64,000 nucleotides of DNA, from the NCBI GenBank assembly GCA_963555825.3, contig CAUVXB020000002.1, positions 2,400,001 to 2,464,000 of the forward strand, given 5' to 3'. This document shows positions 1 to 64,000 of the stretch, piece by piece. Positions within the stretch are counted from its first letter, which is position 1, and every line of letters begins with the position of its first letter. Source of the stretch: Alphaproteobacteria bacterium. GTDB taxonomy: Bacteria; Pseudomonadota; Alphaproteobacteria; JAAXGF01. The position numbers and the translations under genes are program-made. The notes beneath the pieces were generated by a model. It worked only from the letters and a program-made list of their open reading frames with translations, made no database searches and was not told the DNA's origin.

Positions 1-295
1 CGCGGACAAGCCCTGCTTCACCAGCGAGCACGTCCAAGACAGGCCGGACGGCCGCCGCGTCGTCTTTCAGGTGTGGGACTGGGCGAGCGACGGCCGCAGC
101 TACCGCGTCGATCAATTCCTCATCAAGGAGACCGACGGCCGCTATGAGCTCAAACATTTCGCGACCGAGCTCAGGGCGTTGCTGCGCGACGAAGTGATGG
201 CCGCCGTCCGAGGCGCGGGGTACGAGGAGGTCCGCTGGCATGGCCCCGAAGCGAGCGGCTACTATCAGCCGATCGTGACCGCCCGCAACCGATGA
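1..295 (+). CDS. Class I SAM-dependent methyltransferase, C-terminal part (runs off window start)
   Basis: Frame open from base 2 (ADKPCFTSEHVQDRPDGRRVVFQVWDW...YYQPIVTARNR); resembles glycine/sarcosine-type methyltransferase C-termini. Confidence 0.55.
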   Translation, partial: ADKPCFTSEHVQDRPDGRRVVFQVWDWASDGRSYRVDQFLIKETDGRYELKHFATELRALLRDEVMAAVRGAGYEEVRWHGPEASGYYQPIVTARNR

Positions 296-364
296 GCGTA
301 ATGCGCGTTTGATCGGGGCACGAATATTCCAGCGGTAACGAGCACGACCTGCGAAGCTGGTGAC

Positions 365-409
365 GACATCAAAATGGAAGACATCGAAATGGCAGACATC
401 AAAATGGAA
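365..409 (+). repeat. 3 x 15-bp tandem repeat (GACATCRAAATGGMA) encoding DIKME/DIEMA/DIKME
   Basis: gacatcaaaatggaa gacatcgaaatggca gacatcaaaatggaa. Confidence 0.85.
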
Positions 410-1240
410 GCGGCGATCTTCTTCGATTCACACGTCCCCAACGCGTTGCGACGGGCCCTGGAATACGCCGGAGACGACGGCTTCGTGGCGTCGATGCCGC
501 AGCTGCTTCGCGCCCGAGCGAACGCGCCCTACGACAACATAATCTAGAACACGTGGTTCACCTCGAATTCCGAGGAAAGCGTGGTCAAGACACCGCAAGG
601 ACAACGTGTCGTGGTGGCGGTCCATGGTGGTGGCATATACGCGTCACCGGAGCGGTTCGAGAGGACCTACCGTGCGAGTGTGAACCGTTCGAATTCGGAA
701 GGCTTTACCGGGCAATACGCCGGCAAGATCAGCGAACGGGAAGCCAGCGACGTGCTGAACGGCAGGTTATCCGACGGCACCGAAATTCCGGTTTTCCCGT
801 TCGATGAGTTCAAACGGGGAGTCGCCGACTTGCCGTGGCGCTATGCCGTCGTTTCGGATTTCGAGACGGTGAGAAAATCGACAAGAGGTTACGATCCTTT
901 CGATGTCTTGAGGGATGAACCGAATATGATCGTCCGCGCCGGTGGAGTCGAGCCGTTGGCGGCGTATCTCGACAAGGCGCAGGCCCGTCACAATACGAAG
1001 GTGATGGGGAATTGGCACCCATACAACAGGATCGATCCGGATCAGCCCCAGACTCGCATACCGTTCCTGGCCGGCAACGAAGGTGGTATGTGCACCGAGG
1101 ATGACGACGACGATGACTATGGTTACGACGCGGAATACGGCATGGGTGGCGACGCCTGTGTCCACAACATGGCCCGCTACGTCGCGGTCGCGCCGCGCAA
1201 TGTGGCGACGAGTTTGCGATATCTGCCCTTCGCGACTTGA
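374..1240 (+). pseudogene. Hypothetical protein with in-frame TAG at 545-547
   Basis: The frame of ORF 581..1240 continues upstream through one TAG (…APYDNII*NTWFTSNSEES…) to ATGs at 374/389/404. Confidence 0.6.
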
Positions 1241-2576
1241 GCGAACTCCCAGCGACAACCGCATGGCGCCAATACCCGATGCCCAGCCAAGATCCTCTTC
1301 TTACCGACATGCGCCATGCCCCTGGATGGTACGCAATACTGCCGCCCCCGGCGCCGGCCAACCGTCTAAAGGGCCAGCAGACCGCCGACTGGGTCGTGGT
1401 TGGCGCCGGCGTCACCGGTCTCGCCGCCGCCCGCCGACTGGCTGAACTCGCGCCCGAGGCACGCATCATCCTGCTCGAGGAGTACCGGGTCGGATACGGT
1501 TCCTCGGGACGAAATTCGGGCTTCATCATCGACACCCCGTACCTCACCGAGCAACTCGGCGTCGACGCCAACCGGCGCATCTCACGGCTGGTGGTCGCCG
1601 GACTCGCCGAACTCGAAGGCCACGCCCGCAAGCACGCCATCGACTGCGAGTGGTCGCCGCGGGGGCACCTGACCGCGGTCGTCGAAAGCAAGCGGGAAAA
1701 AAGGCTCCACGCCTTGTGTCGCACGCTCGACGCCAGCGACGAGACGTACGAGTGGCTCGATGGCGATGCTCTCGCCGACGTGGTTGGGACGCGCCACTAC
1801 CACGCCGCCGTCAACACGCCACGCACGGTGCTGATAAACCCGGCGGCGCTGTGCCGCGGGCTGGGGGAAACCATGCCCGACAATGTCGAGGTTTGCGAGG
1901 AGTCACCGGTGCTCCGGGTCGAGCCTGGTTCGCCGGTGCGAGTTGAATGCGCCGAAGGCTCGATCAGCGCCGCGAATGTCTTGCTCACCACCAATGCGTT
2001 CATCACCAAGCTCGGTTTTCTGAAGGGCGATGTGTTCCCGATGATTTCCTGCGCGAGCCTTTCGCGACCGCTCACTGAAGACGAACAGGCGGCCATGAGC
2101 GGCGCCCCCGACTGGGGAATCACCGGCGGCGCGACGGTGCGGCGCACGCTCTCGAACCGTATGCTGGCCCGTCATGGTTCCTACTACACGGGCGACTTCC
2201 GCTTGAGCCCGAACATGCGAAGGGAGCTTCTCGCGTCGCATTTGAAAGGCCTGCGCGCGCGCTTCCCCATGCTCGACAAGCTGGAGTTTGAAACGACCTG
2301 GGCCGGCGTCTTCTGCATGACGCGGAACTGGGCGTCGATCTTCGGCCGGCTCGAGCGCGGCGTCTTCGCCTCCCTGGGCTATCCGGGATCGGCGTGCCCC
2401 GGGGCACGATCTCGGGCAAGCTGCTCGCCGAACACGCCCTGGGCTCAGAGTCGGACCTCAACCGCGACGTCCAGGCGCTTTCCGGTCCCAAGCGCCTGCC
2501 GCCCGAACCGTTTCTCGGTCTCGGGGTCCGTGCGCGTCTGTGGTGGTACCACTGGCGCAGCCGGGCCGAGTGGTAG
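1237..2576 (+). pseudogene. FAD-dependent oxidoreductase (DAO/PuuB-like), frameshifted near 2383
   Basis: VVVGAGVTG FAD motif and GSSGRNSG; C-terminal IGVPRGTISGKLLAE continues in the frame of ORF 2394..2576. Confidence 0.8.
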
Positions 2577-2767
2577 GGCCGCCGCGCCGACGAACCTCCG
2601 GCCGCAAATTCCGGAGAGGTCCGGCTTGGCCGGTCTCGATGAGCGGGCCGCCCAGATATTGAAGTCCAGGCGCCTCGCCTCAGATGGGATTCGGGCTTTT
2701 CCTTTGCACGTTTCCCGGTCTAGATTTTTGCTGGCGATCAGGAATTGGAAGCAGAGGGGGCGCCGGC

Positions 2768-3388
2768 ATGAACCGGCTAATCGATGCCTTTGAAGGGCTT
2801 TTTGCCGCCGCCACCATATCCGGTGGAGAATTGGCGGAAACGGCAAACTTAATCCTGAAAAATGTGAACTGGGCGGGCAAGCCGAACAAGCCTGAGCCAG
2901 TGAGCCATCAGGTTGTGGATACGCATCTGGAAATGGCCTGTGCTAATGCGGGACGGTATGGGTCGAGAGCTCATAGGGTTGCAGAATGCTTGTTGGCGGT
3001 GACGGATCAGTTAAAGTGGCGGGCACGCTCAACGGACCGTGACGACGGGCCCGATGTAGCCGTCTTTTCGCGCAATTTTGCTAGCGTTTCTATCATCGGC
3101 CAAAGAGGGCTGCTGCCATCAGACAAAGTTACTGCGGGATTTAGCCTTCAAGCGCCCGACACCTACTATCCGCCACATGCCCATCACGCAGAGGAAAGTT
3201 ACTGGATCATCGGCGGCGATGGCGACTGGAAGGTCGGTACGGAACCCTGGTTCGCCGTGGAGCCGGGTGATTCCATCTATCACGCGTCAGGAGCGCGTCA
3301 TGCCATGCAGACCAACGAGCAACCGTTGCTGGCGGTCTGGTTGTGGACCAGCCATTTGGACTCCGAGGTGATGATTGTCAGGGGTTGA
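2768..3388 (+). CDS. Cupin of the DMSP-lyase family (DddQ/DddL-like)
   Basis: YYPPHAHHAEESYW and H…HAMQTNEQPLLAVWLW cupin motifs; ATG at 2768 after AGAGGGGG. Confidence 0.7.
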   Translation: MNRLIDAFEGLFAAATISGGELAETANLILKNVNWAGKPNKPEPVSHQVVDTHLEMACANAGRYGSRAHRVAECLLAVTDQLKWRARSTDRDDGPDVAVFSRNFASVSIIGQRGLLPSDKVTAGFSLQAPDTYYPPHAHHAEESYWIIGGDGDWKVGTEPWFAVEPGDSIYHASGARHAMQTNEQPLLAVWLWTSHLDSEVMIVRG

Positions 3389-3545
3389 TCGCGATCATTG
3401 ATCCAGCATTTGATCCAATATCTTCATGCGATGCGGGCCGCAGAAGAAACCCGTGCGAACATTCCATCGGTTTTCACTTCTTCCAACTGACCTAACCCCA
3501 AATTATGTACCGACGGCTACGAATGCGATCCGCGTCGATGGGTAG

Positions 3546-3776
3546 GTGGGCCGCCGGGGACGAGAGCCGCTCCAGTCGCTCGGTCAGGCTGAACATCATG
3601 GCGCCGCCTATCCGCTGCAAGCCGACGAGATTACGCCGCTAGAGGACGCCGTAAACCAGACCGACAAATGCAAGAGCAGCCTGCCTATTTATGAGAAGAT
3701 GATGGTCGCGAAAGACGCCATCGAAGGTCCGATCGTCGTCGCCGAGAAACGCAGGCCCGTGCGGAAGGGGCGATAG
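3546..3776 (+). pseudogene. Degraded C-terminal remnant of an enoyl-CoA hydratase (CaiD-like)
   Basis: KDAIEGPIVVAEKRRPVRKGR* matches the crotonase tail (EDAxEGPRAFAEKRxPVWKGR); no intact N-terminus. Confidence 0.5.
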
Positions 3777-3778
3777 CC

Positions 3779-4636
3779 ATGCAAGCCAGACAATTGGGCG
3801 ATATCACCATCACCCGCATCCTGGAGTTCCATGCGCCCATGAACCGGCCGCGCGAATTCTTCGACGAAGCAACGCCCGATGCCGTCGCGCCCCACCGCGA
3901 CTGGCTCGAACCCTGGGCGCTCGACCCGGTGACGGGCAAGATGGTCATGGCCTGCCAGTCCTATCTGGTGCGCACGCGCCACCACACCATCCTGATCGAC
4001 ACCTGCGTCGGCTGCCACAAGTCGGTCGGGTGGGTGCCCGAGGGCTGGCGGCGCGACGACCGGACCTGGCTCGACAACCTGATCGCGGCCGGGGTCGGTC
4101 CCGGCGACATCGATTACGTCTTCTGCACCCACTTTCACTCCGACCACAGCGGCTGGAACACCCGGCTCGTCGACGGCCGCTGGGCGCCGACCTTCGCCAA
4201 CGCCCGCTACATCTTCGCCCGCGCGGAATACGCCGCCGCCGAGGCCGAGAACGACAGCGTGTTCCGCGAGAACGTGCTGCCCGTCATGGAGGCCAAGCAG
4301 GCCGTGCTGGTCGACATGGACTATGCGCTCGACGACCAAGTCTGGCTCGAGCCGACCCCCGGCCACACCACGGGCCACGTCTCCGTCAACCTCGCCTCGA
4401 AGGGCGCGCGCGCGGTCATGTACGGCGATTTGATGCACAACCCGATCCAGCTCGCCCATCCCGAATGGAGCCCCAGTTTCGACCACGACGGCGTCCAGTC
4501 GACGGCGACCCGCAAGGCCTTTCTCGACAGTCACTGCGAGACCGATACCCTGGTGCTGACGTCGCACTTCCCCTCGCCCTCGGTCGGCCGGGTGGTGCGC
4601 CACGCCGAACGCGCCTTCGACTTCAACTACGCGTAA
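3779..4636 (+). CDS. MBL-fold metallo-hydrolase
   Basis: THFHSDHSG (HxHxDH), PTPGHTTGH, GD, TSHF. Confidence 0.9.
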   Translation: MQARQLGDITITRILEFHAPMNRPREFFDEATPDAVAPHRDWLEPWALDPVTGKMVMACQSYLVRTRHHTILIDTCVGCHKSVGWVPEGWRRDDRTWLDNLIAAGVGPGDIDYVFCTHFHSDHSGWNTRLVDGRWAPTFANARYIFARAEYAAAEAENDSVFRENVLPVMEAKQAVLVDMDYALDDQVWLEPTPGHTTGHVSVNLASKGARAVMYGDLMHNPIQLAHPEWSPSFDHDGVQSTATRKAFLDSHCETDTLVLTSHFPSPSVGRVVRHAERAFDFNYA

Positions 4637-4757
4637 CGTCCTGGGACGCCGTTAGATTCGACCCTCATGCCCTTAGCGGATTTCCTGCGCCGGACCGACC
4701 GCCTCGCTGTCGTTGAATGCTCGATCCGCCAGCGCCTCGCGTCTGAATCGTCGACTT

Positions 4758-5726
4758 CTAGAGCCCGGAAATGGCGGCCAGGCCGATGCCGCTTTCGCCA
4801 GCGCCGCAATAGAGCAGATAGATCTTGCGTCCGCGTCCTCGAAGACGCCGGGATCGCGCAGCTCTCGGACCCGTCGGTCGGCCGCGCCCATGATCGACGG
4901 CTCGGCGGGCAGGTCGGCGCCTTCCCACTCCAATTCCGGTTCAAGAACGGTGGCCGGGTCGCGCAGCGTCCAGTCGGTCCAGTGACGCGTCAGGTCGAGC
5001 TCGGCGTGGAGGATGTTTGACGGCCCCTCGCCGGCGGGGCTGTAGAAGACGTGCAGCCTGTCCGCCAGCCGAAGCACCGCGCCGTGCCCGCAGCCCCGGT
5101 CGATCCCGCCGCCGCCGCCCGAGGCCGTGATATTTGGCCCGCACTCGAACGGCCCCCTGCCACCGGAGCGCGCGCCGAAGTCCGCCGCCCGTGACGAGCG
5201 CATAGACGTGATTCCCATAGGCGAAGGCGCGGAAGTAGGGCGGACCGAGCAGCGGCTCCAGCGGTTCGAACGTGACGCCATCGCGCGAGGTGGCTAGCCG
5301 GGTCTGCTGGTCACCGTTCCACAGCAGACCGTGGTAGTACATGCGAATGCGTCGATCACCGTGGTCGACGTGAACGTCGGGCGAGGCGACGTGCGCATAG
5401 AGATACCCGCCCTTCAACTGCCCGGCCCAAGGCGGCCGGTCGGCTTCGGGCGGCTCCGGCGGATCGACGGGTTCGAACAGTGACTCCGCGACGTCGAGAA
5501 CGCCCGGCGTGTGCAGTGTCCAGGGACCGGTCAACGCGTCGGCGTAGGCCAGGCGAATGTAGGCGCCTTTGTGAGCCGCGAAATAGAGATAGTAGCGGCC
5601 GAGCCGGCCCTCGACCCAGTTCGGCACGCGGATCAGCGATGGACCGTTGATGTTGTCGCCGATGCGCGCATCCATGTTCGGACGGATGATCGGCTCGTCC
5701 AGAAGGCGGGTGACGGCGACCGGCAT
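4758..5726 (-). pseudogene. Glycoside-hydrolase-like beta-propeller protein with two frameshifts (~5170, ~4830)
   Basis: NINGPSLIR…YYLYFAAHKG…HVASPDV in ORF 4941..5726, continuing as LHVFYS…ELRDPGVFED (ORF 4673..5281) and KIYLLYCGAGESGIGLA* in a third frame. Confidence 0.65.
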
Positions 5727-5889
5727 CCGCCCAAGCTAGCCGCAATCATCCATCACGGCCATCCGATTCGGCCAAGACGAGCCCCACCCAAGACCAAGCC
5801 CCGCCGCCGATCGCCGCATCGGCCAGTTCGGCAAGACAACACCGTCGACACGGTGTATGGCGAGTGGTCCTCATGGAGTGCTATCGGTC

Positions 5890-7573
5890 CAGACTGTGTA
5901 AGAACGTTTGCTGCGTGATCTGTACGGCGCGTCTTTGGCTTCGATGATCCGTCGCGGCGGGTATTCCGGGATTAAGGATTTTCGCCACTCGTGCGGACCT
6001 GTCGGCCGGCTGGCGCCGGTGTGAGCTGCGATTTGGCCGGATATGGGCGCAATTTGCGGCGCAGAGAGGCCTATGCGGTCCTCATCGCCGCGATCAGCGG
6101 GTCGATGCCCGTGATGTTCATGACGCGCTTGAGATTGTAGGCCAGCACGTGCAGGGCCATCTCGGTCCTCACCCGTTTCAGCGTCTTCGTCTGGAAATGC
6201 GTCGCGCCCATCCAGGACTTGATGGTGCCGAAGGGATGCTCGGCCGTCTCGCGCCGCCGACGCATCGCCTCCGGGTGCTCGTCGAGCCGCCTCTCGACGG
6301 CCTCGAGAACATGCTCGTGCTGCCAGCGGGTGATGCGGCGCTGCTTGGCCGTGGTGCAGCGATGCTTGATGGCGCATCCCTGACAGGCGTTGGTCCAGTA
6401 GCGCCGCATGCTCAGCCCCCTCTCCTGGCTGGTGAAGCGGTAGACCAAACGCTCGCCGGCCGGGCAGCGATAGACATCGTCGGCGGCCAGATAGACGAAG
6501 TCCTGTTTGCCGAAGCGGCCCTTGGCCTTGGCTCCAGAGGTCAGCGGCTTAGGCAATGTGACGGTGATGCCGGCCTCATCGCAGGCCAGAATCTCCTTGC
6601 CGTTGTAGTAGCCGCGATCGGCAACGACATCCAACTCGTCGGTCTCCAGAGCCGCCTTGGTCCGCTTCGCCATGGCTGAGAGCTGGGCGCGGTCGGTGCC
6701 CTGATTGGTCACCTCGTGGGCGACGATCAGGTGGTGCTTGGTGTCGACGGCGGCCTGAACGTTGTAGCCGACCACGCCGGAACCCCGGCCGCTCGTCGCC
6801 ATCGAGCGGGCATCGGGATCGCTCAGAGAGATCTGCTGGTCCGGGCTCGCACGCCGCTCGACTTCAAGCGCCTTCAGGCGCCGCATCTCCTCCTTGAGGA
6901 TCGCGATCTTGTCGGCCAGACGAGTCGTCTTGGTCGTGCGCGCCAGCGACGGCTCTTGCCGGTCGGCGCTGTCCAACTGGTCCAGATAGCGCGCAACGCT
7001 CTCCTCGATCTGCGCCACCCGCCGCGCCATCTTGGCCCGCGTGAAGTTCCTGTCCCGGCTGTTGACCGCCTTGAACTTCGAGCCATCGATCGCCACGCTC
7101 GCCTCGGCGAACAGCCCGAGTTGCCGGCACAGCGCGACGAACCGGGCGCAGACCTTGCGGATCGCACGGCCGTTGTCCTTGCGGAAGTCGGCGATCGTCT
7201 TGTGATCCGGCGCCAGCCGGCCGACCAGCCACATCACTTCCACATTGCGCCCGGCCTCCCTCTCGAGCCGACGGCTCGACTGAACCCGGTTGAGATAGCC
7301 GTAGATGTAGAGCTTCAACAAATCGCAAGGATGATAGGCCGGCCTGCCGGTCGCCAGCGGCTCGACCCGGTCGAACCCGAGGCCGCCAAGATCGAGCTCA
7401 TCGACGAAGACGTCGATCGCCCGAACCGGGTTGTCGTCGCCGATCCAGTCTTCCAGGCGCTCCGGAAACAACGTGCCCTGGCTGCGATCGACACCCTCGA
7501 CAAAACGCTTCATCAGACCCTCCCGCCAAAGCACGAGAGAATCATAACACCATCGACGTTTTTACACAGTCTG
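5890..7573 (-). mobile_element. IS1182-family insertion sequence
   Basis: TIRs cagactgtgtaagaacg / cgtttttacacagtctg; GGTC direct repeat on both sides. Confidence 0.9.
6071..7513 (-). CDS. IS1182-family DDE transposase
   Basis: MKRFVEG…NPVRAID…LKLYIYGY…SSRRLE…APDHKTIADFR…AIDGSK…ADRGY…EHPFGTIK. Confidence 0.92.
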   Translation of the reverse strand: MKRFVEGVDRSQGTLFPERLEDWIGDDNPVRAIDVFVDELDLGGLGFDRVEPLATGRPAYHPCDLLKLYIYGYLNRVQSSRRLEREAGRNVEVMWLVGRLAPDHKTIADFRKDNGRAIRKVCARFVALCRQLGLFAEASVAIDGSKFKAVNSRDRNFTRAKMARRVAQIEESVARYLDQLDSADRQEPSLARTTKTTRLADKIAILKEEMRRLKALEVERRASPDQQISLSDPDARSMATSGRGSGVVGYNVQAAVDTKHHLIVAHEVTNQGTDRAQLSAMAKRTKAALETDELDVVADRGYYNGKEILACDEAGITVTLPKPLTSGAKAKGRFGKQDFVYLAADDVYRCPAGERLVYRFTSQERGLSMRRYWTNACQGCAIKHRCTTAKQRRITRWQHEHVLEAVERRLDEHPEAMRRRRETAEHPFGTIKSWMGATHFQTKTLKRVRTEMALHVLAYNLKRVMNITGIDPLIAAMRTA

Positions 7574-7731
7574 GGTCATTTGCAGACCTCCAGCGAGCTC
7601 GTCTCCGACGTCCGCTTTGGAGCGGCGAGCGGACCTAGAACGCGCGGCTCCCGAAATTCACGATAGGCACGTCCGCTTTCGGGCGCGAAGCAGACCCCGC
7701 GGCGTTTGCTGCCCAATGTCCGTTCCTGGCC
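7574..7731. repeat. Cluster of degenerate REP-like palindromes (GTCCGCTTT…AAGCGGAC type)
   Basis: gtccgctttgga…gagcggacc and gtccgctttcggg…aagcagacc; similar to 12050-12180. Confidence 0.55.
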
Positions 7732-7891
7732 GAGGCTGTTGAAGAAGTCGGTTGCGGAACCAAACTCGCCAATTTCCCGGAACCAATGAGAATTCGATTT
7801 CAATGAAATCAAAGGCTTAGGAAAACACCGATTTCGGAGAATTGGCAATTCAGGCTCAAAATGGATGTTTCGGGACTTTTTCAACAGCCTC
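7732..7891. mobile_element. MITE inserted in the loop of a REP-like palindrome
   Basis: TIRs gaggctgttgaagaagtc / gactttttcaacagcctc; flanks caatgtccgttcctggc / gccaggaccggacattg are inverted; AT-rich interior. Confidence 0.75.
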
Positions 7892-8132
7892 AGCCAGGAC
7901 CGGACATTGGTGCAATTCATACAAGCAACCTTAATTCGGTACATCGCGACGCCGGTGGCCGCTGCCGTCATAGCGCACTATCCCGAAAAGGGAAGCCCAT
8001 CCAAGGAATGGAGGTAACCCGAACGGACTCTACTTGAAGTGAGCCGCATACGTTGGTTGAAGACATACACGGGAAGGGCAGCGTCGCGCCTGAGATGTGG
8101 TGTGTCATCATTTGGGTTCGACCCTTGCCGAC

Positions 8133-8846
8133 TCAGAACGCGTAAACCAGACCGAGTACCAGATCGTGGGAGGTGTAGTTGTCGGCGGTGATGCGGTCGC
8201 CTGTCGAGAACGCACCGGTGTCGATTTCGCCGAGGTTGATGTACCGGTAGCCTATTTCACCCACCCAATCCGATGTTATCGCGAAACGCAGGCCGGCGGC
8301 AGCGCTGAATGCGAAGTTGTTGACGGCGTTGTTCGTTTTCGGTCGTGCCAAGGAACTGCTGTCGCCGCGCTGGGAATCGGCGTGATTGCGTGACCATCCC
8401 AGGCCGACACCCAGATACGGTCGCCACCAATAGTCTGTGCTGATGTCAAGGTATAGGTTCAGCATGACGGTGTCGGATGTGACGTCGGTCTTGTAACCGA
8501 CCTTCGGCGGGCCACTCGCTACGGTATCGAAGTCGAGTTGGAAGCGGTGCGTGTACTCCAATTCGGTGCGAACTGGAAGGCCGTGCTTGCTCCAATGATA
8601 ACCCACCATTGCAGCACCACCGATCACCGCTTGGCGGTCGGAACCCAGATCGCCATCGCGCAGCCGGAAGACGCCTCCCGGGCCTCCCATGACCGTCTCA
8701 TCCTCGATCTGCGCCACGGTCGGAACGGCGCAAAAACCGGCGTACCATCCGAGATCGTTGACGTCGGCGAAAGCCGACCCGGTTGCGAGCACGCATACAA
8801 CCATGGCCGGTAGTACCACTACCGGATTCAAATGCCTTGAATTCAT
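8133..8846 (-). CDS. Outer-membrane beta-barrel protein (opacity/OmpA-like porin family)
   Basis: Signal peptide, RTELEY, PYLGVGLG, GYRYINLG, C-terminal YAF. Confidence 0.85.
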   Translation of the reverse strand: MNSRHLNPVVVLPAMVVCVLATGSAFADVNDLGWYAGFCAVPTVAQIEDETVMGGPGGVFRLRDGDLGSDRQAVIGGAAMVGYHWSKHGLPVRTELEYTHRFQLDFDTVASGPPKVGYKTDVTSDTVMLNLYLDISTDYWWRPYLGVGLGWSRNHADSQRGDSSSLARPKTNNAVNNFAFSAAAGLRFAITSDWVGEIGYRYINLGEIDTGAFSTGDRITADNYTSHDLVLGLVYAF

Positions 8847-9064
8847 TGGAAAATCTACCCGAAAATCCCCAGATGGCCGCCGGCTCCGAGGGCCAAACTA
8901 CGCATTCGGGGTCCTGACCGCAACATGCGGCCGAATGCGCGAGGGCAGACCTTTCTGAAGATCGCTCTAATCGACCGGTGCAACCGACTCAAGGCAGGGC
9001 CCTCGACCACAAGATGCGTTCCAAACAATGGTCTGCTCAGTTTGAGGAAAGTCGGCTCTGGGTC

Positions 9065-9226
9065 CAGCCTGTGTGAAAACATCGGCAAATACCACTAATT
9101 GGAGAGTGTTAGGTCAATTCTTCTAGAGCACTCTCTGATAAGATGTTGATTTGGCTGAACTTAGAAATTCGAAAATTCAGAGAAAATCGCGCCGAGAGCA
9201 CTCGGGAGCAGTTTTCACACAGTCTG
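9065..9226. mobile_element. Non-autonomous IS1182-derived MITE
   Basis: TIRs cagcctgtgtgaaaac / gttttcacacagtctg nearly identical to those of 5890..7573; same GGTC duplication. Confidence 0.8.
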
Positions 9227-9231
9227 GGTCA

Positions 9232-9478
9232 TGTGTGGACGGCTCCGGTTTGGCAAGGATTGTTTTGAGGTTGCTGCAAGCTGGTCGGGTGCAGTCATGT
9301 GTCCGGCCTGTTGATGCGGTGCTCATGACCGCTGGCCCTAATGCGATCCGCGGGATCGGGTCCCAATCACAAGGACGCGCTTGATGCGCCGTGACCCAAA
9401 CGGGTTTTTCCGACCCTCGGTTCGACCGATTTTGCATTACCTCACGTTCACCCCGCCAATAACGTTGCCTTCGCCGCC
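9232..9478 (-). ncRNA. Putative bridge/seek RNA region of IS1111-type element 1
   Basis: ~250-bp NCR downstream of the recombinase, homologous to 50450-50680, containing segments that match its own junctions; RNA ends not determined. Confidence 0.7.
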
Positions 9479-10507
9479 TTAAACTTCGGCTGGCGCCGGC
9501 TGGCGGTAGGGTTCGCCAGTGACCAGCACCGCCCAGGCGGTTCGGGCAATCTTGTTGGCCAAGGCCACGGCCGCGACCTTGGTCGGTTTTTGACGCACGA
9601 GGTCGCCCAGCCACGGGTTCTTCTCGAAGTTTGTCTTTCGTCCGTGTCGGATCACGGACATGGCGCCGGCGACCAGCAACCACCTGAGATATTGATCGCC
9701 CTGTTTGGATATCCGGCCCATGCGTTGCTTACCTCCGGTCGAGTCCTGTCTGGGCACCAGACCGATCCAGGCGGCCAACTCGCGGCCGGACTTGAAGACC
9801 GAAGGGTCCGACACCGAGGCAACCAGCGCCGTGGCGATAATCGGCCCGATGCCCGGTATGGTCTCGAGCCGCCGGCTGGCCTCGTTCGAACGATGCCAGG
9901 CGTGGATGCGCCGCTCGGCGACGGCGATCTCCTCGTGCAATGACATGAACTGTCTCGCCAGACCTTCGAGGCAGGCTCGCGCGATTGGTGGCAGCCGCTC
10001 ATCGTCGCCATCGGCGATCACCGCAAAGAGCTCTTTCACCCGCGGGATGCCGACCGGCGCGACGATGCCGAACTCGGCCATATGGCCGCGGATCGCGTTG
10101 ACCAGCATGGTCCGCTGACGGACCAGCAGCTCCCGGGTTCGGTGCACCATCAGAACACTCTGCTGCTCAGGCCCCTTCACCGCGACAAACCGCATGGTCG
10201 GCCGCGTCACCGCCTCGCAGATCGCCGCCGCGTCGGCCGCGTCGTTCTTGTTGCGCTTGACATAGGGCTTCACGTAATGCGGTGGCATCAGCTTGACCCG
10301 ATGACCCAACCCGATCAGTTGCCGAGCCCAATGGTGTGCCGTGGCGCAGGCCTCGATGCCAATCAGGCACGGCGGCAGCTTCTCGAAAAACGGCAAGACC
10401 CGGGACCGGCGCAGCTGGCGGCGGATCACCACGGTGCCCTCATCGTCAACTCCGTGGACCTGGAAAACGTTCTTCGCAAGATCAAGACCGATCGTGGTAA
10501 CTTCCAT
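9479..10507 (-). CDS. IS110-family DEDD recombinase
   Basis: IGLDLAKNVFQVHG, IEAC, KNDAADA, GLVPRQDSTGGK. Confidence 0.95.
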   Translation of the reverse strand: MEVTTIGLDLAKNVFQVHGVDDEGTVVIRRQLRRSRVLPFFEKLPPCLIGIEACATAHHWARQLIGLGHRVKLMPPHYVKPYVKRNKNDAADAAAICEAVTRPTMRFVAVKGPEQQSVLMVHRTRELLVRQRTMLVNAIRGHMAEFGIVAPVGIPRVKELFAVIADGDDERLPPIARACLEGLARQFMSLHEEIAVAERRIHAWHRSNEASRRLETIPGIGPIIATALVASVSDPSVFKSGRELAAWIGLVPRQDSTGGKQRMGRISKQGDQYLRWLLVAGAMSVIRHGRKTNFEKNPWLGDLVRQKPTKVAAVALANKIARTAWAVLVTGEPYRQPAPAEV

Positions 10508-10519
10508 CTTGGGCGGCTC

Positions 10520-11970
10520 GGCGATGTCCCGCCCAATGTTGAAAAGTGCGAGATAGGCATCGTCTGATCGAGAGGCTACGCGGCCACCTCGATGTCTTCA
10601 ATGACGGACTTTGCTCCGGCCTTTCTCACCGCCTCCCGCAGGGCGGCGTCAAGGACGGGGAGCTGGCGGTAGGCCTTGAGGCGGCGGAAGGTCTTTTGCG
10701 CCTCCAAGAGGCCGGCGGCGGTCCAACGCAGCGCCATCTCGGCGTTGCGCCAGCGCTTGACGTTCCGCTGCACCGTCCGGACGGTGCCGATCGCGTTCTC
10801 GATGGCGTTGGTGCAAGCCAGCGAGTGTCGAAGTTGCGGCGGGAGGCCGAGCCGGATCACGGTCAGGATATCGTCCAGGCCCTCCAGGATCGAGCCCGAG
10901 ACGCCGGGTGCGTCATGCTCCAGACGGCGGGCGAGGTTGCGCAAGAGCCGTTCGGCCTTGGCCGCGTCGTCCTGCTGCCAGGCCTGCCGCAAGACCTTCC
11001 TGACGCCGGCATGGAGGCTCTCGTCCAGCCGGTCCGTGATGTTGCGCCCCTTGTGCACCTGGCAGCGCTGGAGGGCCGCCGCCCGCCCGAAGGTCCGCCG
11101 GATCGCCTTCGAGAGCGCCTTGGCGCCGTCGACGATGTAGAGCCGAGGCCGTTCGGGATCGAGACCGCGCTCGATCAGGTTGTCGAGCATGGCTTGCACC
11201 GTGGCCGCGTTCTCCGTCGCGCCCTCGGCCAGGCCCAGCACGTGCTTCGCGCCGCCGGTGTCGATGCCGATCGCCGCCACCATCAGGTGATCGCCGACAT
11301 GGAGCCCGTCGATCTGGAGCACCACGAGATCGAGATCGTCGAGCGGGCTCGCCAGCCAGGCCTTCAGCTTGCTTCGCGTCAACGCCACGAAACGGCGCGA
11401 GACCGCCGACTTCGAGGTTGCGTCACCCGATGCCGCCGGCAGATCGCCGCCCGCATCGTCCGGCAGGCGCACCGCGCGGGCATACTTGCGGGTCGAGACG
11501 TTGATCACCATCAGATTCATCGCCCAGGCTTGCAAGAGTTCGGGTTCCGACAGCAGCTCCCAACTCGGCAGGCTCATCTCCCGACCCGCGAAGTCCCGCA
11601 CCCGAGGGCGCTCGACCTTCACTTTGCCGCCGTGGTAGGCGATCTCGCTCCGGGTCGTGCCCCATCGATGGCCCTTGCGCTCGCCCGAGCGGGCGTGGCG
11701 CGAACCGCACAAGGCTTCCGCGTCCGCCGACATCATCTCGTTCAAAGACTCGAGGCCCGCCAAAAGGCAGAAGCGATCGACGCTCATGCGCAGATCGTCG
11801 AAGGCCTCCGGCATCGATGGCAAGAGCCGACAGGATGGTTCCGAGGAACGGTCGTTGCGTGTAGTCTTGGTCATGGCGTCGTTCTCCTTGATGGAATCAG
11901 CACCCAGAGCCTAGCGGCTCCAGGCGGACGACGCCTACTTCAGCTTTTCAACAGAGCCCGGGACATCCCC
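10520..11970 (-). mobile_element. IS256-family insertion sequence
   Basis: TIRs ggcgatgtccc…tgttgaaaag / cttttcaaca…gggacatcccc; 8-bp duplication GGCGGCTC (10512-10519 and 11971-11978). Confidence 0.92.
10576..11874 (-). CDS. IS256-family transposase
   Basis: VSTRKY, QIDG, GATEN, IVDGAKAL, QRCQVHK, TNAIEN. Confidence 0.92.
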   Translation of the reverse strand: MTKTTRNDRSSEPSCRLLPSMPEAFDDLRMSVDRFCLLAGLESLNEMMSADAEALCGSRHARSGERKGHRWGTTRSEIAYHGGKVKVERPRVRDFAGREMSLPSWELLSEPELLQAWAMNLMVINVSTRKYARAVRLPDDAGGDLPAASGDATSKSAVSRRFVALTRSKLKAWLASPLDDLDLVVLQIDGLHVGDHLMVAAIGIDTGGAKHVLGLAEGATENAATVQAMLDNLIERGLDPERPRLYIVDGAKALSKAIRRTFGRAAALQRCQVHKGRNITDRLDESLHAGVRKVLRQAWQQDDAAKAERLLRNLARRLEHDAPGVSGSILEGLDDILTVIRLGLPPQLRHSLACTNAIENAIGTVRTVQRNVKRWRNAEMALRWTAAGLLEAQKTFRRLKAYRQLPVLDAALREAVRKAGAKSVIEDIEVAA

Positions 11971-12049
11971 GGCGGCTCCCCTATTGGCGGTTATCAAACA
12001 ACCTCCATGGCACATTGCGATGCCGGCGGTGGAGCCGTCCACAGCATCA

Positions 12050-12180
12050 CAAGGAGACCTCAAGCGACCTCGTTTTCGATGTCCGGTTCCGAGCAGTGAG
12101 CAGACATAAAACGCCGCAGTTCCGAAATTCGGGTTTCATCGTCCGGTTTGCGGCCCAAAGCCGACCTCGGCAGCTATACC
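12050..12180. repeat. Second cluster of degenerate REP-like palindromes
   Basis: atgtccggttccga…gagcagacat and gtccggtttgcgg…aagccgacc; similar to 7574-7731. Confidence 0.5.
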
Positions 12181-12471
12181 CAAAAAAACCTTCAAATTAG
12201 GCGGATACAAAAACCGGCCATAGCGCTTGTGTACGCGGCGCGGCGTGGGGGGCTGCCGGCACCCGAGCCGGGCCGCCGCCTCAACCTCGCACCGGAATGC
12301 CCCGTCGCGACGCCGTGGAGGCCGTTGGCGCACGGAACAACGTTGCCGGACCTCCCCCTCTCACCTGCTCGAAACGCAGCATGCCGCTATCTATTTGCTA
12401 CCTGGCACGTATTCAAATTTTGCCGGCGCGCATCTCTCTCAGAAATTTTCCAACTAACTCTTTGAAAAGAA

Positions 12472-12558
12472 TGGTGCCCCCAGGGAGACTCGAACTCCCA
12501 CGTCCGTAAGGACAACAGATTTTGAGTCTGCCGCGTCTGCCAATTCCGCCACAGGGGC
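12472..12558 (-). tRNA. tRNA-Leu (CAA)
   Basis: GCCCCTGTGGCGGAATTGGCAGACGCGGCAGACT-CAA-AATCTG…GTTCGAGTC…GGGGGCACCA; long variable arm, encoded CCA. Confidence 0.97.
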
Positions 12559-12695
12559 TCTGGGCCGGGCGCATGATACCCGAGCGCCTCTTGCCGTCAA
12601 GACGGTCGGGCGCTGTCCGATGGTGATTGCCCACGGCGCGGCGCTCGGCTTATATGCGCGGCGCCGGGGCGTGCCCGGCGACGGAGGGCTATGGC

Positions 12696-13277
12696 ATGCT
12701 CAAGCGGTTCTACGACCGGGTGATGGCGCTCGCGGCGCACCGCAACGCCAAGTGGTGGCTGGCGCTGATCTCCTTCGTCGAGAGCTCGATCTTCCCGATC
12801 CCGCCCGACGTCATGCTGATCCCCATGGTGCTGGCGCGGCGGACCGATGCCTGGCGCATCGCCGCGGTCTGCGCGCTGGCCTCGGTGGCCGGCGGCTGCG
12901 CCGGCTACGCCATCGGCTTCTTCCTGTTCGACGCGGTCGGCCGGCCGCTCCTGGAGTTCTACGGCCAGATGGCCGCCTTCGACGAATTCCGCGCCGGCTA
13001 CAACGAGTGGGGCGCGTGGATCGTCTTCGGCGCCGGGATAACGCCCTTCCCCTACAAGGTGATCACCATCGCGAGCGGCGTCACCGGGCTCGATTTCCTG
13101 GTCTTCACGATCGCCTCGCTGCTGGCGCGCGGGCTGCGATTCTTCTTCGTCACGGCCCTGCTGTGGTACTTCGGCGAGCCCATCCGGGGCTTCATCGAGC
13201 GCCACCTGGGCAAGTTGACGGTGCTGTTCTTCGTGCTTCTGCTCGGCGGCTTCGTGATCGTCAAATATATAGTCTAG
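12696..13277 (+). CDS. YqaA/DedA-family membrane protein
   Basis: SFVESSIFPIPPD and TPFPYKV motifs. Confidence 0.9.
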   Translation: MLKRFYDRVMALAAHRNAKWWLALISFVESSIFPIPPDVMLIPMVLARRTDAWRIAAVCALASVAGGCAGYAIGFFLFDAVGRPLLEFYGQMAAFDEFRAGYNEWGAWIVFGAGITPFPYKVITIASGVTGLDFLVFTIASLLARGLRFFFVTALLWYFGEPIRGFIERHLGKLTVLFFVLLLGGFVIVKYIV

Positions 13278-13328
13278 CCGGTGACGGCCAACGTTTCGCG
13301 CCCGCGCACGAGCCGCTAAGCTGGCGCC

Positions 13329-13826
13329 ATGCTGATCAGCCGCACGATCGCCGCCCTTATACTCGCCGCGAGCCTCGGCGCGCTGGCCGGCGCTTTCGTC
13401 GCCGAGACCGTCTTCGACCTCGCGCCCTGCCCGCTTTGCATCTATCAGCGCTGGCCCTATGTCGCCACCGCGCTCTTTGCCGCGCTCGCCATGGCGACCG
13501 CGGCGCGCGGGCGCTGGCCGGCGCTGTTGGTCGGCTTGGCGAGCCTCGTCTTCGCCGGCGAGGCGGCGCTCGCATTCTACCACGTCGGCGTCGAGCAGGG
13601 CTGGTTCGAGGGCCTGGCGGCCTGTGCCGGCGCCGGCGAGACGCCCGCGACACTCGAGGCGCTGCGCGCCCAGCTCCTCGAAGGCCCGCCGCCGCCGCGC
13701 TGCGACGAACCGGCCTGGACGCTGTTCGGCGTCTCGATGGCCGGCTATAACGTGATCTACGCGGCGGCGTTGGCCGGCTTCAGCGGCGCCGCCGCGGTCA
13801 TCATGGCGAAGAGGTCGCGCGCGTGA
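13329..13826 (+). CDS. dsbB: Disulfide bond formation protein B
   Basis: PCPLCIYQRWP, YHVGVE, second Cys pair (C…RCDE). Confidence 0.88.
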   Translation: MLISRTIAALILAASLGALAGAFVAETVFDLAPCPLCIYQRWPYVATALFAALAMATAARGRWPALLVGLASLVFAGEAALAFYHVGVEQGWFEGLAACAGAGETPATLEALRAQLLEGPPPPRCDEPAWTLFGVSMAGYNVIYAAALAGFSGAAAVIMAKRSRA

Positions 13827-14407
13827 CCAACAAATCGAACAAACGGAACGCTCGGCCGACAATGACCGGAGAAGACCGCCTGCCGGGCGACCTGGCACCA
13901 GAGGCGCTGATCGAACGCATGATCCGGGTCGACCACGCCGGTGAGTTCGGCGCCGCGCGCATTTACCAAGGCCAGCTCGCCGTGCTCGGTCGCTCGAAGA
14001 GCGCGGCGACCATCCGCCGCATGGCCGAGCAGGAGCAGCGCCACCTCGCCGCCTTCGACGCACTCGTCGTCGAGCGCCGCGTGCGGCCGACTGCGCTGTC
14101 GCCGTTGTGGCACGCCGCCGGCTTCGCGCTCGGCGCGGCCAGCGCGGCCTTGGGCGAGCGCGCCGCGATGGCCTGCACCGTCGCGGTCGAAGAGGTCATC
14201 GGCGAGCACTACGCCGCCCAGGCCGCCAAACTTGGCGACGACGAGGCCGAGCTGCGCGGCCTGATCGAGGAATTCCGCGCCGACGAAATGGCGCACCGCG
14301 ACACCGGTCTCGCCGAGGGCGCCGAACAGATGACCGGCTACCGGCCCTTCTCGGACGCGATCAAGGCCGGCACCCGCCTCGCCATCTGGCTCTCGGAGCG
14401 GGTTTAG
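13823..14407 (+). CDS. coq7: Demethoxyubiquinone hydroxylase (di-iron)
   Basis: MIRVDHAGEFGAARIYQGQ, EQRH, AMACTVAVEEVI, DEMAH. Confidence 0.93.
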   Translation: MTNKSNKRNARPTMTGEDRLPGDLAPEALIERMIRVDHAGEFGAARIYQGQLAVLGRSKSAATIRRMAEQEQRHLAAFDALVVERRVRPTALSPLWHAAGFALGAASAALGERAAMACTVAVEEVIGEHYAAQAAKLGDDEAELRGLIEEFRADEMAHRDTGLAEGAEQMTGYRPFSDAIKAGTRLAIWLSERV

Positions 14408-14568
14408 GGCCCGATCCAATCAGGCTCGGTCGAAATCTACCAGGCCGCGCCAACCTTATTGGGACAAGAGGGGGCCCGCCGACCGTTCGGCCAGCTTTGA
14501 TTCCATAAGACTGGCATGCGCGGCGATTGAGCGCAGGTCACCTTTAGGTGACCGCACAAAGAACTCTA
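14405..14568 (+). repeat. Structured repeat family A, copy 1
   Basis: Core gggacaagagggggcccgccgaccgttcggc…gattgagcgcaggtcacct-tt-aggtgacc; begins at the coq7 TAG. Confidence 0.85.
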
Positions 14569-14570
14569 TC

Positions 14571-15356
14571 TCACGCGACGCGGCCGTAGAAGGTCTCGCG
14601 GGTATGGGCGTCCAGGACCTTGCCTTCCTCGGGCGAGTATGAGAACACCGCGACGAGCCGCGGCCGCGAGCCGGTCACCGGCGTCACGCGGTGCAGCGTC
14701 CGGCTGCCGCGAAAGACGACCAGCGCGCCGGCCGGCTGGCGCAGCTCCTGGACCTCGCCGGAACGCCCTTCGAGCACGGCGTCGACGACATCGTAGTTCT
14801 CGTCGCCGTCGTCCCGGATGAAGGGCGCAAACTCGAAGCCGGCGCCGTCTTCGGGCGACTGCAGCAGAAGCGTGACGACGAAGGTCGCGACGTCGAAGTG
14901 CCAACCCGTCTGGCAGCCCTCGTTGTAGACCAGGATGTTCATCGGGGCCAGCGCGTCGGCGTAGGGATAGAGCCTGTCGAAGCCGAGCAGCTGGGCCAGG
15001 AAGACTTGGAAAGTCGGCCAGTTATAGAGGCCGTTCAAGACCGAATCGCGCGGAATCCAGTCGTAGGCGAGCGTCGCCGAGTCGGTCGTCTGCTTGCGGT
15101 TGCGCGGATGGTCCGGGCCGAAGGCTTCGTCGTCCTTGATCAGATAGGGGCTGTGGCTCTTGGTCTTGTAAAAGGCGTTGCCGAGATTGGGCTCGACCTC
15201 GGCGACCACGACCGGCAGGCACTCGGGCTTCATGAAGCCCTCGAGCACACAGGCGCCACTCGCCGCGAGGTCCCCGTCACAGCGCTCGAGCAGGCGCCGG
15301 TATGCCTCGCTGCCGGGTTGGTCGATGGGGTAGCGTTCGAGATCGATCGTGTCCAT
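14571..15356 (-). CDS. 2OG-Fe(II) oxygenase (BesD/ArpA-like fold, HxD hydroxylase type)
   Basis: GWHFD…LHRVTPV…R motif set. Confidence 0.8.
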   Translation of the reverse strand: MDTIDLERYPIDQPGSEAYRRLLERCDGDLAASGACVLEGFMKPECLPVVVAEVEPNLGNAFYKTKSHSPYLIKDDEAFGPDHPRNRKQTTDSATLAYDWIPRDSVLNGLYNWPTFQVFLAQLLGFDRLYPYADALAPMNILVYNEGCQTGWHFDVATFVVTLLLQSPEDGAGFEFAPFIRDDGDENYDVVDAVLEGRSGEVQELRQPAGALVVFRGSRTLHRVTPVTGSRPRLVAVFSYSPEEGKVLDAHTRETFYGRVA

Positions 15357-15490
15357 GCCGATAACCCATTTTCAGGGGCCCGGCCCAAGCCGAACCACCG
15401 TGCATTCGATATGCGCGGCGCCCACGGGCGTCCGCTGTCCTCTCTATAGTCGGCCTCAATATAGAGAGCCACAAAGTTTTTCGGCAGGCG

Positions 15491-16402
15491 CTAGTCGTCG
15501 TCGCGGAACGCGGTGACGATCCAGTCGGCGACGGCGCGGCGCTCGGCCGACGGCGCCGCTTCGGGATGGGTGACAAGGTGGAACGCGTGGTCGGGGCGTA
15601 GCCGCGTCTCGCAGGCGCTGACCAGCAGGCCGGTGGCGAGATGGTCCCCGACCAATTGGCGCCAGCCGAGCGCGATGCCCTGACCCTCGACCGCCGCGTT
15701 GACGAGCACCGTGAACGAGTCGGCGCGCAGCGCCGGCCTGGGCGGCGGGCCGGTGACGCCGACGCCGCGCAGCCAAAGCGGCCAGTCGATCCAGTGCCGG
15801 CGCGGCTCGTCGAGGAACAGCAGTCGTTCGCGCAGCAGTGCATCGGGCGTGGCGAACGGCCCGCGCTCGGCCAGATAGGACGGCGCGCAGACCGGGAAGA
15901 CCTCGGTGTGGTCGAGCAGCTCGACGGTGAGGCCGGGCCAGCGGCCGGTGCCGTAGCGAATGCCGATGTCGAAGCGGTCGGCGACGCCGTGCAATTCGAG
16001 GTCGGTCGCCAGCACCTGGACCTCGACGTCGGGGATCGCGGCGCGCAGCCGGCCGAGCCGGGGAATCAGCCAGAGCGACGCGAAGGCCGAGGTCGCCGCG
16101 ATGGTCACGCCGTGGCCCGGCGAGCCGGCGCGAAACGCATCCGCCGCCTCGGCGATCTGGTCGAGCGCCATGGCCACCGTGCGGTGCAGACGCCGGCCTT
16201 CGGCGGTCAGCTCGATCGTCTTGTGGCGGCGGTCGAACAGCGGCGCGCCGAGCGCGTCCTCGAGCAAGCGGATCTGGCGGCTGACGGCGCCCTGGGTGAC
16301 GTTGAGCTCGACCGCCGCGCGCGTGAAGCTGGTCAACCGCCCGGCCGCCTCGAAGAACGCCAGCGCGCCCGGGTTAGGCAGACGCTTTGCGAGCGTTGGC
16401 AT
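15491..16402 (-). CDS. LysR-family regulator (GcvA-like)
   Basis: FEAAGRLTSFTRAAVELNVTQGAVSRQIR HTH; WLIPRL. Confidence 0.92.
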   Translation of the reverse strand: MPTLAKRLPNPGALAFFEAAGRLTSFTRAAVELNVTQGAVSRQIRLLEDALGAPLFDRRHKTIELTAEGRRLHRTVAMALDQIAEAADAFRAGSPGHGVTIAATSAFASLWLIPRLGRLRAAIPDVEVQVLATDLELHGVADRFDIGIRYGTGRWPGLTVELLDHTEVFPVCAPSYLAERGPFATPDALLRERLLFLDEPRRHWIDWPLWLRGVGVTGPPPRPALRADSFTVLVNAAVEGQGIALGWRQLVGDHLATGLLVSACETRLRPDHAFHLVTHPEAAPSAERRAVADWIVTAFRDDD

Positions 16403-16500
16403 TACGAATTCTCATTCATATTCACGAATAAACGTCGTTTGCACCGCATAACGACGAGGAATACCATATTTTTCGTGATGCACCAATGAGGACGGGTCGG

Positions 16501-17691
16501 ATGGAACACTGCCTGACCGCCGCCGAGCTCGACGCCGCGACGCGGCCCATCGCCAGCGCCCGCGGCCTGCCCAACCGCGCCTATACGTCGGCCGACTGGG
16601 CGGCCATGGAACGTGACCAAATGCTCGGCCGCACCTGGACCTGTATCGGCTTCGCCGACGAGGTGCCGGCGCGCCACGCCGTGCCGATCGATTTGCTCGG
16701 CCTACCGCTGGTCGCCGTGCGCGACCCCGACGAGACGGTGCGCGTGTTCCACAACGTCTGCCGCCACCGCGGCCACAAGCTGGTCGGCGGCCCCTGCGCG
16801 CTCAAGTCGGGCTTCGTCTGCCCCTACCACGGCTGGATGTACGGCTTCGACGGCACACTCGAGATGACGCCGCATATCGGCGGCGCCCGGGTCCACGAGG
16901 TCGCCGGCTTCGACAAGGCCGCGCACGGTCTGTTCGCGGTGCGCAGCGCGGTCTGGCTCGGCATGATCTTCGTCAACCTTTCGGGTGACGCGCCCGAGTT
17001 CGCCGCATTCATCGCGCCGCTGATCGGGCGCTGGGCGCCGTTTACCGGGCCGGACGGGATGGCTGGGCTGGTCGCCGCCGCGCCGGTCGCCGGCAGCGAC
17101 CTCGAGGTCCGCGCCAACTGGAAGCTCGCGGTCGAGAACTTCTGCGAGAGCTATCACCTGCCCAACATCCATCCGGGCCTGAACGGCTATTCCAAGATGT
17201 CCGACCATTACAACATCATGGCCGGCGACTGGGGCGCCGGCCAGGGCTGCACCGCCTTCGACTACGGCGCGCGCTCGGGCCTCGCCTTCCCGCCGTTCGC
17301 CGACTGGCCCGAGGACAAGCGCAGCCACGCCGAGTACATCACGCTGTTCCCCAACGTACTGTTGGGCCTGCACCTCGACCACGTCTTCGCCATGGTGCTG
17401 AGGCCGCTCGCCCACGACCGCACCGTCGAGGCGACGCGGCTCTATTTCATCGGCGAGGCGGCGACCGACACGGCCCAAGAAAATGCCCGCGCGACATTGC
17501 TCGCGGACTGGCTCGAGATCTTCGTCGAGGACATCGGCGTGGTCGAGGGCATGCAACAGGGCCGCGCCTCGCCGGCCTATGACGGCGGCGCGTTCTCGCC
17601 GTTCCACGAGGAGGCGACCCACCACTTCCACGGCTGGGTGGCGCGCCGCGTCGCCGGCGGGCCACGGGCGGCGGAGACCAAGGTCGCGTAG
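16501..17691 (+). CDS. Rieske oxygenase alpha subunit (choline/betaine monooxygenase-like)
   Basis: CRH…CPYH Rieske motif; NWK…ENFCESYH…IH mononuclear Fe site; ED…MQQGR. Confidence 0.88.
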   Translation: MEHCLTAAELDAATRPIASARGLPNRAYTSADWAAMERDQMLGRTWTCIGFADEVPARHAVPIDLLGLPLVAVRDPDETVRVFHNVCRHRGHKLVGGPCALKSGFVCPYHGWMYGFDGTLEMTPHIGGARVHEVAGFDKAAHGLFAVRSAVWLGMIFVNLSGDAPEFAAFIAPLIGRWAPFTGPDGMAGLVAAAPVAGSDLEVRANWKLAVENFCESYHLPNIHPGLNGYSKMSDHYNIMAGDWGAGQGCTAFDYGARSGLAFPPFADWPEDKRSHAEYITLFPNVLLGLHLDHVFAMVLRPLAHDRTVEATRLYFIGEAATDTAQENARATLLADWLEIFVEDIGVVEGMQQGRASPAYDGGAFSPFHEEATHHFHGWVARRVAGGPRAAETKVA

Positions 17692-17717
17692 GTTCGGGTC
17701 GGCGCGCATTCACGCCA

Positions 17718-17915
17718 TAGAGCCGAATCCGATCGATTGAGTACGGCCGAAATCTACCAGCCCGCGCCAGTCTTAATGGGACAAGAGGGGGGCCGCCGAC
17801 CGTTCGGCCAATCCTTATGGGATCAAGACTGTCCATATGGGATAAAGATTGGCATGCGCGGCGATTGAGCGCAGGTCATCTTTGCGTGAGCCAAAGATGA
17901 CCGAAAAATGATCTA
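17718..17915 (+). repeat. Structured repeat family A, copy 2 (internal duplication)
   Basis: Same core; ends at the HNH gene stop codon. Confidence 0.85.
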
Positions 17916-18479
17916 CGGGTCGAGCTCGCTGTCCCAGTAGAGGAAGTCGCGCCAGCTCTCGTGCAGGAAGTCGGGGCGGAAGGCGCGGCCGTTCTCCTGC
18001 AGGCGCCTGACCGTCGGGACGACCGGCGCGATCAGCGGGTGCATGTGGCACTCGTCGCCCAGCCGGTTGCCCTTGTCGCGGTTGCAGGCGATGCAGGCGG
18101 TGACGACGTTCTCCCACACCGTGCGGCCGCCGCGCGAGCGCGGCACGATATGATCGAAGGTCAGCTCCTCGGTCGGATAGCCGGTGCCGCAGTACTGGCA
18201 GCCGAAGCGGTCGCGCAGGAAGACGTTGAAGCGCGTGAAGGCGGGCCGCCGGTTCATCGGGATATAGCGCTTGAGCGCGATGACGCTGGGCAGGTTGATC
18301 TCCCAGCTCGGCGAGCGCACCGCGCGGTCGTATTCCGACAGGATGGCGACGCGGTCGAGGAACACCGCCTTGACCACGTCCTGCCACGACCAGAGCGACA
18401 GCGGGAAGTAGCTCAAGGGGCGATAATCGGCGTTCAGCACCAGCGCCGGGCAGCGCTCGAGCGACATCATATGATCCAT
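17913..18479 (-). CDS. HNH endonuclease (McrA-like, conserved alphaproteobacterial type)
   Basis: ALVLNADYRPL, RFNVFLRD…CQYCG…TFDHIVPRSRGG…WENVVTACIACN. Confidence 0.92.
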   Translation of the reverse strand: MDHMMSLERCPALVLNADYRPLSYFPLSLWSWQDVVKAVFLDRVAILSEYDRAVRSPSWEINLPSVIALKRYIPMNRRPAFTRFNVFLRDRFGCQYCGTGYPTEELTFDHIVPRSRGGRTVWENVVTACIACNRDKGNRLGDECHMHPLIAPVVPTVRRLQENGRAFRPDFLHESWRDFLYWDSELDP

Positions 18480-18578
18480 GCCCCGTAACCCTTTCTGCGA
18501 ACACAAAAATACACACCGGCTGTGACGGATCAAGGGCAAAGAGCAGGCGCGGCCCGGGGCGGCGGCCCACCGATCGGC

Positions 18579-18755
18579 TAATGCACACTCTTATCGGTCG
18601 GATTTATTCGGATTAAAACAGCCCGCGCCAGTCTTGATTCCGACAAGAGGGGGGCCGCCGACCGTTCGGCCAATCCTTATGGGATCAAGATTGGCAAGCG
18701 CGGCGACTGAGCGCAGGTCACCTTTACGACGTAAAGGTGACCGCAAAACAGCCTA
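18579..18755 (+). repeat. Structured repeat family A, copy 3
   Basis: Same core; ends at the esterase stop codon; left boundary approximate. Confidence 0.85.
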
Positions 18756-19421
18756 GCCGCCCAGCGTATCGGCCAGCAGATCGCCGGCGATCTCGAGGCC
18801 TTGCGGGTCGATGCCGTGGCCCAGGCCGGGCGTGGCGTGCCAGCGCACCGGCACGTCGTTGGCGCCGAGCACCGCGACCGCGTCGGCCAGCTCGGCGAAG
18901 GGCACCATCGGGTCGGCCTCGCCGTGGGCGAGCATGACCGGCGGCCGTGAACGGATCTCGCCGGCCAGGGTGTCGGGGCCGAGCAATCGGCCCGAGAAGC
19001 CGATCACGGCGGCGCAAGGCGCCGCGCGGCGCAGCGCGACGTCGAGCGCCATCATGGCGCCCTGGCTGAAGCCGACCAAGGCGAGGCGGTCCTCGGCGAG
19101 GCCCATCTCGGCGAGCACCGTATCGAGGTAGCGATCGATCACCGCGCGGGCGTGGACGACGCCGGCCATGATCTCGTCCGGCGCGCGGTCCTCGAAGCTG
19201 AACCACTGGCGGCCCATCGGGTTGGCGTCGCATACATAGGGCGCATGGGGCGAGACGAAACGCGCGTGCGGCAGCCGACGGGCCCAGTTCAGCGCGAGGC
19301 CGATCAGGTCGTTGCCGTCGGCGCCCCAGCCGTGCAACAGCACGACGAGCTGGCGCGGCGACCCGCCCGACGCGGGCGCCTGGTCGGGTCCGGAAATTTC
19401 GGGCAGGTCGGTCATCGGCAT
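18753..19421 (-). CDS. Phospholipase/carboxylesterase (alpha/beta hydrolase)
   Basis: LHGWGADG, GFSQG, HGEADPMV, GH. Confidence 0.9.
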   Translation of the reverse strand: MPMTDLPEISGPDQAPASGGSPRQLVVLLHGWGADGNDLIGLALNWARRLPHARFVSPHAPYVCDANPMGRQWFSFEDRAPDEIMAGVVHARAVIDRYLDTVLAEMGLAEDRLALVGFSQGAMMALDVALRRAAPCAAVIGFSGRLLGPDTLAGEIRSRPPVMLAHGEADPMVPFAELADAVAVLGANDVPVRWHATPGLGHGIDPQGLEIAGDLLADTLGG

Positions 19422-19549
19422 CTCGGCGTGGCGGGTCTGAACGAAATAGCGAACATTTTTGCCGCCCCCGGCCACTCGGCGATTCCCATTCGGGCCCGGC
19501 TGTGGCAGTTTGGCACGGCGCGGAAGCACGCAAACAGTTGCTACACCAG

Positions 19550-20482
19550 ATGAAACGCCAGGTCGACGAAAACCCCGCACGCCAAGCCGAGAAGGCCGCG
19601 CCGAGAACCCCGACGACGCGGTTCGCGCCGACGCCGTCGGGCTATATGCACCTGGGCCACGCCTATTCGGCGCTGGTCGGCTGGCACGCCGCGGCCGAAG
19701 CCGGCGGCCGGCTGCGCCTGCGCATCGAGGACATCGACGTCGGCCGTTGCCGGCCGCAGTTCGAGCAGGCGATCTACGACGACCTCGCCTGGCTCGGCAT
19801 CGAATGGGCCGGCGACGTCCGGCGCCAGTCGGACCACCTGGCCGATTACGCCGATGCGCTCGAGGAGCTCAGCCGGCTCGGCCTGCTCTATCCCTGCTTC
19901 TGCACCCGCGCCGAGGTGCGCGCCGAGATTGCCAACGCCGACGCCGCGCCGCACGGGCCCGACGGCCCGCATTATCCGGGCACCTGCCGCGCGCTGGGCC
20001 GCCAGGAGCAGAACCGGCGCATCCGCGCCGGCCGGGCGCATGCGCTGCGCATCGACATGGACAAGGCCTGCGAGCGCGCCGGCCGGCTGACCTGGACCGA
20101 CCGCAAGGCGGGCGAGATCGAGGCCGATCCACGCGGCGCGGGCGACGTCGTGCTGGCGCGCAAGGACGTGCCGACGAGCTACCATCTGGCGGTGACGCTC
20201 GACGATCACCTGCAGGGTGTCACCCTGGTGACGCGCGGCTGGGACCTGTTCCAAGCGACCCACGTTCACCGGCTGCTGCAGGCGCTGTTGGGCCTGCGCA
20301 CGCCCGACTACCACCACCACCCGATGATCACCGATCCGAACGGCGTCAGGCTCGCCAAGCGCAACCGCGCGGTGACGCTGCGCGCGCTGCGCAACGCCGG
20401 CAAGACGTCCGACGACGTGCGCGCCATGGTGCCGCTCGAGGCGACCATGGCGGTGCTGCGTTCAGCGGTGCAGGCCGGCTAG
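19550..20482 (+). CDS. gluQ: Glutamyl-Q tRNA(Asp) synthetase
   Basis: RFAPTPSGYMHLGH, LRIEDID, CFCTR, YHLAVTLDD, RLAKR; no anticodon-binding domain. Confidence 0.9.
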   Translation: MKRQVDENPARQAEKAAPRTPTTRFAPTPSGYMHLGHAYSALVGWHAAAEAGGRLRLRIEDIDVGRCRPQFEQAIYDDLAWLGIEWAGDVRRQSDHLADYADALEELSRLGLLYPCFCTRAEVRAEIANADAAPHGPDGPHYPGTCRALGRQEQNRRIRAGRAHALRIDMDKACERAGRLTWTDRKAGEIEADPRGAGDVVLARKDVPTSYHLAVTLDDHLQGVTLVTRGWDLFQATHVHRLLQALLGLRTPDYHHHPMITDPNGVRLAKRNRAVTLRALRNAGKTSDDVRAMVPLEATMAVLRSAVQAG

Positions 20483-21307
20483 GATCTCGAGGTAATCGGG
20501 ATCGTCGGGCGCGATCAGCCCGTGGCGCAGGAAGAAGTCTATGTTGATCAGGTTGCAGTTGAACTTGAACTCCTGCGTGTCACGCGTCACGTCCATGACG
20601 CGCTCGACCGGCCATAGGTAGAATTCCTCGATCTCGCCGTCGACGTTCTCGGGCGTGAAACCGGCTGGCAATTCCAGGTCATAGGCGAACTGGACGTCGG
20701 GCTTGAGGCCGTCGTCGGTCTCCATGCAGTACCTCACCGCGCCGACCGGAACGGCGCGCGCGGCGATCTCGCGCGGCACGCCGGCCTCCTCGGCCGCCTC
20801 CTTGATCAGGTTGTCCATGAGCCCGATGCCGATCGGCTGGCCGCCGGCGACGAAGTTGTCGAGCATGCCAGGATACGTCGGCTTGTCGCGCGCGCGGCGG
20901 CCGATCCACATTTCGATGGCGCCGCCCGCGCGGACGAAGCCGTTGACGTGGATGCCCCAGGACCGGACGCCCATGAGCGGCACCGCGGCGCGCTCCATCC
21001 GCAGCAGCGGCGGCGCGGCGAAGGACGTCGCCACCGGGTAGTCCTCGCCGCGCCAGTCGGCAATCGCGCCGTCGGCCTCGATCGCGCGCAGCACGCCCTC
21101 GACCGCGGCCGAGCGCGCCTCGAAGCCGTCGAGCCCGGACGCCAGCGCGACGCCACTTTCGTCGACAACGAAGACCTCGGGGAAGGCCGCGAGACGCCCG
21201 GCGAAGGCCGGCTTGACCCGGCCGAGCACCGACCCGTCGATGGTGAACGGCACGAAGTGGCTCGGCTCCCAGGCGTTGCAGCGATTGATGTGGTCGAGGT
21301 AGCTCAA
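20462..21307 (-). CDS. DUF4743/Nudix hydrolase
   Basis: GIHVNGF, KPTYPGMLDN, KEAAEEAG Nudix box, FKFNC. Confidence 0.85.
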   Translation of the reverse strand: MSYLDHINRCNAWEPSHFVPFTIDGSVLGRVKPAFAGRLAAFPEVFVVDESGVALASGLDGFEARSAAVEGVLRAIEADGAIADWRGEDYPVATSFAAPPLLRMERAAVPLMGVRSWGIHVNGFVRAGGAIEMWIGRRARDKPTYPGMLDNFVAGGQPIGIGLMDNLIKEAAEEAGVPREIAARAVPVGAVRYCMETDDGLKPDVQFAYDLELPAGFTPENVDGEIEEFYLWPVERVMDVTRDTQEFKFNCNLINIDFFLRHGLIAPDDPDYLEILAGLHR

Positions 21308-21441
21308 CGGTCGGCTCCGGTTCGGTCGGTTGGCGCATCCTAGGGGGCGTCGCGCCGATCACGAAGCTCTGATTTGGCCGTGCCCGGCGCGGTCGGTTAC
21401 AACCTGATGGCGGATGTTCGATTGAACCAGCGGACCACGCC

Positions 21442-22250
21442 ATGCGCAGATTGCTCGCGCTTCTGATTGTCGCTTTGACCGTTACCGCCAGCGCCGCACG
21501 CGCGGAGCCGGCGACGGTCCGGCTCGATGACGCGCTGATCGCCGAGATCGCCGGGCTGGCGCCATTGCGCGGCTCCGCACCGAGCGCCGATCGCCTCGCC
21601 GGCAAGGTCGTCGTCGTCGGCTTCTTCGCCAGTTGGTGCCCGCCGTGCCACGCCGAGTTCCGGCACCTCGGCGAGATCGACGCGCGCTACTGGGGCGCCG
21701 GCGTCGAGATCATCGCGATCAACCTGTTCGAGGATTTCGGCGGCCTGTCGAGCTTAGCCCGGCCTTCTCGCCATGGATAGGCGCGTCATCGCGCCGGGCG
21801 GAGTCGATCCGCCAGGAGAAGGCCGCGGAGCGTAGCCTGGGCTACGCGCAAGGCCTTCGACGCCGCGGGCGGCCCGCCCGGCGCGACCCGAAGGGCGGCG
21901 GATCTCGGACGACAGGACCGCGTCAAAGCGCTTGCCCGATGCGGAAGCATCGTGGCCTGCGCGCTTTTCCTAGCCTGTCGTCCGATATCCGCCGTGCCGC
22001 ACCTATCCATGGCGAGAAGTCCGGGCTAGCCAATCTCGCGCGTTTCCTCGACGAATTCGACCCCGGCTACTACGTGCTCAGTGGCACCGACGCGACCGCC
22101 CAGGCGTTCGGCGGCGTCCGCCGCATCCCGACGCTCTATGTCTTCGACAGGCAGGGGCGCCCGGTGTTCGGCTTCGTCCACGAGACCGGCGCGGCCAAGA
22201 CCAATGTCGACGCAGACGAACTCGCCGCCGTCATCGACGCGCTGCTTTAG
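21442..22250 (+). pseudogene. TlpA-family thiol-disulfide oxidoreductase split by a MITE
   Basis: FFASWCPPC; removing 21757-22028 restores …FGGLSSLANLARFLDEF…RIPTLYVFD. Confidence 0.88.
21757..22026. mobile_element. MITE family C (270 bp, TA duplication)
   Basis: TIRs gcccggccttctcgccatggatagg / cctatccatggcgagaagtccgggc; TA at 21755-56 and 22027-28. Confidence 0.9.
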
Positions 22251-22378
22251 AGTTTTTTGTGCGTTCCCCTTCATAGAGTGAAGGTGAACTGCGCTCAATC
22301 GCCGCGCTTGCTTCCGCCGAACGGTCGGCGGCCTGCGGTCGCAGGCTGGCATAGTCCGGCCGATTCCAATCGACCGGA

Positions 22379-24505
22379 CTATGCGCTACCGTCCGCCCCG
22401 GCCGGCCGGTCGGCGAAGTGGCGCCATTCGTCCTTGCCGCCGCGGTTCTCGATGTAGTTGATCAAGGCCGAGACGGCGCGGCGGTCGAACTTGGCGTCGG
22501 CCTCCGACATCAAGATGTTGTATGCCTGATCGAACGGCATGGCGTCGCGCCAGGCGCGCGCGCTGGTCATGCCGGCGAAGGCGTTGGCGACCGAGACGAC
22601 GCGCGCGCCGACCTCGATGTTCTCGCCCTCGAGGCCCTCGGGCCCGCTGCCGTCCCAGTTCTCGTGGATATGGCGGATGGTCGGCACCACCGGGCCATCG
22701 AACGCGACGCCCTCCAGAAGGTCCGCGCTGCCCAGTATGCTGTCGCGGATGATCGCCCGTTCTTCCTCGGTCAGATCCCCGGTCTTGGTCAACAGCGCCT
22801 CGGGCACCAGGATCTTGCCCAGGTTCATCAGATGGCTGACGATCTCGACGGTCTCGACCTGGACCGTATCGAGCCCCATCTCGCCGGCGATCGCCTTGGA
22901 GACATCGGCGACACGGTGCGAATGGTCGGCCGAGAACGGGTCGCGCCGGTCGACCACGGCGACCAGCGTGCCGACCAGCTGCTTGAGGATCTGCTCGCGC
23001 CTGATGCGCTCCCTGGTCAGTTCGGTGATGTCCTCCATCACCATCAGCACGCCGGGCGGATGGTCGCGGTCGCCGCGCAGCGGGATGTGCTCCGACTTGA
23101 CGACCTGAAGCTCGCCGTCCTCCTCCGTTTCATGCACCTAGGTAGCGCGCTGGAAATCGCCCAGCACGTCGCGGTTGATGCGCTCGTAGAATTTGGCCTT
23201 CACCGGGCCGATGACGCTGGCCATGGTCTTGCCCAGCATATCCTCCTTCGCGATGCCGGCCTGGTCGGCCGCGGCCTTGTTGGCGAAGGTGTACTGCGTC
23301 TCGCCGTCGACCGCGGCGATGGCGGCCGGCTGGCCGTCGGTCACCACGTTGAGAAATTTCATGATGTTCTCGAAACGCTCGGACGAGATGCGGAACTTGG
23401 CTGCCGCCTGCGCCGCGCGCAGCGAGCTGCCGTAGAACCAGACAAGCCCGATGGTGATGGCGATGCCGACGATGATCAGGATGAACACGGTCAGCATCGC
23501 GGTGCCGCGCCGCTCGGTGTCGGCGAGCGCTTCTTCGCGCGAGATCTTGCGCACCAGGTACCACGGCGCGGCGCTTACCTGGCGGCCGGTGGCGAGCACC
23601 TCGTCGCCGGCATAGTCGCGCTTGATGGCGAAGCCCTCGGGTGTGTCGATGGCATAGGCCGCGGCGAGTTCGGGCGTGTCACGCGCCAGCTTGCGGCGCA
23701 GCGGCGGCGAGCCGTCGGCCAACGGCGTGAGGTATTCGATGGCGGCGCCCGTGAGGCGCACCAAATAGTTCTCGGCGGTCTCCTCGATCTCGCCGGGTTG
23801 TTCGAGCAAGCCGTAGAACCCCTTGCCGAGTGGCTTGAGGCCGATCACCAGGCCGAGGTGCTTGGCCGTGCCGGGATCGTCCTGGATGCCGTAGACCGGC
23901 AGCACGAAGCCGATCACCGGCTGGTTGCCGGCGCCGGCGTGGATATCGATGAGCACCGCCTCGCCGCCCGAGGCGCGGCCGATGGCCTCGCGGATCTGCG
24001 GCGTCGAGGGCGGCATGTCGGGCGTCGCGACCAAGATGTTGCCGTTCTCGTCGGTGACCGCGAGCCCGGCGATGCCGGCGCGCTCGACGTTGGCGTCGAC
24101 GTCGATCGCCTCGACCGGCGCGACGAAGCCGTTGCGGTTGGCCGTGGCGACCAAAAGGTTGCGCAGATAGCCGACCTCGGCGTCCGCCGCCTCGGGGTCG
24201 CCCTCGCCCGCGCGCACTTCGGCGATCTCGCTCATGTAGATTTGCAGCGATTCGTTCTCGACCAGTTCGCGCATGGTGGCGAACTGGTCGTCGACCCATT
24301 GGTTGACCGCGGCGACGCGGGTGTCGGCGACGATGTTGAGACGGACCTGCCAGGCGTGCAAGTCGCGCTCCTTCTCGTCTTCGACGAAATTGAAGACGAG
24401 CCAGACGCCGACCAACGCGGCCACGGCGAGCGCCGCGATCGAGCCGAAGAAGATGATCCTGCCGACCTGCGGAACCTCGTCGATGCCGGAATTCGAGTCT
24501 GACAT
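22379..24505 (-). pseudogene. Membrane sensor: TM, periplasmic (Cache-like) domain, TM, PAS, degenerate HD-GYP; in-frame TAG at 23138-23140
   Basis: ORFs 23138..24529 and 22379..23137 are in frame (…FQRAT*VHETE…); RDPFSADHSHRVA, LMNLGKI (HD lost), HENWDGSGPEG (GYP altered). Confidence 0.8.
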
Positions 24506-24571
24506 GGGCCACTGCTCCCCGGAGTGCACTGCGCGGCGGCGCCGTCGAGGCGCGCCTCTTCGATCATCTTA

Positions 24572-24851
24572 TACCAAGGACCAGTGATAAAGACCCCTAG
24601 AGACGGCTTGCCGTGGTTCTCGGCTAGGCGCGCCCGGCGCGGCGATGCAGCGCATCGCAAGGCGGGCGCAACGACGTCCGCCAATCTGATAGCGGGCGAG
24701 AGCCTCGGCAAGCCGCCCTTCGGGTCGCGGCCGCTTATCGCCGGAGGGCGCCAGGAAGCCTTGACGATGCGCTGCATCGCCCGCGGCTCCCTTGCCTCAC
24801 CGGCGAAAAGCGGACGCGATCTCTAGGGGTCTTTATCACTGGTCCTTGATA
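24572..24851. mobile_element. MITE family B, copy 1
   Basis: ~32-bp TIRs taccaaggaccagtgataaagacccctagaga / tctctaggggtctttatcactggtccttgata. Confidence 0.88.
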
Positions 24852-25013
24852 TTATTGAATGCCATGGAGTCAAGGCGTTGTACATCCTCGTCACCGGCCG
24901 AGACGCGTCGTCGGTGCTGTGATCGCGGTCATATGGCCGGCGCGCCGAACAATGCTATATTGCGACATGTTCGAGACGATCTTACGGGCGGAACGCGAGC
25001 AACGGTTTCGACG

Positions 25014-25611
25014 ATGACAGGACGGCTGCGATGTTTCGGTCTGATCGGCGCGGCGCTCGCCGCGCTCGCCTTGGCCGGCCCGACGCCCGCCGTGGCGGCG
25101 ACGGCCGGCGCGCAGAGTTTCTTCAATACCACCGAGACCAAGAAGACCGAGCTCAAGAAATTCGGCAAGTGGACCAGTGCGGTCAAGCGCTACTTCGCCG
25201 AGAAAGGCAAGAACGAAGGGCCGTGCACCGCGACCGAGTTCAACAAATGCCACTATGACGAATGGCGCACATTCATCGACAACGCACGCTCGAAACCGCG
25301 CGACTACAATCTGCTCGTCGAGGTCAACAAATTCCTCAACCCGCCGACCCGCCGCTATATCACCGATCCGATCAACTGGGGCATGAAGGATTACTGGGAA
25401 GCGCCCGCCGAGTTCTTCAACAGGCGCGGCGACTGCGAGGATTACGCGATCACCAAGTACATGACGCTGCGCGACCTGGGCTTTCCGGCCGCGCAGCTGC
25501 GCGTCGTCGCGGTCAAGGACCTGAACCTCAAGGTCGGCCACGCGATCCTCGTCGTGTTCCTCGGCGGCCAGACCTATCTCTTGGACAACCAGGTCAAGAA
25601 AGTCGTCGAGA
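25014..25611 (+). pseudogene. LapG-like transglutaminase-like cysteine protease, C-terminus truncated by IS21
   Basis: Signal peptide; D…WG..DYW.AP.EF…GDCEDYAITKY…HAIL…LLDN; sequence cut at the IS21 end. Confidence 0.85.
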
Positions 25612-25802
25612 TGTCAATGGCGGAGCAAAAAGGGACCACCTCGGCGGTGTAAGAAGGGACCGCTTGGCGGCTGCGGGCTTGTCCCCGTAGTCCACGGGAG
25701 GGCCCCGCGCGCGACGCGGCGTGCCCTCAACAGGCTGACGCGGCGGCGCGCGCGGGAGGGACCTGTGGGCCCACGGGGTCAAGCGTGGGCTGGGTGGTCG
25801 GT

Positions 25803-26567
25803 TCAGTTAGCAGTCGGGGTTTGACGCCTGCGGCTCTGGTTGAGCCTGTAGCTGTCACCGTTCATCTCGAGGATGTTGACGTGGTGGGTGAGGCGATCGA
25901 GGAGCGCGCCGGTGAGGCGCTCGGAGCCGAACACCTCGGTCCATTCGTCGAAGGGCAGATTGGTGGTGACCAGGGTCGAGCCCCGCTCGTAGCGTTGGCT
26001 GAACACCTCGAACAACAGCTCGGCGCCGGTCTTCGACAGCGGCACGAAGCCGAGTTCGTCGACGATCAGAAGCTTGTAGGTGGCGAGCTTCTTCTGGAAC
26101 CTCAGCAGCTGCTTGTCATCGCGGGCCTCGATGAGTTCGTGGACCAGCGCGGCGGCGGTGATGAAGCCGACCGAGAGGCCCTTCTGGCAGGCCGCCAGGC
26201 CGAGACCGAGGGCGATGTGGGTCTTGCCGGTCCCACTGTTGCCGAGCGCGATGAGGTTCTCGCGGCGCTCGATGTACTCGCAGCGGGCCAGCTCCAGGAC
26301 CAGCGCCTTGTTGAGCGAGGGGATGACCTTGAAGTCGAAGCTGTCGAGGCTCTTGACCACGGGGAAGCGCGCCGCCTTGATGCGCCGCTCGACCATGCGG
26401 CGCTCGCGGTCGATCAGCTCGAGCTCGGCGAGTCTCAACAGGTAGCGGACGTGATCGACGCCTTCCGAGGCGCACTGCCGGGCGATCTTGTCGTACTCGC
26501 GCAGGAAGGTCGGCAGCTTCAGCGTCTTGAGGTGGTGGGCGAGCAGCACTTGCGGTGTGTCGGTCAT
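25803..26567 (-). CDS. istB: IS21 helper ATPase
   Basis: GNSGTGKTH Walker A; LLIVDELG; LLDRLTHH. Confidence 0.93.
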   Translation of the reverse strand: MTDTPQVLLAHHLKTLKLPTFLREYDKIARQCASEGVDHVRYLLRLAELELIDRERRMVERRIKAARFPVVKSLDSFDFKVIPSLNKALVLELARCEYIERRENLIALGNSGTGKTHIALGLGLAACQKGLSVGFITAAALVHELIEARDDKQLLRFQKKLATYKLLIVDELGFVPLSKTGAELLFEVFSQRYERGSTLVTTNLPFDEWTEVFGSERLTGALLDRLTHHVNILEMNGDSYRLNQSRRRQTPTAN

Positions 26568-28063
26568 GCGCCGAGCCCCGACAGCAGGCTCATGTACGAC
26601 TTGGCGGACGTCATCGCGACCCGGGCGCGCGGCAGATACGGATAGACGTCGAGGTTGAGCCTGGGCGGCCGCCGCTCGATGCGGCACAGTACCAGGTGCT
26701 TCACCGCATCAAAGCCGATTGCGCCGAGCCGCAGGGCGTCGCCGACCGCACCCTCGACCTCCTCGAGCCGGAAGGTCTCCAGTAGACGGAGCACCTGGAC
26801 GTACTCGCGCTTGCCTGCCTTGCCCATACGAGCTTCGAGGAGCCGCCGCAGAGTGATGAAGGCCTCGGGCAGGTCCCAGCCCGCCAATGGCGCGGCCTGG
26901 TCGAGGGCGCCGATCTTCTGCTCGATCAAGGGCAGGTAATGCAGCGGGTCGAAGATCAGGTCCTCGCTGTCGTAGGACCGGCGGTGCCGGGCGATCACCT
27001 CGGCCCCGCAGCTGATCACCACCTCATCGACGTAGCCCCGGATGAGCACCTCACGGTGGCCGTAGGCCACGGGCACGGAATAGTCGTTGCTGCGGTAACG
27101 CACCAGCGACAGCGAACTCGCCCGTCCAGGGCGCTTATCGCAGGCATCATAGGGAGCAGGCGGCAATGGCAAGAGAACTTGACGATCCCGCTCGAGACGC
27201 TCGCCGATGGTCTCCTTGTGGCCCCGCAGCCGCGCCGCCTGGCGCCGGCGGCACTGTTCGGCGAGAGCATCGTTGAGGGCCGCGAAGCTCTCGGCACGCG
27301 GGACGGGGACCAGGAAGTTCCGCCGGATGAAGCCGACCAGTCCCTCGACCTTGCCCTTGTCGTTGCCCTTGCCCGGCCGGCCGAACCTGTCCTCGAACAG
27401 ATAGTGGGACTGAAGCTCCGTGAAGACGCGCGTTCGCTGCCGCTTCCCATCGCCCAGGATCCGGGCAACCGCCAGCTTGGTGTTGTCGTACAGGATGGAT
27501 CGGGGGACGCCGCCGAAGAAGGCAAACGCCGCGTTGTGGCCATCGCAGAATGCTTCGGTCGTCTCCGCCGGATAGGCCGCAACAAAGCAACCATCACTGT
27601 GGGGAAGGTCGAAGGCAAGGAAGTGGATCTTCCGTAACGCGCCGCCGATCACCGCCATCGCTTCGCCGAAGTCCGCCTGGGCGTGACCGGGGGAATGGGA
27701 GAGTGGCACGAACACCTCACGCGACCGAAGCCCCTGCTCACGAACGTAGTCCTTCACGATGGTGTAGCCGCCCGTGAAACCGTACTCGTCCCGGAGGCGG
27801 TCGAAGATGCGCTTCGCAGTGTGCCGTTGCTTGCGGTGGCTGGTCCGATCGTCTTCCAAGATCCGATCGATGATTCCCGTGAACGGACCCAGCTTTGGCC
27901 GCCTCGGCGGCGCGCTTCGGCGATACCCTGGCGGCACCGAGAACGACAGCATCTTACGGACCGTCTTGCGGTCTACACCAAACACCCGCGAGGCCTCGCG
28001 GGTGCTCATCCCCTCGACATGACACGCCCGCCGAACCCGTGCGTACAACTCCACCCGATACAT
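26564..28063 (-). CDS. istA: IS21 transposase
   Basis: QADFG, ILYDN, KGKVE DDE motifs. Confidence 0.93.
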   Translation of the reverse strand: MYRVELYARVRRACHVEGMSTREASRVFGVDRKTVRKMLSFSVPPGYRRSAPPRRPKLGPFTGIIDRILEDDRTSHRKQRHTAKRIFDRLRDEYGFTGGYTIVKDYVREQGLRSREVFVPLSHSPGHAQADFGEAMAVIGGALRKIHFLAFDLPHSDGCFVAAYPAETTEAFCDGHNAAFAFFGGVPRSILYDNTKLAVARILGDGKRQRTRVFTELQSHYLFEDRFGRPGKGNDKGKVEGLVGFIRRNFLVPVPRAESFAALNDALAEQCRRRQAARLRGHKETIGERLERDRQVLLPLPPAPYDACDKRPGRASSLSLVRYRSNDYSVPVAYGHREVLIRGYVDEVVISCGAEVIARHRRSYDSEDLIFDPLHYLPLIEQKIGALDQAAPLAGWDLPEAFITLRRLLEARMGKAGKREYVQVLRLLETFRLEEVEGAVGDALRLGAIGFDAVKHLVLCRIERRPPRLNLDVYPYLPRARVAMTSAKSYMSLLSGLGA

Positions 28064-28181
28064 CCCCCCCGCCTTCCAGTCAGAGCAACCCTGACAGAAG
28101 GCTATACGCGGTCCCATTTTGGTCCGCCGCAGCCGGATCGACCGGCCGCTTCAGTGGGGGATTATTGCTCTGCCGTTCTCA

Positions 28182-28838
28182 GCTCGCCACGACGCGGATA
28201 AATTGGCCCTCGAGCGCGTCATCGGCGGTGAGGTTGCCCTCGCCGTCGGAGCCGCTCGCCGAGACAAAAAGGATCCCCGAAATCGGCTCGGGCGGCGGCG
28301 CCTCTTCGTCGGCGATGTCGGACTGGTCGGCCTCGGGCACGAAATTGATCGCGATCGGCGGATCCTGTCCGGGAATGCCCGGCCCCTCTCCCAGGTTGGC
28401 AATGTTCTGGACGGCCTCGGGGCTGGGGCCGAAGGTGCCCTCGGTGCCACCGGTATCGCCGGCTGCCGTGCTGATGCCGGCCAACAGGTCTTCGATCGAC
28501 GCGACGACCGTCACCTCCTCGGTGTCCGGGTCGAAAAAGGCGATCGAGCTGCCGGTCTCGTCTTCGATATAGAGCGCGAGGTTTTCGAAGATGAACTCTT
28601 CCTCTTCCGCGGCGCCGCCGCCGCGCACGATGCCGTCGATGATCACGGTCTGCTGCGCTTCCGCCACGATCGTGACGATGACGTCGTCGCCATCGGCGAG
28701 AATTTCGATCGGCCGGCCTTCGCTGTCGAGGATATCGACCTTGTCGCCCTCGGCGACTTCAATCTGGGCGCCGGGCTCGAGCTCGAGTTCCCGAACCGTG
28801 CCGTCCTCGCTCGTGATGCGAACAGTAAGAAGAGCCAT
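28182..28838 (-). pseudogene. N-terminal fragment of a large acidic adhesin with a LapG-type TAAG site, truncated by IS21
   Basis: Very acidic, no signal peptide, …LLAGISTAAGDTGG…; ORF ends at the IS21 boundary. Confidence 0.6.
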
Positions 28839-29169
28839 CTGTCTCTATCCCTTGCTTGAGTGACCGGCGCCCGCCGCCGACCCCTCGGTTGATATTCCTT
28901 CGAACTCGCGGTCTGAAACACGTGGACCGCGCATAGTTCGGCCCCGCAACGGTGTGCATTATCAATTCTGTGCCCAACGGCGTCATCACCCATATGGATG
29001 ATGGAATCGCATTTATCCAGATGACCCCTGGCTTCGACCCGACAACCCGTCCGGCTCGCCCAAATTGGCAGAGAACGTTAGATAATGCCCTGATATTACG
29101 GCATCAAACGGATTTTGTCGAGACCCGGGACCCAGTCAGGCCGAGGTCCTTTGGACGCAAAGCGAATTT

Positions 29170-32100
29170 TCAGCGCAATAGCAGGAAATTGCCCGTCGAC
29201 ATGCCGGCGAAGACCGAATCGGTGCCATCGATATAAAGCCTGACGGCACCCATGCGACCGTCGGCGAAGTCGCGGCGCACGTCGTCGTGACGGCGCACTT
29301 CGAGATAGACGATCGTGCCGGTCGCCGAATAGGTCTTGCGCCAGACGGTGACCGGATTGTCGACCAACATCCCGCCGCCGGACAACGTCGCCTTGCGGTC
29401 CCAAAGCAGCTGCGGCGCACCGTAGACGCCCCTGAAGTGGTCCACGACACGATCGTAGGCGCCGGTCGGGAAGTTGGCGAAATACCGCGTCGCGCGACCG
29501 TCGACATAGCGCACGATGACCTTGGAGCCCTGATAAATAACGCTGCTGATCCGGAAGACCGGTTCGATCTCGACCGGCCAGTCGTCCTCGGAAATGCAGA
29601 CGTTGACCGCGCCGTGCTGCTTGGTCACGCATTTCGTATCGCCGGCGCCCTCGGGCAACGCCCCGCCGAGGCCAAGGCTCGGCCCGAAGCGCAGTTCGCG
29701 CGTCGGTTCGGGTACTTCGGGGTGGGCCACGACCACCGCGGCGACGGTCTCCGGCGCCGGCAATGCTGGCGCGACCTCTTCGTCCACCGCTGCCGGACCA
29801 GTCTCGGCCGCGGCAACATCGGTTTCTGCCACGGCCGGCGGCGGCGCGCTTTCATCGCTGCCGAAGAGGCTGGAGAAGAATTCGCTGACGGCGTCCTCTT
29901 CCGGCGCCTCCGCGGCCGGCATCGGCGCCGGCTCGGGCGCCGCGACGGGTTCGGGCTCGACGCTGGCGACGATGGGCTCGGGCTCGGGCGCGGCGACGAT
30001 GGGCTCGGGCGCAGCGACCGGTTCGGGCTCGACGCTGACGATGACGGGTTCCGGCTCGGGCGCGGCGACCGGTTCGGGCTCGACGCGGGCGATGACGGGT
30101 TCCGGCTCGAGTTCGGGCTCGGCCACCGGTTCCGGCTGAGCCGGCGGCGGCGCACCTTCGTCGCTGCCGAAGAGGCTGGAGAAGAATTCGCTGACGGCGT
30201 CCTGTTCCGGCGCCTCTGCGGCCGGCATCGGCGCCGGCTCGGGCGCCGCGATGGGTTCGGGCTCGACGCTGGCGACGGCGAGTAGCGGTTCGGGCGCAGC
30301 GACCGGTTCGGGCTCGACGCTGACGATGACGGGTTCCGGCTCGGGCGCGGCGACCGGTTCGGGCTCGACGCGGGCGATGACGGGTTCCGGCTCGGGTTCG
30401 GGCTCGGCCACCGGTTCCGGCTGAGCCGGCGGCGGCGCACCTTCGTCGCTGCCGAAGAGGCTGGAGAAGAATTCGCTGACGGCGTCCTGTTCCGGCGCCT
30501 CTGCGGCCGGCATCGGCGCCGGCTCGGGCGCCGCGATGGGTTCGGGCTCGACGCTGACGACGGCGAGTAGCGGTTCGGGCGCGGCGACCGGTTCGGGCTC
30601 GACGCCGACGACGGCGAGTAGCGGTTCGGGCGCGGCGACCGGTTCGGGCTCGACGCTGGCGATGACGGGTTCCGGCTCGGGTTCGGGCTCGGCCATCGGT
30701 TCCGGTTCGACGCTGACGACGGCGGGCGCCGGCTCGGGTTCGACCACCGGTTCCGGCTGAGCCGGCGGCGGCGCACCTTCGTCGCTGCCGAAGAGGCTGG
30801 AGAAGAATTCGCTGACGGCGTCCTCTTCCGGCGCCTCCGCAGCCGGCATCGGCGCCGGCTCGGGCGCGGCGACGGGTTCGGGCTCGACGCTGACGACGGC
30901 GGGTACCGGTTCGGGCGCGGCGACCGGTTCGGGCTCGACGCTGGCGATGACGGGTTCCGGCTCGGGTTCGGGCTCGAGTTCGGGCTCGGCGATCGGTTCG
31001 GGCTCGACGCTGGCGATGCCGGGTTCCGGCTCGGGTTCGGCCACCGGTTCCGGCTGAGCCGGCGGCGGCGCACCTTCGTCGCTGCCGAAGAGGCTGGAGA
31101 AGAATTCGCTGACGGCGTCCTCTTCCGGCGCCTCTGCGGCCGGCATCGGCGCCGGCTCGGGCGCCGCGATGGGTTCGGGCTCGACGCTGGCGACGATGGG
31201 CTCGGGCTCGGGCGCGGCGACGATGGGCTCGGGCTCGGGCTCGGGTTCGGGCTCGGGTTCGGGCGCGGCGGCGACCTCGACGGGTTCCGGCTGGGGTTCG
31301 CTTTCGGGTTCTTCGTCGGCTCCGCCAAACAGATCCGCAATATCGCCGAAAAAGGACGACACCGGATCCTCGCCGGTCGGCTCGGCGCCCGCCTCGACCG
31401 CCGGCTCACGGGGCGCCGCTTCGACGGGCTCGACGACGACCGGCTCGGAAGACGGCTTAACCACGACGGGTTCAGGCGCTGGCTGAACGACGACTGGTTC
31501 GGGCGCGGCCGGCGGCGGCACCGGCTCGGGCGCCACCGGCGGCTGGACGACCACGACCTGCGCCGGCTGTGTCGTCTGCTGCAACAACGGCGTGGTTTCG
31601 ACTGTCGGCGCCGGCGCGGCGGTAACGACCGGCTGCGGTGCGGGCTGTGGCACAGGTTGGGGTACCGGTACCGGGGTCGTCGAGGTCGCCGCCCTGGCGT
31701 CCGGCGCCTGGCGGTTGTTGCGCACCGACAACAGGTAGAAGGCGACGTCGAAGTAGCCGGAATCGATGGCGATATCGAGCGCCGCCATGCCCCAGGCGTT
31801 GCGCGAATAAATGTCGGCGCCGGCCAGCACGCTCGACTTCACCGCCGCGAGATCGTTCTTGTAGACGGCGGCGAACATATCCTTGGTCGCCTCGGCCGAA
31901 ACGCCCTCGGTGCCCAGCGTGGCCTGCGCGACGACGAACGGCTGGACCGGCGCGGCGGCGAGCGCGCCGACCGTGGGCGTCACGATGCACCCGGCGACCA
32001 GAGCGGCGTACAAGACCAACGGCGATCCGCGGCGCCGCTGGTGTCGGCCATTTGCGCGCGTAGATGTGGAAATCGCTCGGTTCGACGGTGTAACCGGCAC
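29170..32100 (-). CDS. Exported or membrane-anchored ankyrin-repeat protein with long Pro/Glu-rich repeats
   Basis: GTG after AGGAG; hydrophobic segment; MFAAVYKND…GADI…[15 protein letters not shown] ankyrin; PEPE tracts; globular C-terminus. Confidence 0.75.
29830..31300 (-). repeat. Five ~285-336-bp intragenic tandem units
   Basis: ccgaagaggctggagaagaattcgctgacggcgtcc at 29861, 30167, 30452, 30788, 31085. Confidence 0.92.
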
Positions 32101-32270
32101 GCCGTACTCCTGTGATCGTCCAAGGGCCACACGGCCGCCGCGTTCATAGCGCGTCATGGCGGCATGCGGCAAGCCGCACGACGACGAGTTCGAATGTACG
32201 ATCAATCGTCGCGCCGGTAAATCGCCGCGTTGACCGGCAGGGCTGGTTCGACGACCCCTCTGTCATGTAA

Positions 32271-32290
32271 TATCACTGATCCTTGGTATA
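32271..32290. mobile_element. Solo end of MITE family B
   Basis: tatcactgatccttggtata, identical to the right end of copy 2 (54905-54924). Confidence 0.75.
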
Positions 32291-32300
32291 AGCTCGCCCG

Positions 32301-33296
32301 ATGACCAAGCGGTTCAGCGTTCTCGGCGCCGGCGCCTGGGGCACGGCGCTCGCTCATCGCCTCGCCGTCGCCGGCGCGGACACCACGTTGTGGGCGCGCG
32401 ACGCGAGCGCCGCCGCCGCGATCAACGAGACCCACGAAAACGTCAGGCGCCTGCCCGGTGTCACGATTGACGCGCGCGTGCGCGCGACGGCCGAGATCGC
32501 CGATGCGGCCGACGGCGACGCGATGCTGCTGGTCGTGCCGGCGCAGGCCGTGCGCGCGACCTGCCGCGCCTTGGCGGCAACCGGGCGCACCCTGCCGCCG
32601 GTCGTGCTATGCGCCAAGGGCATCGAGGAAACCACCGGCGCCCTCATGCATCGGGTGGTGGTGGACGAAATCGCCGACGCCACCGTCGCGGTGCTGTCGG
32701 GCCCGAGCTTCGCCAGCGAGCTGGCCCAGGGGCTACCGGCCGCCGTGACGCTTGCCGCGACCGACGACACGACCGCCCGGTCGATTGCCGCGCTGGTCGC
32801 CTGCCCCGGCCTGCGGCCCTACACCTCGACCGACCTGGTCGGCGCCGAGATCGGCGGCGCGCTCAAGAACGTCTACGCCATCGCCTGCGGCATCGTCGAG
32901 GGGCGCGGCCTGGGGGTCAACGCGCGCGCCGCGCTGATCACGCGCGGATTCGCCGAGATGCAGCGCCTCGGCCGCGCACTCGGCGCCCGGCCGGAGACGC
33001 TGGCCGGTCTCTGCGGTCTGGGCGATCTGGTGCTCAGCTGCACCAGCACCAAGTCGCGCAACTACGCCCTGGGCCACGCACTGGGCGCGGCGGCGCAAGC
33101 GCAGGAATCGCTCGATCACCCGCCGGCGCTGGTCGAGGGCGTCGCCACCGCGGCGGCGGTCACTAAACTAGGCGCCGCGCACGCGGTCGACCTGCCGATC
33201 GCCGCGGCGGTCGACGCCATCGTCCATTCGGGCGCCGCGGTCGACGCCGAGATCGAACGCCTGCTGACCCGCCCGCTACGCGCCGAGGGACCGTGA
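32301..33296 (+). CDS. gpsA: NAD(P)H-dependent glycerol-3-phosphate dehydrogenase
   Basis: GAGAWGTALA, KGIE, SGPSFA, GGALKNVYAIA, GLGDL, SRN. Confidence 0.95.
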   Translation: MTKRFSVLGAGAWGTALAHRLAVAGADTTLWARDASAAAAINETHENVRRLPGVTIDARVRATAEIADAADGDAMLLVVPAQAVRATCRALAATGRTLPPVVLCAKGIEETTGALMHRVVVDEIADATVAVLSGPSFASELAQGLPAAVTLAATDDTTARSIAALVACPGLRPYTSTDLVGAEIGGALKNVYAIACGIVEGRGLGVNARAALITRGFAEMQRLGRALGARPETLAGLCGLGDLVLSCTSTKSRNYALGHALGAAAQAQESLDHPPALVEGVATAAAVTKLGAAHAVDLPIAAAVDAIVHSGAAVDAEIERLLTRPLRAEGP

Positions 33297-33306
33297 GAAC
33301 TCCAGT

Positions 33307-34749
33307 CTAGGCGGGCTCGGCGCCCGGCACCTCGGAGCGGATGTCGCGGAACTTGCCGCTCGCGTCGCGCGGGATGTCGTCGGCGTAGGTGATCGGCAGT
33401 TCGAAGGCATAGCCGAAGCTCGCGTTGATCGAGTCCTTGAGGGCGGTCTCCTCGTTGGGCGTCAGCGGCCGCGTGACGACGAGCTTCATCTCGATGACGT
33501 CGAGCGACGTTTGGACGAGCTGAAACTGGCGCACCGGGGCGATCGCGCCGAACTCGCGGTAGAGGTCGGGGAACACCCGCTCGCCGGTCGGCCGGACGAT
33601 GAAGTTGCGCGCCTTGCCGAGGACACGCTCGAGAACGGGCAGGCCGCGACCGCATTCGCATGGTTCGCCCAAGATCGTAACGTCGGCGATGTCGGAACGG
33701 ATGAACGGCGTCGCGAAGTTGTTGAGCGAGGTCGCCACGACGCGGCCGACCTCGCCGCGCCGGCACGGCCGGTCGTTGGCGTCGAGCACTTCGACCAGCA
33801 CGTTCTCGGCCTGGACGTGCATGTTGGTCGTCACTGGGCACTGATGCGCGATCGTGCCGAATTCCTCGGCGCTGTAGTTGTCGTGTATCGGCACGCCCCA
33901 GACCGCCTCGCATCTCTCGCGCACCCAGGGGTCGAGGGTCTCGCCGTAGGTCCGCACTTCGCGAAGCTTTTCGAAGCGGATGCCGGTTTCCTCGCTGCGC
34001 TGGACGAGGCCGAGAATGACGTAGGGGTGCGACTGCAGATAGACCGGATCCTCGGCGGCGACTTTTTCGAAAATATCGTCGATCGGCAGGCGCATGTCGA
34101 TCAGCAGCCCGGGGCCAGTGTGGGTGACCGGCGCCCAGCGAATGATCTCGCCGACCGGCGTGCTGGGCCTGGGCGGCCGGAGCGAGACGTTCTTCTGACT
34201 GAGGTCGCGCTGGTGCCAGATGTGCCCGCGCATGGTCAGCGCGTTCAGCATCATGCTGGTCATGACGGTAGTGAGAAACGTGATTGGTTGGCTCGTCGAG
34301 CCCGAGGTCTTCGATGGGCTCGGCGTGCCGTGGCCGGGCGGCAGCACCTTGCTTCGCAGGTCGCGGCCGGCCGTCTGTATGTCGTCGCGCTTCAGCAGGG
34401 GTATCCGGCGAAACCGCTCGAGCGTGAGCGCGCCCGGCGCCAGGCCGGCGAATGGCCGTAGGCGCTCGCGATAGAACGGCACGTGCCGGGCAGCGTGATC
34501 GATCAGGATCTGGATCTGGTGAAGCTGGTGGGCCAGCAGTTTCTCCTCGGACCACCATTGGGTCTCCTCGAGTTGAAACTGCAGGGCGAGCGCGTAGGCT
34601 TCCTGAGTGTTTTGCAGAACTGGCCAGGCGATGCCGGCGGCGGTGCCCCGGGTCTTGTCCGGCCGCTTCGGGGCGGTCGAAGCTCTCGCTTTCCGCGGTG
34701 TCCGCGCAGCGCTTTTCGGTTTATCCGTCGGTCGTTTCTTTCGCGACAT
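33307..34749 (-). CDS. Phenylacetate-CoA ligase / CapK-like adenylate-forming enzyme
   Basis: HVPFYR, TSGSTS, YSAEE, TSLNNFATPFIR, CECGRGLP. Confidence 0.8.
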   Translation of the reverse strand: MSRKKRPTDKPKSAARTPRKARASTAPKRPDKTRGTAAGIAWPVLQNTQEAYALALQFQLEETQWWSEEKLLAHQLHQIQILIDHAARHVPFYRERLRPFAGLAPGALTLERFRRIPLLKRDDIQTAGRDLRSKVLPPGHGTPSPSKTSGSTSQPITFLTTVMTSMMLNALTMRGHIWHQRDLSQKNVSLRPPRPSTPVGEIIRWAPVTHTGPGLLIDMRLPIDDIFEKVAAEDPVYLQSHPYVILGLVQRSEETGIRFEKLREVRTYGETLDPWVRERCEAVWGVPIHDNYSAEEFGTIAHQCPVTTNMHVQAENVLVEVLDANDRPCRRGEVGRVVATSLNNFATPFIRSDIADVTILGEPCECGRGLPVLERVLGKARNFIVRPTGERVFPDLYREFGAIAPVRQFQLVQTSLDVIEMKLVVTRPLTPNEETALKDSINASFGYAFELPITYADDIPRDASGKFRDIRSEVPGAEPA

Positions 34750-34961
34750 GACGTTGCACTTCCGCCACGGCTCCAGGGTCTTGCGCGAACCGCGCGCCCG
34801 ATCGGCCGAGGCGCGCCGAGCCCGCGGCGATATGCTATTCCTAGCCCAATCGACGGCGCGCGTCAGCCACCCGCGCGCGCCGTCGAGACCGGATGTGTCG
34901 ACCGCGGCGAGGATGCCATGGCGTCAAGCGCTCGTATCACTGGCGATCGGGTCGGCGACCC

Positions 34962-35222
34962 GTGAAGATCGAGGTCGCGTGCCACGCCGGCTACCGCGGC
35001 GACGAGACGCCCCGGCGGCTTACGCTCGGCGGCCGCGCAGTCGAGGTGGTCGAGGTGCTCGATCGCTGGCACGGCCCCGATCACCGCTATTTCAAGGTCG
35101 CGGGCGACGACGGCGCGATCTATATCCTGCGCCACGAGCCACCGAGCGGAGAGTGGCGGCTGACGCTGTATGAGCGCGGCGCCGCGGCGACGCCAACGCA
35201 ACAGGAGGACCGGGCGCCATGA
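34962..35222 (+). CDS. Small conserved hypothetical protein
   Basis: GYRGDETPRR…VLDRWHGPDHRYFKV…YILRH. Confidence 0.7.
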   Translation: MKIEVACHAGYRGDETPRRLTLGGRAVEVVEVLDRWHGPDHRYFKVAGDDGAIYILRHEPPSGEWRLTLYERGAAATPTQQEDRAP

Positions 35223-35266
35223 CCGTCCTCGTTACTGGCGCCACGGGGATCGTCGGCTCGGCGGTC
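35219..35266 (+). pseudogene. Orphan duplicate of the hpnA 5' end
   Basis: MTVLVTGATGIVGSAV versus MTVLVTGATGFVGAAV at 37425. Confidence 0.75.
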
Positions 35267-35339
35267 AGTCTGACGGGTAGATACGAGGCGTTCTTGACGT
35301 TATATTCAAAGAGTTGTTGTAGGCGCGGGGCGAAGCAAA

Positions 35340-37353
35340 ATGATGATCGATTACCAACTCGAAAGAAGCGATCTTAAAGAACTATCGAAATTCGTCAGCA
35401 CGTGGGCGAGGGCAGATCGATCCAATCCACCCAGTGGTAAAATTAAACTCGAACTACCTGGGTTTTTTAGTTTTTTAATATTAGTATTATTTGCAGTTTT
35501 ACTACAATATATTTTAAGAAATCAACTCGATTTCAACTTTCAATCCTACAGTTTTATAGCAGGAGCAATTGTGGGTTGTTTTTGCATATTGGCTGTGTAA
35601 AGTACAACTTCAGGCGAATGACGCCTTGGAAAGATGGCATAGTGGGCGGATGCAACCGGTCGTCGCAACACGTTCAGTTTGACTGGCCTGCAAGCACTGG
35701 TCCAGAGCTTCGGCGGGAGTTCTCCATCCGAGGGTCTTGCGGGGCCGTGTATTGAGCGCGTCAGCAACAACTGCGAGTACGTCCGGACTGTGTACGCTCA
35801 GATCGGTTCCTTTCGGGAAGTACTGTCGAAGCAGTCCATTGGTGTTCTCGTTCGTTCCGCGTTGCCAAGGGCTGTGCGGTTCGCAGAAGTAGACGGGAAG
35901 GCCGGTTGCGATCCGCAGATCCGCATGCCTGGCCATCTCTGCTCCCTGGTCCCAGGTCAGCGAGCGGCGAAGCTGCGCTGGCAATGTCGTGATCGTCCGG
36001 GCGATGGCATCGCGAACCGCTTCAGCCCCATGACCGGCAAGCGCAGGCCCGTTCTTCACGCGCGGGACGGTGCCGTGGCCTTCCATTCGGGGAAGATGCA
36101 GCAGCATTGTGAACCGCGTGGTGCGTTCCACCAGAGTGCCGATCGCCGATCTGCCCAAGCCGATGATCAGGTCACCTTCCCAGTGTCCGGGTACGGCCCG
36201 ATCAGCTGCTTCCGCCGATCGTTCACTGATCATGATCTCAGGCGTGACGAAGGATTTGCCCCGCCGGCGGCTACGTGCCCGAGGCACGCGCAGTGCCCTT
36301 CCCGTGCGAAGGCAGGCGGTCAGCTCACGACGGAGTGCGCCGCGGCCCTGTACGTAGAGCGCCTGATAGATCGCCTCATGACTGATCCGCATCGCTTGAT
36401 CCTCGGGCCCGTCCCCAGGATAGTCGATCCGAAGACGGTGCGCGATCTGCTCAGGACTCCAGGCCCTGGCCCATCGCCTGTGCTGCCGCGGCCCATGCCG
36501 ACGACCGTTCCAGACGACGCGTGGCCCCTCGATCACCGTTCCATCCGGTGCCGAGATCCGACCCGCAAGCCGATCCTGCACATAGCGCCGCAGCGCCTCA
36601 TTCGTTGCCAGCTTGGCTGGCTTCGGCCTTTTGGCGGATCGATCAGCATGCCACTGCGCCGTCGTTGCTCGGTAGTCCAGGCCACCGCTTCGGGTCGCCG
36701 CGTTGCGCCGCACCTCGCGGGAGATCGTCGACGGTGCTCGCTCCAGCCGGCAAGCAATATGACGTATGCCTCTTCCCTGGGCGCGCAGAAGAGCAATCTC
36801 CTCACGTTCCTCGAAAGACAGGTAACGTCCTGACAGCGGCTTGGCCGATTGCGATAAATGTGATGGTGGCATGCCGCCCGACCTCCGGAACCACCTCGAG
36901 CCTACCGGAGGGGATACACCGGCATCTCGGGCCGCGTCCTCGCTCGAACGCCCCGTCGCAATCGCTGCCCAGAACCGAACAAGCTCCTCACGCCGTGCCG
37001 AGTCCGGTCGACCTGGCGAATGCAACTTGCTCCGTCCAGACCGATCCGACCGCCGTCTGCGTACCGTCATAGCAACCTCCTATGCCAGAGTGTTGCGACG
37101 ACCGATTGAACTCGCCGTGTTTTCGCCGTCACAAATGGTCATCAACGAGACCGGCATTGAAACCCGCCAAGAAAATTGTCGATCGATGTCTAATTGGCTT
37201 GGTGTGTTCTCCGTGAAGGAAGCGGAGGAGCATTTTTTTCTCATGGTGGACAACTGCGCTGGATACGTCGTGCCCAAGCGCGCCTTCGCCGACACTGCCA
37301 AACTCGAAGAATTCCGCGCGCTGCTTGCCGCCCACGTCATGCCGCCTGCCTAA
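35340..37353 (+). pseudogene. Low-GC YcxB-family membrane protein interrupted by IS30 and a frameshift
   Basis: Two TM segments; after IS removal …WKDGIVFSPSQMVINETGIE…W…VVPKRAF. Confidence 0.7.
35645..37116 (-). mobile_element. IS30-family element (transposase ORF 35610..37070)
   Basis: TIRs ggcggatgcaaccggtcgtcgcaacac / gtgttgcgacgaccgattgaactcgcc; GTG duplication; GHWEGD, TWDQGAE, QRGTNENTNG. Confidence 0.93.
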
Positions 37354-37424
37354 CCCGCATTGCAACGGCGGGCGTTCGCCGCCATAACGGACTTCATGCA
37401 TCGATCGTTTAGCGGGCATTTGTC

Positions 37425-38411
37425 ATGACCGTCCTCGTCACCGGCGCGACGGGCTTCGTCGGCGCGGCGGTGCTGCGCGCGCTGCTCGACGCCGGCCAGG
37501 CGGTGCGCGCGCTGGTCAGGGCGGGCAGCGACCGGCGCAACCTCGAAGGCCTCGATGTCGAGCCGGTCGAGGGCGAGCTCGGCGACGCGGCATCGCTGGG
37601 CCGCGCGGTGGCCGGCTGCGCGGCGCTCTACCACGTCGCCGCCGACTATCGCCTCTGGGTGCCCGAGCCGGCGGCGATCTACCGCGCCAACGTCGAGGGC
37701 ACGCGCGCGTTGATGCGCGCCGCGGCCGAGGCCGGCGTCGCGCGCATCGTCTACACCAGCAGCGTCGCCGTGCTGGGGCTTCACGCCGACGGCGCGCCGG
37801 CCGACGAGACGGTCCCGGCGACGCTCGTCGACATGATCGGCCATTACAAGCGCTCGAAGTTCCTCGCCGAGCAGGCGGTCGCCGAGATGGCCGCCGAAGG
37901 CCTGCCGGTCGTGATCGTCAACCCGTCGACGCCGATCGGCCCGCGCGACGTCAAGCCGACGCCGACCGGGCGCATGGTCGTCGAGGCGGCCGCCGGACGC
38001 ATGCCGGCCTTCGTCGACACCGGCCTCAACCTGGTGCATGTCGACGACGTCGCCGCCGGCCACCTGTTGGCCTTCGAGCATGGCGCGGTCGGCGAACGCT
38101 ACATCCTCGGCGGCCATGACATGAGCCTGCGCGACATCCTGGCCGAAATCGCGGCGATCGCCGGGCGCAAGCCGCCCAAGGTGAAGCTGCCGCACGGCCT
38201 GATCCTGCCCTTCGCCTATGCCGCCGAGGGCATCGCACGGTTGACCGGGCGCGAGCCGTTCGCCACGGTCGACGGCATCCGAATGGCGCGCAAGAAGATG
38301 TACTTCTCCTCGGCCAAGGCCCGCGCGGCGCTCGGCTACCGGCCGCGCCCGGCGCTCGAGGCGCTCAGCGACGCCGTCGCCTGGTTCCGCGCCAACGGCT
38401 ATCTCGATTAA
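37425..38411 (+). CDS. hpnA: Hopanoid-associated NAD-dependent epimerase/dehydratase
   Basis: GATGFVG, HVAADYRLW, HYKRSK, NPSTPIGPRDVKPTPTG. Confidence 0.85.
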   Translation: MTVLVTGATGFVGAAVLRALLDAGQAVRALVRAGSDRRNLEGLDVEPVEGELGDAASLGRAVAGCAALYHVAADYRLWVPEPAAIYRANVEGTRALMRAAAEAGVARIVYTSSVAVLGLHADGAPADETVPATLVDMIGHYKRSKFLAEQAVAEMAAEGLPVVIVNPSTPIGPRDVKPTPTGRMVVEAAAGRMPAFVDTGLNLVHVDDVAAGHLLAFEHGAVGERYILGGHDMSLRDILAEIAAIAGRKPPKVKLPHGLILPFAYAAEGIARLTGREPFATVDGIRMARKKMYFSSAKARAALGYRPRPALEALSDAVAWFRANGYLD

Positions 38412-38577
38412 TGCGTCATCCGAATGATGTGAATCATTCGGATGACGCCAGCCCGCGCCAGTCTTATTGGGACAAGCGGGGGGCCGCCGACCGTTCGGCA
38501 AGCTTTGATCCCATAAGATTGGCATGTGCGGCGATTGAGCGCAGGCCACCTGTAGGTGGCCGCCAAAAAATACTCTA
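38409..38577 (+). repeat. Structured repeat family A, copy 4
   Basis: Starts at the hpnA TAA; perfect 16-bp 5' hairpin gcgtcatccgaatgat/atcattcggatgacgc; same core. Confidence 0.85.
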
Positions 38578-38590
38578 AAAGGATTTTGGC

Positions 38591-39355
38591 ATGACCGATG
38601 CACCCACCACACAGCTCTGCCGCCACACGCTGGAGTCCATCGAGCTGCGCGGCCGCGACCTGGTCGACGGCATGGTCGGCCGCATGAACTTCACCGAAGC
38701 GCTGTTCCTTCACATCACCGGCCGCGACCCCGGGTCGGCCGAGGCCGCGATCACCGACGCGGTGCTCATCGTGCTGATGGAGCACGGTCTGACGCCGAGC
38801 GCGATCGCTGCGCGCATGGTGTATGCCAGCGCGCCCGAGGCGCTGCAGGCGGGCGTCGCCGCCGGGCTGTTGGCGGTCGGCAGTCAATTCGTCGGCACCA
38901 TGGAGTTGACCGCGAATATTCTCTCCGAGATGGTCGACGACCCGGCCGGGATCGAGGCCGCGGCCGAGCGCATAGCCAAGGCCTACCGCGCCGAACGCCG
39001 GCCGATGCCGGGCTTCGGCCACCACCTGCACAAACCCGACGACCCGCGCCCGCCCAGGCTGTTTTCCATCGCCGAGAAACACGGCATGCCGGGCCGCCAC
39101 ATCGCCGCGTTGCGCGCGCTCGGTTCCGCGGTCGACGCCGCCGCCGGCCGCCACATCACGATCAACGCGACCGGCGCGGTCGCCGCGGTGCTGATGGAGA
39201 TCGGCGTCGCGCCCGAGATCATGCGCGGCTTCGCCGTCATCTCGCGCGCCGCCGGCCTGGTCGCCCACATCGCCGAGGAGCAAGAGCGCCCCGCGGCGCG
39301 GCGGATTTGGGAGGTGGCGGAGGGGGCCGTACCCTATGCCGACGATGGGACCTGA
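38591..39355 (+). CDS. Citryl-CoA lyase / citrate synthase-like protein
   Basis: EHGLTPS, PGFGH…DPR, INATGA, RAAGLVAH. Confidence 0.8.
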   Translation: MTDAPTTQLCRHTLESIELRGRDLVDGMVGRMNFTEALFLHITGRDPGSAEAAITDAVLIVLMEHGLTPSAIAARMVYASAPEALQAGVAAGLLAVGSQFVGTMELTANILSEMVDDPAGIEAAAERIAKAYRAERRPMPGFGHHLHKPDDPRPPRLFSIAEKHGMPGRHIAALRALGSAVDAAAGRHITINATGAVAAVLMEIGVAPEIMRGFAVISRAAGLVAHIAEEQERPAARRIWEVAEGAVPYADDGT

Positions 39356-39362
39356 GTAAGCG

Positions 39363-40997
39363 ATGCTCGAACGACGGGAAACGTATGACGAAGTCTACGG
39401 CGCATTCCGCTGGCGCATTCCGGCGCGCTACAACATCGGCGTCGATGCCTGTGACAAGTGGGCCGGGGACGCCGACAGGCTCGCGCTGATCCACGAGGAT
39501 GAGAGCGGGCGCGTCGAGACCTTCACCTTCGCGCGACTGAAAGAGCTGTCGGACCGTTTCGCCAACGCGCTTGGCGGACTCGGCGTCGGGCGTGGCGACC
39601 GGGTCGGCATCCTCTTGGCCCAGGGGCCCGAGACGGCGATCGCCCATCTCGCGGTCTACAAGCTGGGCGCGGTCGCGATGCCGCTGTTCACCCTGTTCGG
39701 GCCCGACGCGCTGGCCTACCGGCTCGAGAACTCGGGCACCCGGGCGGTGATCGGCGACGCCGCGAGCCTCGACAAGATCGCGCCGCTGCGCGATGGGCTG
39801 CCGGCGCTCGAGACCTTGATCGCGGTCGGCGGGACGGCCGGCGCGGCCGACTTCCACGCCCTGATCGACAAGGCCGCGAGCGGCTTCACGCCGGCCGACA
39901 CCGGCGCCGACGACCCGGCGCTGATCAGCTACACCTCGGGCACCACTGGCCCACCAAAGGGGGCGCTGCACGCCCATCGCGTGCTGCTCGGCCACTTGCC
40001 CGGCATCTCGTTGCCGCATAACTTCTTCCCGCAACCGGGCGATTTGATGTGGACGCCGGCCGACTGGGCGTGGATCGGCGGGCTGATGGACGCGCTGTTG
40101 CCGGCCTGGCACTTCGGCGTGCCGGTGCTGGCGCACCGCATGGCCAAGTTCGACCCCGAGCGCGCCTTCGCGCTGATCGCCCGGCACGGCGTGCGCAACG
40201 CCTTCATGCCGCCGACCGCGCTCAAGCTGATGCGCCAGGTCGAGGGCCCGCGGGCGCGCCACGACCTCGCCATGTGCTCGATCGGCTCGGGCGGCGAGAG
40301 CCTGGGCGCCGAGCTGCTCGACTGGGGGCGCGAGACCTTCGATCTCACGATCAACGAGTTCTACGGCCAGACCGAGGTGAATCTGGTGCTCGGCAACTGC
40401 GCCGAGATCATAGCCGTGCGGCCGGGCGCCATGGGCCGGCCGATCCCGGGCCACGAGGTCGCCGTGGTCGACGAGACGGGCGCGCCCGTGGCGACCGGCG
40501 AGACCGGCCAGGTCGCGATCAAGCGACCCGATCCGGTGATGTTCCTGGAATACTGGCGCGACGCGGCGGCGACCCGGGCCAAGTTCGTCGGCGACTGGTG
40601 CCTGACCGGCGATCTGGCGCGCATCGACGGCGACGGCTATTACTGGTTCGTCGGCCGCGACGACGACATCATCACATCGTCGGGCTACCGCATCGGCCCG
40701 GCCGAGATCGAGGACTGCCTGATGAAGTACCCCGCCGTCGCCATGGCGGCGGCGATCGGCGTGCCCGACGCGGTGCGCACCGAGATCGTCAAGGCGTTCG
40801 TCGTGGTTGCGCCCGGCGCGACCGCCGACGACGACCTGGCACGCGACATCCAGGCCCATGTCAAGACACGGCTCGCCGCCCACGAATACCCACGCGAGGT
40901 CGAGTTCGTGCCCGAGATGCCGCTAACCTCGACCGGCAAGATCATGCGCCGCGTGCTGCGCGCCCGCGAGATCGAGCGCCGGTCGGGCGAGGGTTAG
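39363..40997 (+). CDS. Acyl-CoA synthetase (AMP-forming)
   Basis: YTSGTTGPPKG, YGQTE, TGD, GRDDD, TGKI. Confidence 0.9.
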   Translation: MLERRETYDEVYGAFRWRIPARYNIGVDACDKWAGDADRLALIHEDESGRVETFTFARLKELSDRFANALGGLGVGRGDRVGILLAQGPETAIAHLAVYKLGAVAMPLFTLFGPDALAYRLENSGTRAVIGDAASLDKIAPLRDGLPALETLIAVGGTAGAADFHALIDKAASGFTPADTGADDPALISYTSGTTGPPKGALHAHRVLLGHLPGISLPHNFFPQPGDLMWTPADWAWIGGLMDALLPAWHFGVPVLAHRMAKFDPERAFALIARHGVRNAFMPPTALKLMRQVEGPRARHDLAMCSIGSGGESLGAELLDWGRETFDLTINEFYGQTEVNLVLGNCAEIIAVRPGAMGRPIPGHEVAVVDETGAPVATGETGQVAIKRPDPVMFLEYWRDAAATRAKFVGDWCLTGDLARIDGDGYYWFVGRDDDIITSSGYRIGPAEIEDCLMKYPAVAMAAAIGVPDAVRTEIVKAFVVVAPGATADDDLARDIQAHVKTRLAAHEYPREVEFVPEMPLTSTGKIMRRVLRAREIERRSGEG

Positions 40998-42112
40998 GGC
41001 CTGTTCTCGATCGCTGTGATCGTCTGACAATCCAGCGCCAGAAAAATTCGCGACATCATCCAGTAGCGCTTCAGGACGTTATCCTGGATATAGCGAATTC
41101 GCCTGGTCGAGCAGGCCGCCTTGACCTCCGCCCGCGCCTCTTGGAACTGCAACAACGTCGCGTCGGGCCAAAGATGATGCTCGATCTGGTAGTTGGTCCA
41201 GCCGTGGAGAACATCGCCGAGATCGCTGCCGCCGTTATAGTTGGCGGTCGCCAGCACCTGACGAGCATAATAATCCCGGCTGCCCGCGCCCGTATCCGCG
41301 AACATCGGAAGATCCGGCGCACAGTGGCTCGACCGTATGCAGATAAAGGTTTGAGCGCTATGGATCAGCTCGGCAAGCACCAGCGTTACGGCCACGTTGG
41401 TCGCAGCAGCCGGGCCGAAGGGCAGAAAAAGCAGCGTCGGCACGACAAAGCGGTAGGCCACATAAGGCAGATAGCGGCGCACCAAGAGCGCCCTGACATC
41501 GCGGTCCGCGATATCAAGAATGTCGCCGAGCTTGAACTCGTATGGCTGGAAACGCTTGTCGCCGCGCCGAAGCCGCAGCCATTCCTGTTCCATATAGGGC
41601 GCGTAATAGCTGAATTTCCAAGTCATTGTGAAGAAGGCCAGAACCAGATAGCGGACCGGCAGCCAAAGGTGCCTGAAGTGATCGGGGTTCATGAGATCGG
41701 CGTCGTTCGCGTCCTGGGTATTGGGGTGGTGCAGACGGTTGTGTAGGTGAAGCCACGCACCGTGCGTCCACCACTCGGGCCAGTCGATAAAGCGCCGCCA
41801 ACCGCGAGCAAAACATTTCGATGTGTATCGCTCAGGGATACCCTCGATGCGGTCGTACGCGCCATGGCCTATGTGGTGGCCGATGGTAAACCGGACGATC
41901 ATTCCCTGGGCAATCAGGAACGCGCTGAGTGGATTCGGGAAAATCCATGCGGTCGAAAAGCCCAGAACCGTGGCCAGGCGCCCGATCCACTCGATTTTTC
42001 TCAGGTGACGAAAGCTTCTTTGGCTCACATCGCGGCGAATTCTGGCGCCAATGCTACGAATATCGGCTGCGAAGCCAGACGCATCAACCACGAAAACGGC
42101 GTCGACTGTCAT
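40994..42112 (-). CDS. Fatty acid desaturase
   Basis: His boxes HHIGH, HNRLHH, QIEHH. Confidence 0.85.
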   Translation of the reverse strand: MTVDAVFVVDASGFAADIRSIGARIRRDVSQRSFRHLRKIEWIGRLATVLGFSTAWIFPNPLSAFLIAQGMIVRFTIGHHIGHGAYDRIEGIPERYTSKCFARGWRRFIDWPEWWTHGAWLHLHNRLHHPNTQDANDADLMNPDHFRHLWLPVRYLVLAFFTMTWKFSYYAPYMEQEWLRLRRGDKRFQPYEFKLGDILDIADRDVRALLVRRYLPYVAYRFVVPTLLFLPFGPAAATNVAVTLVLAELIHSAQTFICIRSSHCAPDLPMFADTGAGSRDYYARQVLATANYNGGSDLGDVLHGWTNYQIEHHLWPDATLLQFQEARAEVKAACSTRRIRYIQDNVLKRYWMMSRIFLALDCQTITAIENRP

Positions 42113-42503
42113 GCGAAACCCTCGATTGCTGATTTCCGACTCTCGTACCTTTAGATTACCGAAGATTGTAGATCAAAGCGTGCTCCTCGTCCATTTTCGA
42201 ACCATGATGTCTCGGGTCGGCGGATGCCGGCGGTTCGCTTACGCGCCATTTTCGACGCGGCCATGGCGCGTCGAGCGGCGGCCACTGCCAACGACCCGGC
42301 GTGCGCGAGGGGCCGATGCTGCAGGAACGAGTCGGCCGACGGCAGATCCGCATTCGGCAAGCTGCGCATCTTTGTCGAGGTCGTCGCGCGCTCCGATGAT
42401 CTTGATAACGTCTTCGGTCACGACGTCGACCGGGGACCCGAATACGCCAGCGCGAACTGCCCGGCGGGGCGCTAGATCGCCCTGCGCGCGGCGCTCACTA
42501 GCG

Positions 42504-44606
42504 TCACGCGCCGCCGCCGTTCTTCTTGTCGGGCGGGACTTGAGCATCGCCATCGTCGCCTTGCTCGCGCTGCGCTTTTTCGAACATGTCGCGCGCCAGC
42601 TGCTGCTCGCGCTCGCGCAGGTCGTCGTCGGTCGTGCGCGGCAGCGGGCGGGGCCGCGCCGCCATCGGCGCCGGCTGGTCGAACTGGACCTCGATGCGGC
42701 AGTCGTCGCACATCTTGATGCGGTCGAGCGCGTCGGGGTCGCCCTGGAACATCGAATGATCGGCGAGCTTCTCGACCGTCCGCTCGATCGAGGCGCGCAC
42801 GCCGAACGGCTTGCCGCAGCGCACGCAGGCGAACGGCTCCTCGTCGTTGAGCACCGCCGCGTCGCGCGCGGCGGCGGTGAAGTTGAAGCGCGGCTCGAGC
42901 GTGATCACCGACTCGGGGCAGGTGTTGCGGCACAACCCGCACTGCACGCAGGCCTCCTCGCGGAAGCTGACCATCGGCCGGTCGGGGTTGTCGCCCAGCG
43001 CGCCGGTCGGGCAGGCGCCGATGCACGATAGGCACAGCGTGCAACCCTCGGTGTCGACCACGACGGCGCCGAACGGCGCGCCTTGCGGCAGCGGCAGGAG
43101 GTCGACCGGCGCCGGCGCGTGGCCGTGCAGATGGGCGAGCGCCATCATGGTGATCGTGCGTTTGCCGCCCATCGGAAGGAAGTTTCCTGCTTCCGGGGGA
43201 TCTATCTGTTCGAGACCGTAAAGCGCGGCGCACAGGGCATCGGGATCGGCGACGTCGATCAGCGCCACGCGGCCGGCGCCGTAGCCGAGCCCGCTCAACG
43301 CCGTCTCGGCGAGTTCGATCTGGCCCTCGAGCGCCGGCAGGTGGTCGCGATTGGCCGGCCCGACGAGGACGCGCAGCGCGGCCGCGCCATAGGCCAGCGC
43401 GGCGGCGAAGACGTCGAAGCCGAGCTGGGTCGCCTGGTTGAGCGCGAAGGGCACGACGCGCGCCGGCAGGCCGCCGCCGTGACGCGCTGCCATGTCGATC
43501 ATCTCGGCGCCGAATTCGGTGTCGTGGAACAGCAGCACGGGCGCCACGCCGCCGGCCTCGCGGTAAACGCCCAACAGCGTACGCAGGCGCTGGAACACCG
43601 CGTCGCCGGCCGGCATCGCATAGCTCGCCGCCCCTGTCGGGCAGACGCTGGCGCAGGAACCGCAGCCGGCGCAGATAAAGGCATCGATCTGGACATGATC
43701 GCCGGCCGAGGTGATCGCCGAGGTCGGGCAGACGTCGAGGCAGCGCGTGCAGCCGGTCTGCGCGCTGCGCGAATGGGCGCAGATCTCGGCGTTGTAATCG
43801 ACGTAGATCGGCTTGTCGAAGATGCCGACCATGCCGACCATGTTGTAGAGCGCCTTTTGGACCAGCGCCGGGTTGCCCGGATCGGGGTTGAAATAACCAT
43901 CGCGCTTGTCGGGTGCCGGAAACAGCGCGGGACCGCCGGTCAGATCGAGGATCAGGTCACAGCGCGAGTTGGCGCCGTTCTGCGCCGGCTCGAAGGCGAG
44001 CGCGTCGCGCGACGACGGCTTGGGCGCGGCATAATCGTCGACCACCAGCTCGAAGGCGCCAAGGTGGCCGCGCGCCGCCGAAATCGTGCCCTTGAACACC
44101 GGCACGTCCATCGAGCGTGGCGGCAGCACCGCCTCTGGGGCGCTCAACAGCACGGTGACGTCGAGCCGCCCGGCGAGCTGCTTGGCCGCCTCGATCGCGG
44201 TCTCGTCGGTGCCATAGACCAGCGCGACGCCTTCCGATTCCATGCTCACCGCCGGCGTCGCGGCGATCTCGAGAGAGGCCTCGGCCAGCAGCGCGGCGAT
44301 CTTCGCCGTGGCGTTCTTGGCCTCGTCCGACCAGCCGGCGGTCTCGCGGATGTTGACGAAGTCGACCGCGGCCCGCGGGTTGCTGTCGTCGGCCACCTCG
44401 GCGAACAGCGGCGCCTCCTGGGTGCAGGCGACGAGCAACGGTTCATCGCCGAGGACGGCGCGCTGGAATTCGCCGAGCTGCTTGCGGCAGAGCTGGGTGT
44501 GGACGGTCGGCGCAGCACCGCCGAGCGCCTTGGCGATGGCCGTGGCGTCGAGCGGCATCGAGCCCTCGCAATCGCAAATCATGAGCGTCTTGATCTTGGT
44601 GTCCAT
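42504..44606 (-). CDS. Multi-4Fe-4S protein usually associated with formate dehydrogenase clusters
   Basis: [23 protein letters not shown] and several CxxCxxCxxxCP motifs. Confidence 0.88.
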
Positions 44607-44818
44607 GGCTTCCTTCGCCCCCCTGGGACCGCGCGGACCGGCCGACGCGGCCCCCGCTTATAGCCGCTGAGCGGTTCGTTATCGACCGGGAATCGCCCCC
44701 CCGCCGCCGCGGCCCGGCTGTTACCCCTTGTCCCCAGCGATCTTATGGGCGATATTTGGGGCAAGGCGTGCTAAGGACAAGCGTCGTGGAGGACGAAACA
44801 ATTACCGCGCACACCGAA

Positions 44819-45808
44819 ATGATTGATCCGTTCGGCCGGCCGATTTCCTATCTCAGGGTTTCGGTGACCGACCGTTGCGACTTCCGCTGCGTCTACTGCA
44901 TGTCCGAGGACATGACCTTCCTGCCCAAGGCCGACCTGCTGACGCTCGAGGAACTCGACCGGCTGTGCAGCGCCTTCATCGGCCTCGGCGTGCGCAAGAT
45001 CCGGCTGACCGGCGGCGAGCCGCTGGTGCGGCGCAACCTGATGTGGCTCGTCGAGAGCCTGGGGCGCCACCTCGAGAGCGGCGCGCTCGACGAGCTGACG
45101 CTGACCACCAACGGCAGCCAACTGGCGCGCTTCGCCGACCAACTCTATGGCGCTGGCGTGCGCCGCGTGAACGTCTCGCTCGATACGCTGGATGCCGACA
45201 AGTTCCGCGCCATCACCCGCTGGGGCCGCTTCGATCAGGTCATGGGCGGCATCGCCGCGGGCCAGGCCGCCGGCCTCAAAATCAAGATCAACACGGTCGC
45301 GCTCAAGGGCGTCAACGAGGACGAACTCGACACCCTGGTTTCGTGGTGCGGCGCCGAGGGTCACGACCTGACGCTGATCGAGACCATGCCGATGGGCGAC
45401 ATCGATGGCGACCGGACCGAACAGTACCTGCCGCTCTCGGTGGTCCGCGCGCGCCTGCAGGAACGCTGGACGCTGACCGACATCGATTACAAAACCGGCG
45501 GCCCGGCGCGCTACACGGCGGTCGGCGAGACCGGCCAGCGGCTCGGCTTCATCACGCCGCTGACCCATAATTTCTGCGAATCGTGCAACCGCGTGCGGCT
45601 GACCTGCACCGGCATGCTCTACATGTGCCTTGGCCAGGACGACTCGGCCGACCTGCGCGCGCCGCTGCGCGCCAGCGAATCGGACGACGCGCTGATCGAC
45701 GCCATCCACGAGGCGATCGGCCGCAAACCCAAGGGCCACGACTTCATCATCGACCGCCGCCACGACCGCCCCGCCGTCGCGCGCCACATGAGCGTCACCG
45801 GCGGCTGA
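44819..45808 (+). CDS. moaA: GTP 3',8-cyclase
   Basis: [23 protein letters not shown]…C, C-terminal GG. Confidence 0.96.
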
Positions 45809-45949
45809 ACGACGGGCGCGCGGCGCCATGTATATCCGCTACATCACCTACGGCGGCAGATAGACGCGGACGATCGGCCCGCGACCCTCTGGGCGCGATG
45901 GCGCGCAACTGTTATATCTGCGCCGGACATCGGCGAAGGAGTGCCTGCG

Positions 45950-46568
45950 ATGCCACGCGCGACAGCCCGCGTCGACGACGCCGCGACGATCACCGGGGCA
46001 GTGCTCGAATTCTGGTTCGAGCGCGATATCGCGCCCGGCTATTGCGAGGTCCGGCCGGTGTGGTTCGAGAGCACGCCGGAATTCGACGCCGAGATCGCCG
46101 AGCAATTCGTGTCGACCTTACGAGCAGGCAGCGGCCGGCGCGCTCGATTACATGGCCGGCGCGGCCGAGAGCTGCCTCGCGCTGACCATCGTGCTCGATC
46201 AGTTCCCGCGCTGCATGTTCCGCGGCGACGCGCGGACCTACGCGACCGACGACAAGGTGCTGGCGCTCGCCAAACGGGCCATCGCGTGCGGCTTCGATGC
46301 GGCGCTGACGCCGCTGCAACGCTGGTTCCTCTACATGCCGTTCCAGCACGTCGAGGACCGTGCCGACCAACGCCGCTCGGTCGAATTGTTCGAGAGCCTG
46401 GGCGCCGACGCGGTGCACCGCTTCGTCATCGGCGCGGCGCGCAGCCACCGCGACGTCGTCGAGCGTTTCGGGCGCTTTCCGCATCGCAATGATATTCTGG
46501 GCCGCGTAACGACCGCTGAGGAGGCGGCGTTCCTGACCAGTCCGGGGGGGCGTTTTTGGCTCGCATGA
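45950..46568 (+). pseudogene. DUF924-family protein, one-base frameshift near 46117
   Basis: VLEFWF…FDAEI then LDQFPR…FLYMPFQH…FGRFPHRN in the next frame. Confidence 0.8.
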
Positions 46569-47412
46569 CCGAGGTTGACACGACGACGCGGCGCAAGGAC
46601 TGGGAAAGGTCGGCCACCGCCTGGGACGCCTGGTTCGACGTCATCGAACGCGCCACCCAACCGGTCAGCCAGCGCATGGTTGAGATGGCAGGCATCGGCC
46701 CCGGCAGTCGGGTGCTCGACTCGCCACCGGGACCGGCGAGCCGGCGGTGACCGCGGCGCGCCGGATCGCGCCCGACGGCCACGTCGTCGCGACCGACATC
46801 AGCCCGTCGATGATCGCCGGCGCCGAACGGCGTGCCGAGAATCTTGGCGTCGCCAACATCACCTTCCGCGCCGTCGCCGCCGAGGCGCTCGACGAACCGC
46901 CGGCGAGCTTCGATGCGGCGCTATGCCGCTGGGGCCTGATGTTTATGCCCGACATCGACGGCGCGCTCCGGCACATGAAAGACCTGATCCGCGACGGCGG
47001 CCGGTTCGTCGCCGCGGCCTGGGCCGAGCCATCGGACGTTCCCGCACTGAGCATCGATCGCCGCGTGCTTGTACCCTATTTCGACGGCGGCCACTTCGCC
47101 CATGGCTTTGACTACTTGAACGCGTTCCGTTTCGCCACGCCGGGCCTGCTCGAAGAGGTTCTTGCGGCCGCTGGATTCGGCGACGTCGCCTGCGAGCGCG
47201 TCACCGTTGTCTACGAGTTTCCGTCGGCAGCCGATTTCGTCCGCTTCCGGCGTGAAGTCTCAAGGATCGGCGCCGACATGGCCGAACGTCACCCGGCAGT
47301 CGTGGTCGAGGCAGCCTGGGACGCCGTGGCGGAAGCCGCCAGAGCGTACGCCGACACCGAGGGACGCATCCGAATGGAGAACGCGGCCCTTTGCGCTGTT
47401 GGCAGTCGCTGA
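46565..47412 (+). pseudogene. Class I SAM methyltransferase, frameshift near 46720
   Basis: RVLD|xATGTGEP motif split across frames; TDISPSM, FDAALCRWGLMF. Confidence 0.8.
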
Positions 47413-47449
47413 GAGTGCCATCCCAAGCACCAAGGGAGGTCACACACCG

Positions 47450-48199
47450 ATGAGTGAATTCGAGGGCAGGACGGCGGTCATCACGGGCGCGAGCCGCGGC
47501 ATCGGCCGCGACATCGCGCTCGGCCTGGGCGCGGCGGGCGCCAATGTCGTGGTCAATTATGTGGCGTCCGGCGAGGCTGCGGCGGCGGTCGCCGATGAAA
47601 TCCACGCGGCGGGCGGAGACGCGATCCCGTACCAGGCCGACGTCTCGCAATTCGCCGACGTCGCGCGCATGATGGCCGCCGCGCTGGACGCCTTCGGCAG
47701 GATCGACATCCTGGTCAACAACGCCGGCATCAACGCGGACGGACCGCTGCTCGAGCTCGCCGAGGCCGACTGGGACGCCGTCGTCGGCGTCAATCTCAAG
47801 GGCGCCTTCCTCTGCACCCAAGCCGCCGGCCGCGCGATGACCGCGGCCGGGCGCGGCCACATCGTCAACATCTCGGCGTTCACCGGGATCGATGCGCGCC
47901 AGGGCGCCGCCAACTACTGCGTCTCGAAGGCGGGCCTCAACATGCTGACCCGATGCGCGGCGCTCGAGCTCGCGCCCGCCGTTCGCGTCAACGGCCTGGC
48001 GCTCGGCTTCATCCGCAGCACGCTCGTCGAGGACGTGTTCAGCGCGAAACAGATCGCCGCCGTCGTCGACCAGACGCCGCTGGCGCGCTTGGGCGAATTC
48101 GAGGAGGTAACCGCGGCCGTCAAGTTCCTCGCCTCCGACGCATCGTCGTTCATCACCGGCCAGACGATCGTCATCGACGGCGGCCGGATCATGCGCTAG
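47450..48199 (+). CDS. SDR oxidoreductase (FabG-like)
   Basis: TGASRGIG, NNAG, YCVSK. Confidence 0.9.
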   Translation: MSEFEGRTAVITGASRGIGRDIALGLGAAGANVVVNYVASGEAAAAVADEIHAAGGDAIPYQADVSQFADVARMMAAALDAFGRIDILVNNAGINADGPLLELAEADWDAVVGVNLKGAFLCTQAAGRAMTAAGRGHIVNISAFTGIDARQGAANYCVSKAGLNMLTRCAALELAPAVRVNGLALGFIRSTLVEDVFSAKQIAAVVDQTPLARLGEFEEVTAAVKFLASDASSFITGQTIVIDGGRIMR

Positions 48200-48226
48200 C
48201 CCGGCCTAACAGGAACGGATGGAACC

Positions 48227-49231
48227 ATGACGACCGACCAACAGGCGGCGCCGAGCCGCGCGCCGATCGACCGGCACCTGAACGCCATGTACCCGGCAGT
48301 GGCGATGCTGGCGACGGTTCGGCTCGACGTCTTCACGCCGCTCGCCGACGGCCCGATGGACGCCGATCGGCTCGGCCGGGCGCTCGATCTCGGGGCCGAC
48401 AAGCTCTAACCGTTGCTCTACGCGCTGGTCATCGCCGAGCTGCTCACCGTCGCGGACGGCCGGTTCGCCAACACGGCGGCCGCCGATCATTATCTGGTGC
48501 GCGGCCGACCGGGCTATATCGGCGGCGGCCGGCGATTGCAGACCGACATCTGGCACACCGACCTCCGCACCGCCGAGACGATCCTGAGCGGCGCGCCCAA
48601 CGCCAGACTCGACTTTGCCGGCGTATCCGAGGCCGAACTGATGGACTTCTTCCGCGCCGAGCACGGCGGCGCGTTGGCCGAGGGCCGCGCGCTCGCCGAG
48701 GCGCTCGATCTCTGCCGGCACGACCGCCTGCTCGACGTTGCCGGTGGCTCGGGCGGGCTCGCGATCGGCGCCTGCGAGGCCTGCCCAAGTTTGCGCGCGA
48801 CCGTCGCCGACCTGCCTGCCGTCGTGCCGCTGACGCGGCGTTTCATTGCCGAGGCCGGCCTGGCCGAGCGGATCGACGCGCACGCCACCGACCTAATCGC
48901 GGATCCACCGGACGGCAGCTACGACATCGCCGTGCTGCGCAACTTCATCCAGGTCATTTCGCGCGACCAGGCGCGCCGGGCGTTGCGTCACATCGGCCAG
49001 GCGCTGGCGCCGGGCGGCGAAATCTGCATCGCGGGCTGGGTGCTCGACGATTCGGGCCTCGCGCCGCTCGAGATCGCGACCTCGAACTACGCCTTCCTCA
49101 ACGTCTACGACGAGGGCCGCGCCTATACCGAGGCCGAGCACCGCGACTGGCTCGCCGCGGCCGGATTCACCGACGTCGAACGCCACCTCGTCGCCGGCGG
49201 CAAGAGCCTGGTGACCGCGCGCAAGGCGTGA
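48227..49231 (+). pseudogene. O-methyltransferase with dimerisation domain, in-frame TAA at 48407-48409
   Basis: …ADKL*PLLYAL…LLDVAGGSG…DLP. Confidence 0.8.
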
Positions 49232-49697
49232 GCCAGATCGGCGACCGCTGGTCGTGTCTCAGTTTGAAATTCAGTCGAAACAACGCCCGGAACGTCGGCT
49301 GTTCAGCGGATCATGTCTGCGTTGCACGCGACAGCAGACCTTGGCGCGCGGTCATCGGCACAGCCGCTTTTGACCCGGAGCGGACTTTCATGGTGTTGGA
49401 CGCCAAGTCGATGCCATCAAACAAATTTCGAGCACGATGGGGAGTTTTTCCGTCACCTGCTGGTGTTGTCATCGATCGCCTCTCGCTCTATCATCGTCGG
49501 TAACCAGGAGGAATCATTCCGACTATCCTGGATAAATTTCCGCGTCGGGATAGGTCAGAGCATCGACCAGATTTTCCGAGTGGGCAATCAATTCCGTTGT
49601 GGACAGTGTGTATCGTCCCGGACCTTTGGGCTCGGCCCGCCGGTGGTGTGCTGGTGGCCGCCGGTGTGACTGGCATCGGCTAACGTAGGGGGCTCAC

Positions 49698-50267
49698 ATG
49701 AACAAGCTTTTGACCATGATTTCCGCCGTGGCGCTACTCACGGCCATCGCGGGTTCGGCATACGCCGACCAACATGAAAAGACCGTTTTCATCACGAGTT
49801 CGACCTTCAAGGGCAACCTAGGCGGGCTCGCGGGAGCCGACGACAAGTGCCAGGCGGAGGCGGACGGCCCGGCATCAATCGTTCCTTCCGGCACTTACTT
49901 GGCTTGGCTATCCGATGGAACCGACAGCCCCGATACCCGCTTCACCAAGTCTGCCCATCCTTACATGCTGCCCGATGGAACGAAGATCGCCGAAAATTAT
50001 ACCGATCTAACGGACGTATCCATCCTACACGCAATCACCATCGACTCCACCGGCAAAGCCCTCGGGCAACAACCGTTCTGGACGGGCACAAAGGCCGATG
50101 GCACAACCGCGCCACTATCCGTGACATGCACCGGGTGGAAGGACCCTTTACCTTATCATCATGGAATGCACGGGCAGACAAATAGGACGAACTCATCCTG
50201 GTCCACAATGCACTCTAACGATTCGTGCCGCAACAGATCCGCCCCTTTACTGTGCTTCCAGCAATAA
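49698..50267 (+). CDS. Secreted DUF1554/endostatin-lectin-like protein
   Basis: Signal peptide; VFITS…GNLGGLAGADDKCQ…AWLS…WTG…LLCFQQ. Confidence 0.7.
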   Translation: MNKLLTMISAVALLTAIAGSAYADQHEKTVFITSSTFKGNLGGLAGADDKCQAEADGPASIVPSGTYLAWLSDGTDSPDTRFTKSAHPYMLPDGTKIAENYTDLTDVSILHAITIDSTGKALGQQPFWTGTKADGTTAPLSVTCTGWKDPLPYHHGMHGQTNRTNSSWSTMHSNDSCRNRSAPLLCFQQ

Positions 50268-50449
50268 GGGACGGTCGCTTCCGGGATTTTTCCATACGCA
50301 GTGAGCCCGGCACCTCGTTGACCGCCTTGACCGCTTTCCTCAGCCGTCAGCGCGTCGACGCGAGCGCCAGGATGTCGTCCATGAATCTGTTGTAGAACAG
50401 GCCGGACCTCGCCATCCGCTGACACCGCGCTAACTTCTCCTATTGGCTA

Positions 50450-50685
50450 TGTGTGGACGGCCCCGATTTGGCAAGGGTTGTTTTGACGGTCATGCAAGTT
50501 GGTCGGGTGCGGCTATGTGTTCGGCCCGTTTGCGCGATACGACGATCGCTGGCCCTAATGCGATCCGCGGATCGGGTCCCAGTTATAAGCACGAGCTCAG
50601 TGGCTCCGTAGCCAAGACGGGTTTCTCCGATCCCCGGTGTTCGACCGGTCTTGCATTACCTCACGATCACCCTGCCAAAAGGGTT
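50450..50685 (-). ncRNA. Putative bridge/seek RNA region of element 2
   Basis: Colinear with 9232-9478; variable segments track the junction sequence. Confidence 0.7.
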
Positions 50686-50690
50686 TAATA

Positions 50691-51861
50691 CCAGTGAGCC
50701 TATGAAATCGCCTTCATGATCCATGGATAGGCGCAGAGGGTTCGCATACGATCCGGTTCTGCGATGAGGTCGATCCATGCTTGGCAACAGGCGTCGATGA
50801 TGGCCTCGGTGTCGTCGAGGACGCGGAGCGATAGGAAGCGTTCGCGTAGGTAGAGCCAAACCCGCTCGACGGGGTTGAGTTCGGGACTGTAAGGCGGCAA
50901 CAGCGCCAAGGTGACGTTGTCGGGGACGGTGAGGGCGCGCTCGTCGTGCCAACCGGCGCCGTCGCACATCATGACGGCGTGCGCATCCTGGTCCAGGGTA
51001 TCGGCGAAGTGTGCGAGAAACAGGTCCATGACCTTGGCGTTGACGCTCGGCATCACCAGGGTGACGTCGTCGCCGGTGTCCGGGCGCACGGCGGAGAAGA
51101 TGTAGGCCCACTGGTAGCCGATTTGACGCGTCCCGGGGGCACGCTCGCCCCTGCGCCACCACCGGTGACACACCCGGCCCTTGTTGCCGACGCGCGCTTC
51201 ATCCTGAAACCACAGCTGTAGGCGCTTGTCGGGATGCGCCGCGGCGGTCGCCTTCAGGATGTCGCGAAGCCCCCTTTTTTGAAGCGCTCCTGCGCTTCGG
51301 CGTCCCTTCGCGGGTGGCTCGGGCGCGCCTTCTGGCGGGAAAATCCCATCCGCCGTAGAACCCGGGTCATGCTCGAGGGGTGGTAGGTCTTGGCGAAGCG
51401 CTCCTCCAGCCAGCGGCACAGATCGGCCCGGGTCCAGGCGCAAACCCCGTCGCGCTCAGGCTCCGGCCCGGCGATGATGACCGCCGCCAGCGCCGCTTCC
51501 TCGTCTGCCGTCAGCCGCCGCGGCGAGTAGCCCTTTGGACGGTCGTGAAGCCCCTCCAATCCCTTTGCATTGTAACGAACAACCGCGTCGCGAAGCGTTT
51601 GGCGATCCATCCCCGCAAGCCGCGCGGCATCAGCCCGGGGCATCTCCTCCAAAGCATTCGCGATCCCATAGGCCCGCGCCGCCGCTCGACCGTACGATTC
51701 CACGCGAGCCCAGCGCCGAAGCTCCAAAGGCGTCAAATCATCCCGTATCTTGAGTGCTGATCCCATGACATCCCCCACATCTGGTGGGAGACCATAGAAT
51801 CACAATCCGCCATCATCCGCCATCAATGAATATCCCGAGAGTCAATTCAGGCGCTCACTGG
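50691..51861 (-). mobile_element. IS630-family element; transposase in two ORFs (51766 to 50700) joined by a probable -1 frameshift
   Basis: TIRs ccagtgagc / gctcactgg with TA duplication; AAAAAAG at 51274-51280; FQDEAR, DGAGWH, PPYSPELNPVE. Confidence 0.9.
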
Positions 51862-51876
51862 TATAAGACGTCTGCC

Positions 51877-52908
51877 TCAAGCGGCGGTGACCGCTGGCTG
51901 ACGGTAGGTTCCACCATTGGCGAGCAGCGCCCAGGCGGTTCGTGCGTTCTTGTTGGCCAGCGCCACGGCGGCGAGCTTGGTCGGTTTGCGCGCCACGAGA
52001 TCGCCCAGCCAAGGCCGTTTGGCGAAGTTCGTTCTTCGCCCGTGGCGTATCACCGTCATGGCGCCGGCGACGAGCAGCCATCGCAGGTAGTGGTCGCCCG
52101 CCTTTGAGATGCGCCCGAGCCGCTGCTTGCCGCCGGTCGATATCTGTCTGGGCACCAGACCGATCCAAGCCGCCAGTTCACGCCCCGATCTGAACACCGA
52201 AGGGTCGGCGATCGAGGCCGCCAGCGCACTCGCCGTGAGCGGTCCGATGCCGGGAATGGTCGCCAGACGTTGGCTGACCTGGTTCGCCCGATGCCAGGCA
52301 TGAATGCGCTGCTCGGTGATGGTGATCTCGCGCTCCAGCGACAGCAACTGCCGCGCCAGTCCTTCCAGGCATGTTCGTGCCAATGGCGGGATGCGTTCAT
52401 CGCCCTCATCAGCGATGACCGCGAGGAGTTCCTTCACCTGCGGCAGCCCGACCCGGGCGACGACCCCGAACTCCGCCATGTGCGCGCGGATCGCGTTGAC
52501 CAGCATGGTCCGCTGCCGAACCAGGAGTTCGCGCGTCCGGTGGTCCATCAACACGCTCTGCTGCGCGGCCGTCTTGACCGCCACGAAACGCATCGATGGC
52601 CGCGTTACCGCTTCGCAGATCGCTTCGGCATCCGCCGCGTCGTTCTTGTTGCGCTTGACGTAGGGCTTCACGTAAGCCGCCGGCATGATGCGCACCTCAT
52701 GGCCAAGCGCCCCGAGTTCCCGCGCCCAATGGTGCGACGTCGCGCAGGCCTCGATACCGACCAGACAAGCCGGCTGCTTGCTGAAGAACGGCACAACCTG
52801 GCGGCGCCTCAGTTGCCGGCGGATCACGGTCTCGCCTGAGACATCGACCCCGTGAACCTGGAAAACGTTCTTCGCAAGATCAAGTCCGATCGTGTTAACC
52901 TCGGTCAT
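51877..52908 (-). CDS. IS110-family DEDD recombinase
   Basis: IGLDLAKNVFQVHG…KNDAADAEAI…GLVPRQISTGGK; close homologue of 9479..10507. Confidence 0.95.
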   Translation of the reverse strand: MTEVNTIGLDLAKNVFQVHGVDVSGETVIRRQLRRRQVVPFFSKQPACLVGIEACATSHHWARELGALGHEVRIMPAAYVKPYVKRNKNDAADAEAICEAVTRPSMRFVAVKTAAQQSVLMDHRTRELLVRQRTMLVNAIRAHMAEFGVVARVGLPQVKELLAVIADEGDERIPPLARTCLEGLARQLLSLEREITITEQRIHAWHRANQVSQRLATIPGIGPLTASALAASIADPSVFRSGRELAAWIGLVPRQISTGGKQRLGRISKAGDHYLRWLLVAGAMTVIRHGRRTNFAKRPWLGDLVARKPTKLAAVALANKNARTAWALLANGGTYRQPAVTAA

Positions 52909-53143
52909 AGGACGGCTCCTTTGTAAGTGATCAGCCAACAGCTACCACTTCTGGCACCTAGATGCCGCGTGGGGCCGTCCACCCCATTACACCTGGACTC
53001 GATGGCTGCACCGGAACGATGACCGCTTTCGGACGATCGGCCGACATACCAGTCCGCTTCGTGCTTTCGAGCCACGTCAAATTTCAAACCGAGGCACTAT
53101 CCGCGCGCTTGGCCTGGCGGCGATTTCGCGCCATATTGGCGTC

Positions 53144-54025
53144 ATGGGCGATTATCTGCTGAAACCCGATCCGGCCGATCCCCGGCTGACCAACCGGGTC
53201 ACCGGGCGCGACCACGAAGGCAACGAGGTCGAGACCTCGGTCGTCGTCGAGCGGCCGCTGACGCTCTATCTCAACGGCCAGGAGATCGTCACCATGATGA
53301 CGATCGGCGACTTTCCCGGCTATCTGGCGGTCGGCTATCTGCTGAACCAGAACATGCTGCACGCCGACGACAAGATCACCGCGATCGACCACGACGACGA
53401 GATCGACACCGTCGTCGTGCGCACCAAGCGCAAGACCGACTACGAGAAGAAGCTCAAGAAGAAGACGCTGACCTCGGGTTGCGCCCAGGGCACCGTGTTC
53501 GGCGACGTCATGGAGCGCTTCGAGGCGATCGAGTTAGACCCGAACGCCATCGTGCGCACCTCGTGGATCTACGCTCTCGCGAAGCGGATCAACACCACCG
53601 AGAGCCTCTACCTCGCGGCCGGCGCGATCCACGGCTGCGTCTTGTGCGAGGAGGACCGGCCGCTGATCTACATGGAGGACGTCGGCCGCCACAACGCGAT
53701 CGACAAGATCGCCGGCTACATGTTCCTCGAGGGGATATCGCCCAAGGGCAAGCTGTTCTACACGACCGGCCGGCTGACCTCGGAGATGGTGCTCAAGACG
53801 GTGCAGATGGAGATCCCCATCCTGATGTCGCGTTCGGGCTTCACCGCCTGGGGCGTCGAGCTGGCGCGCGAGGCGAATCTCACGCTGATCGGCCGCGCCA
53901 AGGGCAAGCGCTTCATCGCGCTCGCCGGCGACGACCGCATCGTCTACGACGCCGACACCGCCAAGGCGTGGGACGAGCCCGCCGCCATCCAGCGCAAGGC
54001 GAGCCGCGCCGACGATGCCGCGTGA
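53144..54025 (+). CDS. fdhD: Formate dehydrogenase accessory sulfurtransferase
   Basis: [34 protein letters not shown]. Confidence 0.93.
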
Positions 54026-54677
54026 GGCGAACGCCGGCGTCGCCGGCGTGCTCTTGGCTGGCGGGCTGTCGCGGCGCATGGGCGGCGGCGACAAGGCGCT
54101 GCTAGCGCTCGGTGGCGAGACCATCCTGGCGCGCGTCATCGCAAGGACCAAACCGCAGGTCGCCACGTTGGCGCTCAACGCCAACGGCGACCCGGCGCGC
54201 TTCGCGGGTTTCGGCCTGCCGGTGGTCGCCGACGTGGTGGAAGGTTTCGCCGGCCCGCTCGCCGGCGTGCTGACCGGCCTCGAATGGGCCGCCGAACACG
54301 CGCCCGATTGCGCCTGGCTGGCGAGCTTCGCGACCGACGCGCCGTTCCTGCCTGCCGACCTGGTCACGGGCCTCGTGACCGCCGTGACACGCGATGGCGC
54401 CGACATGGCCTGCGCGATGAGCGCCGGGCGCCACCACCCGGTGTTCGGCCTGTGGCCGGTGCGCCTCGCGGCCGAGCTGCGCCACGCCCTGGTCGACGAA
54501 GAGGTCCGCAAGGTCGACGTCTGGACCGCGCGCTACCGCCTGGCGGTCGCCGAATTTGCTTGCCAGCCGGTCGATCCGTTCTTCAACGCCAACCGCCCCG
54601 ACGACCTGGTCGAGGCCGAGGCGCTGCTCGCGCGCCTTGCCAAGTCGGGGGCCGCGCCAAATACCAAGGATCAGTGA
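54015..54677 (+). CDS. mobA: Molybdenum cofactor guanylyltransferase
   Basis: [32 protein letters not shown]; last residues come from a MITE. Confidence 0.93.
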
Positions 54678-54922
54678 TAAAGGCCCCTAGAGACGGCTTG
54701 CCGTGGTTCTCGGCTAGGCGCACCCGTCGCGGCGATGCAGCGCATCGCAAGGCGGGTGCAACAACGTCCGAGAGCCTCGGGAAGCCGCCCTTCGGGTCGC
54801 GGCCGCTTATCGCCGGAGGGCGTCAGGCAGCCTAGCCGATGCGCTGCATCGCCCGCGGCTCCCTTCCTACCCGGCGAAAAGCGGACGCGATCTTTAGGGG
54901 CCTTTATCACTGATCCTTGGTA
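54662..54922. mobile_element. MITE family B, copy 2
   Basis: TIRs taccaaggatcagtgataaaggccccta / taggggcctttatcactgatccttggta. Confidence 0.88.
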
Positions 54923-54967
54923 TAAGTCTTTAGCCGCGAGGCTGCAAAAGGGAGGCGCGCATCCGCC

Positions 54968-55567
54968 GTGACGCAGACGGTGCATTCGAGCTCGGAGACG
55001 ATGTCGCTCGGCGTCGTCATCGAGCGCCGCGACAGCGACCACCGCTGGCAGACGCACAGCTGGCGCGCGGTCGGCGTGATCGCGGGCGCGCCGGCGATAG
55101 AGACGCCCAGGCTGATGCGCGAGGCCGACGGCGTCGCGCAATACCACGCGGCGACGCTAGACATCGCGCTCCATCGCACCGACACCCAGGGCTACAAACA
55201 CAACATCAGAAACGAAACCATCCCCAAGATCTTCGTCGTGCTGCGCTCGGACGAGGACGGCGACGACGACGAGGAGGACGCGCTGGAGACCGACGGGGGC
55301 GAGGCGATGCCGCGGCCCTTCTTCGTCACCGCCTGCCCCTTCGAGGCCTCGGTCTATCTCGACACCACCGCGGGTGGCGAGGTCGTCGAGCCGGTGCCGA
55401 TGCCCGACAGCGTGATCGCCTGGGTCGAAGCCTTCGTCACCAAGCACCACGTCGACGAACCATTCGTTAAGAAGAAGAAAAAGCGCTGGTTCAAGCTCCA
55501 GGAAGACGCCCACGCGCAGATGCGCGGGCCCGGCAGCGGTCCGCGCGGTAGGCGGCGCCAGGGCTGA
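54968..55567 (+). CDS. DUF3305-family protein
   Basis: GVVIERR…RW…W…LHRTDTQGY…VEPVPMP…FVKKKKKR; fdh context. Confidence 0.85.
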   Translation: MTQTVHSSSETMSLGVVIERRDSDHRWQTHSWRAVGVIAGAPAIETPRLMREADGVAQYHAATLDIALHRTDTQGYKHNIRNETIPKIFVVLRSDEDGDDDEEDALETDGGEAMPRPFFVTACPFEASVYLDTTAGGEVVEPVPMPDSVIAWVEAFVTKHHVDEPFVKKKKKRWFKLQEDAHAQMRGPGSGPRGRRRQG

Positions 55568-55569
55568 CG

Positions 55570-56235
55570 ATGACTGGCTGGGACGACGAGACTGGCCGGG
55601 ACGACGAAACATTCCTCGACCGCTGGTCGCGGCGCAAGCGCAGCGGCGGCGCCGCGCCGGTCGTCGCGCCGCCAGCAACCGAGATCGTCACCGCGACGGC
55701 GGCCGAAGCGCCGGTCGCTGCCGAGCGCCGGCGCGGCCCACCGCTGCCACACGCCGCGCGACTGCCGCGGGAAACGCCGGCCGACGAGGCGGCGCCGGCG
55801 ACCGACGAACCGGTTGCCGAGCTGCCCGACATCGATAGCCTCGACAAGGATTCCGACTACACCGCGTTCATGCGCGACGGCGTGCCCGAACACTTGCGCC
55901 GCCAAGCGCTGCGTAAGCTGTGGCTGGCGAGCCCGGTCCATTCGATCATCGACGGGCTCGACGATTACGACGATGACTTCACGCTGCAGTTCACCGACGC
56001 CGTGACCAAGAACGTCAAGTCATCGTTCCGGGTCGGCAAGGGCTTCGCCCCCGACGACGAGGCGATCGAAAAGGCCGAGGACGCGGTGGCGGATGCCGAG
56101 GCCGACGAGGCAACCGATGACGCGGCCGATGACGACGCGGAAACGCCGGCCGACGACCGGCGGCGGACCCCGGAACCCCTTGCCGAGGCAGGCGATGCGG
56201 CGGGCGACGTCGACGATCCCGACGCCACCGGCTGA
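55570..56235 (+). CDS. DUF3306-family protein
   Basis: FLDRWSRRK…DSDYTAFM…ALRKLW…DGLDDYDDDF. Confidence 0.85.
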   Translation: MTGWDDETGRDDETFLDRWSRRKRSGGAAPVVAPPATEIVTATAAEAPVAAERRRGPPLPHAARLPRETPADEAAPATDEPVAELPDIDSLDKDSDYTAFMRDGVPEHLRRQALRKLWLASPVHSIIDGLDDYDDDFTLQFTDAVTKNVKSSFRVGKGFAPDDEAIEKAEDAVADAEADEATDDAADDDAETPADDRRRTPEPLAEAGDAAGDVDDPDATG

Positions 56236-56416
56236 CCGGCCGACGCCAGGGCACCGAATACGCCCGATTTCACGGCCTTTTTGAATTGACGCCAGGCGCT
56301 ATTTGCGCGATCATAGGGCCGTCGATGAGATCGAACGAAAAACCCTTTCAAATTTAGGGGTTAGCGAAGAGACGACAGTCTTGAAAAATCGCGCGTTCGG
56401 CAGGAGGGAGAGGGGT

Positions 56417-57025
56417 TTGACCCAGGACCAAGGCGACTCGGGAGGGATCGCCGAAGAAGAAACACTCAGGGCGGAGATGTATGCCCTGCTCGGTTGGCTG
56501 TTGAAGGCGCCGCCGAGCACCGAGGATCTGCGGCGCGCCGCCGCGCTTGGCGGCGACGACAGCGAACTCGGACGCGCCATCTCGGCGCTCGCGGCGACCG
56601 CCCGGGCGAGCACCTCCGAAGCCATCGACGAAGAATTTCAGACCCTGTTCATCGGCCTCGGCCGGGGCGCGCTTCTGCCTTACGGCTCGTACTACATGTC
56701 GGGCTTCCTGAACGAGAAGCCGCTGGCCAACCTGCGCATCGACATGGACGCGCTGGGCATCGGCCGCGCCGACGACATCGCCGAGACAGAGGATCATATC
56801 GCCGCGCTGTGCGACATGATGGCGGGCCTGATCACTGGCGCCTTCGGCGCGCCCGCCGAGCTGGCCGCCCAGCAGCGCTTCTTCGACGCCCACATCGCGC
56901 CGTGGGCGCCGACGTTCTTCGAGGATTTGGAAGCGGCCGCCTCGGCCGCGTTTTACATGCCGGTCGGCGCGATCGGCCGAGCGTTCATGCGGATCGAGGC
57001 ACAGGCGTTTCAGATGGCGGCCTAG
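56417..57025 (+). CDS. TorD/DmsD-family maturation chaperone
   Basis: LFIGLGRG.LLPYGSYY..GFLNEKPLA, EDHIA. Confidence 0.88.
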   Translation: MTQDQGDSGGIAEEETLRAEMYALLGWLLKAPPSTEDLRRAAALGGDDSELGRAISALAATARASTSEAIDEEFQTLFIGLGRGALLPYGSYYMSGFLNEKPLANLRIDMDALGIGRADDIAETEDHIAALCDMMAGLITGAFGAPAELAAQQRFFDAHIAPWAPTFFEDLEAAASAAFYMPVGAIGRAFMRIEAQAFQMAA

Positions 57026-57095
57026 CGCCGGGGCTCGGCGAGCCCCCTAGGCGAGTTTCGCCGATGGAGTGTTTGCCACACGGAAGGGTGAGCAG

Positions 57096-57302
57096 ATGAA
57101 ACAAGGAAAAGACATCAAGTCACCGGAGCGCCGGTCCTTCATCAAGAAGGCCGGGCTCGGCGCCGGCGCCGTCGGGGCGGTTGCATTAGGCCTGCCCGAA
57201 ACGACGGCAGCAGCCGATCTCGGAACCGGCAAGACGGGCGGCAGCGGGTACCGCGAGACGGATCACGTCAAGCGGTACTACGAAATCGCCAGATCGTCAT
57301 AA
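57096..57302 (+). CDS. Small Tat-signal protein of fdh clusters
   Basis: RRSFIK; GYRETDHVKRYY. Confidence 0.85.
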   Translation: MKQGKDIKSPERRSFIKKAGLGAGAVGAVALGLPETTAAADLGTGKTGGSGYRETDHVKRYYEIARSS

Positions 57303-57337
57303 GGTGAGGTTTCAACCCAAGATATAGGGAGAGGTCT

Positions 57338-60208
57338 ATGCTCACGAAACGGAGCAACGGGGTTGCAAATGGCCCCCGTTTGACCAAAGCGTTTGCTGGC
57401 GTCGTCGGCGGCGCCGTGGACCGCAGAACCTTTCTCAAGCGATCGGGTCTCACGGTCGGCGGCATCGCCGCCGCGTCGGGGCTCTCGCTCGGGATGGTCA
57501 AGAAGGCAGAGGCCCAATCGGCCGACGCCGGGGCGGTATCGATCGTCAAGACGATCTGCCCGTTCTGCGCCGTCGGCTGCACCATCGACGCCGAAGTCGT
57601 GGGAGGCGCCTGGATCGGTCAGGAGCCGTCCTGGGACAGCCCGTTCAACGCGGGCGCCTACTGCGCCAAGGGCGCGGCGGCCCGCGAGCTGGTGCTCGGC
57701 GAGCGCCGCCTGAAATACCCGATGAAGCTCGAGGGCGGCAAGTGGAAGCGGATCAGCTGGGACGACGCGATCGACCAGATCGGCGACCAGATGCTCGAGA
57801 TTCGCGAGAAGTCGGGCCCCGATTCGGTCTACTGGCTCGGTTCCGCCAAGCACAACAACGAACAGGCGTATCTGTTCCGCAAATTGTATGCGTTCTGGGG
57901 CTCCAACAACGGTGACCACCAGGCGCGTATCTGTCACTCGACCACGGTCGCCGGTGTCGCCAACACCTGGGGCTACGGCGCGATGACGAACAGCATGAAC
58001 GACATCCAGAACAGCCGGTCGATCTTCCTGATCGGCGGCAACCCGGCGGAAGCCCACCCGGTGTCGTTGCTGCACATCCTCAAGGCCAAGGAGCGGAACA
58101 ACGCGCCCTTGATCGTCCTCGAACCGCGCTTCACGCGCACCGCGGCGCATGCCGACGAGTTCGTGCGCTTGCGGCCGGGCACCGACATGGCCGTCATCTG
58201 GGGCGTTCTCTGGCATCTGTTCGAGAACGGCTGGGAGGACAAGGAGTTCATCCGCCAGCGCGCCTGGGGCATGGACCGCGTCCGGGCCGAGGTCGCCAAG
58301 TGGGCGCCCGAGGAGGTCGAACGCGTTTCCGGCGTGCCGGGCTCGCAGCTCCGCCGCGTCGCGCGGACGATGGCCAACAACCGTCCGGGCACGGTGATCT
58401 GGTGCATGGGCATCACCCAGCACACGATCGGCAACAACAACACCCGCGCGTTGTGCATCCTGCAGCTCGCGCTCGGCAACATGGGCGTCGCCGGCGGCGG
58501 CACGAACATCTTCCGCGGCCACGACAATGTCCAGGGCGCCACCGACATGTGCGTGCTGTGCCACTCGCTGCCCGGCTACTACGGCCTAAAGGTCGGCTCG
58601 TGGAAGCACTGGTGCCGCGTGTGGGACGTCGATTACGAGTGGATGCTCGGGCGGTTCGCCAGCAAGGATCTGATGTCCGCCGCCGGCTTCCCGGTGTCGC
58701 GCTGGATCGACGGTGTTCTCGAAGCCAAGGAGGACATCGACCAGCCCGATAACCTGCGCGCCATGGTGTACTGGGGCCACGCGCCGAACTCGCAAAGCCG
58801 CGGGCCGGATATGAAGTTGGCGATGGAGAAACTCGACCTCCTCGTCGTCATCGATCCGTACCCGACGACCAGCGCGGTCATGCACGACAGGACGGACGGC
58901 GTTTACCTGCTTCCGGCCACCAGCCAGTTCGAGACCTATGGCTCGGTGACCGCGTCCAACCGGAACCTGCAGTGGCGTGAGAAAGTGGTCGAGCCGATCT
59001 TCGAATCGAAGCCCGATCACGAGATCATGTACCTGTTCGCCAAGAAGTTCGGCATGGCCGATCAGATGTTCAAGAACATCAAGATCAACGACAACGAGCC
59101 TCTGATCGAGGACATCACGCGCGAGTACAACGGCGGCATGTGGACGATCGGCTACACCGGCCAGTCGCCCGAGCGCTTGCGGGCGCACATGGCGAACCAG
59201 TCCACCTTCGACAAGGTTACGTTGCAGGCGATTGGCGGCCCGGTCGACGGCGAGTACTACGGTCTGCCGTGGCCGTGCTGGGGCACACCCGAGCTCAAGC
59301 ATCCGGGCACGCCCATTCTGTACGACACGTCTAAGCCGGTGGCCGAGGGCGGTCTTTGTTTCCGAGCCCGATTCGGGGTCGAGCGCGATGGCGAGAACTT
59401 GCTCGCCGAGGGCTCGTATCCGGTCGGCTCGGAGATCAAGGACGGTTATCCGCAGTTCACCATGGCGATGCTCAAGGAGCTCGGCTGGGACGGTGACCTC
59501 ACCGATGCCGAGCGTCAAGCGATCGAGAAGGTCGCCGGCGACAAGACGAACTGGAAGACCGACCTTTCGGGCGGCATCCAGCGCGTCGCCATCAAGCATG
59601 GCTGCGCGCCGTTCGGCAACGCCAAGGCGCGCTGCTTCGTGTGGAACTTCCCCGACCCGATACCGGTGCATCGCGAGCCGCTGCGCACGCCGCGGCCCGA
59701 CCTGGTGGTGGATTATCCGACCTACGCCGACACCAGGAAGCACCGCCTGCCGCTGCTGTACAAGAGCATCCAGGATAAGGATGAGTCGAAGGAGTACCCG
59801 CTCATCGTCTCGACGGGACGTATCGTCGAGTACGAAGGCGGCGGCGACGAGACCCGCTCGAACCACTGGTTGGCAGAGCTCCAACAGGAGATGTACTGCG
59901 AGATCAACGCGTTCGACGCCAACAACGCGGGCATCCGCGATGGCGCCGACATGTGGCTCGAGACGCCGGACGGTGCAAGGCTTAAACTCAAGGCCCTGCA
60001 CACCAACCGTGTCGGTCGCGGCGTGGTCTGGATGTGTTTCAGCTGGGCCGGGCATTGGGAAGGCGAGAGCCGCAGGGACAAGTACCCCGAAGGGACGGAC
60101 CCGTTCGTCCTTGGCGAAGCGGCCAACACCGCGATGACCTACGGTTACGATTCGGTCACGCAGATGCAGGAGACCAAGGTCTCGCTGTGCCGCGTCAAAT
60201 CGGCGTAA
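57338..60208 (+). CDS. Formate dehydrogenase alpha subunit (Tat-exported, Cys ligand)
   Basis: DRRTFLK, CPFCAVGC…YCAKG, QARICHSTT, RGHDNVQG. Confidence 0.95.
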   Translation: MLTKRSNGVANGPRLTKAFAGVVGGAVDRRTFLKRSGLTVGGIAAASGLSLGMVKKAEAQSADAGAVSIVKTICPFCAVGCTIDAEVVGGAWIGQEPSWDSPFNAGAYCAKGAAARELVLGERRLKYPMKLEGGKWKRISWDDAIDQIGDQMLEIREKSGPDSVYWLGSAKHNNEQAYLFRKLYAFWGSNNGDHQARICHSTTVAGVANTWGYGAMTNSMNDIQNSRSIFLIGGNPAEAHPVSLLHILKAKERNNAPLIVLEPRFTRTAAHADEFVRLRPGTDMAVIWGVLWHLFENGWEDKEFIRQRAWGMDRVRAEVAKWAPEEVERVSGVPGSQLRRVARTMANNRPGTVIWCMGITQHTIGNNNTRALCILQLALGNMGVAGGGTNIFRGHDNVQGATDMCVLCHSLPGYYGLKVGSWKHWCRVWDVDYEWMLGRFASKDLMSAAGFPVSRWIDGVLEAKEDIDQPDNLRAMVYWGHAPNSQSRGPDMKLAMEKLDLLVVIDPYPTTSAVMHDRTDGVYLLPATSQFETYGSVTASNRNLQWREKVVEPIFESKPDHEIMYLFAKKFGMADQMFKNIKINDNEPLIEDITREYNGGMWTIGYTGQSPERLRAHMANQSTFDKVTLQAIGGPVDGEYYGLPWPCWGTPELKHPGTPILYDTSKPVAEGGLCFRARFGVERDGENLLAEGSYPVGSEIKDGYPQFTMAMLKELGWDGDLTDAERQAIEKVAGDKTNWKTDLSGGIQRVAIKHGCAPFGNAKARCFVWNFPDPIPVHREPLRTPRPDLVVDYPTYADTRKHRLPLLYKSIQDKDESKEYPLIVSTGRIVEYEGGGDETRSNHWLAELQQEMYCEINAFDANNAGIRDGADMWLETPDGARLKLKALHTNRVGRGVVWMCFSWAGHWEGESRRDKYPEGTDPFVLGEAANTAMTYGYDSVTQMQETKVSLCRVKSA

Positions 60209-60220
60209 GGAGGTATTATC

Positions 60221-60817
60221 ATGGCACGAATGAAGTTCCTGTGTGACGCCGAACGCTGCATCGAGTGCAACGCCTGCGTTACCGCCTGTAAGAACGAGCA
60301 CGAGGTGCCGTGGGGCATCAACCGGCGTCGCGTCGTTACGCTCAACGACGGTTCGCCGGGTGAGCGCTCCATCTCGGTCGCCTGCATGCACTGCTCCGAC
60401 GCGCCGTGCATTGCCGTCTGTCCGGTCGACTGCATCTACCAGACCGAAGACGGCATCGTTCTGCATTCGAAGGACCTGTGCATCGGTTGCGGCTATTGCT
60501 TCTACGCATGCCCCTTCGGGGCGCCGCAGTATCCCCAGTCGGGGAACTACGGCAGCCGCGGCAAGATGGACAAGTGCACCTTCTGTGCGGGCGGTCCGGA
60601 GGATGACCACTCGGACGCGGAGTTCCAGAAATACGGACGCAACCGTATCGCCGAGGGCAAGTTGCCATTGTGTGCCGAGATGTGCGCGACCCGCGCCCTG
60701 CTCGGCGGCGACGGCGACATCGTCTCGAACATCTATCGCGAACGCGTCGTCGGTCGCGGTTTCGGTTCGGGCGCCTGGGGCTGGGGCACCGCGTATCAGC
60801 TCAAGGCCGGCAGCTAG
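60221..60817 (+). CDS. Formate dehydrogenase Fe-S beta subunit (FDH3 type)
   Basis: CIECNACVTAC, CMHC…CP, CIGCGYCFYACP. Confidence 0.95.
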   Translation: MARMKFLCDAERCIECNACVTACKNEHEVPWGINRRRVVTLNDGSPGERSISVACMHCSDAPCIAVCPVDCIYQTEDGIVLHSKDLCIGCGYCFYACPFGAPQYPQSGNYGSRGKMDKCTFCAGGPEDDHSDAEFQKYGRNRIAEGKLPLCAEMCATRALLGGDGDIVSNIYRERVVGRGFGSGAWGWGTAYQLKAGS

Positions 60818-60836
60818 TCCGGTCTGATCGCGACAG

Positions 60837-60867
60837 CGGCAGGGACGACGTTCCGTCGTCCCTGCCG
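60837..60867. terminator. Strong hairpin (terminator or mRNA stabiliser)
   Basis: 14-bp stem cggcagggacgacg/cgtcgtccctgccg; no U-tract. Confidence 0.45.
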
Positions 60868-60969
60868 TCGGTCGCCAGTATGTGGCCGTAGCATCCTTCG
60901 TGCCGCGTCCGCAAAGGGGTGATCGCTGATTGTGTTGCGGGCGTCACGCAAAGTGCGGACATTCTAAGT

Positions 60970-61170
60970 ATGCTTATATTGAGAATCATCGCGGCGGCGC
61001 TGGCGGTTCTTCTGGTCGGCGTGATATTCGTCGCGCCGAGCACACCGCGGGGCGACGCGGGACCCGTGCTGATGTACGAGAAGGGCGTCTACCTCGGCAA
61101 GCCCGATACCGCGCCCTCTGACGAGACGCGCGATATGATACGTTCGCGCACCAATGCGCAGAAACCGTGA
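60970..61170 (+). CDS. Small membrane or exported protein of the fdh cluster
   Basis: Hydrophobic N-terminus; YEKGVYLGKPD. Confidence 0.65.
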   Translation: MLILRIIAAALAVLLVGVIFVAPSTPRGDAGPVLMYEKGVYLGKPDTAPSDETRDMIRSRTNAQKP

Positions 61171-61241
61171 TTGGCCGGCCCTGAAACGGTCGCGTCGACC
61201 GGTCGGCATGGACCAAACCACAGTCGGACGAGGTCGGTAGG

Positions 61242-62429
61242 ATGAAATTGCAGTGGTCGAAATGGCGCCACGCGCTGGCGATGCTCGGACTGGCGATAGC
61301 GCTCGCCAGCGGCACGCTCGCATCGTCCGACGCCGCCTGGGCGCAGCAGGTGCCCACCTTGGCGCCGCAGGGCGGCGTGACGGGCACGGCGCCCGCCATG
61401 CCCGAGAGCGCGCAGGACAGCCTCGCGCCGCAGGGTCTCGACAGCGATTCCGATATCTGGCGCGATATCCGTAACGGCATTCAGGGCGGCGTCTCGATCC
61501 AGGACATCGCGGCCGGGCGGATGGTGCAGTCCGAGGGCGACAATTGGCGCAACATCCGCAACGGCCCGCTGGTCGACTACGGTTGGAAACTGCTCGCCGC
61601 GACGATCGCTTTGCTCGCCATCTTCTTCGCCGTACGCGGCCGCATCCGCATCGACGACGGGCCGGCCGGCACGACGATCGAGCGGTTCAACGGCCTGGAA
61701 CGCTTCGCCCACTGGCTGACCGCGGGCAGCTTCATCGTGCTCGCGCTGACCGGCCTCTACATGCTCTACGGGCGCTATCTCTTCGCCATGGATGCGGCGG
61801 GCGACGCCGGCAACTTCTCGGCCGGCCATCAGGCCTTCGCCTCGATCGCGTATTACGGCAAGCTGGTGCACAACTTCATCGGCTTCTCCTTCGCGGCCGG
61901 CGTCGTGCTGACCTTCGTCATCTGGGTCAGGCACAATTTCCCCAACAAGCACGACGTCGTCTGGCTGGCCAAGGCCGGCGGCATGCTGTCCAAGGGCGTC
62001 CACCCGCCGGCGGCGAAGTTCAACGCCGGGCAGAAAATCCTGTTCTGGATCGTTGTCTTGGGCGGCGCATCGATCGTCTGGTCGGGCGTCGCGCTGATCT
62101 TCCCGTACCAGATCACGCCGTTCGCCGAGACCTTCGCGTTGATGAACATTTTCGGCTTCGACCTGCCGACCCAGCTCACGCCGCTGCAGGAGATGCAGAT
62201 CTCGGCGGTCTGGCACGCCGCGGTCGCGCTGATCCTGATCGCCGTCATCCTCGCCCATATCTACATCGGCACGCTGGGCATGGAAGGCGCTTACGACGCC
62301 ATGGGCTCGGGCCAGGTCGACAAAAACTGGGCGCGCGAACACCACAGCGTTTGGGCTGCCGAGCACGACGGCACGGCGCCGCCGGACGGCGGTGACGACC
62401 CGGGCGACGCGCCGCAGCCCGCGGAATAG
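61242..62429 (+). CDS. Formate dehydrogenase cytochrome b gamma subunit
   Basis: ERFAHW, KLVHN, KFNAGQK, HIYIGTLGMEGA, WAREHH. Confidence 0.93.
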   Translation: MKLQWSKWRHALAMLGLAIALASGTLASSDAAWAQQVPTLAPQGGVTGTAPAMPESAQDSLAPQGLDSDSDIWRDIRNGIQGGVSIQDIAAGRMVQSEGDNWRNIRNGPLVDYGWKLLAATIALLAIFFAVRGRIRIDDGPAGTTIERFNGLERFAHWLTAGSFIVLALTGLYMLYGRYLFAMDAAGDAGNFSAGHQAFASIAYYGKLVHNFIGFSFAAGVVLTFVIWVRHNFPNKHDVVWLAKAGGMLSKGVHPPAAKFNAGQKILFWIVVLGGASIVWSGVALIFPYQITPFAETFALMNIFGFDLPTQLTPLQEMQISAVWHAAVALILIAVILAHIYIGTLGMEGAYDAMGSGQVDKNWAREHHSVWAAEHDGTAPPDGGDDPGDAPQPAE

Positions 62430-62445
62430 ATCGAGGCCCGCGAGA

Positions 62446-62817
62446 ATGCGCATGCCGATCCTGCTCGCGGCGCTTGCGGTTTGCGCGCTCGCCGCGTTCG
62501 CCCAGCCGGCCGCGGCGGCCATGAGCGCCGAGGCGGTCGGCGAGGCGATCGCCGCGCTCTACGGTGTCGAGGTGCAGCGCGTCGTGCCGGCCGAGGGCGA
62601 CGAAGGCGGCGCCGCCTACCGCGTGACCTTCATGAATCCGGGCGGCGACTTCAACGAGGCCTTCCAGGTCAATTCGATCCTGGTCGACGCCGAGACCGGC
62701 GCGCCGATCGTCCAGTTCCGCCACCTGCCGAGCGGCTACCGGAATTCGGACGCGGCGACATACGACACCAGCCGGCAGGGGCTCGACGTGCTCAGCGCGG
62801 GCGCCGTGCGCCGTTAG
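62446..62817 (+). CDS. Exported PepSY-like protein
   Basis: Signal peptide; YGVEV.RV…YRVT…ILVDAETG. Confidence 0.6.
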   Translation: MRMPILLAALAVCALAAFAQPAAAAMSAEAVGEAIAALYGVEVQRVVPAEGDEGGAAYRVTFMNPGGDFNEAFQVNSILVDAETGAPIVQFRHLPSGYRNSDAATYDTSRQGLDVLSAGAVRR

Positions 62818-62821
62818 CGGC

Positions 62822-64000
62822 ATGAAGCGCTTGGTGCTCGGCGTCGCCTTGGCGATCACGCTGGCCGGCGACGCGTCGGCCGAGATGGCCGGCCACGGCG
62901 GCATGGTGCGCGCGCTCGGCATCTCGCCCGACGGCGGCACCGTGATCACCGGCAGCTTCGACTACACCGCCCGGCTGTGGGATTTCGTCGAGCAGAACGA
63001 GATCGCCTCGCTCGACGAGCACGGCGGTCCGGTCAACGCGGTCGTGTTCCTGCCCGACGGCAGGCAGGCGTTGAGCGCGAGCGACGACCGCACGGTCATT
63101 CTGTGGGACGTCGCCCGGCGGGAACCGATCCGCAGCTTCAACGGCCACGCCGCCAAGATCATGGCGCTCGCCGTCTCGCGCGACGGGCGGCTGGTCGCGA
63201 CGGGCGGCTGGGACGGCACGCTCAGGCTGTGGCGGCTCGACGACGGCCGCGAGATCCGCGTCATCAAGCAGATCAGCAACATCAACGCCGTCGCCTTCGG
63301 CGCCGACGGCGAGACCATTCTGACGGGCGCTCACGACGGCATGCTCCGGGTCTGGCGCGTGGCGACCGGCGAGCTGCTCACCACGCTGAGCGGCCATGGC
63401 TGGGGCGTCACTCAGATCACGGTATCACCGGACGGCCGCCGGGCGCTGTCGTCGAGCACCGACGAGAGTCTCCGGCTGTGGGATCTCGAGAGCTTCGAGC
63501 AGATCCGCCAGATGGCCGGCCACGACGGACCGATCTACGGCGTCGTCTTCGCGCCCGACGGCGAAACCGCGCTGTCGGGCGGCCGCGACGGCTTGCTGAT
63601 CCAGTGGGACCTCGAAACTGGCAACGCGATCAGGAAGATCAAGGCCCACGACGCGCCGGTCTGGGCGGTCGCGGTGACGCCCGACGGCCGCTTCGGCGTC
63701 ACCGCGAGCTCGGACGAGCGGGTACGCGTTTGGCATCTGGCGACGGGCGATCAAATCGGCATCGCCGACGAGGGCGCGAGCGAGCCCAAGCCCTGGCTGA
63801 CCAGCGACCATCCAGGCGCCAAGGTCTACCGCAAATGCGCCATGTGCCACTCGCTGGTGGTCGACGGGCCGCGGCGCTCGGGGCCCTATTTCGCCGGCCT
63901 GTTCGGGCGCCGCGCCGGCTCGGTGCCGGGCTACAAATACTCCTCGGCGCTCGACGGCGCCGACTTCGTGTGGGACGAGACGACGCTGCGCGCCCTGTTC
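62822..64000 (+). CDS. Exported WD40-repeat / class I cytochrome c fusion (runs off window)
   Basis: Signal peptide; about 7 GH…WD repeats; CAMCH; GPYFAGLFGRRAGSVPGYKYS. Confidence 0.85.
   Translation, partial: MKRLVLGVALAITLAGDASAEMAGHGGMVRALGISPDGGTVITGSFDYTARLWDFVEQNEIASLDEHGGPVNAVVFLPDGRQALSASDDRTVILWDVARREPIRSFNGHAAKIMALAVSRDGRLVATGGWDGTLRLWRLDDGREIRVIKQISNINAVAFGADGETILTGAHDGMLRVWRVATGELLTTLSGHGWGVTQITVSPDGRRALSSSTDESLRLWDLESFEQIRQMAGHDGPIYGVVFAPDGETALSGGRDGLLIQWDLETGNAIRKIKAHDAPVWAVAVTPDGRFGVTASSDERVRVWHLATGDQIGIADEGASEPKPWLTSDHPGAKVYRKCAMCHSLVVDGPRRSGPYFAGLFGRRAGSVPGYKYSSALDGADFVWDETTLRALF

Follow-up and report, generated by a model that had tools for sequence, protein, structure and literature searches.

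Predicted guide RNAs of two probable IS1111-group elements covary with their insertion junctions and differ in core dinucleotide

Results

Two interrupted insertion elements lie on the minus strand

The window, by which we mean the whole stretch of 64,000 nt that was analysed, carries two insertion elements, element 1 (9230–12049) and element 2 (50448–52989). Both elements and all their features lie on the minus strand, a point absent from the initial annotation of this DNA, and therefore the RNA discussed below is the reverse complement of the strings quoted there. In element 1, the right-end core dinucleotide (9230–9231) reads CA on the plus strand and TG in the transposase orientation. It borders the right end with its 12-bp subterminal repeat and the 3' non-coding region (NCR) that encodes the predicted seekRNA/bridge RNA (9232–9478), an open transposase gene of 342 aa (9479–10507), and the left end with leader and subterminal repeat (11971–12049, core CA at 12048–12049). 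Between the left-end leader and the start codon sits a nested IS256-family element (10520–11970) with a Mutator-type transposase (10576–11874), flanked by an 8-bp target duplication, ggcggctc, at 10512–10519 and 11971–11978. The leader is uninterrupted in the sibling copy A_1505k and in RNA-library contigs, and an empty paralogous site for element 1 (C2 minus strand 1747409) holds one copy of the core.

Element 2 comprises a right-end core TA (50448–50449), the right end and 3' NCR encoding the predicted seekRNA/bridge RNA (50450–50688), a transposase gene of 343 aa read from an ATG at 52908 (51877–52908), and the left end with leader and subterminal repeat (52909–52989, core TA at 52988–52989). 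A nested IS630-family element (about 50689–51865; reading frames at 50700–51443 and 51254–51778) entered at a TA that follows the transposase stop codon and now separates the gene from the NCR. Neither nested element had been annotated initially. As each element is broken up by another IS, both window copies may be inactive. The short strings from which the initial annotation started were all recovered, namely gtcatgtgt (9294–9302), atcacaagga (9366–9375) and tgaccca (9392–9398) with CA cores at both junctions of element 1, and ggctatgtgt (50511–50520), ttataagc (50583–50590) and tagccaa (50609–50615) with TA cores at both junctions of element 2.

Both elements show IS1111-group anatomy

Both features are very probably IS1111-group elements of the IS110 family, whose 3' NCR, on the transposase strand, is a predicted seekRNA/bridge RNA. 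The IS1111-type assignment proposed at the outset is supported by the protein domains, the 3' NCR and the subterminal inverted repeats. Both proteins match PF01548, the N-terminal DEDD, RuvC-like transposase domain (E 3.6e-13 and 1.1e-12), and the C-terminal PF02371 (E 5.7e-28 and 1.4e-27), and the GL-P----(S/T)G motif, as given in the available text of PMC11187229, reads GLVPRQDSTG and GLVPRQISTG in the two translations. The element 1 transposase also has distant matches to the IS621 and ISCro4 recombinases (E 4e-8 and 4e-9; structure 8wt6 and related ones), which cover the C-terminal domain only. The 12-bp subterminal inverted repeats, gtggacggctcc / ggagccgtccac in element 1 and gtggacggcccc / ggggccgtccac in element 2, are set in from the ends by 5 nt on the left and 3 nt on the right, and a long NCR follows the transposase gene in both (247 nt in element 1, ~240 nt in element 2). 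Insertion is site-specific and without target duplication past the core; empty paralogous sites hold a single core, and sibling copies insert at the same positions of repeat families.

The guide blocks occupy loops of a conserved RNA scaffold

We modelled the RNA structure on an alignment of 57 NCRs, the two from the window and 55 of 64 distinct relatives. Across the 31 modelled pairs, 91.1% of cells pair, a figure that falls to 25–39% if the partners are slid; covariation scores 0.310 in the alignment and 0.137 (sd 0.007) in shuffles, none of 500 shuffles scored as high, and 18 of the 31 pairs have both-sided changes. The initial annotation had raised the possibility that its matching segments fall in paired stems; in the 57-NCR model every guide block is unpaired, in loops between stems supported by covariation. 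Each element has in addition a fourth block that the initial annotation lacked (9339–9344 and 50556–50561), which is the right donor guide.

In element 1, the left donor guide with its 2-nt extension (9294–9302, RNA acacaUGac) reproduces the right-end tip and the core and runs on into the first 2 nt of the right flank, and the right donor guide (9339–9344, RNA gcauua) is complementary to the core and to the left-end ATGC, the second core position forming a U.G pair. The left target guide with its 2-nt extension (9366–9375, RNA uccuugUGau) is the same as the left flank and core, and the right target guide (9392–9400, RNA uuugggucA) is complementary to the core and right flank, TGACCCA. The corresponding blocks of element 2 are the left donor guide with extension (50512–50520, RNA acacaUAgc), the right donor guide (50556–50561, RNA gcauua), which is Watson-Crick with the TA core and mismatched at the fourth nt of the left end (ATGG), the left target guide with extension (50582–50590, RNA gcuuaUAac), which holds an 8-nt patch discussed below, and the right target guide (50609–50616, RNA cuuggcUA). 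The last is complementary to TAGCCAAG; the actual flank is TAGCCAAT.

The gcatca located just 3' of the donor hairpin was considered as the right donor guide of element 1 and rejected: its gcat forms part of a conserved stem and shows no correspondence with the left end, unlike the block on the 5' side of the GGCC stem, which tracks that end. Folding each NCR as a single sequence gave structures only slightly better than those of shuffled sequences (z −2.6 and −1.9), with part of the right target guide placed in a stem, and for these reasons they were set aside. Scanned at gathering thresholds, Rfam 15 returned only a tRNA from the whole window and matched neither NCR; Rfam may lack an IS1111-type model.

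Concerning transcription, RNA-library contigs cover 9253–9456, which is a weak hint, as these are metatranscriptome contigs of 95–99% likeness that give no strand, ends or level and may include DNA, and in which uncovered stretches are uninformative. A sigma-70 promoter scan of 9200–9560 found none, and the two terminator-like matches in the same interval are inner hairpins of the RNA scaffold. A reading of the internal matches at the level of DNA, for instance as copies of the ends that bind protein or as captured flank, is very hard to credit: the left donor block does resemble an internal copy of the right end (ggccggacaca versus gccgtccacaca), but two blocks match host flanks outside the element, one of them as the reverse complement, the blocks change with the flank in 58 elements at fixed scaffold positions among stems with compensatory changes, and experiments on relatives, in the available text of PMC11187229 and PMC11208160, reveal an RNA.

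Guides follow flanks and ends across relatives

The covariation of guides with junctions, initially noticed in these two elements, extends to further copies. In 58 non-redundant elements, the summed guide–flank score was 588, compared with a permuted mean of 297 (sd 14, maximum 360), and none of 5000 permutations scored as high. The mean score of a guide against its own flank, out of 7, was 4.60 on the left and 5.53 on the right, whereas the mean cross scores were 2.04 and 3.00. A score of at least 6 against the flank of another element was found in 31 left-hand and 75 right-hand pairs, out of 3306 for each side. Element 1 guides fit their own flanks at 6 of 7 aligned positions on both sides, and given the rarity of such scores in cross pairs, these matches exceed chance. 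Element 1 would be programmed for tccttg-TG-accca, and it is located in such a site; a second insertion site, in an RNA-library contig, reads TGACCCAAAGCGG.

The guides also follow the ends of the element. The five guide nucleotides of the 3' donor block equal the right-end tip in all 57 relatives, and the 5' donor block follows the fourth nucleotide of the left end in 52 of 54, element 2 being one of the two exceptions. On the target side, the siblings B_527k and B_1067k have a right guide one nucleotide off that of element 2, and their flanks read TAGCCATG exactly. Two departures concern whole copies or blocks: the site of A_1505k fits the guides of element 1 and not its own, and the left block of element 2 fails to match its own flank. 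None of the four predicted 14-nt targets has an exact match in the genome; with up to two mismatches, the hits were mostly in unrelated coding sequence and few were in repeat families.

The left flank of element 2 fits the guide of its siblings

Element 2 scores 6/7 against its own right flank and 1/7 against its left. The poor left fit had been recorded in the initial annotation and attributed to off-target insertion or later rearrangement. The misfit itself stands, but the idea of a rearranged flank does not, as paralogues of the flanking repeat run straight through ...gggNgTAgcc.... In uninterrupted paralogues, including several empty sites, the two flanks of element 2 are contiguous. The left flank is instead matched by the left guide of four siblings, all of which keep gggtt-TA-gt; element 2 alone has a different 8-nt guide patch. 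Element 2 would have inserted into a ...gggtg-TA-gccaa... repeat suited to the left guide that its siblings carry, and the misfit would have arisen in one of two ways: either the 8-nt patch of its present guide was replaced later, or the RNA of a sibling acted in trans.

The former, in which element 2 inserted with a sibling-type gggtt-TA guide whose patch was afterwards swapped to gctta-TA by gene conversion or selected substitutions, we put at just short of an even chance. Aligned with B_1014k, its closest sibling, element 2 shows differences in 12 of 244 columns; five of these differences fall in one 8-nt block, with four more at the edge beside the IS630 insertion site. The patch equals the left guide of group A except for the second core nucleotide. 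Conversion between copies does occur in this genome: A_1505k has an element-1-type left end and the first ~66 nt of the gene, followed by a group-A body that shows no mismatch over extract positions 195 to 1406, yet both its flanks are of the element-1 type. On the other hand, a conversion tract of at most 17 nt is unusually short, a group-A donor would bring TG rather than TA, and no extant gctta-TA donor other than element 2 itself was found in the genome.

Guiding in trans, with a sibling seekRNA having inserted element 2 or its circle, has a substantial chance too, if one clearly below even. If the guides of copies with common ends and the TA core form one mixed pool, a copy could sit beside a flank that its own guide does not match. 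The mismatch is indeed reciprocal, as B_1014k carries gggtt-TA and sits at gctca-TA-gccgagg, which fits the guide of element 2 at 4/5, while a left-end-only remnant at C2:594729 sits at gctta-TA, a 5/5 fit to the same guide; element 2, with its gctta-TA guide, occupies the site class of B_527k, B_1067k and B_1018k. In the assays described in the available text of PMC11187229, the mini IS is moved by a seekRNA that is provided separately. However, the set consists of six insertions only, and two conversion events would give the same pattern. Moreover, in the same assays the donor flanks had to match the seekRNA for movement, so that mixing would be open only to copies with present flanks that match one of the guides in the cell.

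The explanation given initially, off-target insertion by its own guide or a left flank exchanged by later rearrangement, we consider improbable: it accommodates the 1/7 score of the element's own left guide, and the genome has many IS copies able to recombine, but among nine paralogues of the left-flank repeat that lack a B-type insertion, h3078, h2388 and h2019 read uninterrupted through ...gggNgTAgcc(a/g)... (one of them as gggcgTAgccaaga), so that the two flanks of element 2 belong together, and three other B copies sit at the same position of the same repeat class.

The core change is coherent within element 2

The two elements do differ in core, with TG (plus-strand CA) in element 1 and TA in element 2, and TA is present in all four guide blocks of element 2 and at both its junctions; element 2 probably belongs to a sibling lineage with this core. 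The initial description of a natural reprogramming pair on one scaffold therefore holds for the change of core; it does not hold for a direct pair, since the two transposases are only about 78% identical, the left ends differ and each element has closer siblings elsewhere in the same genome. Four guide specificities occur in this one genome on near-identical scaffolds. One relative, L001, has TA in a single guide block, and the donor guide may be tolerant of a U.G wobble.

A separate observation is that tandem right-end arrays are assembled elsewhere in the genome, in four of the six group-A copies, and also in two of 80 relatives.

Discussion

The anatomy, the structural covariation and the covariation of guides with flanks and ends come from the present analysis. 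From published work on relatives, we infer that the RNA is made, is bound by the recombinase and directs recombination. In each element, a DEDD-type recombinase gene is followed by an NCR of ~240 nt whose transposase-strand transcript would be a seekRNA/bridge RNA, with a conserved scaffold that bears two programmable regions, a target loop and a donor region. The target loop is predicted to be an internal loop bounded by a 7+3-bp closing stem on one side and a small hairpin on the other. [quoted passage not shown] The donor region is predicted to be a multi-loop around a GGCC/GGCC stem, in which the 5' block is the complement of the core together with the left end's first 4 nt, and the 3' block is identical to the right-end tip and core, with two further nucleotides that follow the right flank. 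The recombinase–RNA complex would then pair the circular IS junction with a matching target and exchange strands at the core dinucleotide.

Taking the copies together, one could further imagine that the guide-coding DNA is itself a substrate of the recombinase, and that this underlies guide-module arrays, shuffled specificities and a stepwise change of core from TG to TA, although as a whole we regard this scheme as rather unlikely. Guide DNA necessarily carries half-sites identical to target and donor, so the recombinase could join the right end and its TG to internal TGs of the NCR, and such joining would build tandem arrays of guide modules. Specificities would be shuffled through guides shared across the cell and through exchange of short patches among copies, and a donor guide that tolerates U.G would let a lineage switch from TG to TA block by block, with L001 as a possible intermediate.

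These elements do not point to a new mechanism. They offer a clean natural data set for a system that is now used as a genome-writing tool, including a single-nucleotide guide variant with flanks that follow it, a coherent change of core in four blocks, and copies in which guide and site are uncoupled. They bear on how freely the core can vary, on whether the donor guide tolerates wobble and on whether guides act in trans between copies.

Natural re-direction of a seekRNA has already been published for ISEc11 and ISXne4 (Siddiquee et al. 2024, PMC11187229). As far as the available text of that report describes them, these and other IS1111-family elements with a seekRNA share with ours an NCR located 3' of a transposase of 330–350 aa, subterminal inverted repeats, and two short target matches with the top-strand match 5' of the bottom-strand match, the order it gives for IS1111 seekRNAs; re-direction there also swaps the target-matching bases and conserves the stems. 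Ours differ in that the relatives share one genome, their specificities are set apart by as little as a single nucleotide, the core differs between lineages (TG versus TA), and guide and flank are scrambled in some copies.

The bridge RNA of IS621, according to the available text of Durrant et al. 2024 (PMC11208160), likewise has programmable regions for target and donor, each with a bottom-strand and a top-strand block that meet at a 2-nt core, and guide and DNA covary across orthologues. In our elements, unlike IS621, the RNA is encoded in the right end instead of the left, the blocks come in the opposite order, the donor blocks lie in a multi-loop around a GGCC stem instead of a simple internal loop, and the subterminal repeats are long. 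The same text predicts bridge RNAs in the right end of 93% of IS1111 elements, with donor nucleotides often in a multi-loop.

Finally, the REP-targeting ISPpu9 (PMC12288879) and ISPpu10 (bioRxiv 10.64898/2026.03.19.712850) of Pseudomonas putida, as described in the available text, resemble our elements in their insertion into dispersed intergenic repeats, in the presence of several copies per genome and in the occurrence of element modules apart from the whole. The small RNA downstream of ISPpu9 is reported in the available text of PMC12288879 to be dispensable for transposition, whereas the downstream region here has clear guide blocks, and the repeat families targeted by ISPpu9 and ISPpu10 differ from those that our elements occupy.

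Organisation of the two elements and their relatives

The two IS1111-group elements are encoded on the minus strand of the window (contig C2, 2400001-2464000). Element 1 runs from core CA at 9230-9231 to core CA at 12048-12049 (TG in transposase orientation) and element 2 from core TA at 50448-50449 to core TA at 52988-52989, where the core is the junction dinucleotide. Their transposases (342 aa and 343 aa, respectively) contain PF01548 (DEDD_Tnp_IS110) and PF02371, as well as the motif GLVPRQ..TG, and phmmer searches against solved structures returned distant matches only, to the C-terminal domains of the ISCro4 (E 4e-9) and IS621 (E 4e-8) recombinases. In transposase orientation each element consists of a left end, the transposase gene, a non-coding region (NCR) of ~240 nt and a right end. 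A 12-bp subterminal repeat is found in the short left end of both, and its partner repeat lies 3 nt inside the right end. This order of parts agrees with the IS1111 layout in the available text of two published descriptions (PMC11187229, PMC11208160).

Each element is itself interrupted. An IS256-family element (10520-11970, 8-bp duplication) separates the left-end leader of element 1 from the start codon, cutting the leader 5-13 nt upstream of that codon and removing the likely ribosome-binding site. In element 2, an IS630-family element (~50689-51865) has entered at a TA that lies past the stop codon and before the NCR. Element 2 belongs to a set of sibling copies in this genome, group B; in three of its five copies (element 2, B_527k, B_1067k) an IS630-family element occupies the identical TA, and since the insertion in B_1067k has the opposite orientation, this TA was hit repeatedly. 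A tRNA gene (12475-12558, minus strand) lies ~425 nt beyond the left end of element 1.

The genome also contains six near-identical group-A copies, four group-B copies besides element 2, together with remnants, and a more distant group C. A scan with one genome per species yielded 80 loci with transposases 50-75% identical. These loci and seven copies from this genome gave 87 NCRs, of which 78 with a recognisable right end were aligned (those without: L003, L021, L028, L043, L046, L053, L059, L072, L077). Alignment of the scaffold is good, and its variable columns coincide exactly with the guide blocks.

Four guide blocks lie unpaired on a conserved scaffold

All motif strings quoted in the initial annotation were found in the window at the positions it gave. 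In element 1, the right target guide (RNA uuugggucA) complements TG and the ACCCA of the right flank; the left target guide (uccuugUGau) equals the left flank, TG and the first two nucleotides of the left end. The left donor guide (acacaUGac) equals the right-end tip, TG and the first two nucleotides of the right flank, and a right donor guide absent from that annotation (9339-9344, gcauua) is complementary to the core and the left-end ATGC. Each of the four blocks has its counterpart at the aligned position in element 2, where UA replaces UG/CA.

For structural analysis we aligned 57 NCRs, namely the two from the window and 55 of 64 distinct relatives, excluding L009 (internal deletion), L020, L029, L032, L038, L039 and L054 (extra ~25 nt in the donor region), and L061 and L066 (cut short just past the right end). 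The RNAalifold consensus consists of an internal loop closed by a 7-bp and a 3-bp stem, with a 4-bp hairpin within it, and a 5-bp hairpin enclosed by a GGCC/GGCC stem. The two target guides occupy opposite sides of the first internal loop, the right one 5' and the left one 3'; the donor guides flank the GGCC stem, the right one on its 5' side and the left one on its 3' side. All four guides are unpaired, so the objection raised in the initial annotation, that the matching segments might fall in paired stems, does not apply. The block order is identical to that of IS1111 seekRNAs in the available text of PMC11187229, where the top-strand match is 5' of the bottom-strand match, and the donor blocks lie where a remark in the available text of PMC11208160 places donor nucleotides, in a multi-loop.

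We then counted pairs over 31 positions, comprising the RNAalifold structure, one 5' hairpin and two more closing pairs. Across the 57 NCRs, 91.1% of cells were paired, compared with 25.2-39.4% when the 3' partners were slid by 1-3 columns; the weakest helix was the added 5' hairpin (71% paired). The covariation score was 0.310 against 0.137 (sd 0.007) after shuffling, and none of 500 shuffles scored as high. Both-sided changes occurred in 18 of the 31 pairs.

Flanks track the target guides of their own element

Both full-length flanks were available for 70 of the 78 aligned NCRs, leaving 58 elements after identical guide pairs were collapsed. We scored the 7 nt beside the core, allowing a register shift of 0-2 nt on the right side and treating controls equally. 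Guides matched their own flanks at a mean of 4.60 (left) and 5.53 (right) of 7 positions, and the flanks of other elements at 2.04 and 3.00; the left scores are diluted because the two outermost positions on that side appear to belong to a stem. The summed own score was 588; permuted pairings averaged 297 (sd 14, maximum 360), none of 5000 being as high, so that the flanks of further copies do track the guides. Element 1 scored 6 on both sides, and element 2 scored 1 on the left and 6 on the right. Scores of 3 or less on either side were found for element 2, A_2096k, B_1014k, L004, L009, L018, L020, L023, L026, L029 and L057.

Individual cases show the same tracking. The right guide of element 1 also occurs in L002, L007 and L024, whose flanks read TGACCC, TGACCC and AGACCC. 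In two group-B copies caugGCUA replaces cuugGCUA, and their flanks, TAGCCATG, match exactly. In a metatranscriptome contig with one differing letter (X15), the right end of an element-1-type copy abuts another flank; in transposase orientation this flank reads TGACCCAAAGCGG and matches the element-1-type guide at 9 of 9 positions. Published work (PMC11187229, PMC11208160) already covers the RNA guiding of IS1111 elements to their targets, where the target matches lie and in which order, the natural re-direction seen between the related ISEc11 and ISXne4, and guide-DNA covariation on a large scale.

The core dinucleotide changes coherently

Over its 5 nt the left donor guide is identical to the right-end tip in 57/57 NCRs, the three tip variants cacaca, cataca and cacata each having a matching guide. 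The core within this guide equals the junction core in 51/57; of the two nucleotides past it, both equal the first two of the right flank in 36/57, one in 16/57 and neither in 5/57. Whichever nucleotide stands fourth in the left end (C, G, T or A), the right donor guide tracks it in 52/54, the exceptions being element 2 and L011. All group-B copies combine an ATGC-type right donor guide with a left end starting ATGG (50556-50561 with 52983-52987 in the window), which suggests that their NCR and left end may derive from different lineages.

Among the 57 aligned NCRs, element 2 alone has TA in all four blocks and the junction, bearing out the core difference between the two elements that had been noticed earlier. 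L080 has TA in three blocks and the junction (the fourth was mis-registered in our table, and its alignment reads ...gcgcua), and the four other group-B copies, outside the 57, also have TA junctions. L001 (1787-1997), with TA confined to the left target guide and TG in its other blocks and at both junctions, may be an intermediate in a switch of core. Taken together, these patterns show a real and coherent core change that also occurs outside the window and has partial states. The right donor guide reads UA at the core throughout the clade with ATGC ends, element 1 included; judging from base complementarity, this block would form a U.G pair with a TG core and Watson-Crick pairs with a TA core. 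The accessible literature on seekRNA, IS1111 and bridge RNA gave us no account of close IS1111 relatives that differ by a TG-to-TA core change, of donor blocks that tolerate wobble or of right-end arrays like those presented below, and we make no claim that any of the three is unpublished.

Group-C copies (transposase 57% identical; e.g. 1573122-1574491 of contig C2, outside the window) have AG at the left junction and either GG or AG at the right, so a single copy can have different cores at its two junctions.

The left guide of element 2 does not fit its present site

The initial annotation suggested off-target insertion or later rearrangement as the reason for the poor left fit of element 2. 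We compared 12 copies of the left-flank repeat. A group-B element sits at the identical point in three (element 2, B_527k, B_1067k), and three others run on as ...gggNgTAgcc... (h3078, gggcgTAgccaaga; h2388; h2019). Further copies read gggtgTAagc (h2616), gggatTAacc followed 12 nt on by a group-C element (h2722, h3616) and gggtgGAgcc (C1_381); two are divergent at the site, h206 keeping only ...CAgccaa... and h2724 showing no likeness. Because copies read straight through, the two flanks of element 2 belong together, and rearrangement is unsupported.

The left guide reads gugGGUUUAgu in the four group-B siblings and gugCUUAUAac in element 2, which differs from its closest sibling, B_1014k, at 12 of 244 columns: four at the 5' edge by the IS630 site, five in one 8-nt guide block and three elsewhere. 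Group-B left flanks fall into two classes. Class I flanks fit the guide gggtt at 4/5 positions in B_527k and B_1067k (ccgggta-TA) and in B_1018k (ccgggat-TA), and at 3/5 in element 2 (ccaggtg-TA). Class II flanks fit the element 2 guide gctta at 4/5 in B_1014k (ctgctca-TA) and at 5/5 in a left-end-only remnant at C2:594729 (ccgctta-TA). The lineage therefore has two specificities, but in element 2 and B_1014k the guide of each copy suits the site that the other occupies.

The poor left fit of element 2 has two possible explanations, which the present data do not separate: short-patch replacement of the guide after insertion, or guiding in trans by the RNA of a sibling. Exchange between copies, as the first would involve, is evident in the chimeric A_1505k (C2:1504947-1506305, outside the window), which joins the left end of element 1 (83 nt identical) and the opening ~66 nt of the element-1-type gene to a group-A body that continues without mismatch to the right end; both of its flanks fit the guides of element 1 and not its own. 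Movement required donor flanks matching the seekRNA in the available text of PMC11187229, and by analogy the RNA of element 2 would not be able to move the element from where it now sits, nested-IS damage aside.

Dispersed repeats as target sites

Dispersed repeats host both elements. An uninterrupted paralogue of the element 1 site reads gaggtcTCCGTGTGACCCAGggtgtgtaaaaactgc, with one TG at the position of the element. This repeat (9080-9231 and 12048-12130; ~230 nt) is present in at least 11 copies. In at least six places a copy lies within a few hundred nucleotides of the gene for another IS110-family transposase, 30-34% identical, and in another member a group-C copy is inserted a few nucleotides away. 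The repeat looks like a shared landing pad.

Tandem arrays at right ends

Tandem arrays lie behind four of the six group-A copies, for example at L081:1165-3150 (within C2:2096500-2099800) and in L082 (C1:169400-171500), two group-A array regions of this genome. Each unit starts just past an internal TG of the element and ends in the right end plus TG; the starting TGs are the cores of the left target and left donor guides, three other NCR TGs and TG in the 3' end of the gene. Unit lengths in the two regions are 296, 138, about 94-98, 66 and 24 nt, and L081 contains the 296-nt unit 3.3 times, the 138-nt unit 2.2 times and the 24-nt unit 10.6 times. Junctions of this kind were found in two of the 80 relatives (L038, L048). 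Such arrays would arise if the right end recombined with half-sites in the element's own guide-coding DNA, and tandem cargo repeats are described as rare by-products of an IS110 recombinase in the available text of a preprint (10.1101/2025.10.25.684509). Assembly error could account for the noisiest of the short units.

Transcript evidence

A scan of 9200-9560 for sigma-70-like promoters found no such site. Contigs from two marine-sediment RNA libraries of one study cover 9253-9456 with 95-99% likeness; as mixed-community contigs without strand, ends or level, they are only a weak hint that the element 1 NCR is expressed. They include an element-1-type leader without the nested IS256-family element (loose ends at 10519 in X15 and X18).
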